Positions 1 through 64,000 of a stretch of DNA of 64,000 nucleotides are shown piece after piece. The stretch comes from Candidatus Babelota bacterium (GTDB lineage: Bacteria > Babelota > Babeliae > Babelales > RVW-14). Position numbers and translations under genes: made by a program. The number at the start of each line of letters is the position of its first letter. Position 1 is the stretch's first letter. The notes beneath the pieces are model-generated. The model did no database searches, was not told where the DNA came from, and saw only the letters and a program-made list of their open reading frames with translations. The stretch covers positions 5,424-69,423 of the forward strand of contig JABCZU010000005.1 in assembly GCA_013289515.1 (NCBI GenBank). Direction: 5' to 3'.

Positions 1-39
1 TTTCCACGGTACCCGCATCACGCGGATTTCTAAGAAAAT

Positions 40-63
40 GAGGCGCTCGCTTTCGAGCGCCTC
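40..63 (-). terminator. GC-rich hairpin (GAGGCGCTCG-CTTT-CGAGCGCCTC) just after the stop of the 71..559 gene
   Basis: Perfect 10 bp stem with a 4 nt loop read directly. A- and T-runs flank it on both sides, so it could act in both directions. Confidence 0.55.
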
Positions 64-70
64 AAAAAAA

Positions 71-559
71 TTACTTCGCTAGCGACGCCGTCTCTGCATC
101 AAGCAAAATGATGATGCCATCTTGTATCAACTGATTGGTGCTTACAAAGGTGATTGATCCGTCAGCATTAACGGTCACAAGCGCGGCCACAAGGCTTTGT
201 ATCACGCTGCTCACCGTGGCGTTATCCTGAACAAGATTGTACTTCTGCAAGATGGCCAGGACATCCTGCGTTACCACGCCATTACTGTTATTAAGGCAGT
301 ACTGCACAAATTGACTAAATTGTTGCGGGTAGTTTTGATTGAGCTCGGTAAGTATTGCCTGTAATGAAGTCAAAAAGGTACCGGCCACCGATATGCCATT
401 AACCTGAACAATATTAGTCAACACCGTCGAGCTTCCTACCAAGCTTGTGAAGAATGAGCCTATGCTCGCAGGACTTGCCTTTAACAACTGTTGGCTGCTC
501 ATCATCACGATACCAAGTCCAAGCATTGGCACCATCACACTTTTTTTCGTTATGCTCAT
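71..559 (-). CDS. Hypothetical secreted protein
   Basis: 162 aa ORF with an N-terminal hydrophobic signal-like segment (KKSVMVPMLGLGIVMM). No family recognised. Confidence 0.6.
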   Translation of the reverse strand: MSITKKSVMVPMLGLGIVMMSSQQLLKASPASIGSFFTSLVGSSTVLTNIVQVNGISVAGTFLTSLQAILTELNQNYPQQFSQFVQYCLNNSNGVVTQDVLAILQKYNLVQDNATVSSVIQSLVAALVTVNADGSITFVSTNQLIQDGIIILLDAETASLAK

Positions 560-638
560 GAAATCTCCCTACAGATTACTAGAATGAAACGTACGATATT
601 TTGCTATTAGACCTCTTCTGGCGCTACGTTAATACTTA

Positions 639-794
639 AAAACGGCGCTCGTGGTGAGGAAGCTGCGCAGCAGCTGTCTCGAACCATACGAGCGTACGGC
701 GCCAAGATCCTTCGAGACGGCCACGAAGTGGCCTCCTCAGGACGAGCGCTAGCGAGTAGTTTATCCTGAGCCTCGTCGAAGGAAGCGCCGTTTT
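639..794. repeat. Intergenic MITE-like palindromic element. Termini are AAAACGGCGCT ... AGCGCCGTTTT.
   Basis: 11 bp terminal inverted repeats. Internal modules (GCGCTCGTGGTGAGGA..GTCTCGAACC and ATCCTTCGAGACGGCC..CCTCCTCAGGACGAGCGC) recur at 1961-2064, 13045-13079 and 33932-33985. Confidence 0.7.
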
Positions 795-879
795 AGTCAA
801 CTTCAAGTTTCGAAAGAGGTCTTTTACACAACCTTCAGTCTGCCAAAAACAATAAGTGAAAGTGAATACAATGTGCATT

Positions 880-3699
880 TTACAAATCCCGTATTGCCCG
901 ATCAAGCAATGCAACCGCCTCTTGGTACGAAGTCGCCGCATCAAAATGCATCGGCTTACCAATTTTGACGGTAATGCTGCCGCGTGAGCGCGGTAAGAAA
1001 TGATCGTATGGCACGAGGCCTGCAAGGCCAATAATTTTTACTGGCACCACAGGTGCCTTCATCTCAAGCGCAATCAGGCCGGCGCCAGCCTTGAGCGGCG
1101 ATAGGTTGCCATCGCGGCTCATCCTCCCTTCTGGAAAAACAACCACATTGTACCCGGCATCAAGCATGGTGCCCATGTTCAATAGACCGGTGGCAATGTG
1201 TTCGTGTTCATGGCGTGGAAAAGGGAAGGCGTTGAAAAAGAGTTCGGCAAGCCAGGCAAAGGTGCGATATTCTTCATACAAAACATCGTAGGCAGCAGCA
1301 AATGAGATGCGTTTTTTGATTGCAGGAGGCAGTGCAGCCATCACCACCAACCCGTCGATTAGCGAAACATGATTGGGCATAATGATGACCGGGCCGTTAA
1401 TGCCGGCAAGATGTTCCAGGCCTTCAACGCGTATCCGATTGAACAGACACGTGGTAACCAGGCTGATCATACCCCGTCCGGGCATGCGCAATAGCCGTGC
1501 CCACCAGGCCCGTGGCCATGCCTTAACGCGTGGCATTTTTGTTAAGGGCTTGGCGGTGGCGATAATGGTTTCCAATTCTGCTACGGTGGTCTGCGCGGTC
1601 ATCAGACGTTCATCGATCAGGATGCCATACTGCTCTTCAATGCGTGTGATGCACTCTATGCGCATTAATGAATCAAATTTTAAATCAGTACCCAGGCGCG
1701 TATCGCCATTGATGAGTACACTATCCACCCTACTCACCTGCGCCAGCAGCGTAATCAGTTTGGTTACGGCGGCATGAGCACCGGTTGGCAGTTGCTTGTT
1801 GCCATGCTGCTGAAGGTAGGCAATCACCTCGCCTCGTTTAATCTTACGGGTGACGGTACGCGGAAAATCGTCTTGCGGCCAGATTGACCAGCCGGTAATA
1901 TGCTGGTAGGATGCAAGCTGCTGGTTTGCCTGCTGAACAATATGGTCTAGCGTAGACGATGCGCTCGTCCTTGGTTCGAGACGCTGCTTACGCAGCTCCT
2001 CACCACGAGCGCTCACCCTGAGGAGGCCGGAGGCCGTCTCGAAGGGGCCGAAGGATATGAGCGCATCATCCTTGAGCAAAAAGGCAGCATGTATTTCAAG
2101 CTGGCCTGCTGGCGTGGTAAGGCCAACCACACAGGCATCGGCAACGCCAGGAAGCGTGTGCAATACAGCCTCAATATCTTCTGGAAAAATATTTTGTGCC
2201 CCCGGTCCTTTGATCATAAAACGTTGTCGCCCTTTTAAAAACCAAAAGCCATCGTTGTCGCAATAACCGATGTCACCAGTTTTTAACCAACCGTCACTGG
2301 TAAACACTTCGGCCGTCTTTGCCGGATGTTGAAAATAACCTGGCGTAATATTTGGCCCGGTTACCTCGATCTCATTATCCTTGCTCAAGCGCATAGACAC
2401 CATCGGCAGCGGTTTACCCACTGAGCCAAGGCGGCGATGAGCAAAGGTATTGCCCGTCAAGATCGGCGACGTTTCCGTCAGGCCGTACCCTTGCAATACC
2501 GTAACACCAAGATTATCCCAAAATGTTTCTACGGGCGCTTCAAGGGCCGAGCCGCCACAGGCGATAGTATTTAATCGGCCGCCAAACTTTTTTAGTACCG
2601 GCCAGCAGACCAGGCGACGCAACGCTTGCCCTACGAAGCCCTTCGAAGCTTTAGCGGAGTAGGGGCGTAGTAGGGGCATACACGCAGCAAGAGCAAACAT
2701 GCGGTTAAGCATAGCGGTTTTGCCATTGTCATGAGCCTGCACATAAATTTGCTGCCTCATGACGGCTAAAAATTCTGGCACTGCAGCCATTTTGGTAATG
2801 CGGTATGTCTGGAGTAATTCTCTAATCGCGCCGTGTGAGTGCGCATAAATAATGTGCGCACCGAGCAGGTAGGGCAAGAAAAGGCCAACGGTCAGTTCAA
2901 ACATGTGGCTGAGCGGCAAGACGGATAGGAGACGTTCATGGTCGCTCTGTAGGGACAGCAGCTCTTGCGCGCCGAGCACGTCGGACATAATATTGCCGTG
3001 GGTGAGCATGACCCCTTTTGGGTCGCCGGTGGTGCCTGATGTGTACATGATGAGGGCTAGGTTGGTGGGGGCTATTGGTTGGCGTCGCCCCCCTCCATTC
3101 GAACCCTCACCAAAATGGCTCGGGCTATCGCCCTGCGGGTTCTCCATCGGGGCGAACGGCTTTTTTTGACTTGAAAGTACTTTACATTCTTGATCCGACT
3201 CAGGGTGATCGGGAGACTCAGAACCGTTCGCCCCGATGGAGGCTTGTTTCAAGCCGAATGGAGGGGAGCGGCGGTTCAAGACCAGAGACCCCTCCCCCTC
3301 AAACAAATTTTCCAAATCATACGTGACAACATCTGGCAACACATGCCGCACCGAGCGCGCTTTAAAAAAGAGCCGCGCATTGGTCTGCTGCGCAACAAGC
3401 TGCAACATGGTCTGCGTATTTTGTGGCGCCAGTGGCACGACGGGGCACCCGCGCAACAGGCATCCCCACAGCACGACAACCCAGTACGGCGAGTTGGGCG
3501 CACAGATAATGACCGGATCGCCTTTGTTTAGTTGGTGCTTGTCCAGCAATAGTGCCACACGACAGGCAAGATCATAGACCTGTTGGTAGGTCAGGGTTGT
3601 GGTCCGAAAGCCCATGCGCATAGTAAGCGCCGGCTGGCTGGAAAAGCGTTGTGTGCTTTGCGCTAGTAAGTCGGTTAAGAGCGTCATGTTAAAAATCAT
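880..3699 (-). CDS. Three-domain lipid enzyme: AMP-dependent acyl synthetase/ligase, then a phosphopantetheine carrier domain, then a PlsC-type acyltransferase
   Basis: AMP-binding motif IMYTSGTTGDPKGVMLTH. Carrier-like LGTDLKFDSLMRIE. Acyltransferase HX4D motif NHVSLIDG plus FPEGRMSRDG. The ATG overlaps the upstream stop (ATGA). Confidence 0.85.
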   Translation of the reverse strand: MIFNMTLLTDLLAQSTQRFSSQPALTMRMGFRTTTLTYQQVYDLACRVALLLDKHQLNKGDPVIICAPNSPYWVVVLWGCLLRGCPVVPLAPQNTQTMLQLVAQQTNARLFFKARSVRHVLPDVVTYDLENLFEGEGSLVLNRRSPPFGLKQASIGANGSESPDHPESDQECKVLSSQKKPFAPMENPQGDSPSHFGEGSNGGGRRQPIAPTNLALIMYTSGTTGDPKGVMLTHGNIMSDVLGAQELLSLQSDHERLLSVLPLSHMFELTVGLFLPYLLGAHIIYAHSHGAIRELLQTYRITKMAAVPEFLAVMRQQIYVQAHDNGKTAMLNRMFALAACMPLLRPYSAKASKGFVGQALRRLVCWPVLKKFGGRLNTIACGGSALEAPVETFWDNLGVTVLQGYGLTETSPILTGNTFAHRRLGSVGKPLPMVSMRLSKDNEIEVTGPNITPGYFQHPAKTAEVFTSDGWLKTGDIGYCDNDGFWFLKGRQRFMIKGPGAQNIFPEDIEAVLHTLPGVADACVVGLTTPAGQLEIHAAFLLKDDALISFGPFETASGLLRVSARGEELRKQRLEPRTSASSTLDHIVQQANQQLASYQHITGWSIWPQDDFPRTVTRKIKRGEVIAYLQQHGNKQLPTGAHAAVTKLITLLAQVSRVDSVLINGDTRLGTDLKFDSLMRIECITRIEEQYGILIDERLMTAQTTVAELETIIATAKPLTKMPRVKAWPRAWWARLLRMPGRGMISLVTTCLFNRIRVEGLEHLAGINGPVIIMPNHVSLIDGLVVMAALPPAIKKRISFAAAYDVLYEEYRTFAWLAELFFNAFPFPRHEHEHIATGLLNMGTMLDAGYNVVVFPEGRMSRDGNLSPLKAGAGLIALEMKAPVVPVKIIGLAGLVPYDHFLPRSRGSITVKIGKPMHFDAATSYQEAVALLDRAIRDL
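1961..2064. repeat. Palindromic repeat element embedded in frame in the 880..3699 CDS
   Basis: Its reverse complement matches the modules of the 639-794 element. It encodes FGPFETASGLLRVSARGEELRKQRLEPRT between the ligase and carrier domains. Confidence 0.7.
3085..3300. repeat. Composite palindromic repeat element embedded in frame in the 880..3699 CDS
   Basis: Holds inverted copies of CCGTTCGCCCCGATGGAG and CCTCCATTCGAAC. The segment 3089-3167 is the reverse complement of a near-identical segment at 13081-13160. Confidence 0.75.
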
Positions 3700-4844
3700 T
3701 CAAGATCATCATCAGCACTAGCACCAAGAACGTCAGCTATTGCCGAAGCTTCTGCCAACTCGAGCTCACGCTTACTGAGTGGGGATAGCAACCCCCTAAC
3801 CCATGATGAGACACCAGATGTAATAGCATGTTGCTTTAACTGGAGCGATTGCATTAATGAGATCGTATTGCTAGTAGACGACGCCAACGGTGCTCGCTGC
3901 ACCTGGGCCTGCTGGGGCACCCTAACATCAGCTGGTACCGATAATTCAACCTGCTGTCCTCCCGCTACGCTCGGAGCATTATCACGCACAGGCGGCTCAT
4001 CCTGATCAGGATCATTAGAACAATATTTTTCATAGGCCGCAATCTCAGCAACACTCAGCCCATTAAATAAAAATTCTTGCCATGAAGTATAGTTATTAAA
4101 CAGCGCGCAAAGTCGTTCCAGAACACTTGTACGCTCACCTTCCCAATAATCTCTGTAATTTTTTTTATTGAATCTATCAATCTGCTCACTATCAACAGAG
4201 GTGAAAACAATAGCCTCCGTACTCGTTGCAAAACCTTTGTAGGCATACAGTGACCATAATGGTAGCGGCAGCCTAAAAGGCTGTGCCTGTTTCTCGGCAA
4301 ACCATGCTAGTGCCTTGTTTTTAGCCTGGGCAAATGAAATAAGGCAGGTGCGCCCAAGCAAACCTGCCCCAAACCAATAGAGGTATTTTTGTTTAAAGAT
4401 TTTCATAAGATCATAGGAATAACGGTACTGTTGAACATCTCGCATGAACGTTGCAAATGTGCGTTCAGGCTTCAATGAGAGCATTTCACACGTTGCATAA
4501 TCCTGCTGAGCACGTAACGTTGCTATCAACACGTACGTCCCAATAATCTCCCATTCATGCACATCCAATGCGGCCCATTTTTTTGAATCACCTTTATTGC
4601 GCAGGTAAAGATACATGAGTGGCACATGACCATCTGTCATGTGTTCCCTAATCCACTCTAAAACAAGGTCCTTATCATCGGTCGTAAGTAGCTCCCGCAA
4701 TATTCCAATGAGCGGGGTAAATGCTTGCCGCGCAAGAAGCTGATTACAGGCCTCTTTTTTTGTATCGGTCCACAGATGCTGCGCATCAAGAGGTTGATAG
4801 TTGAAAACAAAGAGCAACAATAAGAGTTTTACTATAATGCGCAT
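3696..4844 (-). CDS. Hypothetical secreted protein, paralog of the 4872..5849 gene
   Basis: Signal peptide MRIIVKLLLLLFVF. Motifs shared with the neighbour include HVPLMYLYL vs HVPLLYELF and LPLPLW vs LPLPVW. Confidence 0.7.
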   Translation of the reverse strand: MRIIVKLLLLLFVFNYQPLDAQHLWTDTKKEACNQLLARQAFTPLIGILRELLTTDDKDLVLEWIREHMTDGHVPLMYLYLRNKGDSKKWAALDVHEWEIIGTYVLIATLRAQQDYATCEMLSLKPERTFATFMRDVQQYRYSYDLMKIFKQKYLYWFGAGLLGRTCLISFAQAKNKALAWFAEKQAQPFRLPLPLWSLYAYKGFATSTEAIVFTSVDSEQIDRFNKKNYRDYWEGERTSVLERLCALFNNYTSWQEFLFNGLSVAEIAAYEKYCSNDPDQDEPPVRDNAPSVAGGQQVELSVPADVRVPQQAQVQRAPLASSTSNTISLMQSLQLKQHAITSGVSSWVRGLLSPLSKRELELAEASAIADVLGASADDDLE

Positions 4845-4871
4845 AACATTCCTGGACCTGTGTTGTTTGGG

Positions 4872-5849
4872 TTATTTTTGTTGTGATGATGATGACGAAG
4901 ATGACGAGGATGATGAGGATGGCGCAGGCACCGGTAATGGCATTGCTGCGTTCACGCTGACGTCATTGCTTTGAGCAGCGTTTTGGTTGGCAGGCGCTTT
5001 GGCAGCAATTGGCTCATCTTGAAGGATGTTAAATACATCATCCCACGTAATGCCGTCACTGCTCTTTTGCTGTGTGGTCAGCTTTTTCCAAGTCTCAACA
5101 AAAATTTCTTCTCTTTTTTCTTTCACTGCAGTTACAATATGCGCATTCATAAATGCGCCACGCATCGCTTCCGTTGGTGACGTGAAATCGATCCACAAAT
5201 TACTCCACAGGTAGTTATTAACAAGAGCTTTAAATGACCCGTCTAACATTTTTTTAGTCACGTAACACACCCATACAGGCAATGGCAGCGTTTTAATATT
5301 TTCCAGGACAGAGCCCTTGCTCTGAGAAAAATAGGAATTTGCTAGCTGGAGTATGTGATCACATGGAAGTGGGGCTGCAATCTTACTTTTATCAAAACGC
5401 ACTTGATAGTTCTTCAACAAGTACTTAAATGTGTCAAATTCAGATTTCCAAGCATCTCCAAAGTGCGCTTGGCAACAAGCAACGTCAGCTTTTGCCAGAA
5501 TCAGGCTATTGATCATCCATGCAGCGTTCGCCTCCAGCGCCTTAGTGCCTGGTGCATGGTTTACTTTATATACCTCACCAGTAGTCTGTCTAAATAATTC
5601 GTACAACAGTGGTACATGCAACCCCTTTATAGCTGCAGACCTCAGCCAATCAGTTACTTGAGAACTATTTTCATACAAGCTTCCATACGTATCTTGACGA
5701 ACCTCTTTAAGCACTTTTTCATAATCTTGAATTGCTAGCGCATCATCTAACATTTTTTGTTTTTCTGCCCAATTACTTTTGAGCGGTATAGTGTGCAAAA
5801 TTGCTGAACATACCAGAACTAATGATAGTGATTGCTTGATGGTGATCAT
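4872..5849 (-). CDS. Hypothetical secreted protein, paralog of the 3696..4844 gene, with a C-terminal poly-Ser tract
   Basis: Signal peptide, paralog motifs and a run of 13 Ser near the C-terminus. Confidence 0.7.
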   Translation of the reverse strand: MITIKQSLSLVLVCSAILHTIPLKSNWAEKQKMLDDALAIQDYEKVLKEVRQDTYGSLYENSSQVTDWLRSAAIKGLHVPLLYELFRQTTGEVYKVNHAPGTKALEANAAWMINSLILAKADVACCQAHFGDAWKSEFDTFKYLLKNYQVRFDKSKIAAPLPCDHILQLANSYFSQSKGSVLENIKTLPLPVWVCYVTKKMLDGSFKALVNNYLWSNLWIDFTSPTEAMRGAFMNAHIVTAVKEKREEIFVETWKKLTTQQKSSDGITWDDVFNILQDEPIAAKAPANQNAAQSNDVSVNAAMPLPVPAPSSSSSSSSSSSSQQK

Positions 5850-6437
5850 AAGAATTCTCCTTATCTACTCGATCTACTGGACCTTAACAACAATGTTGCT
5901 TGATCCTATCATGCGAATTATCTAAAATCAAGACTAATAACAGCAAGGCGATTTCTTGCTCTGCTAAAGAGCAGTATTAAAAAAAATATGTATAAAACTT
6001 GATTAAGAAGAAACCGCATGGTATTGTTCTTTGTTACAAGCTGTTTTGTAAGGCTAAGCAACACATTCTTAATGCTGCATCACTCGAACAGGACACCGTT
6101 CCAAGTAATTACAGTCGTAAATAAAAATCGAGATCGTGTCGGTTTCTAGGCACTGTGTTGCAAGGCACAGTTTTTGTTATTGTCATTAAAAAACACTTGA
6201 TTTTTAAAAACACTATGCTAGGCTTAGCTGGCATCTTGAAAAAAACACCGTTGCCTAACTCATGTAACTGTTAGTTGAGTTTGGGTGGGTTATTTTTGGG
6301 GTTGTTTTTTAACCGTACTGCACAGTACACAGAAGCGCGCGTGATGTGTGTTGTGTGGTGGTAGGTTAAGAAACAAAAATTTTGTGTTGTGTATCCATAT
6401 TCAATTGTGAACAGTAAAAAGTAAAAGGATCTTTCTT

Positions 6438-7022
6438 ATGAAAAGACTTGCACTCGGATTATTGATCGCTGTAAGCGCATCATCAGTTAATGCTGCCGTA
6501 ACAGCACCAACAGCAACAACTACAGTTGCTAAAGCTAAAGCAGGAAAAATGGCTAGCTTCAAAGCTTGGGTTAAAAACAACCCTGCTAAGTTCGCTATGC
6601 TCTCAGCAGTTGCAGTAGCAGTTGTTGCAGACCTTGGTTATTCTGTCCAACATCGCACAGAAATCCTACATCCTGCAGTTCCAGCAGTTGCACCAGTTGC
6701 AGCAGTCCCTGCAGGCGTTGATGCTAACGGAGTTGCAACCCCAGCAGTTCCTGCGGTAATTGGATCCCTAGGGGTACCTGCAGTCACACAAGAGCTCGAT
6801 TACATGCACGCTCTTAAGTACAATGCACTTGATAACCGTGCTGCTAAATGGGCTACACAGGACAAAAAGCATATGGCTGGTACAGCAGTTGCAGTCATTG
6901 CTATTGTTGTTGCCCTATGGGACCTTTGCGATCGCGGTAACAATTCCGCAATCAAAGCGCTTTACAACAAAATTGTTGGTAAAACAGCAAGCGCAGCAGT
7001 TGCTCCAGTAGCAGCTAACTAA
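6438..7022 (+). CDS. Hypothetical Ala/Val/Pro-rich secreted or membrane protein
   Basis: Signal peptide MKRLALGLLIAVSASSVNA, AAGGA-like ribosome binding site upstream, and hydrophobic segments. Confidence 0.6.
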   Translation: MKRLALGLLIAVSASSVNAAVTAPTATTTVAKAKAGKMASFKAWVKNNPAKFAMLSAVAVAVVADLGYSVQHRTEILHPAVPAVAPVAAVPAGVDANGVATPAVPAVIGSLGVPAVTQELDYMHALKYNALDNRAAKWATQDKKHMAGTAVAVIAIVVALWDLCDRGNNSAIKALYNKIVGKTASAAVAPVAAN

Positions 7023-7037
7023 GTAAGCTTTTTTATC

Positions 7038-7068
7038 GGCGCTCATCCTGAGCTTGTCGAAGGATCAG
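7038..7068. repeat. Short copy of the GCGCTC..ATCCTTCGACAAGCTCAGGA..GAGCGC repeat family
   Basis: Its reverse complement matches 13045-13079. It lies just after the stop of the 6438..7022 gene and is followed by TTTTT, so it may also act as a terminator. Confidence 0.55.
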
Positions 7069-7128
7069 TTTTTCTTAGTTTATAAAAGAGAGAGGAATTG
7101 CCAAGCGCAGTTCCTCTCTCTTTCTTTT

Positions 7129-7779
7129 TTACCGACTCCTGGTCACCCCAACCCGCTTGCACATGCTATTGATCGCACACGAGCTGCACTTTGGCGAGAC
7201 CGCCACGCAGACATTCTGTCCCCAAATCACCAACAACTTATTCCACACCGTCCAATACTTTTTCGGCAGCGTCTCGCGCAAGACCTCCTCCGTTTGTTCA
7301 ACCGTCTTGGTTTTAATGATGCCAAGGCGATTTGAGATACGATGCACGTGGGTGTCGACACAGATTGCCGGTTTGCCAAAGGCGAGACCCAGGACCAAAT
7401 TTGCCGTCTTTAAGCCGATGCCTTTAATGCTGATCAGCTGCTCGTACGTTGCGGGCACCTTGCCGTCATAGTCAGTCAGCAGCACATCGCTGACATGGTG
7501 CAGGCTCTTTGCCTTATTTTTATAAAAGCCAGTCTTGTACACAATCTTTTCAAGGGCCGGTAGCGGCAAGGCAAGGATCGCCTTGGGCGTGCGTGCACGC
7601 GTAAACAGATCGCGGCACACGTGAATAGTTGTTGAATCTTTGGCACGTAGGCTAAGCAGGCAGGATATAAGAATCAGAAACGGGTCGTGGCCAAATTCGA
7701 CAATGATCTGGTCAACCAACGGTTGGACCATTGGCGCCGTCTCTTTTTTAAGCGTCTTTACAATGGTATCAATAAGCAT
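7129..7779 (-). CDS. nth: Endonuclease III (DNA glycosylase/AP lyase)
   Basis: HhH-GPD core (LISIKGIGLKTANLVL) and a C-terminal 4Fe-4S cluster motif CX6CX2CX5C (CVAVSPKCSSCAINSMC). Confidence 0.9.
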   Translation of the reverse strand: MLIDTIVKTLKKETAPMVQPLVDQIIVEFGHDPFLILISCLLSLRAKDSTTIHVCRDLFTRARTPKAILALPLPALEKIVYKTGFYKNKAKSLHHVSDVLLTDYDGKVPATYEQLISIKGIGLKTANLVLGLAFGKPAICVDTHVHRISNRLGIIKTKTVEQTEEVLRETLPKKYWTVWNKLLVIWGQNVCVAVSPKCSSCAINSMCKRVGVTRSR

Positions 7780-7932
7780 GTACGATTCTCCTACGGTTAT
7801 CGTGGGCTATTTTAAACATCTGATTGTCTTTCCTGTAAATATCTTGTAAAAATATGGTTCGATTATGGACGCAAATAAAAGTGTTAGCAATCCTTAGTGA
7901 TGTTTATTGCGTCGGCCATTACGCAGCCAGGC

Positions 7933-8119
7933 GTCGTCCCAGGCTTGACCTGGGATCCAGGGGAAACTGCACATGGCTTAGTACTAATATTCTCGTATTT
8001 CCATCATACAAATTCCCAAGCAGTCAGGATGAAAAGATTATGATAAAAACTAAAAAGGCATTGTTGGTGAATGTTTTTTCTACCCTTCCCCTGGATCCCA
8101 GGTCAAGCCTGGGATGACG
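7933..8119. mobile_element. 187 bp MITE-like element with 33 bp terminal inverted repeats
   Basis: CGTCGTCCCAGGCTTGACCTGGGATCCAGGGGA at 7933-7965 matches the reverse complement of 8087-8119 at 32 of 33 positions. AT-rich, non-coding interior. Confidence 0.8.
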
Positions 8120-8182
8120 TCCGTAGAAACCACGTACCAACAAAAAACATAGTATAAATTATTTTGATGAGAAGGAATATGC

Positions 8183-9124
8183 GTGGATATCCAATTGCTT
8201 TGCGCAAAAATAAAAGACTTCATCACCTTCTTTGAAGTAGAAAAAAATGCCTCGAAGCATACTATCAGAGCATACGAGGGGGACCTGCGCCAGCTCTTTG
8301 CCTTCTGCGAAGATATACAAAAACGCGAACCGGCCAAGCTTCAGTCCTTTGAGCACTTTTTAAAGCGCTACATCGTCTCACTCTTTTATCGCAAGATTAG
8401 CAAGGCGTCGCTTGCTCGCAAGCTCTCATGCCTGCGGTCATTTCAACAATTTTTGCATGGCCAGGGTATTAAGATTACGGTACCCATCAGCTCTCCACGC
8501 ATAGACCGAACGCTACCGGTAACGTTAAGCGTTGATGAGATCTTCTTTTTGCTGGATTCAATTAAGAATGAAGATCTGCCAACCCCTTACCCAAACAGGG
8601 ATAAGACCATCTTTGAACTGGTGTATGCTACCGGCGTGCGCTGTGGTGAGCTTGTTGGCATCACGCTACAAGACATTGACCTTGACCAGAAGATCATTCG
8701 CGTTATGGGCAAGGGGCGCAAGGAGCGCCTGGTACTCTTTGGCGGCAAAGCGAAGGAAATGCTTCAGGAATATTTGAGCACCGAACGGCCGCTTCTGCTT
8801 AAAGATAGTGCACAAAATGCCCTATTTTTGAATTATGCGGGGGGGCAGTTGACCACACGCTCGATTCAGCGTATCTTTGAGATGTTCAGGCACTTTTTAA
8901 ATGTCGACCGCAAGCTTACGCCGCACAAGATTCGCCACTCTTTTGCAACACACCTCTTGCAAGGTGGCGTCGATTTGCGTATCATTCAAGAACTCCTTGG
9001 ACATAAAACTATAGCAACGACAGAAATTTATACGCACATTTCAAACCAACAGCTGGCCAAAATGTGTGATGAAAAGCATCCGTTAAACAACCTTGATCAC
9101 CTAGTATTGGACGATAATTCATGA
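8183..9124 (+). CDS. Tyrosine site-specific recombinase, XerC/XerD family
   Basis: C-terminal catalytic region HKIRHSFATHLLQGGVDLRIIQELLGHKTIATTEIYTH. GTG start. Confidence 0.85.
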   Translation: MDIQLLCAKIKDFITFFEVEKNASKHTIRAYEGDLRQLFAFCEDIQKREPAKLQSFEHFLKRYIVSLFYRKISKASLARKLSCLRSFQQFLHGQGIKITVPISSPRIDRTLPVTLSVDEIFFLLDSIKNEDLPTPYPNRDKTIFELVYATGVRCGELVGITLQDIDLDQKIIRVMGKGRKERLVLFGGKAKEMLQEYLSTERPLLLKDSAQNALFLNYAGGQLTTRSIQRIFEMFRHFLNVDRKLTPHKIRHSFATHLLQGGVDLRIIQELLGHKTIATTEIYTHISNQQLAKMCDEKHPLNNLDHLVLDDNS

Positions 9125-10014
9125 ACGTACTCACCCCTACACATACCTCCGCCTACGACCTCATCGACTCTGGCAACGGCTTAAAACTAGAACAATTTGG
9201 TAGCAACATTGTCATTCGCCCTGACAGTAACTGTGTTTGGGCACCAAAACTTCCAGAAGCTATCTGGAAAAAGGCAACCGCACAGTACAATAAAAATGAA
9301 GCTGGCAACTGGGAATGGACGCTGGCCGGCACCTTCAAGACGCCATGGCACTACACCTGGCAGGCACCAGAGAGTGCAAGCCGCCAAGAGCGCGTCAAAA
9401 TTACCTGCAAACTGCGTACGTCGCAATCAAAAAACATCGGGATCTTTCCTGAGCAAGCAGCTCATTGGGCCTGGATGATTGAACAAATTCAAGAGTCTCA
9501 TTATCAACCAAAGGTGCTCAACCTTTTCGGTTACACAGGCGCGGCCACGTTGTGCGCTGCTGCTGCTGGCGCTGAAGTATGCCATGTTGACGCTTCGCAA
9601 TCGGTCATCAATTGGGCTGTAGAAAATCAAAAATTAAGCAAGCTTGATGAAGCGCCAATCCGCTGGATTATGGACGATTGCGCCAAATTTGTCGCCCGTG
9701 AAATTAAACGCGGTGTGCAGTACGATGCGATCATTATGGATCCACCAGCATTTGGCCGTGACAACAAAGGTAATATTTTTGAATTTGAAAAAAATATTTA
9801 TAACCTTCTTCAGCTCTGCACACAAGTCCTGCGACCAAAGCCATTGTTCTTTATTTTCAATGGTTATTCCATGGGCTACTCTGCTACCGTTTTGCAAAAT
9901 TTGCTTGCAGACTTCTACCCAATGAAGACTATCGATGCTGGCGAGTTGCAACTGGTTGAGCAACAGAGCAAGCGTCAGTTGCCTTCTGGTTTGTATGCTC
10001 GTTTGGGGTTTTAA
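9121..10014 (+). CDS. Class I SAM-dependent methyltransferase (RlmI/RlmK C-terminal-like)
   Basis: SAM-binding motif LNLFGYTGAATLCAAAAGAEVCHVD and IIMDPPAFGR. ATGA overlap with the recombinase stop. Confidence 0.75.
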   Translation: MNVLTPTHTSAYDLIDSGNGLKLEQFGSNIVIRPDSNCVWAPKLPEAIWKKATAQYNKNEAGNWEWTLAGTFKTPWHYTWQAPESASRQERVKITCKLRTSQSKNIGIFPEQAAHWAWMIEQIQESHYQPKVLNLFGYTGAATLCAAAAGAEVCHVDASQSVINWAVENQKLSKLDEAPIRWIMDDCAKFVAREIKRGVQYDAIIMDPPAFGRDNKGNIFEFEKNIYNLLQLCTQVLRPKPLFFIFNGYSMGYSATVLQNLLADFYPMKTIDAGELQLVEQQSKRQLPSGLYARLGF

Positions 10015-10016
10015 CT

Positions 10017-10208
10017 AAGGTCAAGTCCTGGATGACAAGTAAGGAAGTGCTTTATTTTGATTGGATCCTGAAACGAGTTCCCAGCCTTCGCATAAAGCTA
10101 CGGCGGGCAGGCTAGGATGACAAATCAATGGTAAACTTTTTCACCTTGTTGTCACCCTGAATAGTAATTTTTCCGTTTTTGTCATCCTGAACTCGTTTCA
10201 GGATCCAC
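10017..10208. repeat. Composite palindromic element with a perfect 19 bp inverted repeat
   Basis: TGGATCCTGAAACGAGTTC at 10062-10080 against GAACTCGTTTCAGGATCCA at 10189-10207. The left end (GGTCAAGTCCTGGATGAC) resembles the end of the 7933-8119 element. Confidence 0.7.
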
Positions 10209-10285
10209 TATCCACTTCTTTAATGTGACACATCAGTTGCACTAGTCCTAAAAAAAATGATAGTTTTAGACTCAAAATAGCTTTT

Positions 10286-11467
10286 TTGCTGGACTTTAAA
10301 AAAGAGGCCGCCACCGTGAAATATCCTGGACAAGAATCGTCAATCTTAGAATTTAAACGTGAACTTCCTGAAAATAATCAAATTGTGAAGACCATCATTG
10401 GCTTTTGCAATCAGCATGGTGGCAAACTTATTGTTGGTATCGATGATGATGGCACCATTGTCGGTATTCCAGAAGAAAAACTACAAGCAGTTCAAGAATA
10501 TTTGGATCAATTAATCTATGATTCAACCACGCCACCTATTATTCCCAAAGTGTATACCCAGCGCTTTGGTGAACAAGCCGTCCTTATCGTTGAAGTTTCT
10601 GAGGGTATGAATAAACCATATTTTAAAACATCAGAACAGCTCTCAAAGGGCACATACATCAGGCTTGGTCGCAGTACATTGCGTGCAGGTGCAACCATTA
10701 TTGAAGAATTACAGTGGCACTCCAGAGGACTTGAGTATGATATGATGCCGGTACATCGGGCATCACCTGACGATCTTGATATGATAAGAATAAAAAACTT
10801 TCTTGAGAAAAGAAAAAGTAGTCGTCGGGGTAGTACAATAGGCTCCATAGATGACGCATTGAATGCCTATCACCTTGTTGCAAAAGAACACGGCAAGGAA
10901 TACCCAACAGTATGTGGACTCCTGCTTTTTGGCAAAAATCCGGATCATTTTTTTTCTGAAGCACGCATCATGGCGACGCATTTTTTTGGAACAGAGGGAA
11001 GAGAAGCTATTGCAAGCATTAACTGCACAGGAACACTCATAGAACAGTATTATACGGTATATGATTTCATTTTGAGTAGATTGCATCGTTCCTTTAGTAT
11101 CAAAGGCCCAACACGTATTGAAAAACTTGAGATTCCTGAGGTGGCTATTCGCGAAGCACTGATCAATGCTATTGTTCATCGAAATTATCATCACCCAGCA
11201 CCAACTAAAGTGGCAATATATCAAGACAGAATTGAATTTTTTAGCCCAGGAGAATTCCCAAGCCCACTTAACACAAAAAATCTTACGATGGGGCTTACCT
11301 ACATTCGTAATCACGCAATTTGCAAAATCTTTTTTGAGTTAGGAATTATTGAGACAATGGGTTCAGGCTTCCTGACAATATTCAAAGAATATGAAACAAT
11401 GCACTTAAAAACCCCTATTGTTGTAGAAGGTGAAAATTTTATTAAATGCATTCTGCCGCGCGAATAA
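10286..11467 (+). CDS. AlbA_2 (Schlafen-like) DNA-binding domain plus HATPase_c_4 ATP-binding protein
   Basis: N-terminal ESSILEFKRELP...GGKLIVGIDDDG and C-terminal ALINAIVHRNY motifs. The ORF starts at TTG. A GTG at 10316 is an alternative start. Confidence 0.7.
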   Translation: MLDFKKEAATVKYPGQESSILEFKRELPENNQIVKTIIGFCNQHGGKLIVGIDDDGTIVGIPEEKLQAVQEYLDQLIYDSTTPPIIPKVYTQRFGEQAVLIVEVSEGMNKPYFKTSEQLSKGTYIRLGRSTLRAGATIIEELQWHSRGLEYDMMPVHRASPDDLDMIRIKNFLEKRKSSRRGSTIGSIDDALNAYHLVAKEHGKEYPTVCGLLLFGKNPDHFFSEARIMATHFFGTEGREAIASINCTGTLIEQYYTVYDFILSRLHRSFSIKGPTRIEKLEIPEVAIREALINAIVHRNYHHPAPTKVAIYQDRIEFFSPGEFPSPLNTKNLTMGLTYIRNHAICKIFFELGIIETMGSGFLTIFKEYETMHLKTPIVVEGENFIKCILPRE

Positions 11468-11487
11468 TGCGGGCACCTGATGGTGCC

Positions 11488-12507
<1,020 letters not shown>

Positions 12508-12566
12508 CTACGTTAACACAACGTAGTGGTGATCATACCTAATTTTTTAACCATACTGGTGCCTTC

Positions 12567-14618
12567 ATGCTACCACAAAAATATCAATATTTCTTCTGGC
12601 GGCTTAACGAAATGGGAATAAAAACCGCAGGCAAACTTTTATATTATCGTCTCAAAAAAAAATTGTTTGCTATGCGCTACCACAAGCGATGGCGCCAGGG
12701 CCTATCATATTCCAGCTGGGCAACGCTTGCTAAAAGGCACAACCTGCCACCCTTTGAGCAATGTTTTGCCACGTTACACAATAATAATCTCTGTGGGCAG
12801 ATCTGGTCAGATGAACTTTTTAAGACCAGTATTCCGGCACGATGGCACGACAAACAGGCGGTGTACCAACAGGCTGATGCAGTCGCCGATGGACGCATCA
12901 GTATTTTAGGCTTTGACAGGCTGCAATTGCCCGAAGGGCCAATTCCGTGGCATGAGGACGTTACGCATGCAGTCAAATCGCCGGTGGGCTGGCAGAGGGA
13001 TTTTTATCAGCATATTAGCATTCTGTCGCAAGAAGAGAATGTATGCGCTCATATCCTTCGACAAGCTCAGGACGAGCGCCTTTTTTCCGTTCGCCCCGAT
13101 GGAGAACCCGCAGGGCATAGCCTGAGCTTTGCGAAGGTTCGAATGGAGGGGGCCGAACGGGACAGAACGCACGACATAAAAGTACCGTGGGAACTATCAC
13201 GCTCCCAGCACCTCTTTGTGCTCGGCCTAGGATACCATTACGCAATCCAGGACCGAGACCACGTGCGCATGGAACGATACGCTGCCACCTTCACGCGGCA
13301 TTGCACCGACTGGCTTGATAATAACCCCTTCCTCCAGGGCGTCAATTGGACCAACCCCATGGAAGTCGCCATACGGGCCATCAACTGGACGTGGGCTTTT
13401 TACTTTTTTAAGGCAGCGCCAGAAATCACGCCAGCTTTGTGGGAACGTTTTATTACAGCGCTCTACGATCATGCCATCTATCTTGAGCACCATTGGGAAA
13501 TTTCAGACAAGCCAAATAATCACTATCTTGCCAATGTTATCGGCTATTTGTATCTGTGCAATTTTTTTGCGCCACTGATTAAACGCTTTAAGTGGCTACA
13601 GCGGCAGACGCTCAGTCAGCTCTGCATAGCCTGGAAAGATCAGATGCTCCATGACGGCACGAGTTATGAGGGATCCAGCGCGTACCACTCACTGGTCACT
13701 GAAATGGTGCTGCATGGCATCCTGATTGATAGATACACATACCGCAAGCTTCCGGATACATTAACCACGCTCTTTAAGCGAATGCATGAGGTAACTGGCC
13801 ATCTTGCATACGCACCCGATGCCTTGCTGCATATCGGCGATAATGACAGCGGTACGATCGTCACCGGCCTTGCCTATACGCCAACTCAGGCGCCGCAACT
13901 GCAAACCTATCAGCATTTTGGTCTCACCATCATGCGTCAGCCGGACTGGCTCCTCACCTTTCGTCATCCAGCCTATAAACCGGAGCAACCAACGGGGCAC
14001 TTTCATCAGGATGCACTCTCGTTTACCCTCAGTGCACACGGCATGCCGCTTTTTATTGATCCAGGCACCTATCTGTACACATCACATGCAGCAGCCAGAA
14101 ATTATTTGCGCAGCGTCGGCAGTCACAATACTTTTTTTATATCGAGCGCTCAAGGGCTTGAAATGCCCTCAGATCTTTTTCAGCTACCACAACAGCCACA
14201 AGCATGGCATGCGACCATTACGCATAATGATGGACAGGTAACTATACAAGATCATCATGCTGGCTATGGGCCACCGGGACTATGCGCATGGCGCCGTATG
14301 GTGATAAGCACGCAAGAAAACATCATTAGGTGCACTGATTGGTGGGAAATAATGGATGGCTATAGCGGTGACGATGCTTTGGGCAGTACATGGGTGCTGT
14401 CACTGGCACCAGGCCTTGATGCGCTACAAGAGAATGATACAACCTGGCTTTTAAAAAGGGAAAGCCGTCCCTTAGCAACCATAACCACATCAGTGGCATA
14501 CAGCATTAAACCAAGTTTTGCTGCGCCTGCGTATGGCGCACAGCTGCCAACTACCCTGTTGACCGCAACCGCGGGGATAGATACAATGCCAATGGAATTT
14601 GCTATACAACTTTTATAG
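12567..14618 (+). CDS. Heparinase II/III-like family protein
   Basis: C-terminal motif GHFHQDALSFTLSAHGMPLFIDPGTYLY...HNT. Carries an in-frame repeat insertion at 13045-13160. Confidence 0.7.
   Translation: MLPQKYQYFFWRLNEMGIKTAGKLLYYRLKKKLFAMRYHKRWRQGLSYSSWATLAKRHNLPPFEQCFATLHNNNLCGQIWSDELFKTSIPARWHDKQAVYQQADAVADGRISILGFDRLQLPEGPIPWHEDVTHAVKSPVGWQRDFYQHISILSQEENVCAHILRQAQDERLFSVRPDGEPAGHSLSFAKVRMEGAERDRTHDIKVPWELSRSQHLFVLGLGYHYAIQDRDHVRMERYAATFTRHCTDWLDNNPFLQGVNWTNPMEVAIRAINWTWAFYFFKAAPEITPALWERFITALYDHAIYLEHHWEISDKPNNHYLANVIGYLYLCNFFAPLIKRFKWLQRQTLSQLCIAWKDQMLHDGTSYEGSSAYHSLVTEMVLHGILIDRYTYRKLPDTLTTLFKRMHEVTGHLAYAPDALLHIGDNDSGTIVTGLAYTPTQAPQLQTYQHFGLTIMRQPDWLLTFRHPAYKPEQPTGHFHQDALSFTLSAHGMPLFIDPGTYLYTSHAAARNYLRSVGSHNTFFISSAQGLEMPSDLFQLPQQPQAWHATITHNDGQVTIQDHHAGYGPPGLCAWRRMVISTQENIIRCTDWWEIMDGYSGDDALGSTWVLSLAPGLDALQENDTTWLLKRESRPLATITTSVAYSIKPSFAAPAYGAQLPTTLLTATAGIDTMPMEFAIQLL
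13045..13160. repeat. Palindromic repeat element embedded in frame in the heparinase-like CDS
   Basis: GCGCTCATATCCTTCGACAAGCTCAGGACGAGCGC followed by CCGTTCGCCCCGATGGAGAACCCGCAGGGC..GGTTCGAATGGAGGGG. Encodes ILRQAQDERLFSVRPDGEPAGHSLSFAKVRMEGAER. Confidence 0.75.
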
Positions 14619-14732
14619 TACTCGAACAATGTGTTGATCGGTGTCCAAAAGCGGCCAAAGGGCTTTAACCGTTTTTGTTGGGTAAAAGTCAAGGATGCGG
14701 CAACCGAGGGTACTCAGCTGCCGCCAGTATAA

Positions 14733-17723
14733 CTACTTCTTAGGACTGGTTTTACAACACTTCGTTAACGTCCAATCTGTTATTGAGTCGCCATTAATGT
14801 GTAACTCTGCATACGGATGATCACCTAATCTATCATCGCCGAGCATGCCTGAGGCGCCAGCAACACTTAATGTGTAAACAGCATTTTTGCAGATTGGCAG
14901 CGTATCAAGTGTATTATCAAATATTCCTGTGCTGCTACTACTACTACTGCTACTGCTGTTATTATTATTAAAGAGTCCCACAAGGCCGCCGTATTTATTA
15001 AGGCCTTGCATCATAAGCTCGTAATGTTGGTGGGCACGGATCATAAAACTAATGCCTTGCAGCTGAAATATCTCCTCGGTGATCGTTTTACCATAAGCGC
15101 ATCTACACGGGTTGTTACTATCGCATACAAAGTCATGTTGTGCATTATTATCGTAGCGATCAACATTGGTGCCAAAGTCTGCATCGTGTTTATTAATGCC
15201 AACATCGCGAAAGGCAAATGCTACATCGCTCCAGCAAAAACCAAATCCTTCCAGAGAGTGCGGGCGATGTCCAATATGCCGCGAACAGAAAGAATAAAGG
15301 AAGCTGTCTGGCGATAAAAATATTTGCCTCATCTCTTCGCTTATGGCATCTTGTGCTATCTTTTCTCCGGTTATTAATTGATAAACAAGCTCTTGAATTT
15401 CTCCATCATTATCTTCAAGAAAATCTAAATGTTTTTTTATTGGCTCATAGTTGGTATAGTTTGGCGTATTTTTTAGTCTATTCAGACAGACATCTGTTTC
15501 TGCGTTCATATCATTCTGCATCAGTGTAAGGAGTTCGGCCATTATATCTGTACCCAGGATGAAAGGATGAGAAGGATGCGAGGCAAAATGTCTTTCATAC
15601 CTATTAAGACATTGTAATAGTACTCTGTATTTTCTATTAACGCTTTTAAGCCCATTTATATCAGGCAGGTAACATACTATCTGTTTATTTGGTGTTCTAT
15701 CTGCAAGTGTTTCGTAAAGCGTGCCTGCATTAACGAACGCTTGTGAAAAACAATTTTTAAATTGATTTAACTTCTTTTCATCACAGTGCTGATCGGAGAA
15801 GGCAGCGTGCATTTTCCAAAAGAGGTTTCCGACGGCAAACATTCGCTGTCCCATTTTTATTGTCTCATCATCTATTTTGGCCTTTTCCTCTCCTAGGATA
15901 TGGTGCGCCTGGGCTTCGTAGTCTTCCCAGGTGCTCTTGATGATAGCATTTACAACAGCGGTTTTTTGCTGGTCAGAAAGATGGTTGATCAGTTTTGTGG
16001 GGTTAAATTTTTCGTCGGTGATCATATCAAAGCGAATAGCAAGATTACTGTTCTGGAAAAATTTCCTGAGTTTATAACATCCTATATCAAGTCCGCCATG
16101 ACAGACTATACCGCGCTCTCCTGGCTTATCCCTATTTTCTAGGGATGCTGCTACGGGAAAAAGGTTATAGATGCCGGCAATAAGATTTTGAAGATCTACA
16201 TTAGTCCCAATAATGGTTTTATCGTCATTAGTCAGTTTTTGCTCCGCTTCGCGTAGAAAACCATCGCGGTTATTCATTGCTACATCTTCATGGTTACCAC
16301 GTGTAAAAAATACGCTATCGTTATGAGAATTTCTTATTTTGAAAAGCATTATCAAATACATGGTTTCAACGCCATAGAGGCCTCGATCGACAAAATCACC
16401 AAGAAAGCCAAGATAATAATCCTTTTGTATGATTTTTAACTGTTCATCAATGCAACCTTTTTTATAAAGATCCTCAAGGATGGCAACCAGCGAATGAAAG
16501 CCACTGTGCAAATCGCCTATTAATCCAACGGTGCTATCATTAGGGAAACGTTTCTTTTCAATATAGGGGATGAATGTGCTGTGTTCTAAACTGAAGAGCG
16601 TTGCAGGAGGTTGTTGATTATTATGCCATTGTTGCACGTTATCAGGGAGACGATCGTTTTTCATCACGGTCGCGAAAGCTTGGGCTACGTCCAAAAAATC
16701 AGCGTAGATTTTTTTGGTAAATTTATTTTCATTTTTCAACAAACGATATAAAGCCTGCACGTTCTTCTGGCGCTGCTCTTGTTCTGTTTGATTGTTTGTC
16801 CCGCTAGGTACATACATTTGGGAGCACAGAGGAAGTTCTCTCTCAATAAGTCTTTGCAAAAACGGTAAGCCAATAGGATTCTTTAACAATTCAGCACTGT
16901 TATCCTGCGGAGTGCTGTTGCCTGGCGTTATAAGGCTTGTTCGTGTATTACCATATGGTGTTGGTGTACGAGAAGGGGAAAACGGTGTAGAGAGTGAAAG
17001 GCGCCGTGACCCAAATTTTGGGGCATTAGTAAGCTGTGCCTGTGATGTAACATTCTCTGCCTCTTCGGCAATGCTTGCAAGCTCATTTTTGATGTCATCA
17101 TTATCATCATCATTAATATCTGTATTGCGATTAACATTAACATTCTGATTATTCGCTGTTACCGGATAATTGGAAAAAGCATTCTCTGCGTTACCTGCCA
17201 TTATTGGTGAGCTTGACGAGCTTGAAGAGCTTTGCTCATATCTTTTTTTTACTGGATTATTCGCCGTAGGACGATTAATAGAGGAATTATATACTGCTGA
17301 TGTATCACACTTATTTTCCCATGCATTATTATCCGTGCTCACATACGATGGTAACGGCATATGGTGTTCTGGACTAGTTCTTCCAAGTTGAGTGTTGCTG
17401 GGTAAGGGGGAATGTGTTGGTGAGGGTGTAGGTGTTGGCGTTGGTATCCTCCAAATATCCTCTCGAGATGAATCTCCTGCGCGAACTGGCAGAGCTTGCG
17501 ATGAACTTGCCTGCCCTTCGAAGCCTTCTACTTCGCTCTCCGAGCTTGGGGGAACGGGTTGGCGAAGTAGAGATGAGCTGGCAGCGCCTTGTCTTTGCGA
17601 TGAAAGTGATTGCGAACGCGAAGATGCGCTTCTTTTCATTGCATAGAGCGCTGGACCGCCTGGTGATACCAGGTATAGAGAAATTAATAACATTATCATG
17701 CGATGTAGTCTTAACGTATTCAT
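14733..17723 (-). CDS. Secreted PPP-family (eukaryote-like) Ser/Thr protein phosphatase with a long low-complexity N-terminal region
   Basis: Motifs GDLHSG, GDFVDRG, GNHED, HGG and IRAHQ occur in the canonical order. Signal peptide present. GGAGG ribosome binding site 5 nt before the ATG at 17723. The ORF track starts at a TTG at 17735. Confidence 0.8.
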   Translation of the reverse strand: MNTLRLHRMIMLLISLYLVSPGGPALYAMKRSASSRSQSLSSQRQGAASSSLLRQPVPPSSESEVEGFEGQASSSQALPVRAGDSSREDIWRIPTPTPTPSPTHSPLPSNTQLGRTSPEHHMPLPSYVSTDNNAWENKCDTSAVYNSSINRPTANNPVKKRYEQSSSSSSSSPIMAGNAENAFSNYPVTANNQNVNVNRNTDINDDDNDDIKNELASIAEEAENVTSQAQLTNAPKFGSRRLSLSTPFSPSRTPTPYGNTRTSLITPGNSTPQDNSAELLKNPIGLPFLQRLIERELPLCSQMYVPSGTNNQTEQEQRQKNVQALYRLLKNENKFTKKIYADFLDVAQAFATVMKNDRLPDNVQQWHNNQQPPATLFSLEHSTFIPYIEKKRFPNDSTVGLIGDLHSGFHSLVAILEDLYKKGCIDEQLKIIQKDYYLGFLGDFVDRGLYGVETMYLIMLFKIRNSHNDSVFFTRGNHEDVAMNNRDGFLREAEQKLTNDDKTIIGTNVDLQNLIAGIYNLFPVAASLENRDKPGERGIVCHGGLDIGCYKLRKFFQNSNLAIRFDMITDEKFNPTKLINHLSDQQKTAVVNAIIKSTWEDYEAQAHHILGEEKAKIDDETIKMGQRMFAVGNLFWKMHAAFSDQHCDEKKLNQFKNCFSQAFVNAGTLYETLADRTPNKQIVCYLPDINGLKSVNRKYRVLLQCLNRYERHFASHPSHPFILGTDIMAELLTLMQNDMNAETDVCLNRLKNTPNYTNYEPIKKHLDFLEDNDGEIQELVYQLITGEKIAQDAISEEMRQIFLSPDSFLYSFCSRHIGHRPHSLEGFGFCWSDVAFAFRDVGINKHDADFGTNVDRYDNNAQHDFVCDSNNPCRCAYGKTITEEIFQLQGISFMIRAHQHYELMMQGLNKYGGLVGLFNNNNSSSSSSSSSTGIFDNTLDTLPICKNAVYTLSVAGASGMLGDDRLGDHPYAELHINGDSITDWTLTKCCKTSPKK

Positions 17724-17902
17724 AAAAACCTCCAAGTTTTCTTTACTGACTATAAAAAAATTATTTCAACTATGAATAAGTTACCATGGGCATGGCACAA
17801 CGTCAAATATAAATTTAAATGCTAGGAAAAGCGTTAATATTGATGTTTTTTGTGCTAATTAAGCGCTTTCTGGGTAAAAAACAGCCTAAGGGGAAAATAG
17901 CA

Positions 17903-18787
17903 TCAATACTCGCCAACTATCCTGGCCACATCCTCGATCATATAACGATCTCCCTGTGCCAAATGGTCTCCCACTACCATCTGCTCCTTTTCCTTAAAAT
18001 AGTTAGCAAAGGGAAGCTGATCGTAAATGCCAGCGTCTATCGCAAGGTCTACGGGCGTTTTACCAGCCTCATTTTTAATCATTGGATCAGCGCCCGCGTG
18101 CAGCATTATGTTGATAAGGGAGTTGATCGAAGCAATTTCTTTATTTATGAAATCTGTATACATCTCTTCTGTGCCCCTGTTGGGAAGCAAAGCACAGTTC
18201 TTAATAAGCATAATCATGTTATGCGCCTGATGAACAAGCAAATGAAGAGCTGTCGCCTTACCATCATTATCCTGTATATCAAAAGGATGTGCTTGCGTAT
18301 TATCGTTAGCAGCTTGATCGTCATTGGTGGCTTTTTCAGCCGCAATGGTGGCCATAATGAGTACTGTGACAGTGTTTATCTTATAAGCAGATACAGCAAG
18401 CATTAATGCTGTTTGGCCCCTGCCATAGCGTTGCTGAAGGTTCAGATTGGCATGTGCTGCAATAAGTACCTTGACAACGTCCATGTTACCGGCATATGCA
18501 GCAGTCATTAATGCTGTCCAGCCAGACTTGGTCTCAGCATCCACGTTGGCTTGTTTGTTTATCAATTTCTTTATTTTTGGCACATTTTCATCGTGAATAG
18601 CCTGGAACCATTCGTCAACACTTGGTTTTGCAGCAGATGAGTTGCTGGATGATAACCGTGCCTGCCCTTCGGAGCCATTTTGGCGAAGTAGAGAGCTTGA
18701 TTTAGATGACAAATTTCCACCACGTATCGGAGCAAAGTGACCTGCAACGATACTACAAACTGCTATAATGAGTATTTTCTTGAGCAT
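17903..18787 (-). CDS. Ankyrin-repeat protein with signal peptide
   Basis: ANK motifs GWTALMTAAYAGNMDVVKVLIAAHANLN and GQTALMLAV. N-terminal hydrophobic leader. Confidence 0.8.
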   Translation of the reverse strand: MLKKILIIAVCSIVAGHFAPIRGGNLSSKSSSLLRQNGSEGQARLSSSNSSAAKPSVDEWFQAIHDENVPKIKKLINKQANVDAETKSGWTALMTAAYAGNMDVVKVLIAAHANLNLQQRYGRGQTALMLAVSAYKINTVTVLIMATIAAEKATNDDQAANDNTQAHPFDIQDNDGKATALHLLVHQAHNMIMLIKNCALLPNRGTEEMYTDFINKEIASINSLINIMLHAGADPMIKNEAGKTPVDLAIDAGIYDQLPFANYFKEKEQMVVGDHLAQGDRYMIEDVARIVGEY

Positions 18788-18914
18788 GATAATTTCCTAA
18801 AAATGGTTTAAGGCTAAGCGCCTGCATTGATGTAAATGATTTTCGATTTATGAGTAATGTGCCATGCGTTTGGTGCAGTGTCAACACTGTATTTAAAGGT
18901 TCAAATGCCTGTGC

Positions 18915-19850
18915 TTAAGGTAGCCTGACTTGTATAGCATGATTCATACGCCTTTTTATCCCAATCATTGAGCGATAGCATGACATGTGCAAGCGCATAA
19001 AGAGGCCTCTGACTTCGTGTGCAGCATCCATGCCACGCTCATCAGCATCAGCGGCTATTGTGATGGTCCGCGCCGGAAATTGTCTTCTCAGTTGCTCGAT
19101 AACCGGTTTTATGTTGCCCGCATCAAAGGCGATGATAACCGGTGTCTTGCATGCCTGATACACACTGGCCCCGGTTGCATAACCCTCTGTTATCATGATT
19201 GGCTCGTCATTATCAAGGGAGCCAAGAATATGGAAATTCCCCCTTTTTTGACCGCCAGATAAAAAGGTTTTATACGAGACGCCATTATTATTCATTGAGA
19301 TGAACTGTAATGTACGAATCTGTCCGGCAGCATTTTTGAGCGGAAGTATCAGTGATGGGTAGCCGTTCGGATTAATGCCAAAGCGTGCATCGACCGGCTC
19401 AATGCCTTTAGCAACTGCATAACGCAAGTACTGTGGTTCTGATGTGCTTTCAACGCTTTCTTGCCATATCTTGCACGCAACCTTAGCGACGCGATCGCGT
19501 TCAGTGTTTAGTTGCGCCAGCGTAGCCTCACGTTGTTGTTTGCATACAGCAGCAAACTCTTCGCGCTCTTGTTGGCTGTAGAGGTTGCTATCATCATGGG
19601 ATCTAAACTTAAGCGTAACATCGGTAGGCCAGGATCCATAGGTACAGTTAAGGTATTGGGTTCCTTGCCCTAAAACCCCTGTGTGGGCGACATACCATTC
19701 ATCCTTTTTATTTTTTTTCTCGTCTGCTGAATAGCGGCGTAACAAGCCATCAGCAATGATGCCCGCATCGCACCTCAACCCATTATCCGCCATATGACGC
19801 TCACAATCGACTTGCAAGTCATAGATAGTGCGTAGTCCTTGTGTAATCAT
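18915..19850 (-). pseudogene. Phage/plasmid primase-like protein (COG4643-like N-domain plus Toprim), probably truncated at the C-terminus
   Basis: DGLLRRYSADEKKNKKDEWYV motif and Toprim MITEGYATG...IAADADERG. No helicase or primase C-terminal part. The 3' end consists of an 85 bp repeat that also occurs at 21287-21371. Confidence 0.6.
18921..19005. repeat. 85 bp direct repeat, copy A
   Basis: Matches 21287-21371 in the same orientation with about 6 mismatches. The last ~40 bp are identical. Confidence 0.85.
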
Positions 19851-20122
19851 GCATCTCCTTAAAAAGATTATTGATGTTGTTGTTATTACTAACGCGACCT
19901 CTTCCTAGATGATAAAGCTTGAGTAACAATATCATGGCAATAGCCTTTGTCTATGCCCGTTTTTGTGTTGGCGACTGAAAGTCACGTGTTTATCGTGGTA
20001 TTGGATGACAAGAAATCTTTTCGACATTACGCCACCTGGCATAAATGATGCTTATTTGGTAAAGTCATACATAATAAAAATTAAAGAAGGAAAATAGTAA
20101 TCAATCTTCTTAATGCACAAAT

Positions 20123-21289
20123 TTGAAAGCTCTTATGATCAAAAAAATAAAAAAAGTTGTTGAAAAAAAGATCGCTCAAAAAGAGTATGCACAGGTATTG
20201 AAAGAGATTATAAAACAAATTGAGCAATCCCAAACTGAGGCTATTTCTTCGATTAACGAGGTCCTCAATAAGCGTAATTTATTGTTGGGTAAAATCATTG
20301 TTGAAAAACAAAAGAAGCATGGATGGGGTTCAAATTTTTTAGAAAATATAGCCAAGGATATGCAAAATATGGCTCCAGGAATCGAGGGTTTTTCGTCTGC
20401 CAATATTTATCGTATGAAGGCTTTCTATGAGGCTTATGGAAATTCTCGCACAGCTGTGCGAGAATTAGAAGAATTGCCCATTTTTACCATTCCGTGGGGA
20501 CACAATGTAGTACTTTTGCAGAAACTAAAAAATAATGACCAGCGTTTGTGGTATGCGCAAAAATCTATTGAATATGGTTGGAGCAGAAGCATGTTAGAAA
20601 CGTGGATCAAATCTGATCTTTATAATCGCGAGGGAAAAGCGATAACCAATTTTTCTAAGACCTTACCAAAGCCTCATTCTGATATGGCGCAGCAATCATT
20701 AAAAGATCCCTATAATTTTGATTTTTTAACATTACAAAAAGAGCACCTTGAACAGGAGTTGGAACAAGGGCTTGTCGAAAATGTCCAAAAACTATTGCTT
20801 GAGATGGGCAAAGGATTTGCACTTGTTGGTAGGCAGTATCATTTAGAAAAAGAAGGTGATGACTTATATATCGATCTTCTTTTCTATCATACAAAATTAA
20901 AATGCTACATTGTTGTTGAATTAAAAGCTCGAGCATTTGATCCGCGTGATGTTGGACAACTTAATTATTACCTATCAGCTGTTGATGATATGGTTCGTGA
21001 CTCTGATGATAAGCCTACGATTGGTCTGTTATTATGCAAAACAAAAAAAAACTACAAGGCAGAATATGCTTTACGTAATTTTACCTCGCCAATTGGTATA
21101 GCAGAATATGAAACAGCGATTTTAAAAAAGTTGTCCAAGGAACTCAAAAGCAACTTGCCAACAATTAAAGAAATAGAAACGGAGCTGGAAAGACAAGATG
21201 TTTTAGCTGATACAATGGCTTCCCCAAAAAAAACATCCAGCCTTGCTAAGGTTTCTAAAACGAAATTAAACAAACGCTCTATCAAGTAG
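20123..21289 (+). CDS. DUF1016 / YhcG-like PDDEXK nuclease family protein
   Basis: FALVGRQYHLEKEGDDLYIDLLFYHTKLKCYIVVELKARAFDPRDVGQLNYYL. An ATG at 20135 is an alternative start. Paralog at 31047..32240. Confidence 0.8.
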   Translation: MKALMIKKIKKVVEKKIAQKEYAQVLKEIIKQIEQSQTEAISSINEVLNKRNLLLGKIIVEKQKKHGWGSNFLENIAKDMQNMAPGIEGFSSANIYRMKAFYEAYGNSRTAVRELEELPIFTIPWGHNVVLLQKLKNNDQRLWYAQKSIEYGWSRSMLETWIKSDLYNREGKAITNFSKTLPKPHSDMAQQSLKDPYNFDFLTLQKEHLEQELEQGLVENVQKLLLEMGKGFALVGRQYHLEKEGDDLYIDLLFYHTKLKCYIVVELKARAFDPRDVGQLNYYLSAVDDMVRDSDDKPTIGLLLCKTKKNYKAEYALRNFTSPIGIAEYETAILKKLSKELKSNLPTIKEIETELERQDVLADTMASPKKTSSLAKVSKTKLNKRSIK

Positions 21290-21371
21290 CCTGGCTGGTA
21301 TAGCATGACTCGTATGCCTTTTTATCCCGATCATTGAGCGATAGCATGACATGTGCAAGCGCATAAAGAGG
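21287..21371. repeat. 85 bp direct repeat, copy B
   Basis: See 18921-19005. It begins at the stop codon of the DUF1016 gene. Confidence 0.85.
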
Positions 21372-21448
21372 GTAGGAACGGATGTGGTTGTGCACTGAGT
21401 AGCTTACGTTTTCCTAAAGCACGGTTCACGCGTGCTTCTCGTATAATA

Positions 21449-21532
21449 ATGGTCAAAAAAGACGGTACATTGTGACAGGTTATGGTTAAAAAAGACGGTG
21501 GTTTATTATAACTTATGGTTAAAATCGACGGT
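21449..21532. promoter_or_regulatory. Three iteron-like direct repeats, ATGGT(C/T)AAAA(AA/TC)GACGGT, spaced 33 bp apart
   Basis: Copies at 21449-21466, 21482-21499 and 21515-21532, read directly. Confidence 0.6.
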
Positions 21533-21625
21533 AGATTTGGCTTGGTCTGGTAGATTTTAGGCTAGCAGGCGGGCGAAGGCATATTTAAGAAAATGCTGTC
21601 TTTGTTATCTCACCCTAACCAAATA

Positions 21626-21675
21626 TTGACTTTACTCAATTGATTGAGTAATTTTACTTAATGCATTGAGTAAAA
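21626..21675 (+). promoter_or_regulatory. Sigma70-like promoter (TTGACT-N17-TAATTT) overlapped by operator-like palindromes
   Basis: TACTCAAT-TG-ATTGAGTA at 21633-21650 lies between the -35 and -10 boxes. A second imperfect palindrome is at 21652-21675. The site is 30 bp upstream of the 21706 ATG. Confidence 0.45.
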
Positions 21676-21705
21676 TTAAAACGAGCGTCAGATTCAGGGG
21701 TTTCC

Positions 21706-22899
21706 ATGCAAAAACGTCCGATTTTTCAATTGCTTATGGAGCGGGTTCAAGAACCACGCCGCTTTATCCAAGTTCTCCTTGGCCCCAGGCAGGTGGGAAA
21801 AACGACGTTGGCCATACAGGTGACAGAGGCGCTGGATAAGCCTTTTCATTTTATATCAGCCGATACGGCAACCCTGCAGGACCTTGCGTGGCTGCAACAA
21901 CAATGGGAAGTCGCCAGGCAAAAGGCTACCGCTGGCAAAGGGTGCATGCTGATTATTGATGAGGTGCAAAAGATTCCTCATTGGTCAGATTTGATAAAAT
22001 CACTGTGGGATGCCGACACGCGTAATGGGGTAGATGTCTCTCTGATGATTTTGGGCTCATCTCCCTGGCTGGTACAAAAGGGATTAACCGAAAGCCTGGC
22101 GGGACGCTTTGAAATTATCCCAATAACCCACTGGTCATTTAGTGAGATGCGCACGTGCTTTGACTGGTCTTTGGAACAGTATGCATATTTTGGCGGCTAT
22201 CCAGGGGCGGTGCCGCTGATTGATGAAAATGATCCTTCACGATGGATGAATTACATCAATGACTCGCTTATTGAAACAACCATTTCCCGCGATATTCTTC
22301 TGATGACGCAGGTCAATAAACCGGCACTCCTGCGCCGTCTTTTTCAATTGGGCTGTATGTATTCGGGGCAAATGCTGTCGTACACAAAAATGCTTGGCCA
22401 GCTTCAGGATTCAGGTAACACAACGACGCTTGCCCATTATTTAGACCTGTTGTCCGGTGCTGGACTGCTTGATGGCTTACAAAAGTTTGCCCAACAGGGT
22501 GTGCGACAACGGGGATCAAGCCCGAAGTTTGCTGTGTATAATACAGCGCTGATGACTGCCCAATCGCACAAGACGTTCAAGCAGGCATGCCAAGACCGTT
22601 CGTATTGGGGACGGCTGATTGAATCTACCGTTGGCGCGCATTTATTAAACAGCATACGCGGGACCGGCATTGAACTTTTTTACTGGCGTGAGGGTGATAA
22701 AGAGGTCGATTTTGTTTTAAGAAAGGGGGATGCTATCACCGCCATCGAGGTCAAAAGCGGGACAGAGAACTTTAACCACTCCGGTATCGATCTGTTTATC
22801 GATGCATTTAAACCAAGCCGTGTTTTACTGGTTGGCGATCAAGGCATACCGCTGAGTGATTTTCTGACAGCCCCCATTACTGATTTTGTTAAAACCTAA
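21706..22899 (+). CDS. AAA+ ATPase (AAA_14 plus DUF4143 family)
   Basis: Walker A motif LLGPRQVGKTTL, Walker B motif LIIDEVQ, and the size and architecture typical of COG1373. Confidence 0.75.
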   Translation: MQKRPIFQLLMERVQEPRRFIQVLLGPRQVGKTTLAIQVTEALDKPFHFISADTATLQDLAWLQQQWEVARQKATAGKGCMLIIDEVQKIPHWSDLIKSLWDADTRNGVDVSLMILGSSPWLVQKGLTESLAGRFEIIPITHWSFSEMRTCFDWSLEQYAYFGGYPGAVPLIDENDPSRWMNYINDSLIETTISRDILLMTQVNKPALLRRLFQLGCMYSGQMLSYTKMLGQLQDSGNTTTLAHYLDLLSGAGLLDGLQKFAQQGVRQRGSSPKFAVYNTALMTAQSHKTFKQACQDRSYWGRLIESTVGAHLLNSIRGTGIELFYWREGDKEVDFVLRKGDAITAIEVKSGTENFNHSGIDLFIDAFKPSRVLLVGDQGIPLSDFLTAPITDFVKT

Positions 22900-23521
22900 A
22901 CGATAATTCGCGTAAGGCTTGTCGCAATTCATACAACGGCAAGCCAAGTGTGCCAGAATATGAACCATTGATTGTTTTCAGAAACGAAGCCCCAAAATCT
23001 TCAAGCGCCCCGGCGCCAGCGCAGTTTACTACAAAGGGCATGGCGGCAAAATAGGCCTCAAGATCCTCTTCAGGGACTTGGAAGTGCGCCACGGCTTGGC
23101 TGGTCCAAGTGATCTGTTCAAAAAGCTGCCAATCATTACCAGCCCGGTCATACCTTCTCAAACAACACCCGGTCACAACCTCTATCGGCTCCGCGCGCAT
23201 CAGCCGCAGCATAGTCTTAGCATCGTCCTTATCCTGCGGCTTGCCCAGCATATGGTTGGTATGTGTTGTTCTGATAAGCGTATCGGCCGTCAGCACAAAC
23301 AATCTATTGCCGGCTATATCGGTGACGGCAGGAAAGCTAATGGTATCCATTTTGCCCTGGGCAATAGCCAGCACATAATCAGCAAATGGCAGACTGCCCT
23401 GCTCCAGCACCTCGTCACTATGATGGCTGAGCACGTTGAATGCCATGCGAGCCTCCTTGAGCAGTCGCTGACGTGAGGCGGATTGAGAGGCGATATAGAG
23501 GATGTCTTGATTAGTATTCAC
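22889..23521 (-). CDS. maf: Maf-like nucleoside triphosphate pyrophosphatase
   Basis: N-terminal LYIASQSASRQRLL and the overall Maf pattern. GTG start overlaps the dprA stop (GTGA). Confidence 0.8.
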   Translation of the reverse strand: MNTNQDILYIASQSASRQRLLKEARMAFNVLSHHSDEVLEQGSLPFADYVLAIAQGKMDTISFPAVTDIAGNRLFVLTADTLIRTTHTNHMLGKPQDKDDAKTMLRLMRAEPIEVVTGCCLRRYDRAGNDWQLFEQITWTSQAVAHFQVPEEDLEAYFAAMPFVVNCAGAGALEDFGASFLKTINGSYSGTLGLPLYELRQALRELSFRF

Positions 23522-24795
23522 AATACCCGTTCCCAGCTGCCAACAAAAGTCTGTCGCACGCGGCCATCGAGCTGTAATGAAAAGAGGCGGTCTTGCAGAT
23601 CACTCACCTGAAATCCAGTCTTATCCAGCAGTTCGTCAAGGCTTGCTGGCTCTTGTAAGCACCCCATAAGCAGCGCAGTTGCTGGATCATCGTTATTGAT
23701 TGGCTGAGCTTGCCCTGCCACTGGACTGGCACTGGTCATATCGTGCTCATCAAAGGTTGTCCTCACCGCCGGACGAATAAGGCTACTCTGTTGATATACC
23801 GTCCCAAACTCTTCCAAAATATCGGTCACGGTATTAACTAGCTTAGCCCCCTGCTTGATAAGCTGGTGGCACCCCGCACTCAGCTCATCATAAATCATGC
23901 CTGGCACAGCAAAGACCTGACGCCCTTGCTCAAGCGCACAGCTTGCCGTTATAAGCGCGCCGCTCTTTGCCGCCGCTTGGACGACAAGGCAACCAAGGCT
24001 TAGGCCAGCTATAACGCGATTTCGTGCAGGAAAATTATGGCGTTCCGGTTCTTCCATGAGCGGGAAAATGGAAAGGACGCCGCCGCCACTTTGCACAATG
24101 CGCCTAAAGAGCGGGATGTTCACGTCCGGGTACGGATGTAACAACCCTGAGCCCAGGACTGCAACCGTTGTGCCCCCATTGTCTAGCGTAATGGTATGAG
24201 CCATCGTGTCAGCGCCGAGCGCGCCGCCGCTAACAATGCACCACTCCTGTGCCAATAAGTCGGGAATCATATTCTTAAGAACGGTGTTTGCATAATCGGT
24301 CGCCTTGCGGGAACCAACGATCCCCATGCATTTAACTGCGGGAGCCGGTAACGATCCCTCAAGGTATAAAATCAGAGGGGGGTGGGTAATCTGCTTTAAG
24401 ATTTCTGGGTAGGCAGTATCAAGGATCGTAATAATTTTAATACCATAATGCTGGGCCTTAGCAAGCTCATCATCAAGACGAACACGGCTGGCAAGCCATT
24501 CGACTATGCTTGTAGCAAGCTTTTCACTCAAGCCAACCTTTTTGACAAAGTCAGCCGATGAATAGCTGTACAAAACACTCATATCCATGAGGTGGTGGTG
24601 TTCTATAACTTCCATCCATCCTGCATGCAATACATCTGGAAATAACTCATTATGAAGGTGCCGCAACAGCTTGAATGCTGTTGCGGGCCCAATGACTTTA
24701 TTATTAAGTGAGAGGTGTAATAAAACGTCTCGGTTATTCTGCGTCAACATCCTGATCATCCATTGGTAGCATTTCGGTGTCATCCATACCATCAT
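23518..24795 (-). CDS. dprA: DNA-processing protein DprA (Smf)
   Basis: GSRKATDY...[12 protein letters not shown]...[12 protein letters not shown]...KSGALITA...GRQVFAVPG. The true start is probably an internal Met, because the ORF overlaps the gyrA 3' end. Confidence 0.85.
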
Positions 24796-27328
24796 CAGTA
24801 TCCAGCTGAGCCGGTTGATCTATAAGTGGCAACGCGTGCATCACCATGGTTTCAGTTGGCTGAGCAGCTGCCTGTTCGTTATCCTCAGAGCCATCAAAGG
24901 CTAACATGGAATTCAATACCTGACCGGCATCAAGGCGTACAAGGCGTACTCCTTTGGCTTGACGCCCCATTGTACGAATCTCTTGCGGTGACAACCTAAT
25001 GATTTTACCATTTGAGTCGATAAGCAGGATATGCGAATCATCACTAACACGCTCAAGGCCAATCACATAGCCGTTACGTGTATCGGTAGGAATGGTTCTC
25101 ACACCAAAGCCGCCACGGTGTGCCACTCTAAAGTCTGCAACACGTACGCGCTTGCCATAACCACATGAGGTAGCAAACAATAGATCACTTGTCTCTGGGA
25201 TAACCTCAAGGCCTACGACGCAATCGTTCTTGCGCAGCATTATACCGCGCACACCGGCTGCATTACGGCCCATGGCACGAATCTCGGTCTCTTTGAAATG
25301 AATGCCCTGACCGTTCTTGGTTGCAATAACAATTGAATCGGTACCTGAACTAATGGCACAGAAAGCCAATTCGTCACCTTCGTTCAGGTTCAGCGCACGA
25401 ATACCGGTGCTACGAATTTTTGCAAAATCCATGGCATCGGTCTTTTTGATAACGCCCTTACGGGTAATCATAACCAGGAATTTGCCTTCCATGCCACGGG
25501 TACAGAGCAGTTTAACAACTTTTTCATTCTCGGTAAGTTGCAATAGATTAACGATAGCACGACCTTTTGCCGTTCGTGAACCTTCAGGAATCTGAAATAC
25601 CTTTTGGCTGTAAATACGACCATGATTGGTGAAGAATAACAGTTCATCATGATTTTTTGTAACAAAGGCATCAAGCATGACATCATCAGAATCTTCCAGA
25701 TCTGCCATACCCTTTTTGCCCTTGCCGCCACGGTGTTGGACCGCATAGGTTTCGAGTATAACACGCTTGATGTACCCCTTGCGCGTCAGGGTGACCAATA
25801 CCTCTTCGTCAGGAATAAGGTCGGCTTCACTTAGGCTGTCAATGGCACCCTCAATGCGTGTACGACGAGGGTCGGCATAGGTGGCTTTAATATATTCAAG
25901 CTCTTTAACAATCTCGGCTTTAAGCACTAAGTCGTCATTCAAGATCAGCTCAAGCTTGGCAATAATCTTTTTAAGATCTTCAATTTCTGCATAAATTTTA
26001 TCGCGCTCAAGGCCTGTTAAGCGTTGCAGACGCATTTCAAGAATAGCCTTGGACTGCTCTGGTGTGATACCAAAGCGAGCATTCATCTGCCCAGCAGCCT
26101 CTTCACCAGTCTGTGATTGTTTGATAAGCGCAATAACCTCATCAATATTGCTCAGAGCAATAATCAGGCCTTCAAGAATATGCGCCCTGGCCTTACTCTT
26201 TGCCAGATCAAATTCTGTACGCTTAGTAATAATTTCACGGCGGTGCAGGAGGAAATGCTCAATCATTTCACGCAATGAGAAGAACATCGGCCTGTTTTGA
26301 TACAGGGCTAGCATCAGGATAGAGACGGATGATTGCAGCGATGTATGCTTGTAAAGCTGGTTGAGGATCACCTGTGGAATCTCACTACGACGCAGTTCAA
26401 TAACCACGCGAATACCGCGGCGGTCAGATTCGTCACGAATATTTGAGATACCATCAATGATCTTATTTTTTACCAGATCAGCAATTTTGGTAATCAGATC
26501 GGCCTTATTTACCTGGAATGGCAACTCAGTGATAATCAGCGCGGTATGGCGCTTGTTTTCTTCTACCTCTACAACACCGCGTAGAATGAGCTGTCCATGA
26601 CCGGTACGGTATGCTTTAACAATGCCAGCACGACCGCAAATAATACCGCCAGTAGGAAAGTCCGGCGCCGGTACCATTTCAAAAAGTTTGTCTTCAGATA
26701 GATTAGGATCATTGAGTATGGCCATACAGGCATCAACAATTTCACCCAAATTGTGTGGGGGTATCGAGGTGGCCATACCAACCGCAATACCGGTTGAACC
26801 GTTAATCAGCAGATTTGGAATCTTGCTTGGTAGCAGGGTTGGCTCTGTGTCCGATTCATCAAACGTAGGAACAAAAAGAACGGTATCTTTTTCGATATCA
26901 GCCAAAAGCTCACGCGCCATACGAGCCATACGGACTTCGGTATAACGCATTGCTGCTGCATTGTCCCCGTCGACCGATCCCCAGTTACCCTGGCCATCAA
27001 GGAGCGGGTAGCGCTTAGAAAATTCCTGCACCAGTCCCACCATGGTTTGGTAGATCGCGCTATCACCATGCGGGTGGTAATGACCGATCACTTCACCCAC
27101 AACGGTCGCCGATTTACGATACGGCCGTTCATGATAAAGCCCAAGATCGTGCATTGCATAAAGGATACGTCGATGCACCGGCTTTAATCCATCACGCACA
27201 TCAGGAAGCGCACGACTGACAATGACCGACATTGCATAATCAAGAAATGCTGTTTTCAGCTCTTTCTCTATTGATAACGGAGCAACCCCAAGGTGTTTCC
27301 CGTCATTACCTGTTTCTGTAATTGCCAT
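24734..27328 (-). CDS. gyrA: DNA gyrase subunit A
   Basis: [39 protein letters not shown]-terminal beta-pinwheel repeats and an acidic tail. Confidence 0.95.
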
Positions 27329-27451
27329 GCCTTACCTTCCAGGGGCCTAACGATTAGATTAATAACCAAAACTTACTATAAAATAGCGAGTATTAGCATA
27401 CGCTGCTTTACAAAATCTGGCAAGACGCGTAAACAGAATCAATTGTGAACC

Positions 27452-27479
27452 TTGCGTTCAGCAAGCGGATCGGTATAAT
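27452..27479 (+). promoter_or_regulatory. Candidate sigma70 promoter, TTGCGT-N16-TATAAT
   Basis: Read directly. About 90 bp upstream of the ankyrin gene start at 27572. Confidence 0.4.
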
Positions 27480-27571
27480 CTACCTTAAATTTGATTTATA
27501 GCGTTAAAATCGCTATAATCCCTGTTGCCTAAAGACATTTTTTGTATTTTTCAACACCAAGGATATCACCA

Positions 27572-28798
27572 ATGACTATTCTATCACGCTCAGGCATCAA
27601 TCGAATAAAGCTCACCCTATTTTTGGCGGCCGTAACCAACAGTTGCTCCCTGCTGGGCATGGACGCCTGGGATGAGCAAGAAACATCTTCCTCCCTACTT
27701 CGCTCTCCGAGCTTCGTAGGGCAAGCACGCTCAGCTCAAGCACACTGGAATACAACCACTGCCTTGGAGAAAGTTGGTGACCGCAACAAGAAATTTGACC
27801 AGTCCATTTTGGACGCAATTAATGCATTAGCATTAGAATGGGGCATTCAGCGGGGCATTGAATATGTGGCGGTCGATCCACACCTGCCACCAGTCCTGAG
27901 TAACATAGTATCGGACTATTCCTATAATCCCGATTTGCACCAGGACGCACAAGTGGTTTTTGATTATCTACACACAGTTCAAGGCTTTGAAATACAAGAT
28001 GGCATGCTGATTAACCGAGATGATTCTGATGGCAATACTATTCTGCACCTACTTGCTGCTGATCAGGACTCAGACAGAGCATTGCCTGTTTTGGATGCAC
28101 TCATTAGAATCATGCAGGAATATAACATTGATCCATCCCAAGGTTTGAATGCGTTCAATAGAATTATACAGGAACATACGCATAGAAACATTTTCCTCGC
28201 CGATGCTCCTACAATGGTGACACAGCTCCTTGATAATGGCACCATCAACCCAAGTGGGCCAATCAATAAAAAAGGGGAGATGCCTATAGGAATAGCCGTT
28301 AGAATAGATGAACATGGCAAGCGTAAGCATTATGCTTATGCCTCGCGTAGAGACATGATAAACAAATTAGGCGGTGCAGAAACACCTATTGCCATTGCCG
28401 TTGAATGGGGTGATGATTCTTTGATGAAGCTACTCATTCAGTACGGAGCTTATGTAGACGGTAAGTACTACCATGGCCGGACACCATTGCACAGACTCTG
28501 CTGGTACACCTATCTGACCGATCAAGAGGTAATGTCTCACGCCACCTATTTACTTACACACGGTGCCAATGTTAATGCTCGAAATGACGAGCAAGAGACC
28601 CCACTCCATCTCGCCGTCATCAGGCGCTCCATTCCGTTGGTAAAGCTCCTTTTGCAGTGGGGGGCTGACGTACATGCTGTTGATCTCAATGGTAATACAC
28701 CACTTAGTTTTGCCAGGTCAAATCTCAGCGGATGCAGCAAGGAGCCTGCCAGGGCAGAAATACTTGCCATGCTTCAAGAACACGCTGCCCAACAATAA
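27572..28798 (+). CDS. Ankyrin-repeat protein with signal peptide (family member 1)
   Basis: The N-terminus MTILSRSGINRIKLTLFLAAVTNSCSLLGMD is conserved with the 29768 and 32307 genes. ANK motifs GNTILHL, TPLHLAV and GNTPLSFA. AAGGA ribosome binding site. Confidence 0.85.
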   Translation: MTILSRSGINRIKLTLFLAAVTNSCSLLGMDAWDEQETSSSLLRSPSFVGQARSAQAHWNTTTALEKVGDRNKKFDQSILDAINALALEWGIQRGIEYVAVDPHLPPVLSNIVSDYSYNPDLHQDAQVVFDYLHTVQGFEIQDGMLINRDDSDGNTILHLLAADQDSDRALPVLDALIRIMQEYNIDPSQGLNAFNRIIQEHTHRNIFLADAPTMVTQLLDNGTINPSGPINKKGEMPIGIAVRIDEHGKRKHYAYASRRDMINKLGGAETPIAIAVEWGDDSLMKLLIQYGAYVDGKYYHGRTPLHRLCWYTYLTDQEVMSHATYLLTHGANVNARNDEQETPLHLAVIRRSIPLVKLLLQWGADVHAVDLNGNTPLSFARSNLSGCSKEPARAEILAMLQEHAAQQ

Positions 28799-28831
28799 TG
28801 GCCTGCCACCACAACAACTGCGTAAAGATTC

Positions 28832-28860
28832 TTGCCCCTAGCCCAGCTGACAATTATACT
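28832..28860 (+). promoter_or_regulatory. Conserved promoter-like TTGCCC-N17-TATACT in the ankyrin 3' flank
   Basis: The same motif in the same context occurs at 30962-30990. It precedes the cassette gene. Confidence 0.45.
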
Positions 28861-28904
28861 AGCGGGTAATAGTGATTGAATAAATAGCCACGAGAGGAAA
28901 CTAT

Positions 28905-29225
28905 ATGATAACGCCCGAAATAATTGAAGAAGTAAAAAATCGGCTGGTTAAAGTTTACAACCCGATAGAGATTTATCTTTTTGGCTCATATGCCTGGGGC
29001 CATCCTGACGACGAAAGTGATTTAGATTTGTTGGTGGTGGTACGTACATCTGATGATAAAAGTCATAAACGCAGCATCCCTGGCCGACGCGCATTATTCG
29101 AACTCGATATTCCAAAAGATTTGATGGTATACACACAAGATGAATTTAATGTGCGCTGTGCAAATCCAACATCCTTACTTTATAAGATCAAAAACAAGGG
29201 CAAGGTGCTGTATGCCTCAAGTTAA
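28905..29225 (+). CDS. Nucleotidyltransferase-domain (MNT) protein, predicted antitoxin partner of HEPN
   Basis: NTase motif LFGSYAWGHPDDESDLDLLVV. GAGAGGAAA ribosome binding site. Confidence 0.8.
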   Translation: MITPEIIEEVKNRLVKVYNPIEIYLFGSYAWGHPDDESDLDLLVVVRTSDDKSHKRSIPGRRALFELDIPKDLMVYTQDEFNVRCANPTSLLYKIKNKGKVLYASS

Positions 29226-29637
29226 TGAATGGCTTGATTGGATTGACAAAGCATCTGGTGATCTAAAATCAGCAAGAAAATTGATGAAAGATGACGATGA
29301 AACGCTTCATAATGCTGCCTATTTTACACAACAAGCAGCTGAAAAGGCACTCAAAGCTTACCTCGTCTTTAAGCATCAATCAGTTATCAGAACGCATGAT
29401 TTAGAAAAACTATTAATGAACTGCATGAAACTTGATAGCACATTTAATCAATTGCGTGCATATACCGAAATTTTATCACCATTTGCAACTTACACACGTT
29501 ATCCAGATGATCGATTTGATATAGATCGTACGGAAGCAACCGAAGCGATTAAGTATGCCGAAAAGGTCTTTAAATTTGTGAAAGCAAAAATAGATCCGGC
29601 TGAAAAAACCCCACAACTAAGTCTTTTTGATTTTTGA
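29212..29637 (+). CDS. HEPN-domain protein, predicted toxin
   Basis: HEPN pattern AAYFTQQAAEKALKAYL...IRTHDLEKL. The ATG at 29212 overlaps the MNT 3' end by 14 nt. The ORF track's upstream start at 29140 is unlikely. Confidence 0.75.
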   Translation: MPQVNEWLDWIDKASGDLKSARKLMKDDDETLHNAAYFTQQAAEKALKAYLVFKHQSVIRTHDLEKLLMNCMKLDSTFNQLRAYTEILSPFATYTRYPDDRFDIDRTEATEAIKYAEKVFKFVKAKIDPAEKTPQLSLFDF

Positions 29638-29643
29638 AAATAG

Positions 29644-29708
29644 AAGCAGAAAATACGCGTATTAAAAAAAGAGGAAAATGCCCTCTAGATCATCAAAATC
29701 ATAACGCC
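29644..29708 (+). pseudogene. Remnant of a DUF1016 gene 3' end
   Basis: AGCAGAAAAT..TCATCAAAATC(A/G)TAACGCC aligns with 32183-32244, the 3' end of the intact DUF1016 gene. The same palindrome follows it. Confidence 0.6.
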
Positions 29709-29714
29709 ATGTAA

Positions 29715-29736
29715 TTGTGCAGCAGCTGCTGCACAA
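29715..29736. repeat. 22 bp perfect palindrome TTGTGCAGCAGCTGCTGCACAA, copy 1
   Basis: Read directly. Followed by the conserved TTACACACATGAGGAAT leader of the ankyrin gene. Confidence 0.9.
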
Positions 29737-29767
29737 ATTGGTATTACACACATGAGGAATCTCATCA

Positions 29768-30955
29768 ATGACCATTCTATCACACTCTAGCATCAATCGA
29801 ATTAAAGTTGCCTTATTTATGGCGGCTCTCACGAGCAGCTGTTCACTGCTGGGCATGGACGCTTCGGAAGGGCAACAAACAGATAACGCGCAAGCCCACT
29901 GGAATACAACCACTGCCTTAGAGAAAATTGGTAAATACAACAAGGAATTTGACCAATCAATTCTTGATGCGATTAACACAATACTTTTGCCAACCGGCTC
30001 TCAGTACGAGCTGCGTGAAATATCCAATCGATACATGATACGGGATATTCATGACATGATAGTTGCTGAGTATTACGACAGTCCTGGACTGCGCGAGGAT
30101 GCACAAATTGTTTTTGATTATTTACACAATGTTCAAGGCTTTGCAGTACGCAATGGCAGGCTGGTTAACCGCACTAACCCTGATGGCCAAACTATTCTTC
30201 ATCTGATTGCTGCTGATCTGAACCTAATAAGAGCATTGCCCATTTTGGATGCGCTCATCTCCATAATGCTAGCATATGGTATCGATCCATACCAAAGCAC
30301 TAAGCTATACCAAGCAATAGCCGATAAAGATATTAAAAGAGCAACTCAGCTCCTTGCCAATGGTGCCAATCCAAATGGGCCAATTGATAAAAATGGTGAA
30401 ATGCCTATAACGATTTGGCAACGGCTAAGGATGGGGCTAACACAAACAAGAGTACTGATGCGAGACATGCTAATGAATGCATCTGGTAGATATCAGAGCG
30501 AGCCGCCCCTTGTTAAGGCGGCAAAAATGGATGATGATTCATTTTTGCAACTACTTCTTAAATATGGGGCCTATGTAGACGGTAAAGACTGTGAGGGCAA
30601 CACACCATTATGCACTGTTATCTCATTAAGCAATGGAGTCCGTCTCTTGCCCAAGGATGGGCTATTGCAAACTATGCATTTGGTTAAGTGTGGCGCCAAC
30701 ATTAATATCAGAAATAATTGCAGCGCAACGCCATTGCACCTTGCCACGAACAGACACGGTGCTTATCGATTAATTGAACTTTTGTTGCATTTTGGTGCTG
30801 ATATGAATGCACTCAATAGAGATGGTCGTACACCATTATATGGCCAGGAGTGTTATAGATTACTAAGGTATGATCCTACAAATGCGGCTATACAAATCAT
30901 GCTTCAGAATCATATTCAACAGGAACAAACTAGCGCCACCACAACCGCTACGTGA
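29768..30955 (+). CDS. Ankyrin-repeat protein with signal peptide (family member 2)
   Basis: MTILSHSSINRIKVALFMAALTSSCSLLGMD and ANK motifs. Confidence 0.85.
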   Translation: MTILSHSSINRIKVALFMAALTSSCSLLGMDASEGQQTDNAQAHWNTTTALEKIGKYNKEFDQSILDAINTILLPTGSQYELREISNRYMIRDIHDMIVAEYYDSPGLREDAQIVFDYLHNVQGFAVRNGRLVNRTNPDGQTILHLIAADLNLIRALPILDALISIMLAYGIDPYQSTKLYQAIADKDIKRATQLLANGANPNGPIDKNGEMPITIWQRLRMGLTQTRVLMRDMLMNASGRYQSEPPLVKAAKMDDDSFLQLLLKYGAYVDGKDCEGNTPLCTVISLSNGVRLLPKDGLLQTMHLVKCGANINIRNNCSATPLHLATNRHGAYRLIELLLHFGADMNALNRDGRTPLYGQECYRLLRYDPTNAAIQIMLQNHIQQEQTSATTTAT

Positions 30956-30961
30956 AGATTC

Positions 30962-30990
30962 TTGCCCGTAAGCCAGCTAGCAATTATACT
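30962..30990 (+). promoter_or_regulatory. Conserved promoter-like TTGCCC-N17-TATACT, second copy
   Basis: Same flank sequence as 28832-28860. Confidence 0.45.
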
Positions 30991-31046
30991 AGCGGGTAAT
31001 TGGTATTGGATAAATATAACCACAGAAGTATTTCGTTAAGGTTGCC

Positions 31047-32240
31047 ATGGTAAAAAAAATAAAAGCTGCTCCGAAAAAAAATAGTTCTGCATTAAAAATT
31101 AATCAAAAAGACTACGTGCACTTTCTTGAAAAACTTACGGCAGATATTGCAACAACCCAATTACAAGCAGCCTTGGCTATCACCAAAGAGCTAACGATGC
31201 TGTACTGGCGGATAGGTACCATGCTCTCAGAAAAAATAGGAGATCAAGGATGGGGCGCGAAGACCATAGATCGTCTCGCCAGTGACCTTCAGTCAGCCTT
31301 TCCGGATATATCGGGATTTTCTGTACGAAACCTTAAGTACATGCGCAAATTTGCTGACTGCTACACTGATATCAATTGTGCAGCAGCTGCTGCACAAATT
31401 CCATGGGGCCACAACATGGTCATCTTGGATAAGGTCAAGGACCTCGCACAAAGGCTTTGGTATGCACAACAAACCATTGAAAATGGCTGGAGTCGTAGCA
31501 TGCTTGAACACTGGATTGAATCAATGCTATACAGCCGAAAAGGCAAGGCGGTTACTAATTTCAAAAAGACCCTGCCGCCAACCCAATCAGATTTAGCAGA
31601 GCAAACGCTTAAGGACCCGTATAATTTCTCATTTATCGCACTGGATACCAAATTTAGAGAAAGAGAGCTTGAGCAAGGGCTTATCGATCACGTACAAAAA
31701 TTTTTAATAGAGCTTGGTGATGGGTTTGCCTTTGTTGGAAGGCAGTATCGCATTGAAATAGATGATGAAGATAATTTTATTGATCTGCTATTTTATCATA
31801 CAAAATTGCGCTGCTACATTATCGTCGAATTAAAGGCTACAGCATTTGATCCAAGAGATGCAGGGCAGATAAATTTTTACCTATCTGCCGTTGATGCTAT
31901 GTTAAAGCACCCAGCAGACAATCCATCAATAGGTATTTTGTTATGCAAAACCAAAAGTAGAATCAAAGCGGAATACGCGCTTAGAGACATAAATAAACCG
32001 ATAGGCGTAGCAAGTTATAAAACACAATTAGTAGAAAGTCTGCCTAAATCTTTTAAGGGAAGTTTGCCAACTACTGAAGAAATTGAGACTGAGCTAGAAA
32101 AACAGGAATTATTGGCTGGCAACAAGACGGTCAAAGAGCAAAAGAAAGTACCGAAGAAAGCGCCAATTAAGGCTAAAACAAAGCAGAAAATGAGCGCATC
32201 AAAGAAGAGCAAAAGGCCGTCTAAATCATCAAAATCGTAA
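31047..32240 (+). CDS. DUF1016 / YhcG-like PDDEXK nuclease family protein (second copy)
   Basis: FAFVGRQYRIEIDDEDNFIDLLFYHTKLRCYIIVELKATAFDPRDAGQINFYL. Lys-rich C-terminal tail. Confidence 0.8.
   Translation: MVKKIKAAPKKNSSALKINQKDYVHFLEKLTADIATTQLQAALAITKELTMLYWRIGTMLSEKIGDQGWGAKTIDRLASDLQSAFPDISGFSVRNLKYMRKFADCYTDINCAAAAAQIPWGHNMVILDKVKDLAQRLWYAQQTIENGWSRSMLEHWIESMLYSRKGKAVTNFKKTLPPTQSDLAEQTLKDPYNFSFIALDTKFRERELEQGLIDHVQKFLIELGDGFAFVGRQYRIEIDDEDNFIDLLFYHTKLRCYIIVELKATAFDPRDAGQINFYLSAVDAMLKHPADNPSIGILLCKTKSRIKAEYALRDINKPIGVASYKTQLVESLPKSFKGSLPTTEEIETELEKQELLAGNKTVKEQKKVPKKAPIKAKTKQKMSASKKSKRPSKSSKS
31376..31397. repeat. 22 bp palindrome, copy 2, inside the DUF1016 CDS
   Basis: Encodes NCAAAAAQ in frame. 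The paralog at 20123 has unrelated residues at this position. Confidence 0.9.
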
Positions 32241-32286
32241 CGCCATGTAATTGTGCAGCAGCTGCTGCACAATTACATGGCGTTAC
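32237..32286. repeat. 50 bp perfect palindrome containing 22 bp core copy 3
   Basis: All 25 base pairs were checked by hand (GTAACGCCATGTAATTGTGCAGCAG|CTGCTGCACAATTACATGGCGTTAC). It overlaps the DUF1016 stop codon. Confidence 0.95.
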
Positions 32287-32306
32287 ACACATGAGGAATA
32301 TTATCA

Positions 32307-33419
32307 ATGACCATTCTATCACACTCCAATACCAATCAAATAATGCTCGCCTTATTTGTGGCAGTCCTCACGAGCAGCTGTCCGCTTTTGGGTATGAATA
32401 CCTGTGAAGAGCACCAAACATCTGCCCAACTATCTCACTACACAGCCGCTGCTTTGAAAGAAATTGGTAGACGTAACAAGGAATTTGATCAATCAATTCT
32501 TGATGCGATTAACACAATACTTTTGCCAACCGGCCCTCAGTGCGAAGTACGTGAAATATCCAATCGATACATGATACGGGATATTCATGATATGATAGTT
32601 ACTGAATATTACGACAATCCTGGACTGTGCCAGGACGCACAACTTGTTTTTGATTATTTATACGATATCCAAAATTTTGCCATACGCAATGGCAGGCTGG
32701 TTAACCGCACTAACCCTGATGGCAATACTATCCTGCACCTTATCGCTGCTGATATCAACGCTGCACAGACAGAAAGAATAAAGTTCGTTTATAAGGCACT
32801 TATCAGAATTACACAAGAATATAACATTGATTCAAACCCAAGCGCCCAGCTATGCGAGGCGATAAAGGCTAAGGATCTTGCAAGAGCCACTCAGTTACTT
32901 AATGAGGGCACCGATCCAAATGGTATGGTCAATAAAAAGGGGCAGTTGCCTCCTTCCTTATATTTCATACCCAAAAGACAATACCTATCGCATTATCATC
33001 CACAAGACATGTGGCGGCAACTGACGATCAATGGGATCTTCCTGGACCTAACGAGGGTATCTGGAAACTCACCACTTACACTAGCAGATAACAATTTTGA
33101 GTTTATATCACTGCTACTCAGATATGGGGCCTATGTAGATTGTAAAAATTTTTTAAATCCTGCACTGTTACTTACCACTTTTTTTATTTACAACAACGTA
33201 AGCATCCAGGATAAGTGCCATAAAGAGTTCCCTTTACATGCGGCCTGCAAACGGAACTCTCCTGAATTTGTTGAATGTTTGTTACAACAGGGTGCTGATG
33301 TACATGCTATTGATGCTTGCGGCAGAACACCGCTCGATGTTGCTGAGGATGAGCAGAGGAACAGGCCAGGCGATCATAAGCCGGCGGCTATAGTTGCTAT
33401 GCTGAAGAACGTTGCTTAA
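32307..33419 (+). CDS. Ankyrin-repeat protein with signal peptide (family member 3)
   Basis: MTILSHSNTNQIMLALFVAVLTSSCPLLGMN and ANK motifs. Confidence 0.85.
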   Translation: MTILSHSNTNQIMLALFVAVLTSSCPLLGMNTCEEHQTSAQLSHYTAAALKEIGRRNKEFDQSILDAINTILLPTGPQCEVREISNRYMIRDIHDMIVTEYYDNPGLCQDAQLVFDYLYDIQNFAIRNGRLVNRTNPDGNTILHLIAADINAAQTERIKFVYKALIRITQEYNIDSNPSAQLCEAIKAKDLARATQLLNEGTDPNGMVNKKGQLPPSLYFIPKRQYLSHYHPQDMWRQLTINGIFLDLTRVSGNSPLTLADNNFEFISLLLRYGAYVDCKNFLNPALLLTTFFIYNNVSIQDKCHKEFPLHAACKRNSPEFVECLLQQGADVHAIDACGRTPLDVAEDEQRNRPGDHKPAAIVAMLKNVA

Positions 33420-33432
33420 CAATAAGGCTTAT

Positions 33433-33458
33433 AATTGTGCAGCAGCTGCTGCACAATT
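33433..33458. repeat. 26 bp perfect palindrome containing 22 bp core copy 4, between convergent genes
   Basis: AATTGTGCAGCAGCTGCTGCACAATT. It lies between the ankyrin stop (33419) and the pgpA stop (33463), so it could be a bidirectional terminator. Confidence 0.9.
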
Positions 33459-33462
33459 GGCA

Positions 33463-34017
33463 TTACACACATGTAAACCATGCAATAAAAACAGCCACAA
33501 GCCATAGTAATAGGCGAGTTATCACCCCGGCAACGATATCGTCACCAAGCACGCCCCAGCATCCGGGCAATCGACGGTCAATAAAGCCGATAGGGAATGG
33601 TTTAAAGATATCAAGCAACCTGAAGACAGCAAAGGCTAGGAAATACCAGCCCCATTGCTGCGGCACGGCGATGAGGGCAATCAACATGCCTACCACCTCA
33701 TCAATAACAATCCATGAGGGATCTTGGTTGACACTGTTTGGCAGGGAACGCTTGACCGCCAGTAGACCAATGGCCGTAAGGGCAAGCGCTATGCCCAGCG
33801 AATAGCCAACAGGCAGCAGAGGCGTACTGAAAACGATGAGTAGCGTCGCAAGGCTGGCGGCAGTGCCGGGGCATCCGGGGATGTATCCGATACAAAAGAA
33901 TGATGAGATAAGATTGGCTATTTTTTGTGAAGGCGCTCGATATCCTTCGAGACGGTTGCGTTGCAACCTCCTCAGGACGAGCGCCTTTTTCAAGTTTCTA
34001 AAAAAGCCCAATCCCAT
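33463..34017 (-). CDS. pgpA: Phosphatidylglycerophosphatase A
   Basis: FFCIGYIPGCPGTAASL motif, membrane helices and DIFKPFPI. The N-terminal 30 aa derive from a repeat element. Confidence 0.8.
   Translation of the reverse strand: MGLGFFRNLKKALVLRRLQRNRLEGYRAPSQKIANLISSFFCIGYIPGCPGTAASLATLLIVFSTPLLPVGYSLGIALALTAIGLLAVKRSLPNSVNQDPSWIVIDEVVGMLIALIAVPQQWGWYFLAFAVFRLLDIFKPFPIGFIDRRLPGCWGVLGDDIVAGVITRLLLWLVAVFIAWFTCV
33932..33985. repeat. Palindromic repeat element within the pgpA 5' coding region
   Basis: GGCGCTCG..ATCCTTCGAGACGGTTGCGTTGCAACCTCCTCAGGACGAGCGCC. Same family as 639-794. Confidence 0.7.
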
Positions 34018-34022
34018 AATGA

Positions 34023-34625
34023 TTACCTTTGCTTTTGGTTACCACACGCAACGCGGCAATAAGAGATTAAATAATCAAGACCGGTGTACAATGTTAAGGC
34101 AACAACGGCGTATACAACGTACAAAGTGGCTGCAATAACTACGGTATTCTGGCCATTGTCAACCATGCACTGAATGAAGAGCGCGTAGATAGCAATCGCC
34201 TGCAAGAAAGTTTTGCGTTGTGCAAGCCTGGTGGTCTTTAATGTCCAGCCCTGCTTAAGCGCAAGCGACCGTAACAAGGTGACCACAATATCACGCATAA
34301 CAATTAATGCCACAACCAACCAAGAAATGGTGCCGCGATACACAAAAGCAGCAAGGACGCCACAGATTAAAATCTTATCAGCCATAGGATCCAGGTAGGC
34401 ACCCAGCTCACTTTCTACATGCCAACGACGCGCTATGTAGCCATCAAACAGATCGGTTACAATAGCCAAGGAGAATAATAGTATAGCGGGGTATAACGCT
34501 CCACCATCACACACGCATAACATGATAACCGGAAGAGCCAGAAGCATGCGCACTAGTGCAAGTATATTAGGGAAATTTTTCCATGCCCAAGACAATGTAT
34601 GCCCTTTTTTTGATGATAGCCACAC
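34023..34625 (-). CDS. pgsA: CDP-diacylglycerol--glycerol-3-phosphate 3-phosphatidyltransferase
   Basis: CDP-alcohol phosphatidyltransferase motif DLFDGYIARRWHVESELGAYLDPMADK. GTG start. Confidence 0.88.
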   Translation of the reverse strand: MWLSSKKGHTLSWAWKNFPNILALVRMLLALPVIMLCVCDGGALYPAILLFSLAIVTDLFDGYIARRWHVESELGAYLDPMADKILICGVLAAFVYRGTISWLVVALIVMRDIVVTLLRSLALKQGWTLKTTRLAQRKTFLQAIAIYALFIQCMVDNGQNTVVIAATLYVVYAVVALTLYTGLDYLISYCRVACGNQKQR

Positions 34626-34678
34626 AATAACACACGCTCTTAAATGTATCGTTATTTTGCCCTATTGGCAATGCGCAA

Positions 34679-36340
34679 TCACCAAAGGGCCTCCAGCGTT
34701 AAGGCAATCTGAAATGTACGCGGTACATTGCGACCAGCAAAGACATATAAACCGCCAAGCTCGACAAGAAAATGATCGGTACATTTGTAGGTATATTGAA
34801 GTCCTACCATATGGGACATGGTAGATGTATCTTTTTCCAATACATGCGTTACCAGGTTTGGCAACTTATTATCAATAGGCCTTACCGTATCCTGGCCTTT
34901 AAACTGGAACTGATAGGATAGATCAAAATAATCCATGGTCGTAAAAATACCATCAATAATATTACCAGCTTGGCAGAAAAATGATGCCCCTGGCGTAATA
35001 CGTACAGGATGGATCTGATCAGGAAAACCCCGTACCGTACTATCAGGCAACGAAAAATCGCCATCAAAAAGAAATGATTCGCCAAACAAAATATGATCTT
35101 TTGCTAGGAGTGTCGGGAGAACTTTGCCATTAAAAACATTGCCCTGTAAAACATCTCTGACTGGAACTCGATAGTTGCGGCGATCTGATAAGCTAAACGC
35201 GCCGCTAAAATGCATGTAGGGATTAAGCGCGCGGTATTTTTCCCAAAATAATGATAGATACCCCGCAAATTGCGTAAAGCCTGTAATACCAACACCAAGC
35301 GGCTGACTCCATAATTTTGAACTATCGGTCGCTCGTGACGTTGGTAATTGAACATAGACACCGGCTAGCGCCCATCTAATACCTTCCAGTGGCAACTTGG
35401 CAGTGACATAGAGCGTAGAATCACCTAAGCCAACGGTAAAGTCATTTTTTTTGAGCTTCATGCCCTTGCGTGATAAAAGATCGTCAACAAAGGCCTCAAG
35501 TGATGCATAGTGGCTAAAAAATTTATTTTGTTCGCCAACATCAAAGGTGGCTGGCACTCCATTAACAAATTGCACCGGCGGCGGGAAGGCATTTGCCGGC
35601 TGGGAAATGACACCCCCACTCCCATTATTGCCGCCAAAGGCATCGAGATTTTCCTGAATATTTTGTAGCTTTTGGCGATTTTCCTGCGTGAGATCGTTGG
35701 CAATACATAGGTGTTGTTGCTGAATCATCACCGGGACGTTGACACCAATGGTGAGCTTATTGCTGTCAAAATTACGCGCATATTGCAGCTGGGCTGAATA
35801 TTGCTCGAGGGATGCTCTGAAAATAATTGGCTGATGAGCCAGGATGCCTAAGTAGTCGTTATTTTTAACCAAAGCTGGCGTAGAAAGAACGCCGGTACCA
35901 ACCAGCTTCTCCTGATCGATAAGCTTGCTTGCAAGTAAAATATCTTGTACGCGTATGTCTGATGCGCCAAAAATTACATGGGATAGATTGGCTGTATCGC
36001 CATTATTTTTGTATCCCTGCGAGGATATTGTTGCCAAAAAGGTGCACAGCAGCATATCGCTGCCTTCAAAGTAATTGGCATAAAAGGGCCAGGCTGGAAA
36101 GAGAACTTTGTCCCTGACCTTTTGCAAGCCCTCTGTTTGTTGTCCCTTTTTGATTGGTTGCTTTGTACTTGATGCACCAAGATCTTTGTTAATGTCAGCC
36201 ATAGAGCGTAGATGAACACCGATCTCTTGCGACACTCGATCAGTAATAAGCTTGTTATTATTATCAAGTGCTATGCTCTTGCCATACAGGGTGTGTGACA
36301 ACAGCATAGCACTTGATAATAGATATATAGATACTTTCAT
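34679..36340 (-). CDS. Putative outer-membrane protein (beta-barrel candidate)
   Basis: Signal peptide MKVSIYLLSSAMLLSHTLYG, alternating beta-like C-terminal segments and a terminal aromatic residue (..LTLEALW). Family not recognised. Confidence 0.5.
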   Translation of the reverse strand: MKVSIYLLSSAMLLSHTLYGKSIALDNNNKLITDRVSQEIGVHLRSMADINKDLGASSTKQPIKKGQQTEGLQKVRDKVLFPAWPFYANYFEGSDMLLCTFLATISSQGYKNNGDTANLSHVIFGASDIRVQDILLASKLIDQEKLVGTGVLSTPALVKNNDYLGILAHQPIIFRASLEQYSAQLQYARNFDSNKLTIGVNVPVMIQQQHLCIANDLTQENRQKLQNIQENLDAFGGNNGSGGVISQPANAFPPPVQFVNGVPATFDVGEQNKFFSHYASLEAFVDDLLSRKGMKLKKNDFTVGLGDSTLYVTAKLPLEGIRWALAGVYVQLPTSRATDSSKLWSQPLGVGITGFTQFAGYLSLFWEKYRALNPYMHFSGAFSLSDRRNYRVPVRDVLQGNVFNGKVLPTLLAKDHILFGESFLFDGDFSLPDSTVRGFPDQIHPVRITPGASFFCQAGNIIDGIFTTMDYFDLSYQFQFKGQDTVRPIDNKLPNLVTHVLEKDTSTMSHMVGLQYTYKCTDHFLVELGGLYVFAGRNVPRTFQIALTLEALW

Positions 36341-37635
36341 TAATCTTCTACCAGTGACTTAAGCGCCTCTTTTAAAAGTTTTTTACGATCCTGTTTTTGT
36401 TGCATAGCCTTGGCATCTTCTCGCATGGTCTGGAACTGTTTGTTGACCTCTTCTCGTACTTTTATATCCATCTCTTTAAGACGACGCTCTTCCTGCTCAT
36501 TACTTTGATTAATGGCATCAAGATTTTTTTCCAGCGCCTCTAATTTTTGCGTAAGTGTCTTGCCAAGCTCTACTACCTTTTGCTCAGTGGTGGTTAATCT
36601 ATGTTCAAGGGCTTGCTGTTCTTGCAATAACTGCTTTTCGCTCGCTGATGCGGTCTCAGCCCGACCCTCTAATGCATCAATTTGTTTTGTCTGCGCCTTT
36701 ACTACATCCTTAACATCGTCAACTTTGTTGTTTGTAGCCTTCAACGTATCATCAAGCCGCTTATGCTGGCTAACCATCTTTTTCTGATGATCAGTGCGCT
36801 CATTAATCTTCTTTTCCAAGGTGGCAATTGCCTTTGTTTTTGTATCCAATGTATGCGTAAGTCTGTCAACTTTCTTTTCAAGTACAGCGGTCTGTTTTAC
36901 AGCTTTTTTAATATCGTCTCTTTTTTCCTGTTTTTTCAAAAACTCTTCCACGTGCAATAGGCGGCGTTCAACATTGGGTGTTGCTGGAACAGAAGGCGCT
37001 GCTACCTGGGCTGCCTCATCATGACTTTCTACCTGAGATACTTCAGGCCTATCTGCGCTCTCTGCGCTGGATTGCACCGGCCAGTTAATAACATCGTTGT
37101 ACAGCAGTAGGCCTATGGTAATAGTGGCAAGTATGGCAATGAGCACAACATACAGTATCCAGGCACGCGGTCGTATGCGTAGGTAAGCACCTCTCACAGC
37201 CCCCAGTCCCTGATACATCGATGATCCGGCCGTATGCCGAAAGCCTGAAAGCCAGTAGTGCGTTGTGCGGTATCTGGACACTATTTTTGACCAAGCCATT
37301 CGGCCAAATTCTGTTACGCCACGCACAATGCTTGACGATGCGTACACAATGCCCTGCCAAGAGCGCTGTGCCGCCCTAACTACAAATGCCATCGCCACGC
37401 CACACCATTGTGCCACGCTGGACCAAACCGTACGGCTAAAATTTGCTATGCTAGGCACAATACCTGACGATGCGTACATAATGCCCTGCCAAGAGCGCTG
37501 TGCCACCCTAAGCACAAATGCCCAGGCACCACGCATCTTGGAAAAGGCTACCGTAACAATGAATACTACCCAAGCCATTATTCGCCGTAAGGCATCCTGA
37601 CAAGAACTTACTATTTTTTTAAAAAAATTTTGCAT
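36340..37635 (-). CDS. Membrane-anchored coiled-coil protein
   Basis: Hydrophobic N-terminal half with a 44 aa tandem duplication. The C-terminal ~230 aa are rich in K/E/Q heptad-like sequence. ATG at 37635 is preferred over the TTG at 37686. Its stop overlaps the start of the next gene (TAATG). Confidence 0.6.
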   Translation of the reverse strand: MQNFFKKIVSSCQDALRRIMAWVVFIVTVAFSKMRGAWAFVLRVAQRSWQGIMYASSGIVPSIANFSRTVWSSVAQWCGVAMAFVVRAAQRSWQGIVYASSSIVRGVTEFGRMAWSKIVSRYRTTHYWLSGFRHTAGSSMYQGLGAVRGAYLRIRPRAWILYVVLIAILATITIGLLLYNDVINWPVQSSAESADRPEVSQVESHDEAAQVAAPSVPATPNVERRLLHVEEFLKKQEKRDDIKKAVKQTAVLEKKVDRLTHTLDTKTKAIATLEKKINERTDHQKKMVSQHKRLDDTLKATNNKVDDVKDVVKAQTKQIDALEGRAETASASEKQLLQEQQALEHRLTTTEQKVVELGKTLTQKLEALEKNLDAINQSNEQEERRLKEMDIKVREEVNKQFQTMREDAKAMQQKQDRKKLLKEALKSLVED

Positions 37636-37741
37636 AAAGCATCTCTCCCAGCTTGCACTACTCTTTAAATCTTTTTTAACGTACAAAATTTAGCCAATTA
37701 ATCGCAAGAATCGTCTAAATAATAATTATAAGATCAGGCTC

Positions 37742-40700
37742 CTAATTACGCATACCTTGTGGCGAAATCGTAAATATCCCAGCACTATTAGTCCCATAAA
37801 TCAACCCAGTCGCCGGATCATCCTTGGTTATTCGGTCATTCGCGGATAAGGAGGTAAACATGGCCGGCGTAAGGCTGGCTGGATTAGTAATTGGCTGCTT
37901 GGCCATGCTATCAAAGCTATTAAGCAGGGTGCGGCCCCCAGCACTATTAACAAACACCGTGCTGTAGGTTAATGCCGGTACTGTATTCAATAACAAGCGC
38001 ACTAGACCAAATACAGTGGTTTGTATAGGACGCAGGAACAGGAAGTTTTGAACATACCCAACCAGCGCGCTGCCAGCCAGACCTACCCGCCCATTACCAA
38101 TAAGCTCGGCGCCAATAGTACTAAAGTTAAATGGTGCATTAGCTCTATTGTTGCCAATACTCAGCAGCCCCTGTTGATTTAAGAAGAAGAAACCACCATC
38201 TTCAAATGATAATTTCTGTAAAAGGCTATTCTGAGGGACGCCTTTATTCGCGTTAATCTCCAAGACCCCTTGTTGACCAATAATGCCAACGCCCTGGTTA
38301 TGGAACTCTATATTAAAAGTTCCTTGGCTGAAGGATACAAATCCTTGTACTGGACTGGTTGGATTAGCCGGATTTTGGTTTACGGCATCAACTTTCAGCC
38401 GCGCATCTCTATCAACCACCATCGTTATTGCATCAGCTGAACTGCCTCCCAGAACAAGCTGTTGTCCTCCCTCGACAGAGATGAGCGCACCGGTATCAAT
38501 GAGCACCATTCCCTGTCCGGTGATAGAAGCGGTAGCCGGCGCTATTGCTGGTACTGTTGCGTTGTTGGTCAAACGAACTTTAGCTCTATCGGTCGCAGCT
38601 ACGGTGGCAGAGGCGTTGGTTCCGGCCCCGCCAAGCTTAATGGTAAGGCCATTTTGCAACCACACCGTACCATTACCCTGCCACTGCAAGAGCGCACCGG
38701 CTGGGATGGTTATTGGCGATGCCCCTGCTGTCATGATAACCATGGCTCCTTGGGCCTGCTTATCAAAGGTAATAAAGAGCTGGGCCCCTGGGTTAAAATT
38801 AAGTTGGCCATTGAAAGTGAACGTATTGGTAATCACAAGCTGATTATTTGTGCCATTAATATAAATAGTATCATTCGCCTTCAGCGTTGTTGGCGTTGAT
38901 CCTTGGTACACCGTGGCGTTGCCCATCAAATATAATTGCAACGTATTAACAGGATCAATATCAAAATTAGTAATTGACCCATTTGATACTTCAATGCCTC
39001 CACTTGCGTCATTAATTACCTGAGAGCCGGTCAGCACTCGTGTCTTAATATTTGTTGGCGGCAGGGGAAAATCTCTTGTTACCATATCATTATCTAGATA
39101 GTCACCACTACGCTTTTTACCCTGCTGCTTAGGTGGCCTGTGCTGTACACTGGCCTTTGGCTTATTAGCGGATGGCTTAGTAGCAAGCGGTTTATTTACA
39201 ATCGGCTTGCTCTGAGCATCTTTATTATATTCACGTTGTTTTAATTTTTGCTGAGCAAGGAAGGCGGCCTCCTGCCTTTTGCGCATAACTTCAAAGGCAT
39301 TGGTGGGGCGTTTTTTGAGCTGTTGCGGCTGTCTGATGACAAATGATGAATCAATAGCATTTGGAATATTGAGTGCAGTCAACGAAACACCGGCATTTAC
39401 TACCAAGTTGGCGGCCAACTGTTTTACCGGGAAGTTCTGAATCTGTATGTTTTGTCCACCAATCACCGCGTTAAGGTCAGTCACAAAGGCATTGGAGCCT
39501 AGATTGTTGACTGCTACCGCATAATTATCAAAAACAAGGCTGCTATACGCAATGCTAGACCCACCAACCAGCAGTAGATTATCACCAAAATTGACCGTTG
39601 GTGTACCTGAGACCGGCAACGTGCTTAGGTTAAGGGAGATATCTAACTGACTGTCAAATAATGCGCTATAGCCAATCAGCCCACTGAGTGTTAATTGATC
39701 ATTACGTAGCCGCAACGTATTATTTACAGCTTCAACAAAGAAGCTCATATCGGTATCAACATCAATATCTACAATGCTCTCACCGGTCAATGCCATGGCG
39801 CCCGTAAATATGCCGCCCGGCACAGCAACGCTTGCTACCGCAACACTTTGCAACCCTGTAAATTCTATATTTTCCAAGGCGATGGTACCCAGGCCAAGAT
39901 TGAAGGTTTTAATAATATTACCGGCCGAATCAACAATTGGCTGGATACTAACCCGCTTTTGAGCCCCTTCGCCAGTGAGGGTAAAGACGTTTGGCGTGTT
40001 TTGATCACCAAGTACTTGGATGGCATCCCCTGTTAATGAAATATCATCAATCAACTGAAAATCAACCCTAGGACCAATCAATAGTGAACTACCAGCTCCA
40101 AAGTCAAAGGTAAGCCCAGTAAGGCCGGCAAAGGTGATATTTTCTATCTCAAATATTACCCCCGGCTTTAAAAGAAGCTGCGGGTAAACAACATCACTAA
40201 ACATTATGGTCGCGCCCTGACCATTCAAGAGTAAATTATGATCAATTATAATCTGCTCACCTGGCTGCACCGTAAAACCATTGGTTATTGTCAATGTAGT
40301 TGATAGCGGAATCGTCCCAGTAAGCTCACCGCCACGCATAACTTGAATCGCACTGCTCAGTATTCTGAATCCATATAAAAACGCATTACTCGTATCACGT
40401 GCCAAAAATAAGAATGCCGCACTATTGATACGTGATAAAAATACTATTGCTTCGCTATTTACTCTATCACCGTACAACAATGCATTACTATTGGTGCGAT
40501 CACCAAATAACAGCGCATTACTGTTATTGCGGTCACCAAAAAGGAGTGCGTTACTGGTTATTCTGCTGTTATACGCAAAGGCTGCGCTTAAGACTCTATT
40601 TAGATACAGCAATGTATTACTGTTGTTCTTGGTTAGGAACAACTTGGCATTACTATCTGTCCTCTCATTAAACAGCAGCGCATTGCTATTTATGCGATCC

Positions 40701-43700
40701 CCAAATAACAGAGCGTTACTGTTGTTTTTAGTAAGAAATAACAATGTATTGCTCAATATCCTTAGGTTTTTATTTGTTGATTGGCTATTATTAATAATTG
40801 CAAACAACAAGGCATTACTGTTTATACGATTCAGGTACAGGAGTGCATTACTATTCACTCGATTATTGTAGGCTGCCGTCTCACTATTTATACGATCTCC
40901 AAAAAGAAGCGCATTGCTTGTTATCCTTGTTGCATACAATAATGCATTGCTATTGTATCGCACTAAGAAATTCAATGATTCACTGCTTATACGCGATAAA
41001 AATACTATTGCCTCACTATTTACTCTATCACCGTACAACAATGCATTACTATTGATGCGATCCCCAAATAAGAGAGTGTTGCTGTTTATACGGTCACCAA
41101 ACAATAACGCATTACTGGTGATTCGATTGTTGTATAGAATCGTGTTACTAAGCGTTCTGTTTACATAAAGAGCGTAACTACTAAAGGTACGATTTCCCGA
41201 TAGTACTGCGTTACTGGTCACCCTACTATTATATGCAAGGGCTGCACTTAATACTCTGTTCAGATACAATAACGTATTACTATTATTTTTGGTCAGGAAC
41301 AATTTGGCATTGCTGTCTGTTCTTTCGTTAAATAGCAACGCATTACTATTGATGCGATCACCAAATAACAAAGCATTGCTATTATTTTTAGTAAGAAATA
41401 ACAATGTATTGCTCAATATCCTTAGGTTTTTATTTGTTGATTGGCTATTATTAATAATTGCAAACAATAAGGCATTACTGTTTATACGATTCAGATACAG
41501 GAGTGCATTACTATTATTGGTCGTTAGGCGCAGCATCGCATTGCTGTTTATACGATCTCCAAACAAGAGAGCGTTACTGTTAATGCGATCACCAAATAAC
41601 AAGGCATTGCTTAACGTTCTATCAATGTACAGTGCGTAACTGCTACTTGTGCGATTGGCTGATAATATTGCATTGCTCGTGATTCTTGTTGCAAACAGTA
41701 ATGCATTACTGTTGTAACGTGCCAAGTATAATAATGATTCACTGGCTGTACGCGACAAGAACACTATCGCTTCACTATTGACTCTGTCACCGTACAATAA
41801 GGCGTTGCTGTTAATGCGATCACCAAAGAGCAGTGCATTGCTATTGACACGATTCAAGTACAACAAGGCATTACTGTTGTTGGTCGTTAGGCGCAGCATC
41901 GCATTGCTGTTTATACGATCTCCAAACAAGAGAGCGTTACTGTTAATGCGATCACCAAATAACAAGGCATTGCTCAAGGTTCGATCAATGTACAATGCAT
42001 AACTACTACTTGTACGATTAGCTGACAATATTGCATTGCTGGTCACCCTATTGTTGTACAAGATTGTATTGCTCAGCGTCCTATTCACATAGAGCTCAAA
42101 GCTACTGGTTGTTCTCTTTAAGGATAGCAGCGCATTGCTGGTGATTCTATTGTTATAGAGAATTGTCTCGCTATTTACTCTGTCGCCGTACAATAAGGCA
42201 TTACTGTTTATACGATTCAGGTACAGGAGTGCATTACTATTATTGGTCGTTAAGCGCAACATTGCGTTACTGTTGATACGATCTCCAAGCAAAAGCGCAT
42301 TGCTATTGATGCGATCACCGAACAACAAGGCATTGCTTAACGTTCTATCAATGTACAGTGCATAACTGCTACTTGTACGATTGGCTGATAATATTGCGTT
42401 GCTGGTCGTTCTATTGTTGAATAGTATCGTGTTACTCAATGTTCTGTTGCTGTAAAGCCCATAACTGCTAAATGTGCGATTGGCTGATAACAACGCCTCA
42501 CTAGTAATTCTATTGTTGTAGAGGATCGTGTTGCTAAGCGTTCGATTTACATACAAAGCATAACTACTGCTTGTCCTATTTGCCGATAAAATCGCATTGC
42601 TCAACGTCCTATTTACATATAACGCGTAGCTACTACTTGTGCGATTGGCCGATAGTAACGCTTCACTGGTTATACGATTATTGTACAGGATCGTCTCACT
42701 ATTTACTCTGTAACCGTACAATAATGCGTTGCTGTTTACACGGTTCAGGTACAGCAAGGCATTGCTGTTATTAGTGGTTAGGCGCAGCATGGCATTGCTA
42801 TTTATGCGATCTCCAAAGAGCAGCGCGTTACTGGTGATTCTTGTTGCATACAGTAATGCATTACTTGTAAAACGTGCTAAGGATGACAATGCCGCACTGC
42901 TGATACGCGATAAGAATACTATTGCTTCACTATTTACCCTGTCACCATACAAAAGCGCATTACTGTTTATTCTATCACCAAAAAGAAGTGCATTGCTTGT
43001 AATTCTATTATTGTATAGGATCGTATTACTCAATGTTCTATTAACGTACAGCTCGTAGCTACTCGTTGTTCGCTTTAAGGACAGTAAAGCATTGCTGGTC
43101 ACTCGGTTGTTGTAGAGGATCGTCTCACTGTTGACTCTATCGCCGAAGAGCAGCGCGTTGCTGTTTATGCGGTCACCAAAGAGCAGTGCATTGCTCAAGG
43201 TCCTGTCTACGTACAATGCATAACTGCTACTTGTTCGATTGGCTGATAATATTGCATTACTTGTAACACGGTTATTGTACAAGATCGTGTTACTCAGCGT
43301 CCTATTCACATAAAGCTCGTAGCTACTCGTTGTTCTCTTCAATGACAGTAAGGCGTTGCTGTTATACCGTGCCAGAAACAATAATGCTTCACTATCTATA
43401 CGAGATAGGAACACTATCGCCTCGCTGTTTACCCTATCTCCATACAGCAATGCATTGCTATTTACACGGTTCAAGTACAACAAGGCGTTACTGTTGTTGG
43501 TCGTTAGGCGCAACATCGCATTGCTGTTGATACGATCTCCAAACAAAAGCGCGTTACTGTTAATTCTATCACCAAATAACAAGGCATTGCTCAAGGTTCG
43601 ATCAATGTACAATGCATAACTGCTCGTTGTACGGTTTGCTGATAATATCGCATTGCTTGTAACACGGTTATTGTACAGGATCGTGTTGCTCAAGGTTCTA

Positions 43701-45367
43701 TTTACATACAACGCATAACTGCTACTTGTTCGATTAGCTGACAATATCGCGTTACTGGTAATTCTATTGTTATACAAAATTGTATTGCTAAGCGTCCTAT
43801 TAACATATAATGCATAGCTACTGCTTGTCCTATTGGCTGATAATATCGCTTCACTCGTTACACGATTATTATACAAGATCGTATTACTAAGCGTCCTATT
43901 CACGTACAATGCGTAGCTGCTAGATGTACGATTGGCAGATAACAGTGCCTCGCTGGTAACTCTATTGTTGTACAAGATCGTGTTACTCAACGTTCTATTC
44001 ACATATAACGCGTAGCTACTACTTGTACGATTGGCTGATAATATCGCATTACTGGTGGTTCTATTATTATAGAGGATCGTATTGCTATTCTCGCGATCAC
44101 CAAAGAGCAATGCCGCGCTGTTTATTCTATCACCAAATAAAAGTGCATTACTATTTATGCGATCGCCAAAGAGCAAGGCATTACTATTTGTTCTAGCTAA
44201 ATATAATAGTGTATTACTATTAGCTGTCACTGCCGCCGCATTAGTCATGGCATTAATCATGCCACCATTTAAATACGTTATAAATTTGGTACCCGCATCT
44301 GCTGCGGCGATACTGACGGTGGGCTGAATATTTTTAGCATCAGGATATTGGGTTGGATCATACCATAAGGTGACGCCATCAACCGTCAACGATGAGCTGT
44401 TGCTTACGGTCAGCACATGATTTTTTGTTACAATGGTTGATTCACCGTTGACATAAATACCACCTATAGTAAATGTGTATGAATTGGCCATTTCAATTTC
44501 AACACGCGTAAGACGCAATTGCGATGAAACACTTTCAAAAACAAAGCCCCCAAGTCCTAGTCCTTTAATCTTAATATCCTTCAAGTGCAGCGTAGTATTG
44601 GGTCTAATCCAAATAGAACCACGTTGCGTCAGATCAAGAATATTACCGTTGCCTAGGATGGTAGGCTGATTGCCAGATGTTAATGTACCAAAGGTCCACA
44701 TACCTGAGAGCTTGGTGTTACCCCGTAACTGCAAATCACTTGCATCGTTCCATAAAAGTGTATGCGTAAGTTTTAAAGAACCACTTGCCAGGGGAGCGCC
44801 AAAGGCAAACATCCTACCCGCTGTATCAACGGCACCCGATCCGGTAAGCGTTGCATCTGGCAACAGCCGAAGATCATCATCAAGAATAATGGTACCGCCA
44901 TTCATAACAATGGAACCGATATCGCCCGTAAGGGCCAAGGTAAGGCTACTGAGATTAGACGTAAGCGATAACGGACTGGTGAGCGTAAAATCTGGCGTGC
45001 CTTCTAGGCGGTTTCCGCCACGGATCACCGTAATTTGGTCTGAAAAGACACCATCAGATATACGAAAAATTTGATTAGTGTTAAGCACAATTGGCTGTGC
45101 CGACGTTGCGGCGTACGTGCCGGTAAAATAGGCGGGGTTGCCATTAATAGTCAGCATACCACCATTGAAAGCAATGGGCTGCTGTCCTGCCACTTTACCT
45201 GTTTGTGCAAGCGTCCCATTCCAGCTTGGAATGCTCGTATTAACGGTAAATTTTGCAGGCCCGACATTAATAGTAGAGTCTTGGCCAGAAAAATTAAGAC
45301 CAGCAAAACAGGTTATTTGAGCGAAGAGCACAATGATCAGATACATCAAACATGTATGATAACTCAT
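37742..45367 (-). CDS. Giant repeat protein 1 (2541 aa): signal peptide, conserved N-domain, about 118 copies of an 11-aa repeat, unique ~860 aa C-region
   Basis: Uninterrupted 7.6 kb ORF. The N-terminus is homologous to the other three giant proteins. Confidence 0.85.
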   Translation of the reverse strand: MSYHTCLMYLIIVLFAQITCFAGLNFSGQDSTINVGPAKFTVNTSIPSWNGTLAQTGKVAGQQPIAFNGGMLTINGNPAYFTGTYAATSAQPIVLNTNQIFRISDGVFSDQITVIRGGNRLEGTPDFTLTSPLSLTSNLSSLTLALTGDIGSIVMNGGTIILDDDLRLLPDATLTGSGAVDTAGRMFAFGAPLASGSLKLTHTLLWNDASDLQLRGNTKLSGMWTFGTLTSGNQPTILGNGNILDLTQRGSIWIRPNTTLHLKDIKIKGLGLGGFVFESVSSQLRLTRVEIEMANSYTFTIGGIYVNGESTIVTKNHVLTVSNSSSLTVDGVTLWYDPTQYPDAKNIQPTVSIAAADAGTKFITYLNGGMINAMTNAAAVTANSNTLLYLARTNSNALLFGDRINSNALLFGDRINSAALLFGDRENSNTILYNNRTTSNAILSANRTSSSYALYVNRTLSNTILYNNRVTSEALLSANRTSSSYALYVNRTLSNTILYNNRVTSEAILSANRTSSSYALYVNRTLSNTILYNNRITSNAILSANRTSSSYALYVNRTLSNTILYNNRVTSNAILSANRTTSSYALYIDRTLSNALLFGDRINSNALLFGDRINSNAMLRLTTNNSNALLYLNRVNSNALLYGDRVNSEAIVFLSRIDSEALLFLARYNSNALLSLKRTTSSYELYVNRTLSNTILYNNRVTSNAILSANRTSSSYALYVDRTLSNALLFGDRINSNALLFGDRVNSETILYNNRVTSNALLSLKRTTSSYELYVNRTLSNTILYNNRITSNALLFGDRINSNALLYGDRVNSEAIVFLSRISSAALSSLARFTSNALLYATRITSNALLFGDRINSNAMLRLTTNNSNALLYLNRVNSNALLYGYRVNSETILYNNRITSEALLSANRTSSSYALYVNRTLSNAILSANRTSSSYALYVNRTLSNTILYNNRITSEALLSANRTFSSYGLYSNRTLSNTILFNNRTTSNAILSANRTSSSYALYIDRTLSNALLFGDRINSNALLLGDRINSNAMLRLTTNNSNALLYLNRINSNALLYGDRVNSETILYNNRITSNALLSLKRTTSSFELYVNRTLSNTILYNNRVTSNAILSANRTSSSYALYIDRTLSNALLFGDRINSNALLFGDRINSNAMLRLTTNNSNALLYLNRVNSNALLFGDRINSNALLYGDRVNSEAIVFLSRTASESLLYLARYNSNALLFATRITSNAILSANRTSSSYALYIDRTLSNALLFGDRINSNALLFGDRINSNAMLRLTTNNSNALLYLNRINSNALLFAIINNSQSTNKNLRILSNTLLFLTKNNSNALLFGDRINSNALLFNERTDSNAKLFLTKNNSNTLLYLNRVLSAALAYNSRVTSNAVLSGNRTFSSYALYVNRTLSNTILYNNRITSNALLFGDRINSNTLLFGDRINSNALLYGDRVNSEAIVFLSRISSESLNFLVRYNSNALLYATRITSNALLFGDRINSETAAYNNRVNSNALLYLNRINSNALLFAIINNSQSTNKNLRILSNTLLFLTKNNSNALLFGDRINSNALLFNERTDSNAKLFLTKNNSNTLLYLNRVLSAAFAYNSRITSNALLFGDRNNSNALLFGDRTNSNALLYGDRVNSEAIVFLSRINSAAFLFLARDTSNAFLYGFRILSSAIQVMRGGELTGTIPLSTTLTITNGFTVQPGEQIIIDHNLLLNGQGATIMFSDVVYPQLLLKPGVIFEIENITFAGLTGLTFDFGAGSSLLIGPRVDFQLIDDISLTGDAIQVLGDQNTPNVFTLTGEGAQKRVSIQPIVDSAGNIIKTFNLGLGTIALENIEFTGLQSVAVASVAVPGGIFTGAMALTGESIVDIDVDTDMSFFVEAVNNTLRLRNDQLTLSGLIGYSALFDSQLDISLNLSTLPVSGTPTVNFGDNLLLVGGSSIAYSSLVFDNYAVAVNNLGSNAFVTDLNAVIGGQNIQIQNFPVKQLAANLVVNAGVSLTALNIPNAIDSSFVIRQPQQLKKRPTNAFEVMRKRQEAAFLAQQKLKQREYNKDAQSKPIVNKPLATKPSANKPKASVQHRPPKQQGKKRSGDYLDNDMVTRDFPLPPTNIKTRVLTGSQVINDASGGIEVSNGSITNFDIDPVNTLQLYLMGNATVYQGSTPTTLKANDTIYINGTNNQLVITNTFTFNGQLNFNPGAQLFITFDKQAQGAMVIMTAGASPITIPAGALLQWQGNGTVWLQNGLTIKLGGAGTNASATVAATDRAKVRLTNNATVPAIAPATASITGQGMVLIDTGALISVEGGQQLVLGGSSADAITMVVDRDARLKVDAVNQNPANPTSPVQGFVSFSQGTFNIEFHNQGVGIIGQQGVLEINANKGVPQNSLLQKLSFEDGGFFFLNQQGLLSIGNNRANAPFNFSTIGAELIGNGRVGLAGSALVGYVQNFLFLRPIQTTVFGLVRLLLNTVPALTYSTVFVNSAGGRTLLNSFDSMAKQPITNPASLTPAMFTSLSANDRITKDDPATGLIYGTNSAGIFTISPQGMRN
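40345..44225 (-). repeat. 33 nt (11 aa) coding tandem repeat array in giant protein 1
   Basis: Units such as ALLFGDRINSN, TILYNNRVTSN, AILSANRTSSSY and ALYVNRTLSN. Boundaries are approximate. Confidence 0.85.
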
Positions 45368-45447
45368 CTCTCCCCTACCTCTTTTCCGTTATACATAAGC
45401 ACTTATCGACGCAAGAATAACGTATTGCCCAACACCAAAACAAGTAA

Positions 45448-46500
45448 TCATTGATATTTTACCTGTCCATACATATAAACCGTCGCACCACCCTTAACTT
45501 TAGTGATTAAACTTGAATTCAAAAGTAATGCTTCGCCACTATTTCTGCCTGTGCTTGTCATCGTAACCTGGTCATCCAAGAGCAGCGTTCCTGTTTGTAA
45601 TTGTAGGCCGGTATTGGTAGAAAAAAGTGTACAGCCACTTAAATAAAGATTTGATGTTTGATCGGTCATGAAAAGTAAGTTGCTATTGGCTCTACGCGGG
45701 GCATAACTAAATGTTGTATCATGATCAAACATAAGGGTGCTCAGGGAATTAATAGTGCTGCCAACCCCCGTGGTATAGGCAAACGTTGTCGTCCCCGTAA
45801 ATACAACGTCCTTATCAAATAAAATGGATCCACGGGAGAAGGTATAATTAGCAGAACATCCGAAAACAACATTTCTCAGTACCAAAGAGCCGCTGTCCAT
45901 CAAACAGCGTATATTGGTTCTACCCACATTATTGATAGTTATATCTTCTAAAATAAGCTGCGAATTGGGCCTAACTATCAATGACGAACCTTCACTCAGG
46001 GTTAACTTTCTGCCGGGGCCACTAATTTTACAATTATCAGTAAATTGTAAAACCCCATAAATTCTTGCATCGGTATCAAAAAGTAAATTCGCTGCATCAA
46101 AATTAAATGAAAATGACATGACAAATTCTGTTGCTGTCGGACCAAATTCAAGTGTGTGAGTATTTGCCAAAATCGTGCCACTTCCTGTAAAACGTATTGG
46201 TTGGGCAAGCTTCAAATCTTCTAATAGTGATAATACGCCCCCATTTAAGTTTATGGCACTCGAGACTGGAAAAAAGGCGTTATACGTGCACGTGGTCGTA
46301 TTTGCTGCCAGAGTAAACCCATTCGCAAGGTATGCAAATCCTAAAATAGTATTTACTTGTCCATTAGGAAAGGCTGCTGTTGGATTGAGAGACACATTAT
46401 TATTAGCACCGACCGTTAACCCATGGGCTACAGGTGACAGCACATATGCTACCATTATTACTATAAAACCTATCTTGCTCATTGCCTGTGGTACCATCAA
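45448..46500 (-). CDS. Partner protein 1 (~350 aa, signal peptide), homologous to the C-terminal module of the giant proteins
   Basis: Motifs LANGFTLAANTTTCTY..LNGG.LSL, NIRCLMDSGS, NYTFSRGSILFD, FSYAPR and C-terminal YMYGQVKYQ. The start is probably the ATG at 46497. Confidence 0.8.
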   Translation of the reverse strand: MMVPQAMSKIGFIVIMVAYVLSPVAHGLTVGANNNVSLNPTAAFPNGQVNTILGFAYLANGFTLAANTTTCTYNAFFPVSSAINLNGGVLSLLEDLKLAQPIRFTGSGTILANTHTLEFGPTATEFVMSFSFNFDAANLLFDTDARIYGVLQFTDNCKISGPGRKLTLSEGSSLIVRPNSQLILEDITINNVGRTNIRCLMDSGSLVLRNVVFGCSANYTFSRGSILFDKDVVFTGTTTFAYTTGVGSTINSLSTLMFDHDTTFSYAPRRANSNLLFMTDQTSNLYLSGCTLFSTNTGLQLQTGTLLLDDQVTMTSTGRNSGEALLLNSSLITKVKGGATVYMYGQVKYQ

Positions 46501-46519
46501 TTGCTCCCGCCCTCTATGA

Positions 46520-49500
46520 CTAAAATAGTATCACGCTACCTGTCAGATTATTGCCATTCACTATGGTTGCTAAAATAGAAAGGTACATAAGTCCTGGACT
46601 CAAACTCAATGGCTGATTAAGCACCAGCGTGGTTGTTGGGTTTAATGTAAGACCAGAATATTGATTATCCATAAGAAATGAGGTGCTCTTTACATTTTGA
46701 TACACCAAATAACCGGTATCAAGTCTTAAGAGTGCACCAGAACTGATCTGGACGGCCTGATCATCACTGCTGATATTATCCCCGATAATAATACCCGAAC
46801 CGGCTGAGCCACCTTCAGCAACCAAGTCAGAGATACCATCAATAAGCAGCGACCCGTTTGTTAACTGCATGCCATACTTCGTTGCATGGAGTGTGGCACT
46901 ATCCAGTTGCAAGAGCGATGTGTTATCAGCAAAGGTAAGCAATTGCTGCCTATTCCCCTGCGGGTCATAACTAAAGGTAAATGACGGCTCTAGGAGCAGA
47001 GTAGCATTTGACTGAATAGTAGAAGCAAGCGAAGTATTAAACGCAAAGGTATATGACCCAACCATATCTAAGAAGCGTGTAACTTGGAATGATCCGCTGC
47101 TAAAGGTAAAGTTGTTGGACTGTACCCATGTCACACCATCAAAAATAATAACTGATGAGTTATCCATACATGAAAGCTTAGTGTCACCAGCCCCACGTAT
47201 ATTGGCATTTTTTAAATGAAGCTTGGCATCGTGACCAACAAGGACATTTGCATTATTCCCTAGGGTAATGGTGCATCCCTGTGCGTCCAACAGACAGGTT
47301 CCTGTAAACTTTAGCGTACTATTAATAGTAATGTCGTTAGAAAACACCAAATCTGCATTGTTAATAGTCAGCGCAGATGCGGTTGAGAAGCCGGTAAAGG
47401 TTGCCGAAAAATTAATACTATGATTATCCCCAATAATCAGGCCGCCAGTCTGAAAATATGCGCCGCTATTCAGCGTAAGATCAGAGGCCAGATACAATTG
47501 CCCACCGTGTAGTGCTATAGCGCCTGCAATAGGATAGACCGATTGAAAGGTCACTGTCGTAGTATTAGTTTGTAGGCTAAAGCCATTGGGTAGGTAGTTG
47601 AATGTATTGATTACGTTGCTTGTGCCGCCAATAAAACTATTGTTCGATGCTGTAACTGCCGTAGCCAAAAATTCATTACTGGTGATACGCTCAAAATACA
47701 ATAAAGCATTGCTCAGCGTTCTGTTTACGTACAGTGCATAACTGCTATTAGCACGATTTGCTGATAACAATGCATTGCTTGTATAACGTGCTAAGGATGA
47801 CAATGCCGCACTGCTTATGCGCGATAAGAATACTATTGCTTCACTATTCACTCTGTCGCCAAATAACAGTGCATTGCTATTTATTCGTGTTGCAAATAAC
47901 AATGCGTTACTGGTGTAACGTGCTAATGCACCCAACGCTTCACTATTTGTGCGCGATAAAAATATTATTGCCTCACTATTCACCCTGTCACCAAACAACA
48001 GTGCGTTGCTGTTAGTGCGACTCAAATACAACAGTGCATTACTATTGTTGGTGGTCAGCCTCAACATAGCGTTGCTGTTGATACGGTCACCAAAGAGCAA
48101 GGCGTTACTATTATTTTTTGTCAGGAATAACAAGGCGTTGCTTGTCGTTCTTCCTGCGCTTCCTCCATTGAGGATGGCATTGCTCAACACGCGCATATCA
48201 TAGGCCAACGTCTCACTAATGATCCTGTTATTGTACAGAATCGTGTTACTGAGGGTTCTATTGCTATAAAGCCCATAGCTACTCGTTGTCCTCTGCAAGG
48301 AGAGCAGCGCATTACTGTTGTAGCGGGCTAAGAATGCTAGTGACTCACTATTTGTACGTGAAAGAAAATTGATTGCCTCGCTGTTTACTCTGTCACCGTA
48401 CAATAATGCATTGCTATTTATGCGATTCAGATACAATAAGGCGTTGCTATTATTCGTCGTTAGGCGCAGCATTGCATTGCTATTGATTCTGTCGCCAAGC
48501 AAAAGAGCATTACTATTTATGCGGTCACCGAACAATAAGGCGTTGCTCAAGGTTCGATCAACATACAGTTCATAACTGCTTGTCGTCCTTTTCAGAGACA
48601 GGAGTGCATTACTTGTAACACGGTTGTTGTACAGGATCGTGTTACTCAGCGTCCTGTTGACATACAATTCATAGCTGCTCGTTGTTCTCTTCAGGGACAA
48701 TAAAGCATTGCTGGTTGTTCTGTTGTTGTACAGGATTGTCTCACTGTTGACCCTATCACCGAAGAGCAGGGCATTACTATTGTTTCTTGTTAGGAATAAT
48801 AGTGCGTTGCTGTTATTGGTCGTCAGCCTCAACATAGCGTTGCTGTTGATACGGTCACCAAAGAGCAAGGCGTTACTATTATTTTTTGTCAGGAATAACA
48901 AGGCGTTGCTTGTCACTCTTCCAAAACTTCCGCCATTGAGAGTGGCGCTACTTAATATACGGAAATCATAAGCAAGCGTGTTGCTTAATATCCTGTTGCT
49001 ATACAAGCCATAACTGCTAAATGTACGATTGGCTGACAACAATGCTTCACTTGTTATCCTGTTATTGTACAGAATCGTATTGCTCAGGGTTCTGTTTACG
49101 TAGAGCTCAAAGCTACTGGTTGTTCTTTTCAGGGATAGCAGTGCATTACTGTTATAGCGGGCCAAGAATGCTAGTGACTCACTATTTGTACGTGAAAGAA
49201 AATTGATTGCCTCGCTGTTTACTCTGTCACCGTACAATAATGCATTGCTATTGATGCGATCACCGAACAATAGTGCGTTACTGTTGTTTCTTGTTAGAAA
49301 TAATAGTGCATTGCTGTTATTGGTTGTGAGTCTCAGCATTGCGTTACTGTTAATTCTGTCACCAAACAAGAGTGCGTTGCTGTTTATACGATCGCCAAAT
49401 AACAAGGCATTGCTCAAGGTCCTGTCAACATAGAGCTCATAACTACTTGTCGTCCTCTTTAAGGACAACAGTGCGTTACTTGTAACACGGTTGTTGTACA

Positions 49501-52500
49501 AGATCGTGTTGCTGAGCGTTCTATTAACGTACAGTCCGTAGCTACTCGCTGTTCTCTTTAAAGATAGTAAGGCGTTGCTAATAACTCGATTGTTATACAG
49601 GATTGTCTCACTATTTACGCGATCGCCAAAGAGTAAGGCATTGCTATTATTTCTTGTCAGGAATAAGAGCGCATTACTGTTATTGGTTGTTAAACGCAGC
49701 ATGGCATTGCTATTGATACGATCACCAAACAATAAAGCGTTACTATTTATGCGATTCAGGAACAACAAGGCATTACTATTTGTTCTGCCAGCACTACCGC
49801 CATTGAGGATGGCACTACTCAAAATGCGGAAATCATAGGCCAGCGTCTCGCTGATTATTCTGTTATTGTACAGGATCGTGTTACTCAGCGTCCTGTTCAC
49901 ATATAACTCAAAGCTGCTGGTTGTTCTCTTCAAAGATAGGAGTGCATTACTGTTGTAGCGGGCCAAGAATGCTAACGACTCACTAGCTGTACGTGACAAA
50001 AAGTTGATTGCCTCACTATTTACGCGATCGCCATACAGAAGTGCGTTACTATTTATGCGACTCAGGAACAAGAGTGCATTACTGTTATTGGTCGTTAGGC
50101 GCAGCATTGCATTGCTGTTGATACGATCACCGAATAAGAGCGCGTTACTGTTATTTTTAGTCAGGAACAACAAGGCATTGCTATTTGTTCTTCCAGCACT
50201 ACCGCCATTGAGGATGGCGTTGCTTAACACACGCACATCATAGGCCAACGTCTCGCTGATTATTCTGTTATTGTATAGGATTGTGTTACTTAGTGTTCTA
50301 TTAACGTAGAGTCCGTAGCTACTCGTTGTTCGCTTTAATGACAACAGCGCATTGCTTGTGATTCTATTATTATAGGCGACCGTTTCACTGCCTACGCGAT
50401 CGCCAAAGAGCAGTGCGTTGCTATTGACGCGGTTCAGATACAGAAGTGCATTACTGTTATTCGTGCTGAGACGCAACAATGTATTACTATTTACGCGCGC
50501 ACCAAATAATAATGCGTTACTGTTGATACGATCACCAAACAACAAGGCATTGCTTAAGGTTCTGTCTATATATAACGCATAGCTGCTACTTGTACGATTG
50601 GCTGATAACAGCGCATTACTGGTCACACGATTGTTGTACAGGACCGTATTACTCAATGTTCTATTAACATAAAGCTCGTAGCTGCTCGTTGTGCGCTTCA
50701 ATGATAGCAGCGCATTGCTTGTTATTCTATTGTTGTAGAGTATCGTGTTACTCAGCGTCCTATTAACATACAAGGCATAGCTACTTGCCGTGCGCTTTAA
50801 TGACAGAATGGCATTACTGTTATTGGTACTGAGTCGCAGCATCGCGTTACTGTTGATACGATCGCCAAACAAGAGAGCATTGCTGTTTATACGATCACCA
50901 AATAACAAGGCGTTGCTCAAGGTCCTATCCACATACAGTGCGTAACTGCTACTTGTACGATTGGCCGATAATATGGCGTTGCTAGTAACACGGTTATTGT
51001 ACAGAATCGTATTGCTCAGCGTCCTGTTGACGTACAGCTCATAGCTACTCGTCGTCCTCTTCAGAGACAGTAATGCATTACTGGTTGTTCTGTTGTTGTA
51101 CAAAATCGTGTTACTCAGGGTTCTATTCACATACAACGCGTAACTACTACTTGTACGATTCGCCGATAACAATGCGTTACTATTTGTGCGATTGCCAAAT
51201 AGCGAAGCGTTACTCAGGGTTCTATTCACATACAACGCATAACTGCTACTCGTACGATTGGCTGATAACAATGCATTACTGGTGGTTCTATTGTTATACA
51301 GAATCGTGTTACTATTCTCTCTAGCACCAAAGAGCAATGCCGCGCTGTTTATTCTATCGCCAAAGAGCAAGGCATTACTATTTGTTCTAGCTAAATATAA
51401 CAGTGTATTACTATTAGCCGTCACTGCCGCCGCATTGGTCATGGCGTTAATCATGCCGCCATTTAAATACGTTATAAATTTGGTACCAACATCTGCTGCT
51501 GCGATACTGACGGTGGGCTGAATATTTTTAGCATCAGCATATTGGGTTGGATCATACCATAATGTCACCCCATCAACCGTCAGGGATGAGCTGTTACTCA
51601 TCGTCAGTATATGGTTTTTTGTTACAATAACCGATTCGCCGTTAACATAAATACCACCAGCAGTAACGGTGTATGAATTAGCCATCTCAATTTCAACACG
51701 ACTGAGACGTAATTGAGAACTAACACTTTCAAAAACAAAGCCGCCTCGTCCAAGCCCTTTTATTTTTACATCAACAAGACGAAGCGTTGTATTAGCTTTA
51801 ATAAAAATTGAGCTACCGCGCGAAAGATCGAGCGTATGCCCGTGCCCATCAATAGTAGGCATACAACCGGCCGTTAACGTCCCAAAGCGCCACATGCCAT
51901 ACAATACTGTATTACCGTCTAATTGTAATTGACTGGCATCGTTCCATAGTAGTGTATGTGTCAGCCGTAATGCACTACTTGCAAGGCCAGCACCTAAGAT
52001 AAATTTTCTTCCTGTTGTGTTTACCGTACCTGACCCGGTAAGCGTAGCATCTGGTAACAGCCGAAGATCATTATCAAGGATGATCGTTCCGCCGTTCATT
52101 GTAATAGGCCCAAGGTCACCATTAAGCGCAAGCGTAACACTGCTGAGATTATGCGTTAAGACCAGTGGTGTAGTAATGGATGAATAATCTGCGGTACCCT
52201 CAAGGCGATTGCCACCACGAATGATGGCAATTTGATCTGAAAACAGCCCATCATCAGGACGAAATAGTTGATTAGTGTTGAGGACAATTGGCTGCGCTGA
52301 TGTTGGTGCATACGTGCCGGTAAAGTATGCTGGATTACCATTGATTGCGAGCGTCCCACCATTAAAGGTGATTGGTTGCGTCCCAACAACCGCTCCCGTC
52401 TGGGCAAGCATCCCATTCCAGCTTGGAATGGCGGTATTGACAATAAATTTTGCAGGACCAACACTAATCATAGAACTTGGCCCAGAGAAATTTAATCCCG

Positions 52501-52567
52501 CTGGTAAACACGGTGTATCAGCAAGGAGCATGACAATAAAATATATCCAGCACGCCGCTAAACTCAT
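46520..52567 (-). CDS. Giant repeat protein 2 (2015 aa)
   Basis: Uninterrupted ORF with signal peptide, conserved N-domain, repeat array and a partner-like C-module ending in ..GSVILF. Confidence 0.85.
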   Translation of the reverse strand: MSLAACWIYFIVMLLADTPCLPAGLNFSGPSSMISVGPAKFIVNTAIPSWNGMLAQTGAVVGTQPITFNGGTLAINGNPAYFTGTYAPTSAQPIVLNTNQLFRPDDGLFSDQIAIIRGGNRLEGTADYSSITTPLVLTHNLSSVTLALNGDLGPITMNGGTIILDNDLRLLPDATLTGSGTVNTTGRKFILGAGLASSALRLTHTLLWNDASQLQLDGNTVLYGMWRFGTLTAGCMPTIDGHGHTLDLSRGSSIFIKANTTLRLVDVKIKGLGRGGFVFESVSSQLRLSRVEIEMANSYTVTAGGIYVNGESVIVTKNHILTMSNSSSLTVDGVTLWYDPTQYADAKNIQPTVSIAAADVGTKFITYLNGGMINAMTNAAAVTANSNTLLYLARTNSNALLFGDRINSAALLFGARENSNTILYNNRTTSNALLSANRTSSSYALYVNRTLSNASLFGNRTNSNALLSANRTSSSYALYVNRTLSNTILYNNRTTSNALLSLKRTTSSYELYVNRTLSNTILYNNRVTSNAILSANRTSSSYALYVDRTLSNALLFGDRINSNALLFGDRINSNAMLRLSTNNSNAILSLKRTASSYALYVNRTLSNTILYNNRITSNALLSLKRTTSSYELYVNRTLSNTVLYNNRVTSNALLSANRTSSSYALYIDRTLSNALLFGDRINSNALLFGARVNSNTLLRLSTNNSNALLYLNRVNSNALLFGDRVGSETVAYNNRITSNALLSLKRTTSSYGLYVNRTLSNTILYNNRIISETLAYDVRVLSNAILNGGSAGRTNSNALLFLTKNNSNALLFGDRINSNAMLRLTTNNSNALLFLSRINSNALLYGDRVNSEAINFLSRTASESLAFLARYNSNALLSLKRTTSSFELYVNRTLSNTILYNNRIISETLAYDFRILSSAILNGGSAGRTNSNALLFLNRINSNALLFGDRINSNAMLRLTTNNSNALLFLTRNNSNALLFGDRVNSETILYNNRVISNALLSLKRTASSYGLYVNRTLSNTILYNNRVTSNALLSLKRTTSSYELYVDRTLSNALLFGDRINSNALLFGDRINSNAMLRLTTNNSNALLFLTRNNSNALLFGDRINSNALLYGDRVNSEAINFLSRTNSESLAFLARYNSNALLSLKRTTSSFELYVNRTLSNTILYNNRITSEALLSANRTFSSYGLYSNRILSNTLAYDFRILSSATLNGGSFGRVTSNALLFLTKNNSNALLFGDRINSNAMLRLTTNNSNALLFLTRNNSNALLFGDRVNSETILYNNRTTSNALLSLKRTTSSYELYVNRTLSNTILYNNRVTSNALLSLKRTTSSYELYVDRTLSNALLFGDRINSNALLLGDRINSNAMLRLTTNNSNALLYLNRINSNALLYGDRVNSEAINFLSRTNSESLAFLARYNSNALLSLQRTTSSYGLYSNRTLSNTILYNNRIISETLAYDMRVLSNAILNGGSAGRTTSNALLFLTKNNSNALLFGDRINSNAMLRLTTNNSNALLYLSRTNSNALLFGDRVNSEAIIFLSRTNSEALGALARYTSNALLFATRINSNALLFGDRVNSEAIVFLSRISSAALSSLARYTSNALLSANRANSSYALYVNRTLSNALLYFERITSNEFLATAVTASNNSFIGGTSNVINTFNYLPNGFSLQTNTTTVTFQSVYPIAGAIALHGGQLYLASDLTLNSGAYFQTGGLIIGDNHSINFSATFTGFSTASALTINNADLVFSNDITINSTLKFTGTCLLDAQGCTITLGNNANVLVGHDAKLHLKNANIRGAGDTKLSCMDNSSVIIFDGVTWVQSNNFTFSSGSFQVTRFLDMVGSYTFAFNTSLASTIQSNATLLLEPSFTFSYDPQGNRQQLLTFADNTSLLQLDSATLHATKYGMQLTNGSLLIDGISDLVAEGGSAGSGIIIGDNISSDDQAVQISSGALLRLDTGYLVYQNVKSTSFLMDNQYSGLTLNPTTTLVLNQPLSLSPGLMYLSILATIVNGNNLTGSVILF
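47680..51418 (-). repeat. 33 nt coding repeat array in giant protein 2 (about 113 units)
   Basis: Same repeat family. Boundaries are approximate. Confidence 0.85.
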
Positions 52568-52578
52568 CTATTCCCTTT

Positions 52579-53643
52579 TTATTGGTATTTTATTCGCCCA
52601 TACATATAAACCGATGCACCGCCCATGACCTTAGTAGTCAAGCTGGAATTTAGAAGTAATGCTTCACCACTATTTCTACTTGTGCTTGTAACCGTGACCT
52701 GATCATCTAACAATAGTGTCCCTGTTTGCAACTGTAATCCTGTATACGTAGAAAAAAGTGTGCAGCCACTCAAATAAAGGCATGATGTTTGGTCTGTCAT
52801 GGACAACAAGCTACCATTTGCCCTGCGTGGGGCGTAGCTAAGCGTGGTATCGTGATCGAACATTAGGGTGCTGAGTGAATTAATGGTACTGCCCACGCCG
52901 GTTGTGTACGCAAATGTTGTAGTACCGGTAAATATAACATCCTGATCAAACAAAATTGATCCACGGGAAAAGGTGTAATTAGCAGAGGATTCCAGGATAA
53001 CATTTCGTAGCACTATGGAACCGTTATCCATCAAGCACCGTAGATTGGTTCTGCCCACATTCCTAATCGTAATATCTTCTATAATAAGCTGCGAATTAGG
53101 CCTGACGACTAAAGCCGAACCATTGTTAAGCGTCAATACTTTGCCATGCTTTCCACAAATTTTACAACCCTGTGCAAATTGTAACGTCGAATAAAGCCTT
53201 GTGTTGGTATCAAATCGTAGCATGGTGGAATCAAAATTGAACGTGGCTGTAAGTGCAAAGTCGGTAGTCGTTTCACCGATAGCAAATAAACTTTGGTTGC
53301 CTAAAATAGTACCACCAGTAGGAAAGGCCACCGGTTGGAAGCAAATGAAATCTTCAGCCAATGATAACGTCCCTCCATTAAGACTCACCGTACTCGAGAC
53401 CGGAAAAAAGCCGGCAAAGGTGCATGTGGTAGTGCTGCTCGCAAAGTTAAAACCATTGAGCATCACACCAAAACCAAGAATATTATTACCACCACCAGCA
53501 AGGTTGGCCGTAGGTTGAAGCGATACGTTAGCATTTGATCCTATATTTGGTGCTTTAACACCACCAATCATAATACTCAGCACCATGAAGAGACAACAAA
53601 TATAACGCGTAATAAAAATCATTAACAAAATCCCCACAAACAT
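52579..53643 (-). CDS. Partner protein 2 (354 aa)
   Basis: Paralog of the 45448..46500 and 57727..58788 genes. Ends YMYGRIKYQ. Confidence 0.8.
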   Translation of the reverse strand: MFVGILLMIFITRYICCLFMVLSIMIGGVKAPNIGSNANVSLQPTANLAGGGNNILGFGVMLNGFNFASSTTTCTFAGFFPVSSTVSLNGGTLSLAEDFICFQPVAFPTGGTILGNQSLFAIGETTTDFALTATFNFDSTMLRFDTNTRLYSTLQFAQGCKICGKHGKVLTLNNGSALVVRPNSQLIIEDITIRNVGRTNLRCLMDNGSIVLRNVILESSANYTFSRGSILFDQDVIFTGTTTFAYTTGVGSTINSLSTLMFDHDTTLSYAPRRANGSLLSMTDQTSCLYLSGCTLFSTYTGLQLQTGTLLLDDQVTVTSTSRNSGEALLLNSSLTTKVMGGASVYMYGRIKYQ

Positions 53644-53650
53644 GCTGTCA

Positions 53651-56600
53651 TTAAAATTGACTTACAGAGCCGTTAAATAACAAAGGATTAATTAAACCAG
53701 CCTGCGTTGAAAGGTACAGTACTGCGGATCCTAAATTCATCGTCTGATCAAGTAATAAGTCTCCACCAGGATTGATTACCATGCTTGAATACTGACTCCC
53801 AACGACCAGTGAGGGCGCATTAACGTTTTGATAGATTAGGTAACCTCTATCCATCTCTAAAATCGCTCCAGGTTTAAGCACAAGTATCTGATCATGACTT
53901 GCATTATTATCACCAAGAATAAAACCAGTCGTCTGGTTGCTGCCGTTAAAAAATCCGGTGGTTGTCACAGCACCTTCAACAAAAATCTGCGCCAAACCGT
54001 CCACGGACAAATTGCCATTAATAAGCTGCATGCCATATTTTGTAGCATGAATCGTAGCATTATTCATATATAATTGTGATGAATTATCCGCAAAGGTCAG
54101 GAGCTTCGGCCTATTGCCCTGAGGATCATAACTAAAGGTGAATGTTGGCTCCAAATATAGGGAGGCATTATGCGCAATGGTCGATGAAAGTGATGTATGA
54201 AAGGCAAAGGTGTACGTGCCATACATATCCAAAAATGTATTAATCTGAAACGACCCACGACTAAAGGTAAAGTTATTATCCTGTATCCACGTAATAGCAT
54301 CAAAAATAATTGAAGCAGAATTATCCATACAGGAGATATTATTACTACCAACACCGCGTATGGTTGCATTTCTCACATTAAGCGAAGCATTATGACCGAT
54401 AACAACATTTGCGTTAGGGCCAAGGATGATTGTACACCCTTGGGCATCAAGCAAACAGGCGCCGGTAAATTTTAGGGTACTATTGATAGTTAAGTCATTA
54501 TTAAGATACATGTTAGCGGTATTAAATATAAGCGGGGAAGTACCTGGAAAGGTACTTACTGTAGGTGCCAAATCAATACTATAATTATTGGCGTTAATCA
54601 CCCCGCCTGTTTGGAAATAGCCGCCATTGCCCAAAACAAGATCCGACCCTAACTGTAATGACCCGCCGTGTAGTGCTATAGGCCCTGCAACTGGATAAAC
54701 TGACTGAAAGGTTACTGTCGTGGTGTTACTGTGTAGGCTAAAACCACTTGGCAGGTAGTTAAATGGCGTGATTACATTGCTTGAGCCACCAATAAAACTA
54801 TTGTTCGTTGATGTATGCGCGGAGGACAAGAATTCATTACTGAAGATGCGAGCGTTATACAATATCGTATTGCTCAGCGCTCTTATAAGTACCGGATTAG
54901 CCGCCGCCGCTACAAAGACAATGGCTGCGCTTGCAATTCTATTATTAAACAGGATTGTATTACTCAGTGTTCTATTCACATACAAGGCATAACTACTACT
55001 CGTACGATTTGCCGATAGCAAGGCTTCGCTCGTTATTCTATTGTTATAGAGTATCGTGTTGCTTAACGTTCTATTTACATATAATGCGTAACTGCTTGCT
55101 GTACGCTTTAACGATATGATCGCATTACTGTTATTCGTTGATAACCGTAACATTGCATTGCTGTTAACGCGATCACCAAATAACAATGCATTACTGTTAT
55201 TTTTTGTCAGGAACAACAGGGCATTGCTTGTCGTTCTTCCAAAGCTTCCGCCATTCAGAGTGGCACTGCTGAGCACACGCATGTCATAGGCCAGTGTGTT
55301 ACTAGTGATTCTGTTGTTGTACAAGATCGTGTTACTCAGAGTTCTGTTTACATACAACCCATAGCTGCTACTTGTTCGATTGGCCGACAATATCGCTTCG
55401 CTCGTTATTCTATTCACATACAATGCGTAACTACTTGCTGTGCGCTTTAGTGATATGATGGCGTTACTGTTATTCGTTGATAATCGAAGCATTGCATTAC
55501 TGTTGACTCGATTCAGGAACAACAGGGCACTACTATTGATGCGATTACCAAATAACAATGCCGAGCTTAGTGTCCTATCAACATACAACGCGTAACTACT
55601 GCTCGTTCGATTTGCCGATAACAAGGCCTCGCTCGTTATACGATTGTTATATAAAATCGTATTGCTTAACGTTCTATTCACATACAAAGCATAACTGCTT
55701 GCTGTGCGTTTCAATGATAGAATGGCATTACTGTTATTTGTTGATAACCGTAGCATTGCATTACTATTAACCCGGTTCAGATACAATAATGCGTTACTAT
55801 TGATGCGACTGCCAAACAATAACGCAGTACTCAACGTTCTATCAACATACAATGCATAGCTGCTGCTTGTACGATTTGCCGATAACAACGCGTTACTGTT
55901 TGTCCTATTGCCATATAATGATGCATTACTCAGCGTTCTATTCACATACAAAGCATAGCTACTACTGGTGCGATTCGCTGATAGCAGCGCTTCACTGGTG
56001 ATGCGATTGTTATAGAGTATCGTGTTGCTTAACGTTCTATTCACATATAATGCATAACTGCTTGCTGTACGCTTTAATGATATGATGGCATTACTGTTAT
56101 TTGTTGATAAGCGTAACATTGCGTTACTATTCACACGTGCCGCAAATAACAGCGCATTGCTATTTATGCGATTACCAAAGAGCAACGCATTACTCAGTGA
56201 CCTATCCGCATACAATGCATAACTGCTATGGGTACGATTGGCTGATAGCAATGCGTTACTATTCGTGCGATTACCAAATAGCGAAGCGTTACTCAGCGTC
56301 CTATTCACGTATAATGCATAACTGCTACTCGTACGATTTGCCGATAATATCGCAGTACTATTTGTCCTATTCACATACAACGCATAGCTACTACTTGTTC
56401 TATTTGCCGACAATATCGCATTACTCAACGTTCTATCAACATACAACGCATAAGAGCTATGAGTACGATTCGCTGACAGTATTGCAGTACTATTTGTACG
56501 ATTCACATACAAGCTATAACTACTAAAGGTTCTATTTGCTGATAATATCGCATTACTATTTGCTACCACAAGGCTAAGTGGTGCCATTCCTTGAATTGCC

Positions 56601-57712
56601 CCGCCGTTCAAGTAGGTGATTGATGTGGTGCCAATATTGGCCGCCGCAGCAGAAACCACAGGACGAATATTTCTATTGTCATTATATTGGGTTGGATCGT
56701 ACCAAAGCGTCGTCCCATCTACGGTCAGGGTGGCAGCATTAGTCAAGGTGAGCAGATGATTTTTTGTTACAATTACTGATTCACCCTCAATATAAATACC
56801 GCCTATTGTAACGGTATAAGAATTGGCCATTTCAATTTCAACGTGAGAAAGGTGAATATTGGCAGTCTGATCTTGAAAAACAAAGCCGCCACGACCCAGC
56901 CCTTTAATTTTAATATTGGCCAGTCTCAGTGATACGCCGCGTGAGATATAAATAGATCCCCCTTGTGTTAAATCAAGGGTTTTGTCATGACCAACAATAC
57001 GCGCGTATGCCGAGTCATTTTTGGTAAATGTCCATTGACCCGATAAAGCAAGATTGCCTTCGATCAAAATTTTATCAGCATCACACAGTAAAAGCGTATG
57101 CGTTAGTGCTAAACTTTGTGTTGCATAAGGGCCTCCAAAAAGTAGATTTCTACCATCCAAAGAAACGTATCCAGAACCTTGTAACGAGGCATCTTGCGCT
57201 AACTCAAGATCACCATCAAGAAGTATATTTCCCCCATTCATTACTATGTTACCCATGCGACCTGCAAGGCCAAGCGTCACAAAACTCAAATTATGCGCTA
57301 GAGTAAGAGGAGCTGACACCAATCGGTCAAACAGCGCACTGCCATCTAATCTGTTTCCCCCTCGTATAACAACAATCGGGGTGAACAATTGACCCTCTTC
57401 TGCACGCAATAACTGGTTGGTGGTGAGCACAAACGGCGATGTAGCTCCAGGGGCATATATAAATGAGCCTTCAGCATCGGCATTACCAATACTAAGCATC
57501 CCACCGTTAAAGGTAATTGGTTGCGTTCCGACTATCGCTCCTACCTGCGTCAGCGTGCCATTCCACGCTGGAATTGCAGTATTAATAGCAAATTTTGCAG
57601 GACCAACATTAATCGTCGAGCTTGCTCCTGAAAAATTTAATCCTGCTGGTAAGCATGGTGCCTCAGCAAGGAGCATTATAATAAAATAGAGCCAGCACAC
57701 GAACAAACCCAT
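53651..57712 (-). CDS. Giant repeat protein 3 (1353 aa)
   Basis: Same architecture as giant protein 2. Ends ..NGSVSQF. Confidence 0.85.
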   Translation of the reverse strand: MGLFVCWLYFIIMLLAEAPCLPAGLNFSGASSTINVGPAKFAINTAIPAWNGTLTQVGAIVGTQPITFNGGMLSIGNADAEGSFIYAPGATSPFVLTTNQLLRAEEGQLFTPIVVIRGGNRLDGSALFDRLVSAPLTLAHNLSFVTLGLAGRMGNIVMNGGNILLDGDLELAQDASLQGSGYVSLDGRNLLFGGPYATQSLALTHTLLLCDADKILIEGNLALSGQWTFTKNDSAYARIVGHDKTLDLTQGGSIYISRGVSLRLANIKIKGLGRGGFVFQDQTANIHLSHVEIEMANSYTVTIGGIYIEGESVIVTKNHLLTLTNAATLTVDGTTLWYDPTQYNDNRNIRPVVSAAAANIGTTSITYLNGGAIQGMAPLSLVVANSNAILSANRTFSSYSLYVNRTNSTAILSANRTHSSYALYVDRTLSNAILSANRTSSSYALYVNRTNSTAILSANRTSSSYALYVNRTLSNASLFGNRTNSNALLSANRTHSSYALYADRSLSNALLFGNRINSNALLFAARVNSNAMLRLSTNNSNAIISLKRTASSYALYVNRTLSNTILYNNRITSEALLSANRTSSSYALYVNRTLSNASLYGNRTNSNALLSANRTSSSYALYVDRTLSTALLFGSRINSNALLYLNRVNSNAMLRLSTNNSNAILSLKRTASSYALYVNRTLSNTILYNNRITSEALLSANRTSSSYALYVDRTLSSALLFGNRINSSALLFLNRVNSNAMLRLSTNNSNAIISLKRTASSYALYVNRITSEAILSANRTSSSYGLYVNRTLSNTILYNNRITSNTLAYDMRVLSSATLNGGSFGRTTSNALLFLTKNNSNALLFGDRVNSNAMLRLSTNNSNAIISLKRTASSYALYVNRTLSNTILYNNRITSEALLSANRTSSSYALYVNRTLSNTILFNNRIASAAIVFVAAAANPVLIRALSNTILYNARIFSNEFLSSAHTSTNNSFIGGSSNVITPFNYLPSGFSLHSNTTTVTFQSVYPVAGPIALHGGSLQLGSDLVLGNGGYFQTGGVINANNYSIDLAPTVSTFPGTSPLIFNTANMYLNNDLTINSTLKFTGACLLDAQGCTIILGPNANVVIGHNASLNVRNATIRGVGSNNISCMDNSASIIFDAITWIQDNNFTFSRGSFQINTFLDMYGTYTFAFHTSLSSTIAHNASLYLEPTFTFSYDPQGNRPKLLTFADNSSQLYMNNATIHATKYGMQLINGNLSVDGLAQIFVEGAVTTTGFFNGSNQTTGFILGDNNASHDQILVLKPGAILEMDRGYLIYQNVNAPSLVVGSQYSSMVINPGGDLLLDQTMNLGSAVLYLSTQAGLINPLLFNGSVSQF
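54830..56565 (-). repeat. 33 nt coding repeat array in giant protein 3 (about 52 units)
   Basis: Same repeat family. Boundaries are approximate. Confidence 0.85.
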
Positions 57713-57726
57713 CTATTCCCTTTGTT

Positions 57727-58788
57727 CTATTGATATTTTATTCGTCCATACATGTAAACGGTCGAACCGCCCATCACCTTGGTAGTAAGGCTGGAATTAA
57801 GCAGAATCGACTCGCCGGTATTTCTGCCTGTGCTTGTCATCGTAACCTGATCATCTAATAACAACGTTCCTGTTTGCAACTGTAATCCTGTATACGTAGA
57901 AAAAAGCGTGCAACCGCTTAAATAAAGGCACGATGTGTTATCAATCATATTCAGTAAATTTCCTCGCGCATTACGCGGGGCATAACTAAAGGTAGTATCG
58001 TGATCAAACATAAGCGTACTTAGCGTATTAATCGTACTGCCAATCCCCGAGGTATACGCAAACGTTGTGGTACCGGTAAATACAACGTCTTTATCAAATA
58101 AAATTGATCCACGAGAGAAGGTATAATTTGCACTGCATGCCAAAATAACATTGCGCAGAATCAGTGATCCATTATCCATCAAACAACGTACATTGGTTGT
58201 GCCTAAATTGCTAAGCGTTACATCTTCTATAATAAGCTGCGAATTTGGCCTCACCACAAGGGCTGAACCGTTCTCGAGTGTTAGTACTTTACCCGTCGTT
58301 CCACGAATTTTACAATTTTGTGCAAATTGTAAGATGCCATAAAGCCTTGTATTGGTATCAAACTGTAGTATGGTTGCATTAAAATTCAATGAGGCCGTTA
58401 GCACAAAGTCAGTTGTGGTTTCACCAAGAGTAAAGCTATTGCCATTACCCAAAATAGTGCCGCCCGTGGGAAAGCGTATCGGTTGAACACATATAAAATC
58501 TTGTCCAAGTGACAACACCCCACCATTCAAGCTTACCGCGCTAGAGACTGGAAAATAGCTACCAAAAGTACATGTATCGGTGTTGGCTGCAAAATTGAAT
58601 CCATTATCCAGAGCACCAAAGGCGAGTATGGCATTAAGCCCACCCCCAAGCGCTGCTGTCGGTTGAATCGACACTGTAGTGTTTGATCCCACGTTTGCCG
58701 CTTTGACCAAGCCGGCTATTGCTATCAGGATAATAAAATAACAGATATAACGAGTAATAATGCGCATTACCAATACTCCCACAAACAA
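57727..58788 (-). CDS. Partner protein 3 (353 aa)
   Basis: Paralog of the other partners. The TTG start aligns with the ATG start of partner 2 (MFVGVLVM vs MFVGILLM). Confidence 0.8.
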   Translation of the reverse strand: MFVGVLVMRIITRYICYFIILIAIAGLVKAANVGSNTTVSIQPTAALGGGLNAILAFGALDNGFNFAANTDTCTFGSYFPVSSAVSLNGGVLSLGQDFICVQPIRFPTGGTILGNGNSFTLGETTTDFVLTASLNFNATILQFDTNTRLYGILQFAQNCKIRGTTGKVLTLENGSALVVRPNSQLIIEDVTLSNLGTTNVRCLMDNGSLILRNVILACSANYTFSRGSILFDKDVVFTGTTTFAYTSGIGSTINTLSTLMFDHDTTFSYAPRNARGNLLNMIDNTSCLYLSGCTLFSTYTGLQLQTGTLLLDDQVTMTSTGRNTGESILLNSSLTTKVMGGSTVYMYGRIKYQ

Positions 58789-58795
58789 ATTATGC

Positions 58796-61700
58796 TCAAA
58801 ACTGGCTCACAGAACCGTTAAGGTACTGTTGATTTATTAAGCCACCACTGGTAGAAAGATTCAGTATCCCGGGCGACAAATTCATTGGCTGTTCAAGTAA
58901 TAAGTCTGCACCCGGATTTATTGTTATATTTGAATATTGACTGCGAGCAAATAACGAGCTTGCATTAACATTTTGATAGATTAAATACCCTCTATCCATC
59001 TCTAACGTAGCACCGAAATTCAGCACAAGTATCTGATCATTACCTGCATTATTACCAAGAACAAAGCCGGCCGTCTGACTACTACCAACGTTCAACAATC
59101 CAGTTACAGCCTGAGCCCCTTCAACAAAAATTTGCGCTAATCCATCTACTAATAAGGTACCGTTAGTGAGCTGCATGCCATATTTTGTAGCATGGATCGT
59201 GGCGTTATTCATATATAACTGTGATGAATTATTTAAAAAGGTAAGCAGCTGTGGTCTATTACCTTGTGGGTCATAACTAAAGGTAAATGCCTGATCTAAA
59301 GAAAGTGTTGAGTTAGAATGAATCGTTGATGCAAGCGATGTATTAAAGGCAAAGGTATACGAACCTATCATATCAAAAGAATGAACTACGCCAAAAGACC
59401 CATTACTAAAGGTAAAATTAGCATCCTGAATCCACGCCGTTGTATCAAAAATTATGGATCCTGAATTATCTTGGCAACAAATATTGCTACCACCAACTTT
59501 ATTTAAAAATATATTTTTAAAGCGAAGTGTAGCGTTTTGTTTTACCGTGATGCTGCCAGCAGTTGCTAGCGATAACGTATTGCCTTGACCATCAATAATA
59601 CACGATCCTTCTACAAACAGTGGTGCCGCCAGATTCGTAGCATCATTTAATTTTATAAATGCTCCATTCCCATTAAACAACATCGTGCTTGTCCATGTAG
59701 TGGTACCTAGATTAAGATTAAGCGTGTGAGAGGCAAGTTGCAGAAACCCTCCCCCAGTAATAACTATGCCGTACCCAAGGGTTAAATCATTGCCCAGCGT
59801 TATGGTGCCGCCATTTAAACTAATGTTACTCAGGATACTGCCGCCTACGTCAAGGGTAGCTGCTGGTGACAGACCGCTAAAAATTATAGGACCAGAAATG
59901 TCGCCTATAGATGCTATCGTATTCCCCGTCCCTTCAATTAATGAGGCTAGCGGATAGGTACCAAAGGTAGCCTTCACGGTGCCACCGTTGAAAAGTAATA
60001 AGGTTTGAGCAGTAAAACGAGTAGCCGTTACCGTAAATTCTGCTGTCGGTAACGTAACATTAGCATTTGTATAATACATGGATGTCCCGGGTGCCAGGAT
60101 TGAGCCGCCACTACCCAGTTCTGAAACATTAATGTTGGAATAGTTCGTGCTGTGCTTATCGTAAATGACACTATTGCCACTTTGTACATAGTTGACAGGA
60201 ACATCATGAGAGGCAAAGGTGCTTGATCGCGTAACATTACTCACCAAATAACCGCTTGCTAAATTAATAGCTGCATCCGGATACAAATAGATGTAGGGAT
60301 CATTGGCACTATTGCCATTACCAACGAGAAGACCATTACTTGTGCTAGTAGAATTAATATCAATATACACTTCTCGATCAATAACAACCGCACCATTAAG
60401 AAGTGACATCCCGGATGAGGTAACGGTAAATGTACAATTCTCAAGTTTTAACTTGGCGGTCTGATCGGTAAAATAAAGCGGCTCGCGCGAGAAAATACCG
60501 CCAGTTCGCCCAATAGTTACGTTAATAACATCAGAAAGGTACCACATGGACTCAGTATCAATAGTACTGGTCAATGAAGATGCATAGACAAACGTATACG
60601 GACCAACAAAATGAACCTGGTTATCAAATTCTATAGAGCCCTGCGTAAACGTATAGTTTCCTGTCTGGGTCCATTGCATATTATCTAAAATGAGCTTGGC
60701 ACTATTATCAAGACACTGGATGCGGCCGCTCGTTACGCTATTGAGATCAACATTGCGTAAACGCAAGCTGGCATTATGCCCCACAACGATGCTAGCATTA
60801 CTGCCCAGTGATATGCTGCAACCACGCGCATCAAGCACGCAGTTGCCCGTAAATTTAGCAGTCCCAGACAAGGTGATATCGTTGTTAAGATAAATGTTTG
60901 CATTATTCAACACCATATTATTTGTCATGGTCATGCCGGTGATCGTTGAAGAGAAATCCACCGCATGGTTGTTGGCAATGATCGTCCCGCAAGTCCCCCA
61001 ATTGGTCACGTTCTGGAAAATAAGATCGGTACCTAAATACAGTTGTCCACCATGCAATGATACAAAGCCTGATACAGGAAAGACTGAGCCAAAGGTACAG
61101 GTGGTATTAGAATCCTGCAGAACAAAGCCTTTTTCGAAAAATTGGAACGGGAAAATAATGTTAGTTGATACCCCGGTCGGAAATATGGTAAATGGCTGCA
61201 CCGCAGGGGCTGTGACAATCGCATTACTATTTACACGGTTACCAAATAATAACGCATTACTTGTTGTTCTATTGTTGTACAAGATCGTATTGCTCAGTGT
61301 TCTATTCACATACAATGCATAACTACTACTCGTACGATTTGCCGATAGTATTGCGTTACTATTTATTCTGTAGTTATACAAGATTGTATTGCTGAGCGTT
61401 CTGTTAACATACAACTCATAGCTGCTTGTCGTACGCTTTAATGATAATAAGGCGTTACTAGCCGTTCTATTGTTATACAGGTCAGCATTGCTTAATGTTC
61501 TATTCACATACAATGCATAGCTGCTACTTGTCCTATTGGCCGATAGTATCGCGTTACTTGTTGTTCTAGCATTGTACAAAATTGTGTTACTATTTGTTCT
61601 ATTCACATACAAGGCATAGCTGCTACTCGTGCGATTTGCGGACAAGATCGCATTACTTGTTGTTCTGGCATTATATAAAATTGTATTGCTCAACGTCCTA

Positions 61701-62974
61701 TTCACATATAAGGCATAGCTACTATGTGTACGGTTGGCTGATAATAAAGCATTGCTCGTTATTCTAGCATTATACAAAATCGTATTACTATTGTTTTTAT
61801 TGAGATAGAGCAAGGTATTACTGTTGGCTGCAGCAAGCACCAGCGGAGTCATGCCCTGGACAGCGCCACCATTTGAATAGGTAACAAATTTATTATTAAC
61901 ATTACTTGCAGCATTTTGAAGCGGTTGAATTGCGTAATCTGTGACATATTGCGTGGTATCATACCATAGCGTAACCCCATCAACCGTCAGTGATGCATTG
62001 GTGCTCATCGTCAATACATGATTTTTTGTAACAATGGTTGACTCACCATTAACGACAATGCCGCCAGTCGTAACGGTATAGGAGTTAGCCATCTCAATTT
62101 CAACGCGACTGAGACGCAATTGCGATGTGTGATCTTCAAAGACAAAACCCCCTCGACCCAAGCCTTTTATTTTTACATCGACCAAGCGTAGCATTGTATT
62201 AGCTTTAATAAAAATTGAGCTGCCGCGTGATAAATCAAGTGTATGCCCATTGCCAGAAATGGTAGGATCACAATTTGCATTCGCTAGAGTGCCAAATCGC
62301 CACATGCCATACAAAACCACATTACCATTTAATTGTAATTGGCTAGCATCATTCCATAGCAGCGTATGCGTCAATAGTAATGCACCGCTTGAAAGTCCAG
62401 CACCAAAGATAAATCTTCTTCCTGCTGTATCTACCGTGCCTGATCCAGTCAGTGTAGCATCTGGCAATAAATCAAGATCATTATCAAGAATAATCGTTCC
62501 ACCATTCATGGCAATTGAGCCCATATTACCATTAATCGCCAGCGTAACGCTGCTTAAATTGTGGGCCAATGTTAGTGGTGTAGCCAAAGAAAAATCGGGA
62601 GTACCTTCTAGCCTATTGCCATTGCGAATGACAACAACAGCACTAGAAAATAGGCCATCTGACACGCGCAAGAGCTGATTAGTATTCAGAACAAATGGCG
62701 TTGCCGCATTACCAGCATACAGACAGTTTGCCCATGCAGGATTATTATTGATAGTGACGATGCCATTGGTAAAGGTAATCGGCTGGCCAACGACAGCCCC
62801 TGTTTGTGCAAGCGTTCCATTCCAACCGGTAATAGCAGTATTCAGAATTAACTTACCAGAGCCAACAGTAACCGTTGAACCCTGGTGCAAAAAATTTAAC
62901 CCGGCAACAGCACTACAGGATGCCTGATAACAGAGGAAGAAAGCCACATATACAAGGCTAGTACAATAACTCAT
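58796..62974 (-). CDS. Giant repeat protein 4 (1392 aa) with a short repeat array and two partner-like modules
   Basis: Conserved N-domain, about 19 repeat units, then two copies of the C..D..GC / C.DNS / NFTF / FSYDPQGNR module. Ends ..NGSVSQF. Confidence 0.85.
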   Translation of the reverse strand: MSYCTSLVYVAFFLCYQASCSAVAGLNFLHQGSTVTVGSGKLILNTAITGWNGTLAQTGAVVGQPITFTNGIVTINNNPAWANCLYAGNAATPFVLNTNQLLRVSDGLFSSAVVVIRNGNRLEGTPDFSLATPLTLAHNLSSVTLAINGNMGSIAMNGGTIILDNDLDLLPDATLTGSGTVDTAGRRFIFGAGLSSGALLLTHTLLWNDASQLQLNGNVVLYGMWRFGTLANANCDPTISGNGHTLDLSRGSSIFIKANTMLRLVDVKIKGLGRGGFVFEDHTSQLRLSRVEIEMANSYTVTTGGIVVNGESTIVTKNHVLTMSTNASLTVDGVTLWYDTTQYVTDYAIQPLQNAASNVNNKFVTYSNGGAVQGMTPLVLAAANSNTLLYLNKNNSNTILYNARITSNALLSANRTHSSYALYVNRTLSNTILYNARTTSNAILSANRTSSSYALYVNRTNSNTILYNARTTSNAILSANRTSSSYALYVNRTLSNADLYNNRTASNALLSLKRTTSSYELYVNRTLSNTILYNYRINSNAILSANRTSSSYALYVNRTLSNTILYNNRTTSNALLFGNRVNSNAIVTAPAVQPFTIFPTGVSTNIIFPFQFFEKGFVLQDSNTTCTFGSVFPVSGFVSLHGGQLYLGTDLIFQNVTNWGTCGTIIANNHAVDFSSTITGMTMTNNMVLNNANIYLNNDITLSGTAKFTGNCVLDARGCSISLGSNASIVVGHNASLRLRNVDLNSVTSGRIQCLDNSAKLILDNMQWTQTGNYTFTQGSIEFDNQVHFVGPYTFVYASSLTSTIDTESMWYLSDVINVTIGRTGGIFSREPLYFTDQTAKLKLENCTFTVTSSGMSLLNGAVVIDREVYIDINSTSTSNGLLVGNGNSANDPYIYLYPDAAINLASGYLVSNVTRSSTFASHDVPVNYVQSGNSVIYDKHSTNYSNINVSELGSGGSILAPGTSMYYTNANVTLPTAEFTVTATRFTAQTLLLFNGGTVKATFGTYPLASLIEGTGNTIASIGDISGPIIFSGLSPAATLDVGGSILSNISLNGGTITLGNDLTLGYGIVITGGGFLQLASHTLNLNLGTTTWTSTMLFNGNGAFIKLNDATNLAAPLFVEGSCIIDGQGNTLSLATAGSITVKQNATLRFKNIFLNKVGGSNICCQDNSGSIIFDTTAWIQDANFTFSNGSFGVVHSFDMIGSYTFAFNTSLASTIHSNSTLSLDQAFTFSYDPQGNRPQLLTFLNNSSQLYMNNATIHATKYGMQLTNGTLLVDGLAQIFVEGAQAVTGLLNVGSSQTAGFVLGNNAGNDQILVLNFGATLEMDRGYLIYQNVNASSLFARSQYSNITINPGADLLLEQPMNLSPGILNLSTSGGLINQQYLNGSVSQF
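61215..61828 (-). repeat. 33 nt coding repeat array in giant protein 4 (about 19 units)
   Basis: Same repeat family. Boundaries are approximate. Confidence 0.8.
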
Positions 62975-63104
62975 CCAACGTCCTTTTTCTCTTTTTTACT
63001 CCATGTCGAAGCGATGATAGCTCATTACTCTAAGCTAAGACAAATAAAAGAATTAATAATGAAAAAAGCGTATTACTGCTCGTATTATTTGGGCACCAAC
63101 ATCA

Positions 63105-64000
63105 TCATATCACCTTAACAAACCCGTTCACATTAACCGCGGCCGTTCCCTTTAATCGAATGTTAAGATTAGAATTTAAGGTAAGCGCCTCGCCACTATT
63201 TTTTGCCGAGCTACTCAACGTAATATTATCATCTAAAATAAGTGTACCACCGCTCAGCAATAATCCCGTTCTTGTTGAATAGAGCGTGCAGCCGTTCAGA
63301 TATAACGCTGATGTTGCGTCTGTCATGAATAATAAAGCATTCTTTGCATTGCGCGGCGCATAGCTAAAGGTAACACCACTATCAACAAATAAGGTGGACA
63401 ATGATCCAATCGTGCTGGTCAGGCCACTGGCGTAAATAAAGGTGCCGGTGCCGGTCAGTACCACCGTCCCATCGAATAACAGTGATCCACTGGTGAGTGT
63501 AAAATTATTAGACAAAAAGAGATTAGAATTTCTTAAGACCACAGAGCCATTATCACTCATACAGCGCAGATTATTGTTATTAAGCCCAACAATATTAGTG
63601 TCCTCAAACACCAATTGGCCACCAGGACGTATAATGATTGGGCTATTGCTATTAAGCGTAATTTTATTGCCTTTCCCCATTATTTTACAGTGACCACCAA
63701 ACTGAACATCGCGCGTAATAATAAGATTGGTATTTAAAAGAAGATTGGTATTGTTAAATAGAAGTGGATAGTCATAATCAACGGAATATACCAGAGCCTG
63801 CGGCACGGCATCTCCGAGCGCTAAGTGATTGCCATCATGCGAAAAACGCCCTGCGGTCACGTTGCCATTGCCATTATCAAGCAGGCCGCTGGCCTCAATG
63901 AGTTGATAATTAATCTGGTCAAAATAAAATATGACCACATCACTACCGCTTGCAGCATTACCAGAGTAAGCAACGGATAAATATTTGCCCGTAGTATTCC
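63105..64000 (-). CDS. Partner protein 4, 5'-partial, with a different N-terminal extension
   Basis: The C-terminal 200 aa are homologous to partners 1-3. The reading frame stays open upstream of the GTG at 63938 through to the window edge. Confidence 0.7.
   Translation of the reverse strand, partial: NTTGKYLSVAYSGNAASGSDVVIFYFDQINYQLIEASGLLDNGNGNVTAGRFSHDGNHLALGDAVPQALVYSVDYDYPLLFNNTNLLLNTNLIITRDVQFGGHCKIMGKGNKITLNSNSPIIIRPGGQLVFEDTNIVGLNNNNLRCMSDNGSVVLRNSNLFLSNNFTLTSGSLLFDGTVVLTGTGTFIYASGLTSTIGSLSTLFVDSGVTFSYAPRNAKNALLFMTDATSALYLNGCTLYSTRTGLLLSGGTLILDDNITLSSSAKNSGEALTLNSNLNIRLKGTAAVNVNGFVKVI

Follow-up and report, generated by a model that had tools for sequence, protein, structure and literature searches.

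The window analysed here is a 64,000-nucleotide stretch of DNA from a Candidatus Babelota bacterium, and the gene considered below lies near its start as an intact open reading frame of 939 amino acids. Pfam places AMP-binding (residues 14-456), AMP-binding_C, PP-binding (647-711) and Acyltransferase (755-889) domains in that order, and the product is an acyl-CoA/acyl-ACP synthetase fused to a carrier domain and a PlsC-type acyltransferase. The protein is Aas-like, but with its domains in reversed order, and its best NCBIfam similarity, which falls below threshold, is to a long-chain-fatty-acid--CoA ligase / acyl-[ACP]--phospholipid O-acyltransferase. A search recovered 7741 homologs at E ≤ 1e-20, and the three-domain architecture is common to all 120 of those listed. 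Few of the matches listed carry a taxon name, and these are mostly Babeliales/TM6; the homologs of this protein support the affiliation of the organism with the Dependentiae (TM6). Every invariant ANL and PlsC column is retained in an alignment with 19 orthologs. The preliminary description of this locus called the gene essential-looking, a label drawn solely from its conservation.

The host protein exceeds its Dependentiae orthologs (799-858 aa) by approximately 115 residues. A codon alignment resolves three inserts of 72, 14 and 35 codons, which together contribute about 121 residues, or 13% extra sequence; their subtraction from 939 leaves 818 aa, within the ortholog range. Two palindromic repeats inserted in frame had been reported in this lipid enzyme gene. 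Both are real, as the intact reading frame and the ortholog and codon alignments confirm, but a third insert of 14 codons at ~2629-2670 had been overlooked. The sizes given for the first two (72 and 35 codons) were right, but the elements are oligomers of smaller hairpin modules, here called X, Y and Z, and not unitary. The features discussed are the following.

880-3699, minus strand: host gene, intact 939-aa frame in the ORF list
1960-2064, minus strand: insertion iii, 105 nt, 35 codons, residues ~546-580
~2629-2670, minus strand: insertion ii, 42 nt, 14 codons, residues ~344-357, translation LLRPYSAKASKGFV
3085-3300, minus strand: insertion i, composite, 216 nt, 72 codons, residues 134-205
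3082-3159, minus strand: Z arm A of insertion i, sense to the gene (CM R1, 53.1 bits, E 1e-10)
3160-3223, minus strand: spacer of insertion i, AT-richer and single-copy, 64 nt, translation SESPDHPESDQECKVLSSQKK
3224-3274, plus strand: Z arm B of insertion i, canonical 51-nt unit, antisense to the gene (CM R1, 71.6 bits, E 3e-16)
639-794, plus strand: intergenic trimer of X, Y-long and Y-short, 86 nt downstream of the host-gene stop codon
7037-7068, minus strand: solo intergenic Y-short hairpin (Y pattern match)
13043-13160, plus strand: Y-short (13043-13082), then Z with a nested apical insert (13087-13160; CM R1, 39.6 bits for Z)
33932-33985, plus strand: solo Y-long hairpin (Y pattern and BLAST)

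All three segments are missing from 18 of the 19 aligned orthologs (alignment A1, in which the closest is 56% identical to the host protein), and inserts ii and iii are missing from all 19. The codon alignment and the tree agree, and the expectation that alignment with orthologs would reveal lineage-specific segments was borne out. The one exception, ortholog P0010, carries its own insert at site i; this is a different element, and a 91% copy of it lies 3 kb away. In the tree, P0010 clusters with the insert-free P0006 and P0014 (99/97 support) and not with P0001. The linker before the P-loop was thus struck independently in two lineages.

The position of the inserts within the protein is consistent with their being tolerated. 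An AlphaFold model (pTM 0.73) folds the domains normally and confidently, and pLDDT falls below 50 at the insert regions 151-204, 344-351 and 548-578 and elsewhere only in four short stretches (136-138, 142-145, 222-225 and 634-642). The proposal that the extra peptides would be accommodated as surface loops therefore fits the model, in which they map to low-confidence loops and are predicted to be disordered. Alignments to PDB homologs likewise fall into three blocks whose breaks coincide with the inserts; around insertion i, the homologs align up to residue 90 and resume at residue 208. The C-terminal edge of this insertion is 14 residues ahead of the TSGTTG P-loop. Insertion iii had been placed between the ligase and carrier domains. 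It actually lies within the C-terminal subdomain of the adenylation domain, upstream of the A10-like motif PRTVTRKIKR at residues 613-622.

Insertion i is an inverted dimer of the 51-nt Z hairpin flanking the single-copy 64-nt spacer, and its arms (3082-3159 and 3224-3300) base-pair with each other. The apical loop of arm A is interrupted by a nested insertion of ~30 nt; this arm translates as PFAPMENPQG...FGEGSNGGG and is 87% identical over 71 nt to 13087-13152 by BLAST. Arm B translates as RRSPPFGLKQASIGANG, and the tail up to 3300 is likewise repeat sequence; the unique contig beside it begins only at 3272 in Logan, an independent assembly of what is probably the window's own source run. 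Contigs of this assembly break at the elements, and the repeat unitigs have depths of 1466, 751, 489 and 264 versus 95-150 for the host, roughly 5-14 times host depth, although these depths are sums over contigs of all organisms in the sample and not copy numbers. The unitig over 3090-3159 in arm A has a depth of 751 against ~100 for the host. The spacer, however, is covered by a contig (3136-3246) at host depth (110.9) that bridges both Z arms, and a multi-copy variant of the dimer (depth 694) has a different spacer of 21 nt.

In insertion iii, a Y-long unit (2009-2064) and an X unit (1961-2012) are joined head to head as a dimer and overlap in the self-complementary junction GAGCGCTC; the corresponding patterns match at 2009-2045 (Y) and 1991-2012 (X). 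The unitig spanning 1985-2046, an exact 62-mer, has a depth of 1466 versus 95-120 for the host, ~14-fold, and the fold z-score of the insertion against shuffles is -5.2. Insertion ii is a small hairpin with CCCTAC/GTAGGG ends. The region 2627-2675 matches a 218-nt Logan contig at 44 of 49 positions (90%), and this contig is at ~5 times host depth, with other flanks and on the opposite strand.

Further copies lie within the window. Close copies, some in opposite orientation, had been noted, one of them at 13045-13160. We found two stretches there that are complementary to insertion i: 13087-13116 pairs with 3130-3159 at 100%, and 13128-13156 with 3085-3113 at 86%. Translated in frame, the elements at 13043-13160 add 37 aa to the product of a heparinase II/III-like gene (12567-14618, Pfam), and 12 orthologs of that gene lack this insertion. 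ORFs beside trpS/adk in L209 and L001 were also considered as orthologs of this gene but were rejected as unrelated. Summed Logan depth over the Y-short unit at 13043-13082 is ~17,700 against 96-148 for the host. The intergenic sequence at 639-794 had been described as another close copy. It is indeed related to insertion iii, but the relationship is confined to single modules, which match at 73-100% over 14-26 nt and are arranged differently: 1972-1997 and 661-686 are 73% complementary, and BLAST gives further matches of 14-21 nt between 1961-2064 and 639-794. The truly close copies of insertion iii, among them the exact 62-mer, come from other parts of the source metagenome. The Z model also aligns to 699-749 (E 0.048), which indicates an architecture common to the trimer and Z. 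Within the window, the Y pattern has 5 matches versus none in 100 shuffles, a Z 18-mer has 3 matches versus 0.02 expected, and fold z-scores of the elements against shuffles are -6.5, -5.2, -4.7 and -2.9. No transposase was evident near the elements within the window.

Common to the modules is a basal G+C stem with a short second stem; their purine-rich internal loop is conserved, and their apical hairpin varies. The internal loop of Z (51 nt) reads GAUGGAG on one side and CGAGUAGA or CGAAUGGA on the other; that of Y-long and X reads UGAGGAG opposite CGUCUCGAA; Y-short measures ~33 nt. Modules may stand alone, pair up as inverted dimers (seen in the window and in L145, L190, L175, L161 and L148) or sit nested in one another's loops. 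The hairpin structure is under selection. Among 39 copies of Z (33 distinct), 88% of cells are paired, compared to 34-51% in shifted controls, and there are 70 double-change cells versus 23.4 in shuffles, with none of 500 shuffles as high. Five of the six apical pairs covary and the internal loop is invariant. Similarly, 31 of 32 Y-long/X units have a differing apical hairpin of 4-9 bp.

Z is present in many low-GC metagenome contigs, and 11 of 38 copies fall within ORFs that are 100 aa or longer. The genes hit include those for a GH3 hydrolase, for a nucleotidyl transferase and for RadA, where the copy separates the zinc ribbon from the ATPase. The intergenic copies are often a few bases past gene 3' ends. 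Matches to the Z 18-mer in high-GC metagenomes were set aside as mostly chance occurrences in coding DNA. In different genes Z is read in three sense frames (PFAPME.., RSPRW.., VRPDG..) and one antisense frame (..SIGANG), and this use of several frames and both orientations means that there is no conserved inserted peptide. The Y core is found in many phyla among the matches listed in a scan of genome contigs, in which the window's own genome is not visible. With copies in the window, multi-copy Logan depths and Z copies in metagenomes, the earlier view of dispersed palindromic repeat families holds.

An Rfam scan of positions 1-36000 of the window returned nothing real, and microRNA models matched 3060-3320 only as generic long-hairpin hits to the inverted arms, which are meaningless for a bacterium. 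By eye, the Z internal loop had suggested loop E of 5S rRNA, and Y-long a hammerhead core; the former was dropped since the 5S model is absent from the Rfam scan of 3060-3320, and the latter because its core positions proved incompatible on inspection. Rfam has no entry for the Z and Y hairpins, and we found no paper that describes them. Literature searches on palindromic repeats in Dependentiae and on the typical repeat peptides PELVEG, FDKLR, LRQAQ and SLSKG yielded nothing relevant.

The reading that we favor, with a probability of about 80%, is that selfish hairpin repeats of the REP/RPE kind inserted into this gene and are tolerated as disordered loops. The extra segments are insertions, they consist of repeat DNA whose hairpins covary, and comparable insertions are found in further genes and genomes. 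On this view, short GC-rich hairpins that are not autonomous, similar to REPs/BIMEs or RPEs, would have entered coding sequence and persisted because each insert is a multiple of three, free of stop codons in the frame used, and situated in a permissive surface loop. Transcription and translation of the gene would then include the inserts, which would appear in the protein as disordered loops of ~121 residues in total; from the sequence, both their translation and their neutrality for enzyme function seem probable. The predicted insert peptides include PFAPMENPQGDSPSHFGEGSNGGGR. Insertion i is open in only 2 of the 6 frames, and the four in-gene insertions in the two genes are open in just 2, 1, 3 and 3; that so few frames are open, yet the frame is kept at all four, makes a selective filter visible. 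The best guess for the mobilizing activity is a trans-acting enzyme recognizing single-stranded DNA hairpins, such as a RAYT or an IS200/IS605-like HUH transposase, and the favored targets appear to be loops of pre-existing hairpins. We looked for an empty-site allele among the Logan contigs of the source run and saw none. Nor was a direct repeat indicative of target-site duplication found at the junctions, which are not base-precise, as the nearest empty site is the 56%-identical ortholog. None of the RNA-seq runs screened contains the host gene.

A broader and distinctly more speculative version is that Y, X and Z form one hitherto undescribed superfamily of ultra-small mobile hairpins, moved by a single horizontally travelling enzyme and inserting mainly into single-stranded loops, which would generate the nested composites and a spread across phyla. 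Since ~30% of Z copies are in coding DNA, such a superfamily, if real, could be a main source of new disordered loops and protein lengthening in Dependentiae.

It is also conceivable, although unlikely, that the hairpins have been exapted and are not neutral, either as functional mRNA structures (with a purine-rich loop that binds protein and acts in translation, pausing or decay) or as selected peptide loops. The strictly conserved internal loop and covarying apical stem do recall protein-binding RNA or DNA hairpins, the intergenic Z copies just past gene 3' ends recall REPs with post-transcriptional roles (PMC3733652), and one linker has been hit twice, independently. However, Z occurs within genes in both orientations and all sense frames, so that no single RNA strand or peptide is conserved there. 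Moreover, disorder is predicted for the inserted peptides, the genes that carry the elements (lipid enzyme, heparinase-like, RadA, GH3) have no relation to one another, and almost all aligned orthologs manage without inserts.

We consider it very improbable that the gene is a decaying pseudogene or that the inserts are an assembly artefact in which repeats were mis-threaded through it. The de Bruijn contigs break exactly at the elements, where an assembler is forced to choose paths, and the sole run found is probably the window's own source. Yet unique contigs at host depth extend 30-46 nt into every element from either side with 0 mismatches, and the host-depth contig through the spacer of insertion i joins both arms. 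The frame of 939 codons is unbroken, as had been claimed, with the catalytic columns retained and confidently folded domains, and four insertions preserve the frame despite the small number of open frames. Least probable of all, and contradicted by the present data, is an ancestral linker that was lost elsewhere and from which the repeats were copied: the length of linker i does differ between orthologs, and that of P0010 is likewise extended, but none of the three segments is present in 18 of 19 orthologs spread over the tree. The segment in P0010 is an element of another kind and has a copy of its own close by; Z and Y turn up in many unrelated settings and genomes, Y in several phyla; and the in-gene copies are 87-100% identical to other copies although no ortholog exceeds 56% identity to the host protein.

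Insertion of selfish hairpin repeats would extend the phenomenon of selfish DNA inside proteins from Rickettsia and a few REP-rich bacteria to the Dependentiae. To our knowledge, this is a protist-associated phylum with almost no experimental genetics. At three sites, one conserved enzyme with a putative role in lipid scavenging would tolerate extra, repeat-derived sequence amounting to 13%. Independent hits in two lineages mark the linker before the P-loop as a natural permissive site, useful for engineering insertions into ANL enzymes. Such repeats inflate and fragment assemblies and may mislead gene callers, for example into false N-termini. The conserved internal loop of Z and Y offers a concrete handle for finding the mobilizing enzyme.

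Palindromic repeats that are translated within genes have precedents in the RPEs and in intragenic REPs (PMC10969869, PMC3733652). RPE-1 to RPE-10 (Ogata et al. 2000, 2002) are unitary elements of ~100-150 bp found in frame in genes, according to PMC10969869. The present segments behave as the preliminary description proposed for an RPE-like family, being lineage-specific, repeat-derived, frame-keeping and located in low-confidence loops. They are part of a dispersed hairpin repeat family and occur in frame in intact, unrelated genes whose orthologs lack them. Like the RPEs, they are palindromic repeats scattered in the genome of an obligate intracellular bacterium, with a large share of copies in frame within unrelated, intact housekeeping genes and with inserts compatible with the fold of the host protein, here by the predicted model. 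There are also several differences. The host phylum is Dependentiae and not Alphaproteobacteria; units are ~25-55 nt, in dimers or nested composites of 42-216 nt, and not unitary; and the repeats are read in several frames and both orientations, unlike a family with one conserved peptide such as RPE-1. The Y core is also common to many other phyla. The statement that the sequence family is unlike the RPEs is true of the peptides.

Compared to REPs and BIMEs (PMC3733652; Nunvar et al. 2010, PMC2817692), the elements are likewise short, G+C-rich imperfect palindromes in head-to-head or tail-to-tail dimers, mostly just downstream of genes and sometimes translated inside them. REPs are imperfect palindromes of 20-40 bp, often in inverted dimers; our units are ~33 nt (Y-short) and 51 nt (Z) long and likewise occur in inverted dimers and in many copies, with the reservation that depths are not strict copy numbers. 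Intragenic REPs with GTAG or CGTC tags encode 20-30 aa as dimers and up to 82 aa as clusters (Di Nocera et al. 2013, PMC3733652), and in the CGTC families the stem is 8-9 bp long and begins with AT, the loop measures 4-5 nt and there is a CCA tail (PMC3733652). On inspection, however, our units have neither a terminal GTAG/CGTC tag nor this geometry; CGTC occurs only inside the basal stem (GCGCT-CGTC-CT, CCGTCGC), and the large conserved purine-rich internal loop with a variable apical stem is a further difference. Insertion i also resembles a MITE (PMC10969869), at ~216 bp, with ~75-nt arms as terminal inverted repeats, an AT-richer core and no encoded transposase. No target-site duplication was seen at its approximately placed junctions. 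In contrast to a MITE, its arms are autonomous repeat units found alone elsewhere. Its core is single-copy, and insertion i is therefore a mosaic resembling a REP dimer and not a unitary MITE.

We defined the insertions in the fused acyl synthetase/carrier/PlsC acyltransferase gene (880-3699, minus strand) from an alignment of the query with 19 orthologs (A1, 20 sequences) and from a codon alignment with the DNA of two of them, P0002 (locus L209) and P0010 (locus L001). Three query-specific blocks emerged in the two alignments, and the segments are therefore insertions relative to orthologs, as the preliminary description had claimed:

3085-3300, element i: 72 codons, aa 134-205, the last residue 14 before YTSGTTGDPKG
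about 2629-2670, element ii: 14 codons, aa about 344-357 (LLRPYSAKASKGFV)
1960-2064, element iii: 35 codons, aa about 546-580, in the adenylation domain's C-terminal subdomain

Two insertions had been proposed, at 3085-3300 and 1961-2064; both are real, and the third at about 2629-2670 had been overlooked. The placing of about 72 aa shortly before the TSGTTG motif was accurate. The other element had been put between the ligase and carrier domains and lies instead inside the adenylation domain's C-terminal subdomain, ahead of an A10-like PRTVTRKIKR motif (aa 613-622). The frame is indeed unbroken: the ORF runs for 939 codons without interruption. In A1 the query keeps every column that is invariant in the family, and its length without inserts (939 - 121 = 818 aa) falls inside the ortholog range.

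The host protein carries the following Pfam domains:

aa 14-456, AMP-binding
aa 509-540, AMP-binding_C (weak)
aa 647-711, PP-binding
aa 755-889, PlsC-type Acyltransferase

NCBIfam gave only sub-threshold likeness, to long-chain-fatty-acid--CoA ligases and Aas-type acyl-[ACP]--phospholipid O-acyltransferases. From these domains and this likeness, the protein is predicted to be an Aas-like one in which the domains come in reversed order and which has a carrier domain of its own. The three-domain architecture is common to the best 120 (lengths 799-858 aa) of 7741 homologs (E<=1e-20), the named ones among these 120 being Babeliales, Dependentiae/TM6 or misfiled "Patescibacteria" bins. By these homologs the source is an uncultured member of the Dependentiae. 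Conservation suggests that the enzyme is important, perhaps in scavenging host fatty acids. AlphaFold2 run on A1 folded the domains (pTM 0.73), with pLDDT below 50 at aa 151-204, 344-351 and 548-578 plus only a few further short stretches; disorder is predicted for the inserts. Solved acyl-CoA synthetases align to the query as three blocks with breaks at the inserts. The true start is probably the second ATG (MTLLTDLL...; noted at 880-894), because orthologs start MxLTDIL; the first ATG lies in a 4-nt overlap with the upstream ORF (3696-4844).

Close copies of the elements elsewhere had also been claimed. Positions 3130-3159 and 13087-13116 are 100% complementary, and 3085-3113 and 13128-13156 are 86% complementary, whereas 1961-2064 is related to 639-794 by shorter matches, as it is to 13043-13060 and 33940-33990. 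Pattern counts in the window exceeded those of every shuffle, and the segments folded far more stably than shuffles (z-scores -6.5 and -5.2). The single public run found to hold the stretch, a soil metagenome (X1) that is probably the source sample, was examined through Logan contigs. Host sequence forms unique contigs of depth 95-120 that end 30-46 nt into each element, and element cores form separate short contigs of far higher depth, which indicates multi-copy status and not copy numbers because Logan depths sum all organisms of the sample:

1985-2046, core contig, depth 1466
3090-3159, core contig, depth 751
3200-3266, core contig, depth 264

A host-depth contig (3136-3246) bridges the 64-nt spacer of element i, and a variant dimer with a different 21-nt spacer has depth 694. 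For insertion ii, 44 of 49 positions agree with a 218-nt contig that has about 5x host depth, other flanks and the opposite strand. The summed depth of the short module at 13054-13081 is about 17,700 vs. 96-148 for the host. No empty-site allele was seen in the X1 Logan contigs, and a search for RNA-seq runs with the gene returned none.

The elements have a mosaic anatomy, assembled from small hairpin modules. The Z unit (51 nt) reads CCGTTCGCCCC-GATGGAG-[variable hairpin]-CGAGTAGA or CGAATGGA-GGGGTGCGACGG. When metagenome contigs were scanned with the Z 18-mer, 92 loci emerged, about 26 of them with the whole hairpin and all of these at 33-42% G+C; high-GC matches were rejected as chance matches. 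The covariance model of Z, R1, recovered 39 copies among 46 low-GC sources, three of them in the window:

3224-3274, plus strand, Z copy
3082-3159, minus strand, Z copy whose apical loop has about 30 nt of nested extra sequence
13087-13160, plus strand, Z copy whose apical loop has about 30 nt of nested extra sequence

In the R1 alignment 88% of cells are paired (34-51% in slid controls), double-change cells number 70 vs. 23 in shuffles (reached by 0 of 500), 5 of 6 apical pairs covary, and the purine-rich internal loop is invariant. Because the rows were aligned by fitting them to the model, and ascertainment fixed the 5' 18-mer in most of them, it is mainly the apical helix that gives evidence for structure. 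Z commonly occurs in inverted pairs (loci L145, L190, L175, L161 and L148), and element i is precisely such a pair.

Y-short has the form GCGCTC..CCTTCGAC-AAG-CTCAGGA..GAGCGC, and in Y-long a variable hairpin replaces the loop (CCTTCGAGAC-[hairpin]-TCCTCAGG). X (1961-2012, 645-694) is Y-long with GGT/ACC instead of CCT/AGG as its second stem, a compensatory swap. Among 32 long units, 31 form an apical hairpin of 4-9 bp that is a different one each time. In element iii a Y-long and an X unit form a head-to-head dimer with the self-complementary junction GAGCGCTC, and 639-794 is a trimer of X, Y-long and Y-short. The Z model also aligns to a Y-long unit (E 0.048), which reflects a design common to both: a stem, a short second stem, a loop rich in purines and a free apical stem. 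At L195 300-400 and L166 11740-11815, two scanned loci, a Y-short-like unit has Z within its loop, CCTTCGACTG[Z]CGCTCAGGAC, which suggests that hairpin loops are insertion targets and that the long forms may be nested composites.

The Y core is common to several phyla, given matches in more than 114 stretches of species-representative genomes among the matches listed, where a rough estimate puts chance expectation at about 15. The matches listed include Alphaproteobacteria (Hyphomonadaceae, Sphingomonadales, Hyphomicrobiales), Acidobacteriota, Chloroflexota, Actinomycetota, Myxococcales, Latescibacterota, cyanobacteria and several Babeliales. In loci L003-L116 a 25-nt core, CCTTCGAC(A/T)(A/G/T)(G/C)CTCAGG(A/G)(C/T)GAGCGC, is nearly constant across Alphaproteobacteria, Acidobacteriota, Chloroflexota, Actinomycetota, cyanobacteria and Babeliales, and Hyphomonadaceae have many long Y forms whose apical hairpins covary. 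In the metagenome contig scan, Z came up solely in low-GC, Dependentiae-like contigs. The low-complexity sample Ga0207111 has at least 15 Z 18-mer loci (L118, L123, L149, L151, L166, L175, L179, L186, L188, L190, L192, L194, L200, L204, L208) on contigs of up to 157 kb and 37-42% G+C, and probably holds a Z-rich Dependentiae genome.

Z copies lie within ORFs of at least 100 aa in 11 of 38 cases. Pfam confirms three predicted host genes as real, all on low-GC metagenome contigs:

L118 267-317, Z in frame in a GH3 hydrolase (glycosidase)
L171 2994-3044, Z in frame in radA, between the zinc ribbon and ATPase of RadA
L149 1293-1343, Z in frame close to the C-terminus of a nucleotidyl transferase

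The fourth coding insertion in the window (13043-13160) adds 37 aa in frame, as Y-short plus Z, to a heparinase II/III-like gene (12567-14618), and 12 orthologs are without it. Translations of Z read PFAPME.., RSPRW.. or VRPDG.. in sense and ..SIGANG in antisense, with no conserved peptide among them. Each in-gene element is free of stops in the frame in which it is read, yet only 2, 1, 3 and 3 of the 6 frames are open, which points to a survival filter rather than inherently open sequence. The Y-long hairpin at 33932-33985 extends into the annotated start region of the ORF that follows, whose true start codon may lie downstream of the hairpin.

In the ortholog P0010, the pre-P-loop linker in which element i lies in the query is longer by about 39 residues. 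These are encoded by another kind of hairpin element, CCTCGATAC...GTATCGAGAAGG (L001 10420-10535), with a full-length intergenic second copy 3 kb off (L001 13300-13395; 91% identity over 44 nt). A maximum-likelihood tree groups P0010 with the insert-free P0006 and P0014 (support 99/97) and not with P0001. The different element and this grouping indicate that the two linker insertions arose independently, and the linker is permissive for insertion, preferred for it, or both.

The segments are thus repeat insertions with selected hairpin structure, tolerated in an intact gene, and genuine in-frame hairpin-repeat insertion is well supported. The inserts are probably translated with the gene, since 4 of 4 insertions in two genes leave the frame intact, and there would be no need for this had they been excised from the mRNA; we infer that they are near-neutral. 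Spread may depend on a trans-acting enzyme that recognizes single-stranded hairpins, favoring the loops of hairpins already present. By analogy with REPs (PMC2817692, PMC3733652), the most likely candidate mobilizer would be a RAYT or IS200/IS605-like HUH transposase. The proposed likeness to Rickettsia palindromic elements holds for behavior (PMC10969869), and intragenic REPs behave alike too (PMC3733652). However, membership in the RPE or REP families is not supported, because the elements have no single conserved peptide, unlike RPEs, and do not match (partly by inspection) the defining geometry of the CGTC and GTAG REP families. Rfam returned no such family (positions 1-36000 and 3060-3320), and we found no description of such repeats for Dependentiae in the literature. 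With its three sites and modular anatomy the case goes beyond the first description, but it is of a kind already known.

Other repeats are present in the window. Two inverted-repeat elements (7932-8119 and 10017-10208) have 34-nt arms, GGCGTCGTCCCAGGCTTGACCTGGGATCCAGGGGAA, around AT-rich cores; they are of a family distinct from Y and Z and look like MITEs. The perfect palindrome TTGTGCAGCAGCTGCTGCACAA, unrelated to the Y/X/Z hairpin families, occurs at four places within 29702-33459, adjoining paralogous genes.

Follow-up and report, generated by a model that had tools for sequence, protein, structure and literature searches.

Likely duplication and decay of a three-unit ankyrin gene array in a Babeliales chromosome, with a palindrome that belongs to DUF1016/YhcG nuclease genes

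Closest described systems

Tandem amplification of effector genes, including those for ankyrin proteins, is known from obligate intracellular bacteria, the Dependentiae (TM6) among them. Our analysis of a 64,000-nucleotide (nt) stretch of a Babeliales (Dependentiae/TM6) chromosome, here referred to as the window, revealed three head-to-tail copies of a secreted-ankyrin gene unit (27560-33473). The array resembles such amplifications in its one recurrent novel junction, in its conserved N-terminal secretion signal next to fast-diverging repeat domains, and in forming a lineage-specific block within an otherwise syntenic chromosome region. However, its unit includes a passenger nuclease gene with a different fate in each copy (overwritten by an MNT-HEPN pair in unit 1, kept in unit 2, and lost from unit 3), and its ankyrin N-domain is nearly unique, with one orthologue. 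The succession from a PDC-S02-type nuclease gene to MNT-HEPN, with the resident promoter-like flank kept, resembles defence-island turnover; it differs in being a single replacement event with breakpoints within the old gene.

Integron gene cassettes are attC-bounded ORFs, and MNT-HEPN and DUF1016 are typical cassette cargo. As in integrons, short palindromic elements follow compact ORFs in the array, and palindrome-containing direct repeats bracket single genes at two other loci, L031 and L055. In contrast to integrons, there is no IntI, attI, Pc, or attC architecture, the units are copies of one another, and the swap did not take place at the palindrome.

The palindrome itself invites two further comparisons. 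As in the REP/RAYT and IS200/IS605 systems, the palindromic hairpins form a family linked to a single family of nuclease-type genes, here DUF1016, and hairpin copies flank the gene in some genomes. However, DUF1016 is a PD-(D/E)XK protein and not an HUH/Y1 enzyme, the primary hairpin copy lies within coding sequence, and extragenic copies are few (0-3 per locus) rather than dispersed. Rickettsia palindromic elements are in-frame insertions within coding sequence, and coding palindromes are also found elsewhere, as in Nematomorpha mitochondria (PMC6649704). The DUF1016 hairpin is similarly an inverted repeat maintained inside an ORF and translated, and the number of its in-frame modules varies (one in most DUF1016 genes, three in Escherichia coli K-12, and two in ETEC1734). 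It differs in that comparison with homologues does not show it as an insertion (the AAAAAQ/IVQQLVAQ-motif class is shorter), in that across phyla it stays at a single fixed position in a single protein family, and in that its covariation includes silent sites.

Layout and duplication of the array

The array block (27.4-33.5 kb) is a lineage-specific accessory island, a 6.1-kb insertion between pgpA and gyrA. The genes pgsA-pgpA-gyrA-dprA-maf are contiguous in about 15 related Dependentiae loci, with pgpA and gyrA 89-235 bp apart in seven of the eight loci examined and 835 bp apart in L004. None of the relatives compared carries ankyrin genes or DUF1016 between pgpA and gyrA, and the array is absent from all other genomes in the data, related ones included; the gyrA promoter block is still present in the window (27395-27423). 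Collapsed or chimeric repeats in a metagenome-assembled contig could in principle mimic an array, and no species representative matches the window (best GyrA identity, 83%). An exact search of the contig collection with Ank2 found no match either, and the source is therefore probably a metagenome assembly. Such an assembly or binning artefact is nevertheless extremely improbable, as the units differ too strongly (42-48% amino acid identity, different cargo) to be collapsed or inflated identical repeats, conserved Babeliales synteny continues on both sides of the block, and the array proteins are recorded on one 76,757-nt contig in the protein database. The features of the array, together with a second DUF1016 gene, are as follows.

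20136-21289, + strand: second DUF1016 paralogue (52% amino acid identity), with a 26-nt perfect palindrome, AATTCTCGCACAGCTGTGCGAGAATT, at the homologous position (20441-20466)
27491-27519, + strand: promoter-like TTGATT-N17-TATAAT upstream of Ank1 (10/12 consensus match; putative promoter)
27572-28798, + strand: Ank1, secreted ankyrin-repeat protein of unit 1 (Pfam Ank, E value 1.7e-21)
28805-28886, + strand: 3′ flank copy 1 (former DUF1016 upstream region), with promoter-like TTGCCC-N17-TATACT at 28832-28860
28905-29225, + strand: MNT (minimal nucleotidyltransferase), antitoxin-type (Pfam Polbeta, E value 4e-11; NTP_transf_2, 1.8e-8)
29212-29637, + strand: HEPN-domain protein, toxin-type (Pfam HEPN PF05168, E value 1.5e-26)
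29637-29708, + strand: DUF1016 3′ remnant (72-nt pseudogene fragment), aligning to the last ~22 DUF1016 codons (32175-32240)
29702-29736: palindrome P1, end of unit 1; core TTGTGCAGCAGCTGCTGCACAA at 29715-29736; 35 nt 100% complementary to 32251-32285
29744-29767, + strand: duplication junction and Ank2 leader, TTACACACATG (the last 11 nt of pgpA) fused to AGGAATCTCATCA, by direct reading and alignment
29768-30955, + strand: Ank2, unit 2 (Pfam Ank_2, E value 3.8e-16)
30935-31016, + strand: 3′ flank copy 2, overlapping the last Ank2 codons; promoter-like site at 30962-30990
31047-32240, + strand: intact DUF1016/YhcG-family PD-(D/E)XK nuclease gene (YhcG_C, E value 9e-67; DUF1016_N, 1.5e-40)
31374-31399, + strand: intragenic hairpin AATTGTGCAGCAGCTGCTGCACAAAT within the DUF1016 coding sequence, encoding N-C-A-A-A-A-A-Q-I of the conserved ..QIPWGHN motif
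32237-32286: palindrome P2, 50 nt, perfect; left arm includes the DUF1016 stop codon
32283-32306, + strand: duplication junction and Ank3 leader, same junction as before Ank2
32307-33419, + strand: Ank3, unit 3 (Pfam Ank match), without one ankyrin-repeat stretch
33433-33458: palindrome P3, 26 nt, perfect, 13 nt past the Ank3 stop codon
33459-33473, + strand: right end of the repeat unit, TGGCATTACACACATG; array end 97.6% identical to 32248-32293
33463-34017, - strand: pgpA, convergent; last codons and stop overlapped by the right end of the repeat unit

A preceding sequence-only reading had taken the ankyrin genes starting at 27572, 29768, and 32307 for paralogues of an expanded, signal-peptide-bearing family. 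This was borne out, as all three match Pfam Ank families (E values of 1e-13 to 1e-21) and share a signal-peptide-like N-terminal stretch (MTILSHS.INRIK.ALF.AALTSSCSLLGM). The common 5′ leader described in the same reading holds for Ank2 and Ank3 (TTACACACATGAGGAAT..ATCAATG), whereas Ank1 matches the others only from AGGA at position -12 onward (27560-27610 is 88% identical to 29755-29807 by local alignment).

From start to start, the units are spaced 2196 and 2539 nt apart. Unit 1 is homologous to units 2 and 3 from 27560 onward. The novel junction CATG/AGGAAT (TTACACACATG/AGGAAT, the slash marking the join) was found twice, identical at both internal borders, and at the array terminus TTACACACATG is followed by pgpA sequence. 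Tandem duplication of the entire unit accounts for the identical flanks, and, because both internal junctions are the same, amplification to three copies probably proceeded by unequal crossing-over. The ankyrin proteins are only 42-48% identical to each other, in contrast to 85-97% identity at the junctions, and gene conversion or staggered events must therefore be assumed in the model.

Ank1 is the only copy with its own promoter block. The block TTGATTTATAGCGTTAAAATCGCTATAATCC at its promoter-like site is conserved upstream of P0004 (L029), which sits at a different locus from the array and is the only orthologue of the ankyrin N-domain among 5.8 billion clustered proteins; this conservation suggests that Ank1 is the ancestral copy. 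Ank2 and Ank3 lack such a block and would have to rely on read-through transcription from the promoter of the flank. The hexamers of the promoter-like TTGCCC-N17-TATACT motif in the flank both lie within fully conserved blocks, but the motif is only a 9/12 consensus match, and promoter-like sites in the region are no commoner than in shuffles (12 found versus 16.4 expected). Downstream of Ank3, there is neither flank nor nuclease gene.

Replacement of the nuclease gene in unit 1

Alignment confirmed the 3′ flank common to the first two units (84% identical over 82 nt), and Pfam matches confirmed both the MNT-HEPN pair in the first slot (28905-29637) and the intact DUF1016 gene in the second. 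The DUF1016 gene also matches the PADLOC candidate PDC-S02 (E value of 1e-142); its homologues are 77-79% identical when from TM6 and Margulisbacteria and 61-66% identical when from Chlamydiae and Verrucomicrobia, as annotated, and D246, E261, and K263 are invariant. The MNT and HEPN ORFs overlap by 14 nt. MNT matches PDC-S09, another PADLOC candidate, weakly and is 75-79% identical in amino acids to HEPN-adjoining MNT genes at three other Babeliales loci, and HEPN has 117 homologues (best, 77% identical), of which those with source names are annotated as Babeliales. Relatives of the pair (74% nucleotide and 67-79% amino acid identity) occupy three unrelated loci in other Babeliales, between unrelated housekeeping genes; they have no palindrome and share no flanking sequence. 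MNT-HEPN is thus a free-moving pair, and both it and DUF1016 are defence-island-type genes.

The DUF1016 remnant behind HEPN had been placed at 29644-29708 (~65 bp); it is present, and its size is corrected to 72 nt, its first base being the last base of the HEPN stop codon. The slot end (29637-29798) is 87.5% identical to 32175-32337 over 160 nt, with frame-breaking indels. Since the remnant and the shared upstream flank bracket MNT-HEPN, DUF1016 was there first, in agreement with the earlier claim that a toxin-antitoxin or defence-type pair replaced a nuclease gene. As judged from these alignments, MNT-HEPN overwrote DUF1016 once. Both breakpoints fall within the DUF1016 gene region, one ~7-18 nt before the MNT start and the other at DUF1016 codon ~376, and neither is at the palindrome.

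The palindrome said to end both slots is present at each unit end, and its sequence TGTGCAGCAGCTGCTGCACA has four copies in the window rather than two (29716, 31377, 32252, and 33436; 0 expected from 100 shuffles). The copy at 32252 is the centre of P2, which folds with -42.2 kcal/mol (z = -11.4). It is possible that the trailing hairpins act as transcription terminators, and read-through expression of Ank2 and Ank3 would be at odds with that. The unit 3 deletion of flank and nuclease gene ends exactly at a palindrome; no breakpoint signature could be recognised there, and a site-specific event would leave the same picture.

The palindrome could be an attC-like recombination site and the units palindrome-bounded cassettes, inserted, exchanged, and excised site-specifically, in which case cassette traffic, and not one-off decay, would account for what the slot holds (MNT-HEPN, DUF1016, or nothing). 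The palindrome at the end of every unit and the resemblance of unit 3 to a clean excision leaving one palindrome fit this explanation, and the sequence-only reading had likewise proposed that cassettes are exchanged in a dedicated slot whose flanks are identical. However, the units are homologous over their full length, including ankyrin gene and leader, and are therefore duplicates and not independent cassettes. Furthermore, the swap breakpoints lie inside DUF1016, the MNT-HEPN relatives share neither palindrome nor flanks, and no palindrome is found at the upstream slot border of units 1 and 2. On sequence inspection, the palindrome has neither the imperfect, bulged architecture nor the GTTRRRY cores of attC. 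No integrase adjoins the array, the sole recombinase among the window ORFs scanned being an Xer-like tyrosine recombinase 19 kb away. The proposed slot exchange was thus not sustained, and we consider an attC-like site improbable. What survives of the cassette idea are the repeats at two unrelated loci: in L031 imperfect direct repeats of ~65 nt that include the palindrome stand on either side of the DUF1016 gene, and in L055 a 528-amino-acid AAA-ATPase_like/PDDEXK_9-type gene lies between two palindrome copies that share their left flank over ~30 nt. The palindrome is also present in five phage-like contigs without DUF1016, and between the phage-like contigs L035 and L038 compensatory changes keep it paired. 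In view of these bracketed genes and contigs, it may be more than a decaying gene-associated hairpin.

The DUF1016/YhcG hairpin and a proposed history

The palindrome belongs to DUF1016/YhcG (PDC-S02) genes and not to the ankyrin array. From E. coli to TM6, the hairpin is located in the DUF1016_N coding region, and it also occurs in Deinococcus, Rhodococcus, and IncHI plasmid genes, and in plasmid genes from four phyla. It is preserved in two reading-frame registers and is the gene's longest hairpin at this spot in 52 of 76 distinct DUF1016 genes, with 5 further ties. Within one sequence class, the stem is 97% paired and seven of nine pairs show double compensatory changes, silent sites included (TGT..GCA, TGC..GCG, and TGG..GCC); none of 500 shuffles paired as well, and sliding the partner columns left 25-56% paired. 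We found neither a description of this hairpin in the literature nor an Rfam family.

The yhcG gene of E. coli K-12 has three tandem hairpin modules (z = -10); in the ETEC1734 allele exactly one module, of 39 nt, was lost, and the TUM1881 allele is truncated at hairpin B. With a 56-nt probe around the hairpin, 848 of 3545 matching E. coli genomes gave alignments that cover less than 80% of the probe. The same palindrome occurs inside and/or adjoining DUF1016 genes in L030, L031, L055, L118, and L103, and the TCGTAAC to the left of its downstream copy is common to the window and L030. In L118 and L055, family-type hairpins lie just outside the DUF1016 gene although the internal variant differs; in L103, one lies upstream of a DUF1016 gene of the other sequence class; and in L044, the downstream hairpin (GTGCAGACACTGTCTGCAC) is identical to the one inside a distant Burkholderia homologue.

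As a best guess, the hairpin acts in cis within the transcript of its gene, where it would limit or process the expression of a nuclease that may be toxic; the extragenic copies and the breakpoints would then be by-products of its recombinogenic nature. Alternatively, it could be a DNA-level cis-site of the DUF1016 nuclease, which would bind or cut a cruciform or hairpin and, by analogy with RAYT-REP, drive gene mobility, local rearrangement, and extragenic copies. The extragenic hairpins of L118, L055, L103, and L044 favour such a site, as do the rearrangements at hairpins in TUM1881, ETEC1734, and the 848 E. coli genomes and the gene fragments that end at the hairpin in L055 and L030. DUF1016 genes moreover move widely across phyla and are found inside Type I RM operons and mobile elements (PMC4316617; PMC9881135). 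However, any palindrome is intrinsically fragile, so that breakpoints there need no dedicated enzyme, and the freely varying stem sequences fit structure recognition only. E. coli has a single copy per genome and none outside yhcG, the palindrome of the second paralogue has no extragenic copy within the window, and we found neither biochemical data nor a solved structure for any DUF1016 protein. We therefore regard a DNA-level site as possible but rather unlikely and retain the transcript structure as the preferred reading.

As a whole, the array is best and, in our judgement, quite probably explained by ordinary duplication and decay, with the palindrome as a copy of a hairpin module that lies within the N-domain coding sequence of DUF1016 genes and at times recurs just outside them. 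No genome was found with a single-copy ancestral unit or a two-copy array. The original unit would have comprised a secreted ankyrin gene with its promoter and a DUF1016/YhcG nuclease gene, the latter preceded by a flank of its own and followed by a hairpin that abuts the end of convergent pgpA. The segment duplicated head-to-tail would have begun 12 nt before the ankyrin start codon and reached 11 nt into pgpA, and it would then have been amplified to three copies, probably through unequal crossing-over. In unit 1, illegitimate recombination may have placed MNT-HEPN over the nuclease ORF, beginning shortly before the ORF start and ending at codon ~376, and left the promoter-like flank, 72 nt of the 3′ end, and the hairpin. 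Unit 2 would have retained the nuclease, its trailing hairpin presumably extended to the 50-nt perfect palindrome by intrastrand templated correction, and unit 3 would have lost flank and nuclease, the hairpin alone being left. The N-terminal halves and junctions of units 2 and 3 were probably partly homogenised while the ankyrin-repeat halves diverged. The ankyrin copies accordingly look like a mosaic of ages: between Ank2 and Ank3, dS rises from 0.34 (columns 56-180) to 1.6 (C-terminal half), with dN/dS of 0.13-0.5 throughout.

The ankyrin array and its chromosomal setting

The sequence-only reading had described three paralogous ankyrin genes with a passenger slot and shared palindromes, and every element that it listed was found in place. 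The array occupies the pgpA-gyrA interval of the window:

24734-27328, − strand: gyrA
27572-28798, + strand: ankyrin gene of unit 1 (Ank1)
28887-29636: segment of unit 1 that carries the MNT-HEPN gene pair
29768-30955, + strand: ankyrin gene of unit 2 (Ank2)
31047-32240, + strand: DUF1016 gene of unit 2
31374-31399: palindrome within the DUF1016 coding sequence
32307-33419, + strand: ankyrin gene of unit 3 (Ank3)

All three ankyrin ORFs match Pfam Ank models and have a common signal-peptide-like N-terminus. Their N-domain has a single further carrier among 5.8 billion clusters, the single-copy orthologue P0004 (43% identity), which lies at an ATP-synthase locus. The repeated segment begins at 27560, with AGGA 12 nt ahead of the Ank1 ATG, and reaches 11 nt into the 3′ end of pgpA, to 33473; its units stand head-to-tail, with repeat families D14 and D19 at spacings of 2196 and 2539 nt. 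Homology extends over whole units, as the alignments span leader, gene, flank, and remnant. The sequence at both internal boundaries is TTACACACATG|AGGAAT (29754/29755 and 32293/32294); at the right end of the array, TTACACACATG runs on into pgpA (TAAACC) without a novel junction, and at the left end, the homology of unit 1 begins at 27560, with unique sequence upstream. A single recurrent novel junction points to tandem duplication followed by amplification and is not expected of independent cassettes. With whole-unit homology and a repeated internal junction, the array is a tandem segmental duplication.

A TTGATT-N17-TATAAT block that is conserved 5′ of the orthologue at locus L029 lies upstream of 27560. 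Because the duplicated unit starts downstream of this block, Ank2 and Ank3 lack the ancestral promoter; judged from the sequence, they may be expressed by read-through from the flank site TTGCCC-N17-TATACT, a 9/12 consensus match of a quality for which the region shows no enrichment. On the left border, an 8-nt CAATTGTG (27443-27450) was considered as a decayed palindrome half and dismissed as a chance-level occurrence. In alignment columns 61-150, the nucleotide identity of Ank2 and Ank3 is 86 to 90% (dS of 0.34 over columns 56-180), and their ankyrin-repeat halves are 39 to 64% identical, with a dS of about 1.6. This mosaic divergence fits old duplicates whose junction and N-terminal region were homogenised later. 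Positive selection was unsupported by dN/dS values of 0.13 to 0.5 among the ankyrin copies, whose C-terminal half is saturated.

GyrA of the window is 66 to 83% identical to GyrA of metagenome-assembled genomes annotated as Dependentiae, TM6, or Babeliales, with none closer. The order pgsA-pgpA-gyrA-dprA-maf is contiguous in approximately 15 related loci, and the end of pgpA lies 89 to 235 bp upstream of gyrA in seven of the eight loci inspected, the gap in the other (L004) being 835 bp. In the window, where the conserved gyrA promoter block (CTTGCAAGAT...TATCCTTATA) is matched at 27395-27423, 6.1 kb of + strand genes lie between the − strand pgpA and the − strand gyrA. Ankyrin, MNT-HEPN, and DUF1016 genes are absent from the pgpA-gyrA gap of the relatives; the array was absent from the 28 loci of a GyrA-anchored scan of GTDB species genomes, and ankyrin genes adjoined DUF1016 at none of the 80 loci of a DUF1016-anchored metagenome scan. 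In related Babeliales, differing lineage-specific secreted or membrane proteins are encoded in this gap or in the adjacent omp-pgsA one (L003, 6238-8714; L004, 4725-5294; L009, 5787-7913; L028, 8335-9501); L003 has an MNT gene on its own, together with an unrelated ankyrin protein that bears a signal peptide. These differing proteins mark the neighbourhood as variable. The array block is an insertion specific to the window's lineage, and the pgpA-gyrA/omp-pgsA stretch has the look of a zone that receives insertions repeatedly.

No recombinase gene lies in or adjoins the region from 27.3 to 33.5 kb; the sole Phage_integrase-family ORF found in the window (8183-9124, with an Xer-type SAM-like N-domain) is 19 kb from the array. 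An integron is expected to have adjacent IntI, attI, and Pc, whereas no recombinase adjoins the array. Moreover, attC sites are imperfect palindromes that have R″/L″-L′/R′ cores (GTTRRRY) and extrahelical bases and close unrelated cassettes, whereas the array palindromes are perfect, 22 to 50 nt long, and free of GTTRRRY on sequence inspection, and the units are paralogous. An integron or gene-cassette array was rejected on both counts. A REP/RAYT or IS200/IS605-type element was rejected as well, since the scanned window ORFs include no HUH/Y1 transposase gene and since such systems have many dispersed palindromes, whereas the window has four copies, all within 4 kb.

Replacement of DUF1016 by the MNT-HEPN pair

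Local alignments of the slots showed that the 3′ flanks (28805-28886 and 30935-31016) are 84% identical and the slot ends (29637-29798 and 32175-32337) 87.5% identical, and that the last base of the HEPN stop codon is also the first base of a 72-nt DUF1016 3′ remnant. In unit 1, MNT-HEPN stands between the upstream flank of DUF1016 and the final 22 DUF1016 codons, which makes DUF1016 the original passenger; the counterpart of the replaced segment in unit 2 is 31017-32174. The right junction of the replacement lies on an AAAA microhomology, and residual similarity (CCAC.AGA.G) puts the left breakpoint possibly within ~7 nt of the MNT ATG. Unit 3 has lost both the flank and the nuclease gene. 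As a candidate native upstream region of DUF1016, the 82-nt flank had no match beyond the window in a blastn search of all DUF1016 loci.

The MNT (Polbeta/NTP_transf_2) and HEPN (PF05168) genes overlap by 14 nt and occur in the identical order at three other loci. The MNT sequence LFGSYAWGHPDDESDLDLLV is consistent with a GS...DxD pattern (MNT catalytic motif GSx10DxD), and no clear Rx4-6H catalytic motif was found in the PF05168-type HEPN. Gene order and domains fit the toxin-antitoxin type, with the two products as putative toxin and antitoxin. Relatives with 67 to 79% amino acid and 74% nucleotide identity lie among unrelated housekeeping genes at three other Dependentiae-type loci, flanked by CPT and RecJ, by a hypothetical gene and an ADP-ribosylglycohydrolase, and by an M48 peptidase and a hypothetical gene. 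No conserved borders surround these relatives, the similarity being confined to the ORFs. MNT-HEPN is a small roaming pair of the toxin-antitoxin type, and the breakpoints together with the unrelated surroundings of its relatives imply that the swap was a one-off illegitimate replacement and not an exchange at defined sites. Thus, the replacement within an expanding ankyrin family that the sequence-only reading proposed is real, as attested by remnant and flank, and the cassette-exchange system that it added is unsupported: the identical flanks it took for exchange borders owe their identity to duplication, as the recurrent TTACACACATG|AGGAAT junction indicates. The array is a clean worked example of an obligate intracellular bacterium expanding a secreted ankyrin family and of the turnover of passenger defence genes within the copies, which is useful and unsurprising.

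The DUF1016 product matches DUF1016_N with 138.9 bits and YhcG_C with 224.2 bits (Pfam cut-offs of 32.8 and 32.5) and the PDC-S02 defence-candidate models of PADLOC at an E value of 1e-142. Its residues D246, E261, and K263, invariant across an 11-sequence DUF1016 alignment, are the D...(D/E)xK residues. These features place it in the YhcG PD-(D/E)XK family as a predicted nuclease and candidate defence gene. Earlier reports assign DUF1016 to the PD-(D/E)XK superfamily and mention its genes in conjugative elements, in lateral transfer between intracellular bacteria, and beside Type I RM and inversion loci (PMC1189080; PMC4316617; PMC9881135).

A hairpin in the DUF1016 coding sequence and its copies

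The sequence TGTGCAGCAGCTGCTGCACA was found four times in the window, against an expectation of zero, once at each unit end and once within DUF1016. The internal copy codes for N-C-A-A-A-A-A-Q-I, part of the most conserved motif of DUF1016. Among 80 DUF1016 loci, which were selected by protein similarity alone, every homologue with at least 60% identity has AATT-NN-GCAGCAGCTGCTGC-NN-AAAT at the internal site. At its silent third position, the fifth Ala codon follows the preceding Cys or Trp codon (TGT..GCA, TGC..GCG, TGG..GCC); in the GCAACAGCTGTTGC variant two amino acids are altered and the pairing is retained. The IVQQLVAQ class has the same 9-bp stem, its 5′ arm displaced by one nucleotide against the reading frame. 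Over 24 distinct sequences, preselected as at least 7/9 paired (L031, a contig resembling TM6 GW2011_GWF2_30_66, being the sole failure in its class), 97% of stem cells were paired and seven of the nine pairs showed double compensatory changes. None of 500 shuffles paired as well, slid partners paired at 25 to 56%, and mismatches of the A·C and G·T types were few.

In a further class, the hairpin lies 8 codons farther upstream, where the IVxQxVxQ motif is encoded (for example, AAATTGTCGCACA-agc-TGTGCGACAATTT, TTGTCCCACA..TGTGGGACAA, and GTCTCACA..TGTGAGAC). The longest perfect hairpin of the gene falls in an 81-nt segment at this site in 52 of 76 distinct coding sequences, with 5 more ties, and stems of at least 9 bp occur at the motif site in 47/76 genes versus 4/76 anywhere else in about 1 kb. 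The residues encoded by the hairpin align with the conserved IVxQxVxQ of all classes without extra residues, the other DUF1016 class being 8 aa longer downstream. An RPE-like in-frame palindromic insertion was rejected, because the hairpin residues are no insertion relative to homologues. A known structured RNA was rejected because gathering scores of Rfam 15 were not reached: the 50-nt palindrome of the window had only sub-threshold matches to generic miRNA hairpins (23 to 30 bits versus 68 to 100), and neither the window region nor the phage-like contigs described below gave an Rfam hit. Literature searches on DUF1016, the yhcG nuclease, the yhcG hairpin or palindrome, and the palindrome string found no publication on the hairpin. 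It appears to be undescribed, which lifts the locus above what the ankyrin array alone deserves.

The hairpin also occurs well beyond close relatives. A separate 26-nt perfect palindrome sits at the homologous place in the second DUF1016 paralogue of the window; this paralogue belongs to a second accessory or defence-type cluster (17903-22899), 5 to 10 kb from the array:

17903-18787, − strand: ankyrin-repeat gene
18915-19850, − strand: Toprim-domain gene
20136-21289, + strand: second DUF1016 gene, 52% identical to the first
21706-22899, + strand: AAA ATPase of the PADLOC PDC-S01 type (E value of 1.6e-175)

Plasmid genes carry hairpins of 10 bp (Deinococcus), 14 bp (Rhodococcus), 12 bp (Citrobacter IncHI, encoding the peptide ILVSLIREL), 13 bp (Burkholderia), and 7 to 8 bp (Simkania), and the hairpin is weak or absent in the genes of Methylibium, Ilyobacter, and Thiospirochaeta. 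In yhcG of E. coli K-12 (L132, 6120-6245), three tandem in-frame hairpin modules fold with −61.8 kcal/mol (z = −10.1). Exactly one 39-nt module is missing from ETEC1734 yhcG, leaving a hybrid hairpin (compare loci L132 to L134), and TUM1881 yhcG is truncated at the hairpin end, with a transposase ORF adjoining. E. coli has one yhcG hairpin locus per genome; 1881 of the 5426 complete genomes lacked a yhcG match, and in 848 of the 3545 matched genomes the alignment covers under 80% of a 56-nt probe for the hairpin region.

Outside the gene, family-type hairpins lie 3 to 70 nt past the stop codon in the window and at six other loci (L030, L118, L031, L055, L044, and L092), and upstream of the DUF1016 gene at L031 and L103. 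Those at L118 and L055 are not just late duplicates of the variant inside the resident gene, and the downstream hairpin of L044 equals the one inside a distantly related Burkholderia gene. An intrinsic-terminator scan weakly flagged 29715-29736 (+) and 32285-32238 (−), with tails ATTGGTATTA and CGATTTTGAT; at L044 and L092, related hairpins 3 nt past the stop codon are followed by TTT, and the internal copies have no T-run.

At L055 (Ga0207658_10000183), two palindrome copies (4633-4653 and 6414-6441) form direct repeats around a gene of 528 aa that, on sequence inspection, resembles the AAA-ATPase_like/PDDEXK_9 gene of L031; both copies have the same ~30-nt left flank derived from DUF1016. 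At L030, whose DUF1016 is the closest homologue of that in the window (79% identity) and has internal and downstream palindromes, the right palindrome flank matches the ...GHNM... coding sequence of the gene itself. A large serine recombinase gene (Resolvase, Recombinase, and Zn_ribbon_recom; 4168-5724) lies directly upstream of this DUF1016. When the flanks were tested for an origin from the DUF1016 coding sequence, significance was reached only by the left flank of the two L055 copies and by the right flank at L030; for the palindrome flanks of the window, p was 0.004 to 0.08 before correction for 36 tests, and we treat this origin as unproven. At L031, ~65-nt imperfect direct repeats (5897-5936 and 7180-7219) containing the variant palindrome AATT(A/G)CGCAGCAGCTGCTGCGTAATT bracket DUF1016, the sole gene of its class to have lost the hairpin inside the coding sequence. 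At 1.6 kb upstream of this gene there is an MNT/HepT pair.

The three extragenic copies of the window and L030 have a common left-side TCGTAAC...TAATTG; it was therefore the nuclease gene, rather than the ankyrin genes, that brought the trailing hairpin along. In unit 2, the 50-nt perfect palindrome departs from those of units 1 and 3 only in its right arm, which has become a mirror of the left one, a product that intrastrand templated quasipalindrome correction would give. Five phage-like contigs carry the palindrome without DUF1016, two of them between convergent genes and three beside LAGLIDADG ORFs that interrupt capsid-like genes (L036, 5557-5582; L037, 8951-8976; L039, 2507-2532; all IMG/VR). 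In the LAGLIDADG cases, the palindrome lies about 15 to 20 nt before the downstream capsid-coding segment resumes, and Rfam called no group I intron next to these ORFs. The palindromes of the phage-like contigs L035 and L038 differ by compensatory changes.

Possible roles of the hairpin and further features of the window

The hairpin keeps one fixed position in the coding sequence, with compensatory conservation, in two reading-frame registers and in phyla of widely differing G+C. We take it to be a selected nucleic-acid structure, which would most likely act on the gene's own transcript; the fragility of palindromes would then produce relic copies and breakpoints. The main alternative, to which we assign a low probability, is that the hairpin acts at the DNA level as the nuclease's own site. 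It is similarly doubtful that the module, which occurs as one to three in-frame copies in the N-domain coding sequence and again just outside the gene, is the cis-acting partner of the DUF1016 nuclease, as a site of self-recognition, mobility, or triggering. If such a partnership did exist, it would resemble the RAYT-REP pairing of nuclease and hairpin, but embedded in the gene itself, and the ankyrin-array palindromes, the repeat-bracketed genes of L031 and L055, and the module changes and truncations of E. coli yhcG would be footprints of its activity.

Under the preferred reading of a structure selected in its own right, part of the IVxQxVxQ motif is shown to be constrained by nucleic acid, besides protein, which alters how the motif should be read. 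Among the uncharacterised nuclease families of defence islands, Type I RM operons, plasmids, and ICEs, DUF1016/YhcG is one of the commonest, and it is horizontally mobile. The presence of the hairpin in E. coli K-12, together with allelic module loss within the species, offers an experimentally tractable handle. A PDB sequence search returned no DUF1016 relative, and an AlphaFold2 model built from the 11-sequence alignment was judged unusable (mean pLDDT of 51, about 40 to 60 over the hairpin-encoded residues).

Elsewhere in the window, four giant repeat proteins of 2541, 2015, 1353, and 1392 aa with 33/99-nt periodic repeats are encoded at 37742-62974 (− strand). They have essentially no Pfam match apart from one weak Tis1_ImmP hit. 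By window coordinates, each of the first three genes is followed by a gene for a ~350-aa protein, forming a tandem two-gene module whose last copy is partnerless. G+C-rich inverted-repeat elements are scattered in the A+T-richer genome:

3085-3159: inverted-repeat element
7038-7065: inverted-repeat element
7932-8119: inverted-repeat element
13053-13156: inverted-repeat element

One such element, GCCCTGCGGGTTCTCCATCGGGGCGAACGG, has 100% complementary copies 10 kb apart, and from their sequences, the G+C-rich repeats may constitute a REP- or MITE-like family. A 30-nt inverted repeat at 36259-36321, 90% complementary with a 3-nt spacer, lies at the junction of genes for a 553-aa outer-membrane-like protein and a 448-aa coiled-coil protein.

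Follow-up and report, generated by a model that had tools for sequence, protein, structure and literature searches.

Organization of the array

The window, i.e., the whole stretch of 64,000 nucleotides analyzed here, carries a 26 kb run of eight minus-strand ORFs, in which small proteins (hereafter partners, P) alternate with very large ones (giants, G), and which is cut by the window end in the eighth ORF, P1 (Table 1). The ORFs were confirmed where the first-pass annotation had placed them, as were the gaps of 80, 19, 11, 7, 14, 7, and 130 bp between them; if P2 and P3 are started at the ATG chosen by the gene caller, they comprise 346 and 347 aa, and two of the gaps become ~21 bp longer. 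Spacing is tighter from giant to partner (7, 7, and 19 bp) than from partner to giant (130, 14, 11, and 80 bp). All array ORFs are intact, and the Shine-Dalgarno-like sequences of the giants are good. The signal peptides that had been proposed are supported by a hydrophobic, signal-peptide-like N-terminus in all seven complete proteins, which lacks a basic n-region in the giants. Because the genes share one orientation and are separated by short gaps, co-transcription of the array is plausible. Promoter and terminator scans of the locus gave counts at chance level.

Three ankyrin-repeat genes, housekeeping genes, and a heparinase II/III-like gene are located elsewhere in the window, in which no tRNAs were found.

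Table 1. Features of the array and the adjoining genes (nucleotide positions refer to the window, aa positions to the respective protein).
Feature	Position	Strand	Description
P1	63105..64000	(-)	Family member cut by window end; WD40-like segment, then C-terminal two thirds of module
G1	58796..62974	(-)	1392 aa; signal-peptide-like N-terminus; N-domain aa 1-390
G1 repeats	61205-61798	(-)	18 x 11-residue repeats, aa 393-590
G1 modules	aa ~587-919 and ~990-1341		Two modules
P2	57727..58788	(-)	353 aa (346 aa from ATG); single-module, putatively exported beta-solenoid protein, modelled
G2	53651..57712	(-)	1353 aa; N-domain, repeats, one C-terminal module aa 958-1295
G2 repeats	54848-56533	(-)	~51 x 11-residue repeats, aa 394-955
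P3	52579..53643	(-)	354 aa; single-module; 75% identity to P2
G3	46520..52567	(-)	2015 aa; N-domain, repeats, one C-terminal module aa 1624-1957
G3 repeats	47657-51388	(-)	~113 x 11-residue repeats, aa 394-1637
P4	45448..46500	(-)	350 aa; single-module; 66-67% identity to P2 and P3
G4	37742..45367	(-)	2541 aa; N-domain, repeats, further beta-rich region, linker, distinct conserved C-terminal domain
G4 repeats	40358-44194	(-)	~116 x 11-residue repeats, aa 392-1670
G4 linker	aa ~2015-2095		Lys/Pro/Gln-rich
g4cterm domain	37745..39079	(-)	G4 aa ~2097-2541
TM + coiled-coil protein	36340..37686	(-)	448 aa; one TM-like segment aa ~172-201
Barrel-like protein	34679..36340	(-)	553 aa; signal peptide, many amphipathic beta segments

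Domain architecture and fold of partners and giants

The first-pass annotation had distinguished two types of ORF, and this distinction could not be maintained. The ~350 aa partner is a paralog of the ~330 aa modules within the giants (31-34% identity, E 1e-37 to 1e-53), and it matches the N-domain of the giants weakly, the two being distant relatives. Judging from the sequence comparison, partners and giants are one protein family, in which the module is used in three ways: alone in the 350 aa partners, as a diverged head at the N-terminus of the giants, and as one or two modules at their C-terminus. The visible 297 aa of P1 align end to end with the C-terminal ~300 residues of four proteins of locus L002 that are ~700 aa long (40-49% identity). 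In these ~700 aa proteins the module is interrupted by a WD40-like insertion of ~340 aa, and WD40 matches were found on relatives. P1 is probably such a split-module variant of ~700 aa, not a 350 aa partner. Because of this resemblance, the array holds only three complete pairs of a 350 aa protein plus a giant instead of the four previously counted, P1 being truncated and probably of a larger architecture.

The N-domain described as common to the four giants was recovered in all of them (~385 aa, 53-77% identity), and its suspected beta-helix-like nature agrees with an all-beta solenoid model (pLDDT ~85-90). Between this head and the tail, an 11-residue repeat with the consensus R-[TIV]-x-S-[NS]-[AYT]-[LI]-L-[YFS]-x-[ND] is present in 18 to ~116 copies per giant, and the length differences among the giants reflect mainly the copy number of this repeat. 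The DNA periods of the repeats are multiples of 33 nt, with 68-80% identity. We infer that the repeat region, for which the AF2 model has a pLDDT of 25-33, serves as a rod or spacer. It may be a hendecad coiled coil, as suggested by its composition (core S/L/L/N, no Pro, and 2% Gly), or it may be a beta-solenoid, as suggested by its richness in N/S/T/Y and by the period-11 strands in the low-confidence model. The repeat also has an NS-x-A-[IL] core that loosely resembles the motifs of trimeric autotransporter adhesins without amounting to a match; the array proteins showed no Pfam match to a YadA-type anchor or to Hep_Hag/HIM motifs.

Paralogs within the array are 43-77% identical, with mosaic relationships, and the identity patterns are incongruent among N-domains, C-modules, and partners: the N-domain of G3 is closest to that of G4, and its C-module is closest to that of G2. 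Given this incongruence, partners and neighboring giants did not arise by simple duplication of partner-giant pairs. The P and G genes upstream of G4 are paralog amplifications with a mosaic, recombination-like history. These mosaic paralogs, the wide range in repeat number, and the same-strand arrays of diverged paralogs that are also present in other Babeliales genomes would fit a variation repertoire, i.e., recombining alternative surface genes of which few are expressed at once, by analogy with chlamydial Pmps or mycoplasma variable surface proteins. However, we consider such a repertoire very unlikely, given that the gene starts showed no phase-variation device such as a homopolymer tract, an invertible element, or a silent cassette and that every ORF is intact; in addition, repeat slippage is unlikely because the DNA repeats are diverged. 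It would be compatible with the explanation that we prefer below, since it concerns why the genes were amplified.

Each ~350 aa protein might also be a dedicated partner (chaperone, tip, base, or assembly factor) of the adjacent giant, made in a fixed ratio from one transcript in four units. P2/G2, P3/G3, and P4/G4 do alternate strictly on one strand with gaps of 7-80 bp, and the giants have the good Shine-Dalgarno-like sequences mentioned above. Furthermore, one polypeptide can combine both kinds of unit elsewhere in Dependentiae (e.g., as module x3-Ndom-module or as module x4-Ndom-module-Cterm), and because of these fusions, module-type and N-domain-type units can be placed in the same assembly, where they probably act together. 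However, alternation turned out not to be a rule when co-occurrence was checked in related genomes: outside the source genome, a single-module gene of ~350-400 aa directly preceded the N-domain gene in ~1 of 18 cases, and N-domain genes were usually preceded by multi-module genes, a barrel-like gene, or another N-domain gene. Considering also that the partner is a paralog of the giants' own modules, that the fourth partner has a different, larger architecture, that partners and neighboring giants have incongruent identity patterns, and that the partner's own neighbor is ambiguous because the giant-to-partner gaps are the tighter ones, we regard dedicated pairing as unlikely.

The AF2 model of partner P2 is a beta-solenoid (pLDDT 86.3, pTM 0.82). 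The top matches in Foldseek searches (PDB and BFVD) were all right-handed beta-helix proteins, namely the SRRP adhesin, TibA, Ag43, Hbp, tailspikes, and polygalacturonases; all these matches are weak (E 0.014-1, TM <=0.34) and count at the fold-class level only. The best structural matches were tailspike 4oj5 to the N-domain and SRRP 5ny0 to the partner (E 0.014-0.07, TM 0.2-0.25); tailspikes and SRRP are of the same fold class and have a glycan- or surface-binding role of their own, with no family match to the array proteins. The Pfam model Beta_helix scored 18 bits on the array proteins against a cut-off of 25.9. Neither the module nor the N-domain matched a family in Pfam, NCBIfam, or PDB, and the profile of the module family found nothing meaningful among PDB sequences.

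In agreement with the earlier impression, profile scans and motif counts found none of the known secretion and anchoring signatures (autotransporter barrel, TPS, RTX, Ig/cadherin, and LPXTG). The autotransporter domain PF03797 was absent from all eight proteins in the Pfam and NCBIfam scans (E<=0.1), the array proteins showed no match to the TPS domain PF05860 or related domains and no GG.G.D RTX motifs, and no ABC or HlyD-type gene was present among the scanned neighbors. The Pfam model Chlam_PMP did not match the array proteins, each of which contains 0-1 copies of GGA[ILV] and 3-6 of F..N, as expected by chance. Matches of the eight proteins to Tis1_ImmP, DivIVA, Scy, LysM, and C1q in Pfam/NCBIfam were rejected as sub-threshold or low-complexity artifacts, and on the basis of motif counts and inspection of the N-termini we also rejected a lipoprotein, Pmp, RTX, or LPXTG reading.

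The fold class of the array proteins is common to pectate lyases, polygalacturonases, and tailspike depolymerases, and the array proteins might be secreted enzymes or effectors, i.e., T2SS-released glycan lyases or hydrolases directed against host glycans or walls, or soluble effectors inside the host. A weak profile match (E 0.012) to Jun a 1, an allergen resembling pectate lyases, the heparinase II/III-like gene of the window, and the conservation of the T2SS in Dependentiae (PMC4776705) are in line with this possibility. We nevertheless judge it to be quite unlikely, because the Pfam models for glycosidases, lyases, and Beta_helix all stayed below threshold, a catalytic motif was not identified, the structural matches are all weak (E >= 0.014, TM <= 0.34), and the long repeat spacers, the multi-module build, and the outer-membrane-like linkage described below are typical of adhesins or fibers and not of enzymes.

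The adjoining cassette and the family in Dependentiae

The C-terminus of G4 is formed by a separate domain of ~440 aa (g4cterm), which G1-G3 and the partners do not have and which is not recognizable as a copy of the module (hhalign probability of only 60%). This domain is homologous to the C-termini of genes located upstream of barrel-like homologs in other genomes. No match was obtained in a Pfam scan of 15 g4cterm members or with the g4cterm profile against PDB.

The 448 aa protein encoded next to G4 has a long, charged, coiled-coil-like C-terminal half ending ...KKLLKEALKSLVED. The barrel-like ORF has an N-terminal hydrophobic leader and at least 10 amphipathic segments in a crude period-2 hydrophobicity scan. 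The C-terminus of its family carries an alternating-hydrophobic motif ending in F or W (typically ...LSLAAEF, ...VSFNAEF, or ...LTLEALW), as in the beta-signal of BAM-dependent outer-membrane proteins, the last residue being F or W in 21 of the 22 complete C-termini listed. Judging from the signal peptide, the terminal motif, and the amphipathicity scan, this ORF encodes a putative outer-membrane barrel. The barrel-like protein and 18 homologs gave no Pfam match, even at E<=1 to 10, and the family profile found nothing meaningful among PDB sequences.

Homologs of the barrel-like protein adjoin family genes. When loci were fetched via the barrel-like protein alone, the upstream gene belonged to the same cluster in all 19, and a g4cterm gene was directly upstream of the barrel-like gene in 18 of the 19. 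The loci came from motif scans, several of them representing close relatives (L031-L033, L035), and domains were assigned with custom-built HMMs. The coiled-coil component of related cassettes is a separate ORF, often between the g4cterm and barrel-like genes, or is fused to the barrel protein. By this comparison of sequences and gene order, a three-part cassette (34679-45367) composed of the g4cterm giant, the TM coiled-coil protein, and the barrel-like protein was shown to be the conserved core across Dependentiae. The non-paralogous conserved partners (36340-37686 and 34679-36340) lie just outside the coordinates given in the first-pass annotation. Conserved gene adjacency alone does not make the barrel-like protein the exporter or anchor of the fiber; it may instead be a porin, or a tether of the envelope, whose gene simply belongs to the same operon.

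An exhaustive profile search (profile A1, library of 1.84 billion proteins) recovered 2,584 representative proteins (1,541 with E below 1e-30), in which 2-8 modules are typically arranged in tandem. The family size is taken from this search, word-indexed homolog searches having given just 10 and 3 matches. Profile A1 is matched by all eight window proteins (partners 1e-83 to 1e-150; C-modules of the giants 1e-110 to 1e-126), and at the N-termini of the family a signal-peptide-like stretch precedes a conserved (V/I)-K/V-G-S-x-T motif. The named family members that we checked are all hypothetical proteins, most of them of Dependentiae/TM6. Nine of 14 related loci are titled Babeliales/TM6 or have a labeled Babeliales near-relative, and the other five are titled only "uncultured Pseudomonadota" or "Margulisbacteria"; locus L001 has no DNA-level overlap with the window. 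The array appears to be a lineage-specific tandem expansion of one unnamed family, found largely or only in Dependentiae (TM6), of which our literature searches found no description.

Comparison with known systems and proposed role

Type V adhesins, both autotransporters (Ag43, TibA) and two-partner proteins (FHA, HMW1), are similarly large Sec-exported right-handed beta-helix proteins with repetitive, length-variable regions. The passengers of Ag43, TibA, and Hbp are weak structural matches to the array proteins, and as in TpsA/TpsB, a barrel-like outer-membrane gene adjoins the fiber gene. Unlike type Va proteins, however, the array proteins do not have a C-terminal autotransporter barrel in the same chain. 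Unlike in type Vb systems, there is no N-terminal TPS domain, and the adjacent barrel-like protein carries no Omp85/POTRA or other Pfam signature. The array further differs from type V systems in that the conserved link is to the C-terminal domain of the fiber and that a TM coiled-coil protein is present as a third component. In some members of the barrel-like family, the barrel-like part is preceded at the N-terminus by a long, charged coiled-coil extension, which we take to be reminiscent of OmpM/SlpA-type tethers, i.e., outer-membrane proteins that combine a coiled coil with a barrel. In contrast to these, the barrel-like family has no SLH domain or any Pfam match, and the coiled coil in the window is a separate protein with a TM segment.

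The chlamydial Pmp proteins are a lineage-specific, multi-copy beta-helix surface family of obligate intracellular bacteria, often encoded in clusters and thought to act in adhesion and variation. The array is likewise multi-copy, lineage-specific, and beta-helix, but it has neither the GGA(I/L/V) and FxxN repeats nor the autotransporter domain of the Pmps, nor any sequence similarity to them. Giant1-5 of Apilactobacillus kunkeei are reported as very large extracellular proteins with beta-solenoid regions, encoded by consecutive co-directional genes that fill a sizeable fraction of a small genome (PMC12863079). They differ from the array in their Gram-positive host, other anchoring, and unrelated sequences, and they are not known to have alternating single-module paralogs or an outer-membrane component.

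Our analysis supports the view that the array encodes an undescribed family of exported beta-helix proteins, for which we find a role at the surface, in adhesion, or in host interaction the most reasonable. We lean, by a little, toward the explanation that the array and the cassette encode Sec-exported surface fibers or adhesins of one Dependentiae family, which are anchored or exported by the cassette. The signal-peptide-like N-termini, the fold class, and the analogy with beta-helix adhesins point to a surface location. Dependentiae possess Sec together with a T2SS/T4P-like core, and their genomes encode numerous secreted ORFans (PMC4776705, PMC6561590). All proteins of the array and cassette would cross the inner membrane via Sec, and the barrel-like protein, with the periplasmic coiled coil, would export or anchor the G4-type fiber at the cell surface via its C-terminal domain. 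The remaining family members would be displayed alongside this fiber or released, and together they would provide variable-length adhesive fibers for contact with the protist host or for uptake.

It is conceivable, although we would not count on it, that the three-gene unit is an undescribed outer-membrane export or anchoring system, known so far from Dependentiae only, i.e., a split passenger-translocator that recognizes the C-terminal domain and serves thousands of host-engaging fibers. Just as tentatively, its parts would be the g4cterm beta-helix fiber, a coiled-coil protein anchored in the inner membrane, and a barrel-like protein of the outer membrane without known relatives.

The widespread phylum Dependentiae consists of obligate protist parasites and has remained almost entirely uncultured. 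Knowledge of their attachment, entry, and host manipulation is essentially limited to many ankyrin proteins and secreted ORFans. The locus exposes one of the largest protein families of Dependentiae, with thousands of diverged members and without a Pfam or NCBIfam model, and gives it a domain grammar made up of the module, the head, the 11-residue spacer, and the C-terminal domain. The coiled-coil and barrel-like genes suggest how fibers may get to the surface, or be kept there, in a phylum without recognizable type V systems. If the cassette does export or anchor them, it would be a new variant in the repertoire of outer-membrane secretion and would offer markers for host-interaction loci in metagenomes; if it does not, the definition of the family would still be useful, together with the correction of the two-component reading.

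Architecture and homology of the array proteins

An ORF scan reproduced exactly the coordinates, strand, lengths, and gaps of the first-pass annotation, in which four giant proteins (G1–G4) alternate with small partner ORFs (P1–P4). The intergenic gaps from G4 to P1 are 80, 19, 11, 7, 14, 7, and 130 bp in order; in the public annotation P2 and P3 begin at an internal ATG (346 and 347 aa), which makes two gaps ~21 bp wider. Promoter and terminator consensus scans of the array gave counts at or near chance, so that it is gene geometry that makes co-transcription plausible. Every complete array protein carries a hydrophobic N-terminal leader; those of the giants lack a basic n-region, and their A-x-A-like end directly precedes a conserved GLNFSG motif.

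While the observation itself was largely correct, its reading as a two-component secreted system was only partly right, because the partners are homologous to the giants' own segments. In BLASTP each partner aligned over ~300 residues with C-terminal segments of the giants (31–34% identity, E 1e-37 to 1e-53), two such segments lying in G1 and one each in G2 and G3, and aligned more weakly with the giants' N-domain (the ~385 aa head); this homology was also recovered with home-made HMMs. Judging from these alignments, the partner and giant "types" are one protein family, amplified here in tandem. The four N-domains share 53–77% pairwise identity, and P2 and P3 are 75% identical. The identity patterns are mosaic, the G3 N-domain being closest to that of G4 (77%) and the G3 C-terminal module (a ~330 aa unit) to that of G2 (59%), which argues against simple duplication of partner-plus-giant units.

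The AlphaFold2 model of P2, built with 14 family sequences (pLDDT 86.3, pTM 0.82), consists of short strands throughout, and the G1 N-domain is predicted to be a solenoid of the same kind (pLDDT ~85–90). Foldseek against PDB and BFVD returned right-handed beta-helix proteins only (SRRP adhesin, TibA, Ag43, Hbp, tailspikes, polygalacturonases, and giant-virus beta-helix proteins), all as weak matches (E ≥ 0.014, TM ≤ 0.34). The beta-helix appearance first noted by eye for the N-domain is thus borne out at the level of fold class, with no specific family pinned. Against Pfam and NCBIfam none of the eight array proteins gave a match that reached threshold; the few stray matches were artefacts of low-complexity sequence or, for Beta_helix and C1q, fell below the cut-off. 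Motif counts excluded Pmp, RTX, and LPXTG signatures, and a module-profile search of PDB sequences gave no meaningful match. The array is alike in kind to the adhesin repertoires of the autotransporter, TPS, and Pmp types, yet it failed each test of membership in them.

A highly regular 11-residue repeat fills the middle of each giant, with 18 (G1), ~51 (G2), ~113 (G3), and ~116 (G4) units, and most of the size difference among the giants lies in repeat number. The profile over 250 units shows R1 at 92%, S4 at 100%, L8 at 90%, and N or D at position 11, with proline absent. In the DNA, periods are multiples of 33 nt, and the copies are 68–80% identical, indicating that the repeat arrays are old rather than products of recent slippage. 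The repeat sequence is compatible with a hendecad coiled coil whose core positions are S/L/L/N, and also with a beta-solenoid of 11-residue arcs; the AlphaFold2 model of this region had a pLDDT of 25–33. The repeats would serve as a length-setting rod. An invariant Ser is present in every unit, and N-x-S/T sequons span the N11-R1-T2 junction in many of them (42–55 sequons per giant). TibA, AIDA-I, and HMW1 are beta-helix adhesins with glycosylated repeats.

Features of the window, and of related loci where indicated
Feature	Coordinates	Strand	Size and remarks
AMP-binding enzyme, phosphopantetheine carrier, and acyltransferase fusion	880-3699	minus	939 aa
XerC/D-type tyrosine recombinase	8183-9124	plus	
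Schlafen AlbA_2/HATPase_c_4 protein	10286-11467	plus	
Heparinase II/III-like protein	12567-14618	plus	683 aa
Calcineurin-like phosphoesterase-domain protein	14733-17735	minus	1000 aa
YhcG/DUF1016 PD-(D/E)XK nuclease, second copy	20123-21289		
AAA_14/DUF4143 ATPase	21706-22899	plus	
Ankyrin-repeat paralogues, three	27542-28798, 29768-30955, 32307-33419	plus	~370-418 aa, repeats near C-terminus
YhcG/DUF1016 PD-(D/E)XK nuclease	31047-32240		interleaved with ankyrin genes
Barrel-like ORF	34679-36340	minus	553 aa; signal peptide; C-terminal ...LTLEALW
Coiled-coil ORF	36340-37686	minus	448 aa; one TM-like segment; long charged coiled-coil-like tail
G4 (ORF scan)	37742-45367	minus	2541 aa
G4 repeat region	40358-44194		
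P4 (ORF scan)	45448-46500	minus	350 aa
G3 (ORF scan)	46520-52567	minus	2015 aa
G3 repeat region	47657-51388		
P3 (ORF scan)	52579-53643	minus	354 aa
G2 (ORF scan)	53651-57712	minus	1353 aa
G2 repeat region	54848-56533		
P2 (ORF scan)	57727-58788	minus	353 aa
G1 (ORF scan)	58796-62974	minus	1392 aa
G1 repeat region	61205-61798		
P1 (ORF scan); probable split-module sub-type	63105-64000	minus	truncated by window edge
Split-module sub-type	L002 4397-12734		four in tandem
Split-module sub-type	L037 4911-7949		

Family size and arrangement in related loci

A word-indexed search gave 10 matches for the partner and three for the N-domain, an impression of a small family that was corrected by an exhaustive profile search of 1.84 billion representative proteins, which returned 2,584 family proteins (1,541 below 1e-30). 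Representatives typically comprise two to eight tandem modules of ~410 aa, with up to 19 matched stretches in one protein of 4,562 aa. All named sources call the proteins "hypothetical," and most are Candidatus Dependentiae, TM6, or Babeliales; the minority labels (Epsilonproteobacteria, Neisseriaceae, and one "WD40 repeat protein") may be mislabels. A genome scan yielded 14 loci, five titled Babeliales or TM6 and nine "uncultured Pseudomonadota" or "Margulisbacteria." For four of these nine, either a labelled Babeliales locus contains a near-identical match or the architecture is of the kind seen in such arrays; the other five carry only those titles. This is a big, as yet unnamed family of beta-helix proteins, mainly of Dependentiae, and no description of it was found in the literature searched. 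Chromulinavorax has signal peptides in 44% of its CDS, many of them ORFans (PMC6561590).

Related loci likewise carry diverged paralogues in tandem on one strand, with four ~695 aa family genes in L002, five of ~700 aa in L006, and mixed family arrays in L004, L007, L027, L031, and L034. Pairing of partner with giant is not the rule there: a single-module gene (~350–400 aa) directly precedes an N-domain-type gene in ~1 of 18 cases (L034), the usual predecessors being multi-module, barrel-like, or other N-domain genes. Nor, probably, is P1 a ~350 aa partner, since the 297 aa visible in the window align end-to-end, at 40–49% identity, with the last 300 aa of L002 proteins that are ~700 aa long. 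In these a WD40-like insertion of ~340 aa breaks up the module, and relatives give WD40 matches. P1 appears to belong to this sub-type, in which a WD40/beta-propeller-like insertion splits the beta-helix module.

Single-polypeptide fusions combine three modules, an N-domain, and a module (10 representatives), four modules, an N-domain, a module, and the C-terminal domain of G4 (g4cterm; P0086, P0110, and P0184), or seven to eight N-domain–module units (P0016 and P0163). Such fusions favour a functional link between the unit types, and the window array reads like a split mega-protein, each piece with its own leader.

Other genes of the window and contig

Two family genes, P0085 (824 aa, two-module) and P0004 (340 aa, single-module), lie outside the window on the same 76.7 kb (76,757 bp) contig, so the array, or a second one, reaches beyond the window; both (L001 1813–5433) are also recorded on a Logan contig from SRR8422708, and they do not overlap the window.

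The other window genes, including three for ankyrin-repeat proteins, gyrA, dprA, and trpS, fit an intracellular Dependentiae chromosome. As pgsA-pgpA-gyrA-dprA are contiguous in the syntenic locus L018, the ankyrin/nuclease block appears to have been inserted between pgsA and gyrA. The heparinase-like and phosphoesterase-domain proteins are possible host-glycan or host-interaction enzymes of an obligate intracellular bacterium, and the 939 aa fusion, which resembles an Aas-type acyl-ACP synthetase/lysophospholipid acyltransferase, is consistent with lipid scavenging. In L016 a DUF4143 ATPase similar to that of the window adjoins the barrel-like gene; the ATPase adjoining the family genes in L001 is of another AAA type (ATPase_2/AAA_16).

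The g4cterm, coiled-coil, and barrel-like cassette

A three-gene cassette at the array's 3' end is the part that is conserved across genomes. Unlike G1–G3, G4 ends in a Lys/Pro/Gln-rich linker followed by the ~440 aa g4cterm domain (aa ~2097–2541), which was not recognisable as a copy of the module (hhalign probability 60% over 72 columns). The coiled-coil ORF starts 55 bp downstream of G4, and its stop is overlapped by the barrel-like ORF. Barrel-like homologues directly adjoin family genes in L003, L007 (twice), and L008, and g4cterm matches the C-termini of the genes directly upstream of them. When loci were fetched via the barrel-like protein alone and their ORFs scanned with four home-made HMMs, the same-strand gene directly upstream of the barrel-like gene bore g4cterm in 18 of the 19 loci with upstream DNA; in the exception, L037, a g4cterm giant lies two genes downstream. 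Any gap between the two genes contains an ORF with a TM segment and a coiled coil; many of these ORFs share the tail K[KR]KK[LV]L..[LF]L..[LM].[DE][DE]. In gapless loci the barrel-like protein often has a K/E-rich N-terminal extension itself. By sequence, the coiled-coil component follows a fission/fusion pattern, as a separate ORF or fused to the barrel. On one Babeliales contig (L007, JAGMEA010000030.1, 4236–18818) two complete g4cterm-to-barrel-like cassettes lie ~9 kb from each other and flank further family genes, so the cassette is itself duplicable.

C-termini of the barrel-like family almost invariably show alternating hydrophobics and F or W, and a crude scan found at least 10 amphipathic beta segments; the 553 aa protein is therefore described as outer-membrane-barrel-like in sequence. 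Pfam and PDB sequence searches returned no relatives of this family.

Dependentiae conserve Sec and a T2SS/T4P-like apparatus (PMC4776705). The array proteins would be exported across the inner membrane by Sec and probably displayed on the surface, where they may play a role in host contact. The barrel-like protein with the periplasmic coiled coil would act as exporter or anchor of the g4cterm fibre. G1–G3 and the partners, all of which lack g4cterm, might be assembled onto the G4 fibre, released by the T2SS, or retained in the periplasm. Among the leads from this locus, none is more interesting or more testable than the conserved cassette of g4cterm, coiled-coil, and barrel-like genes.
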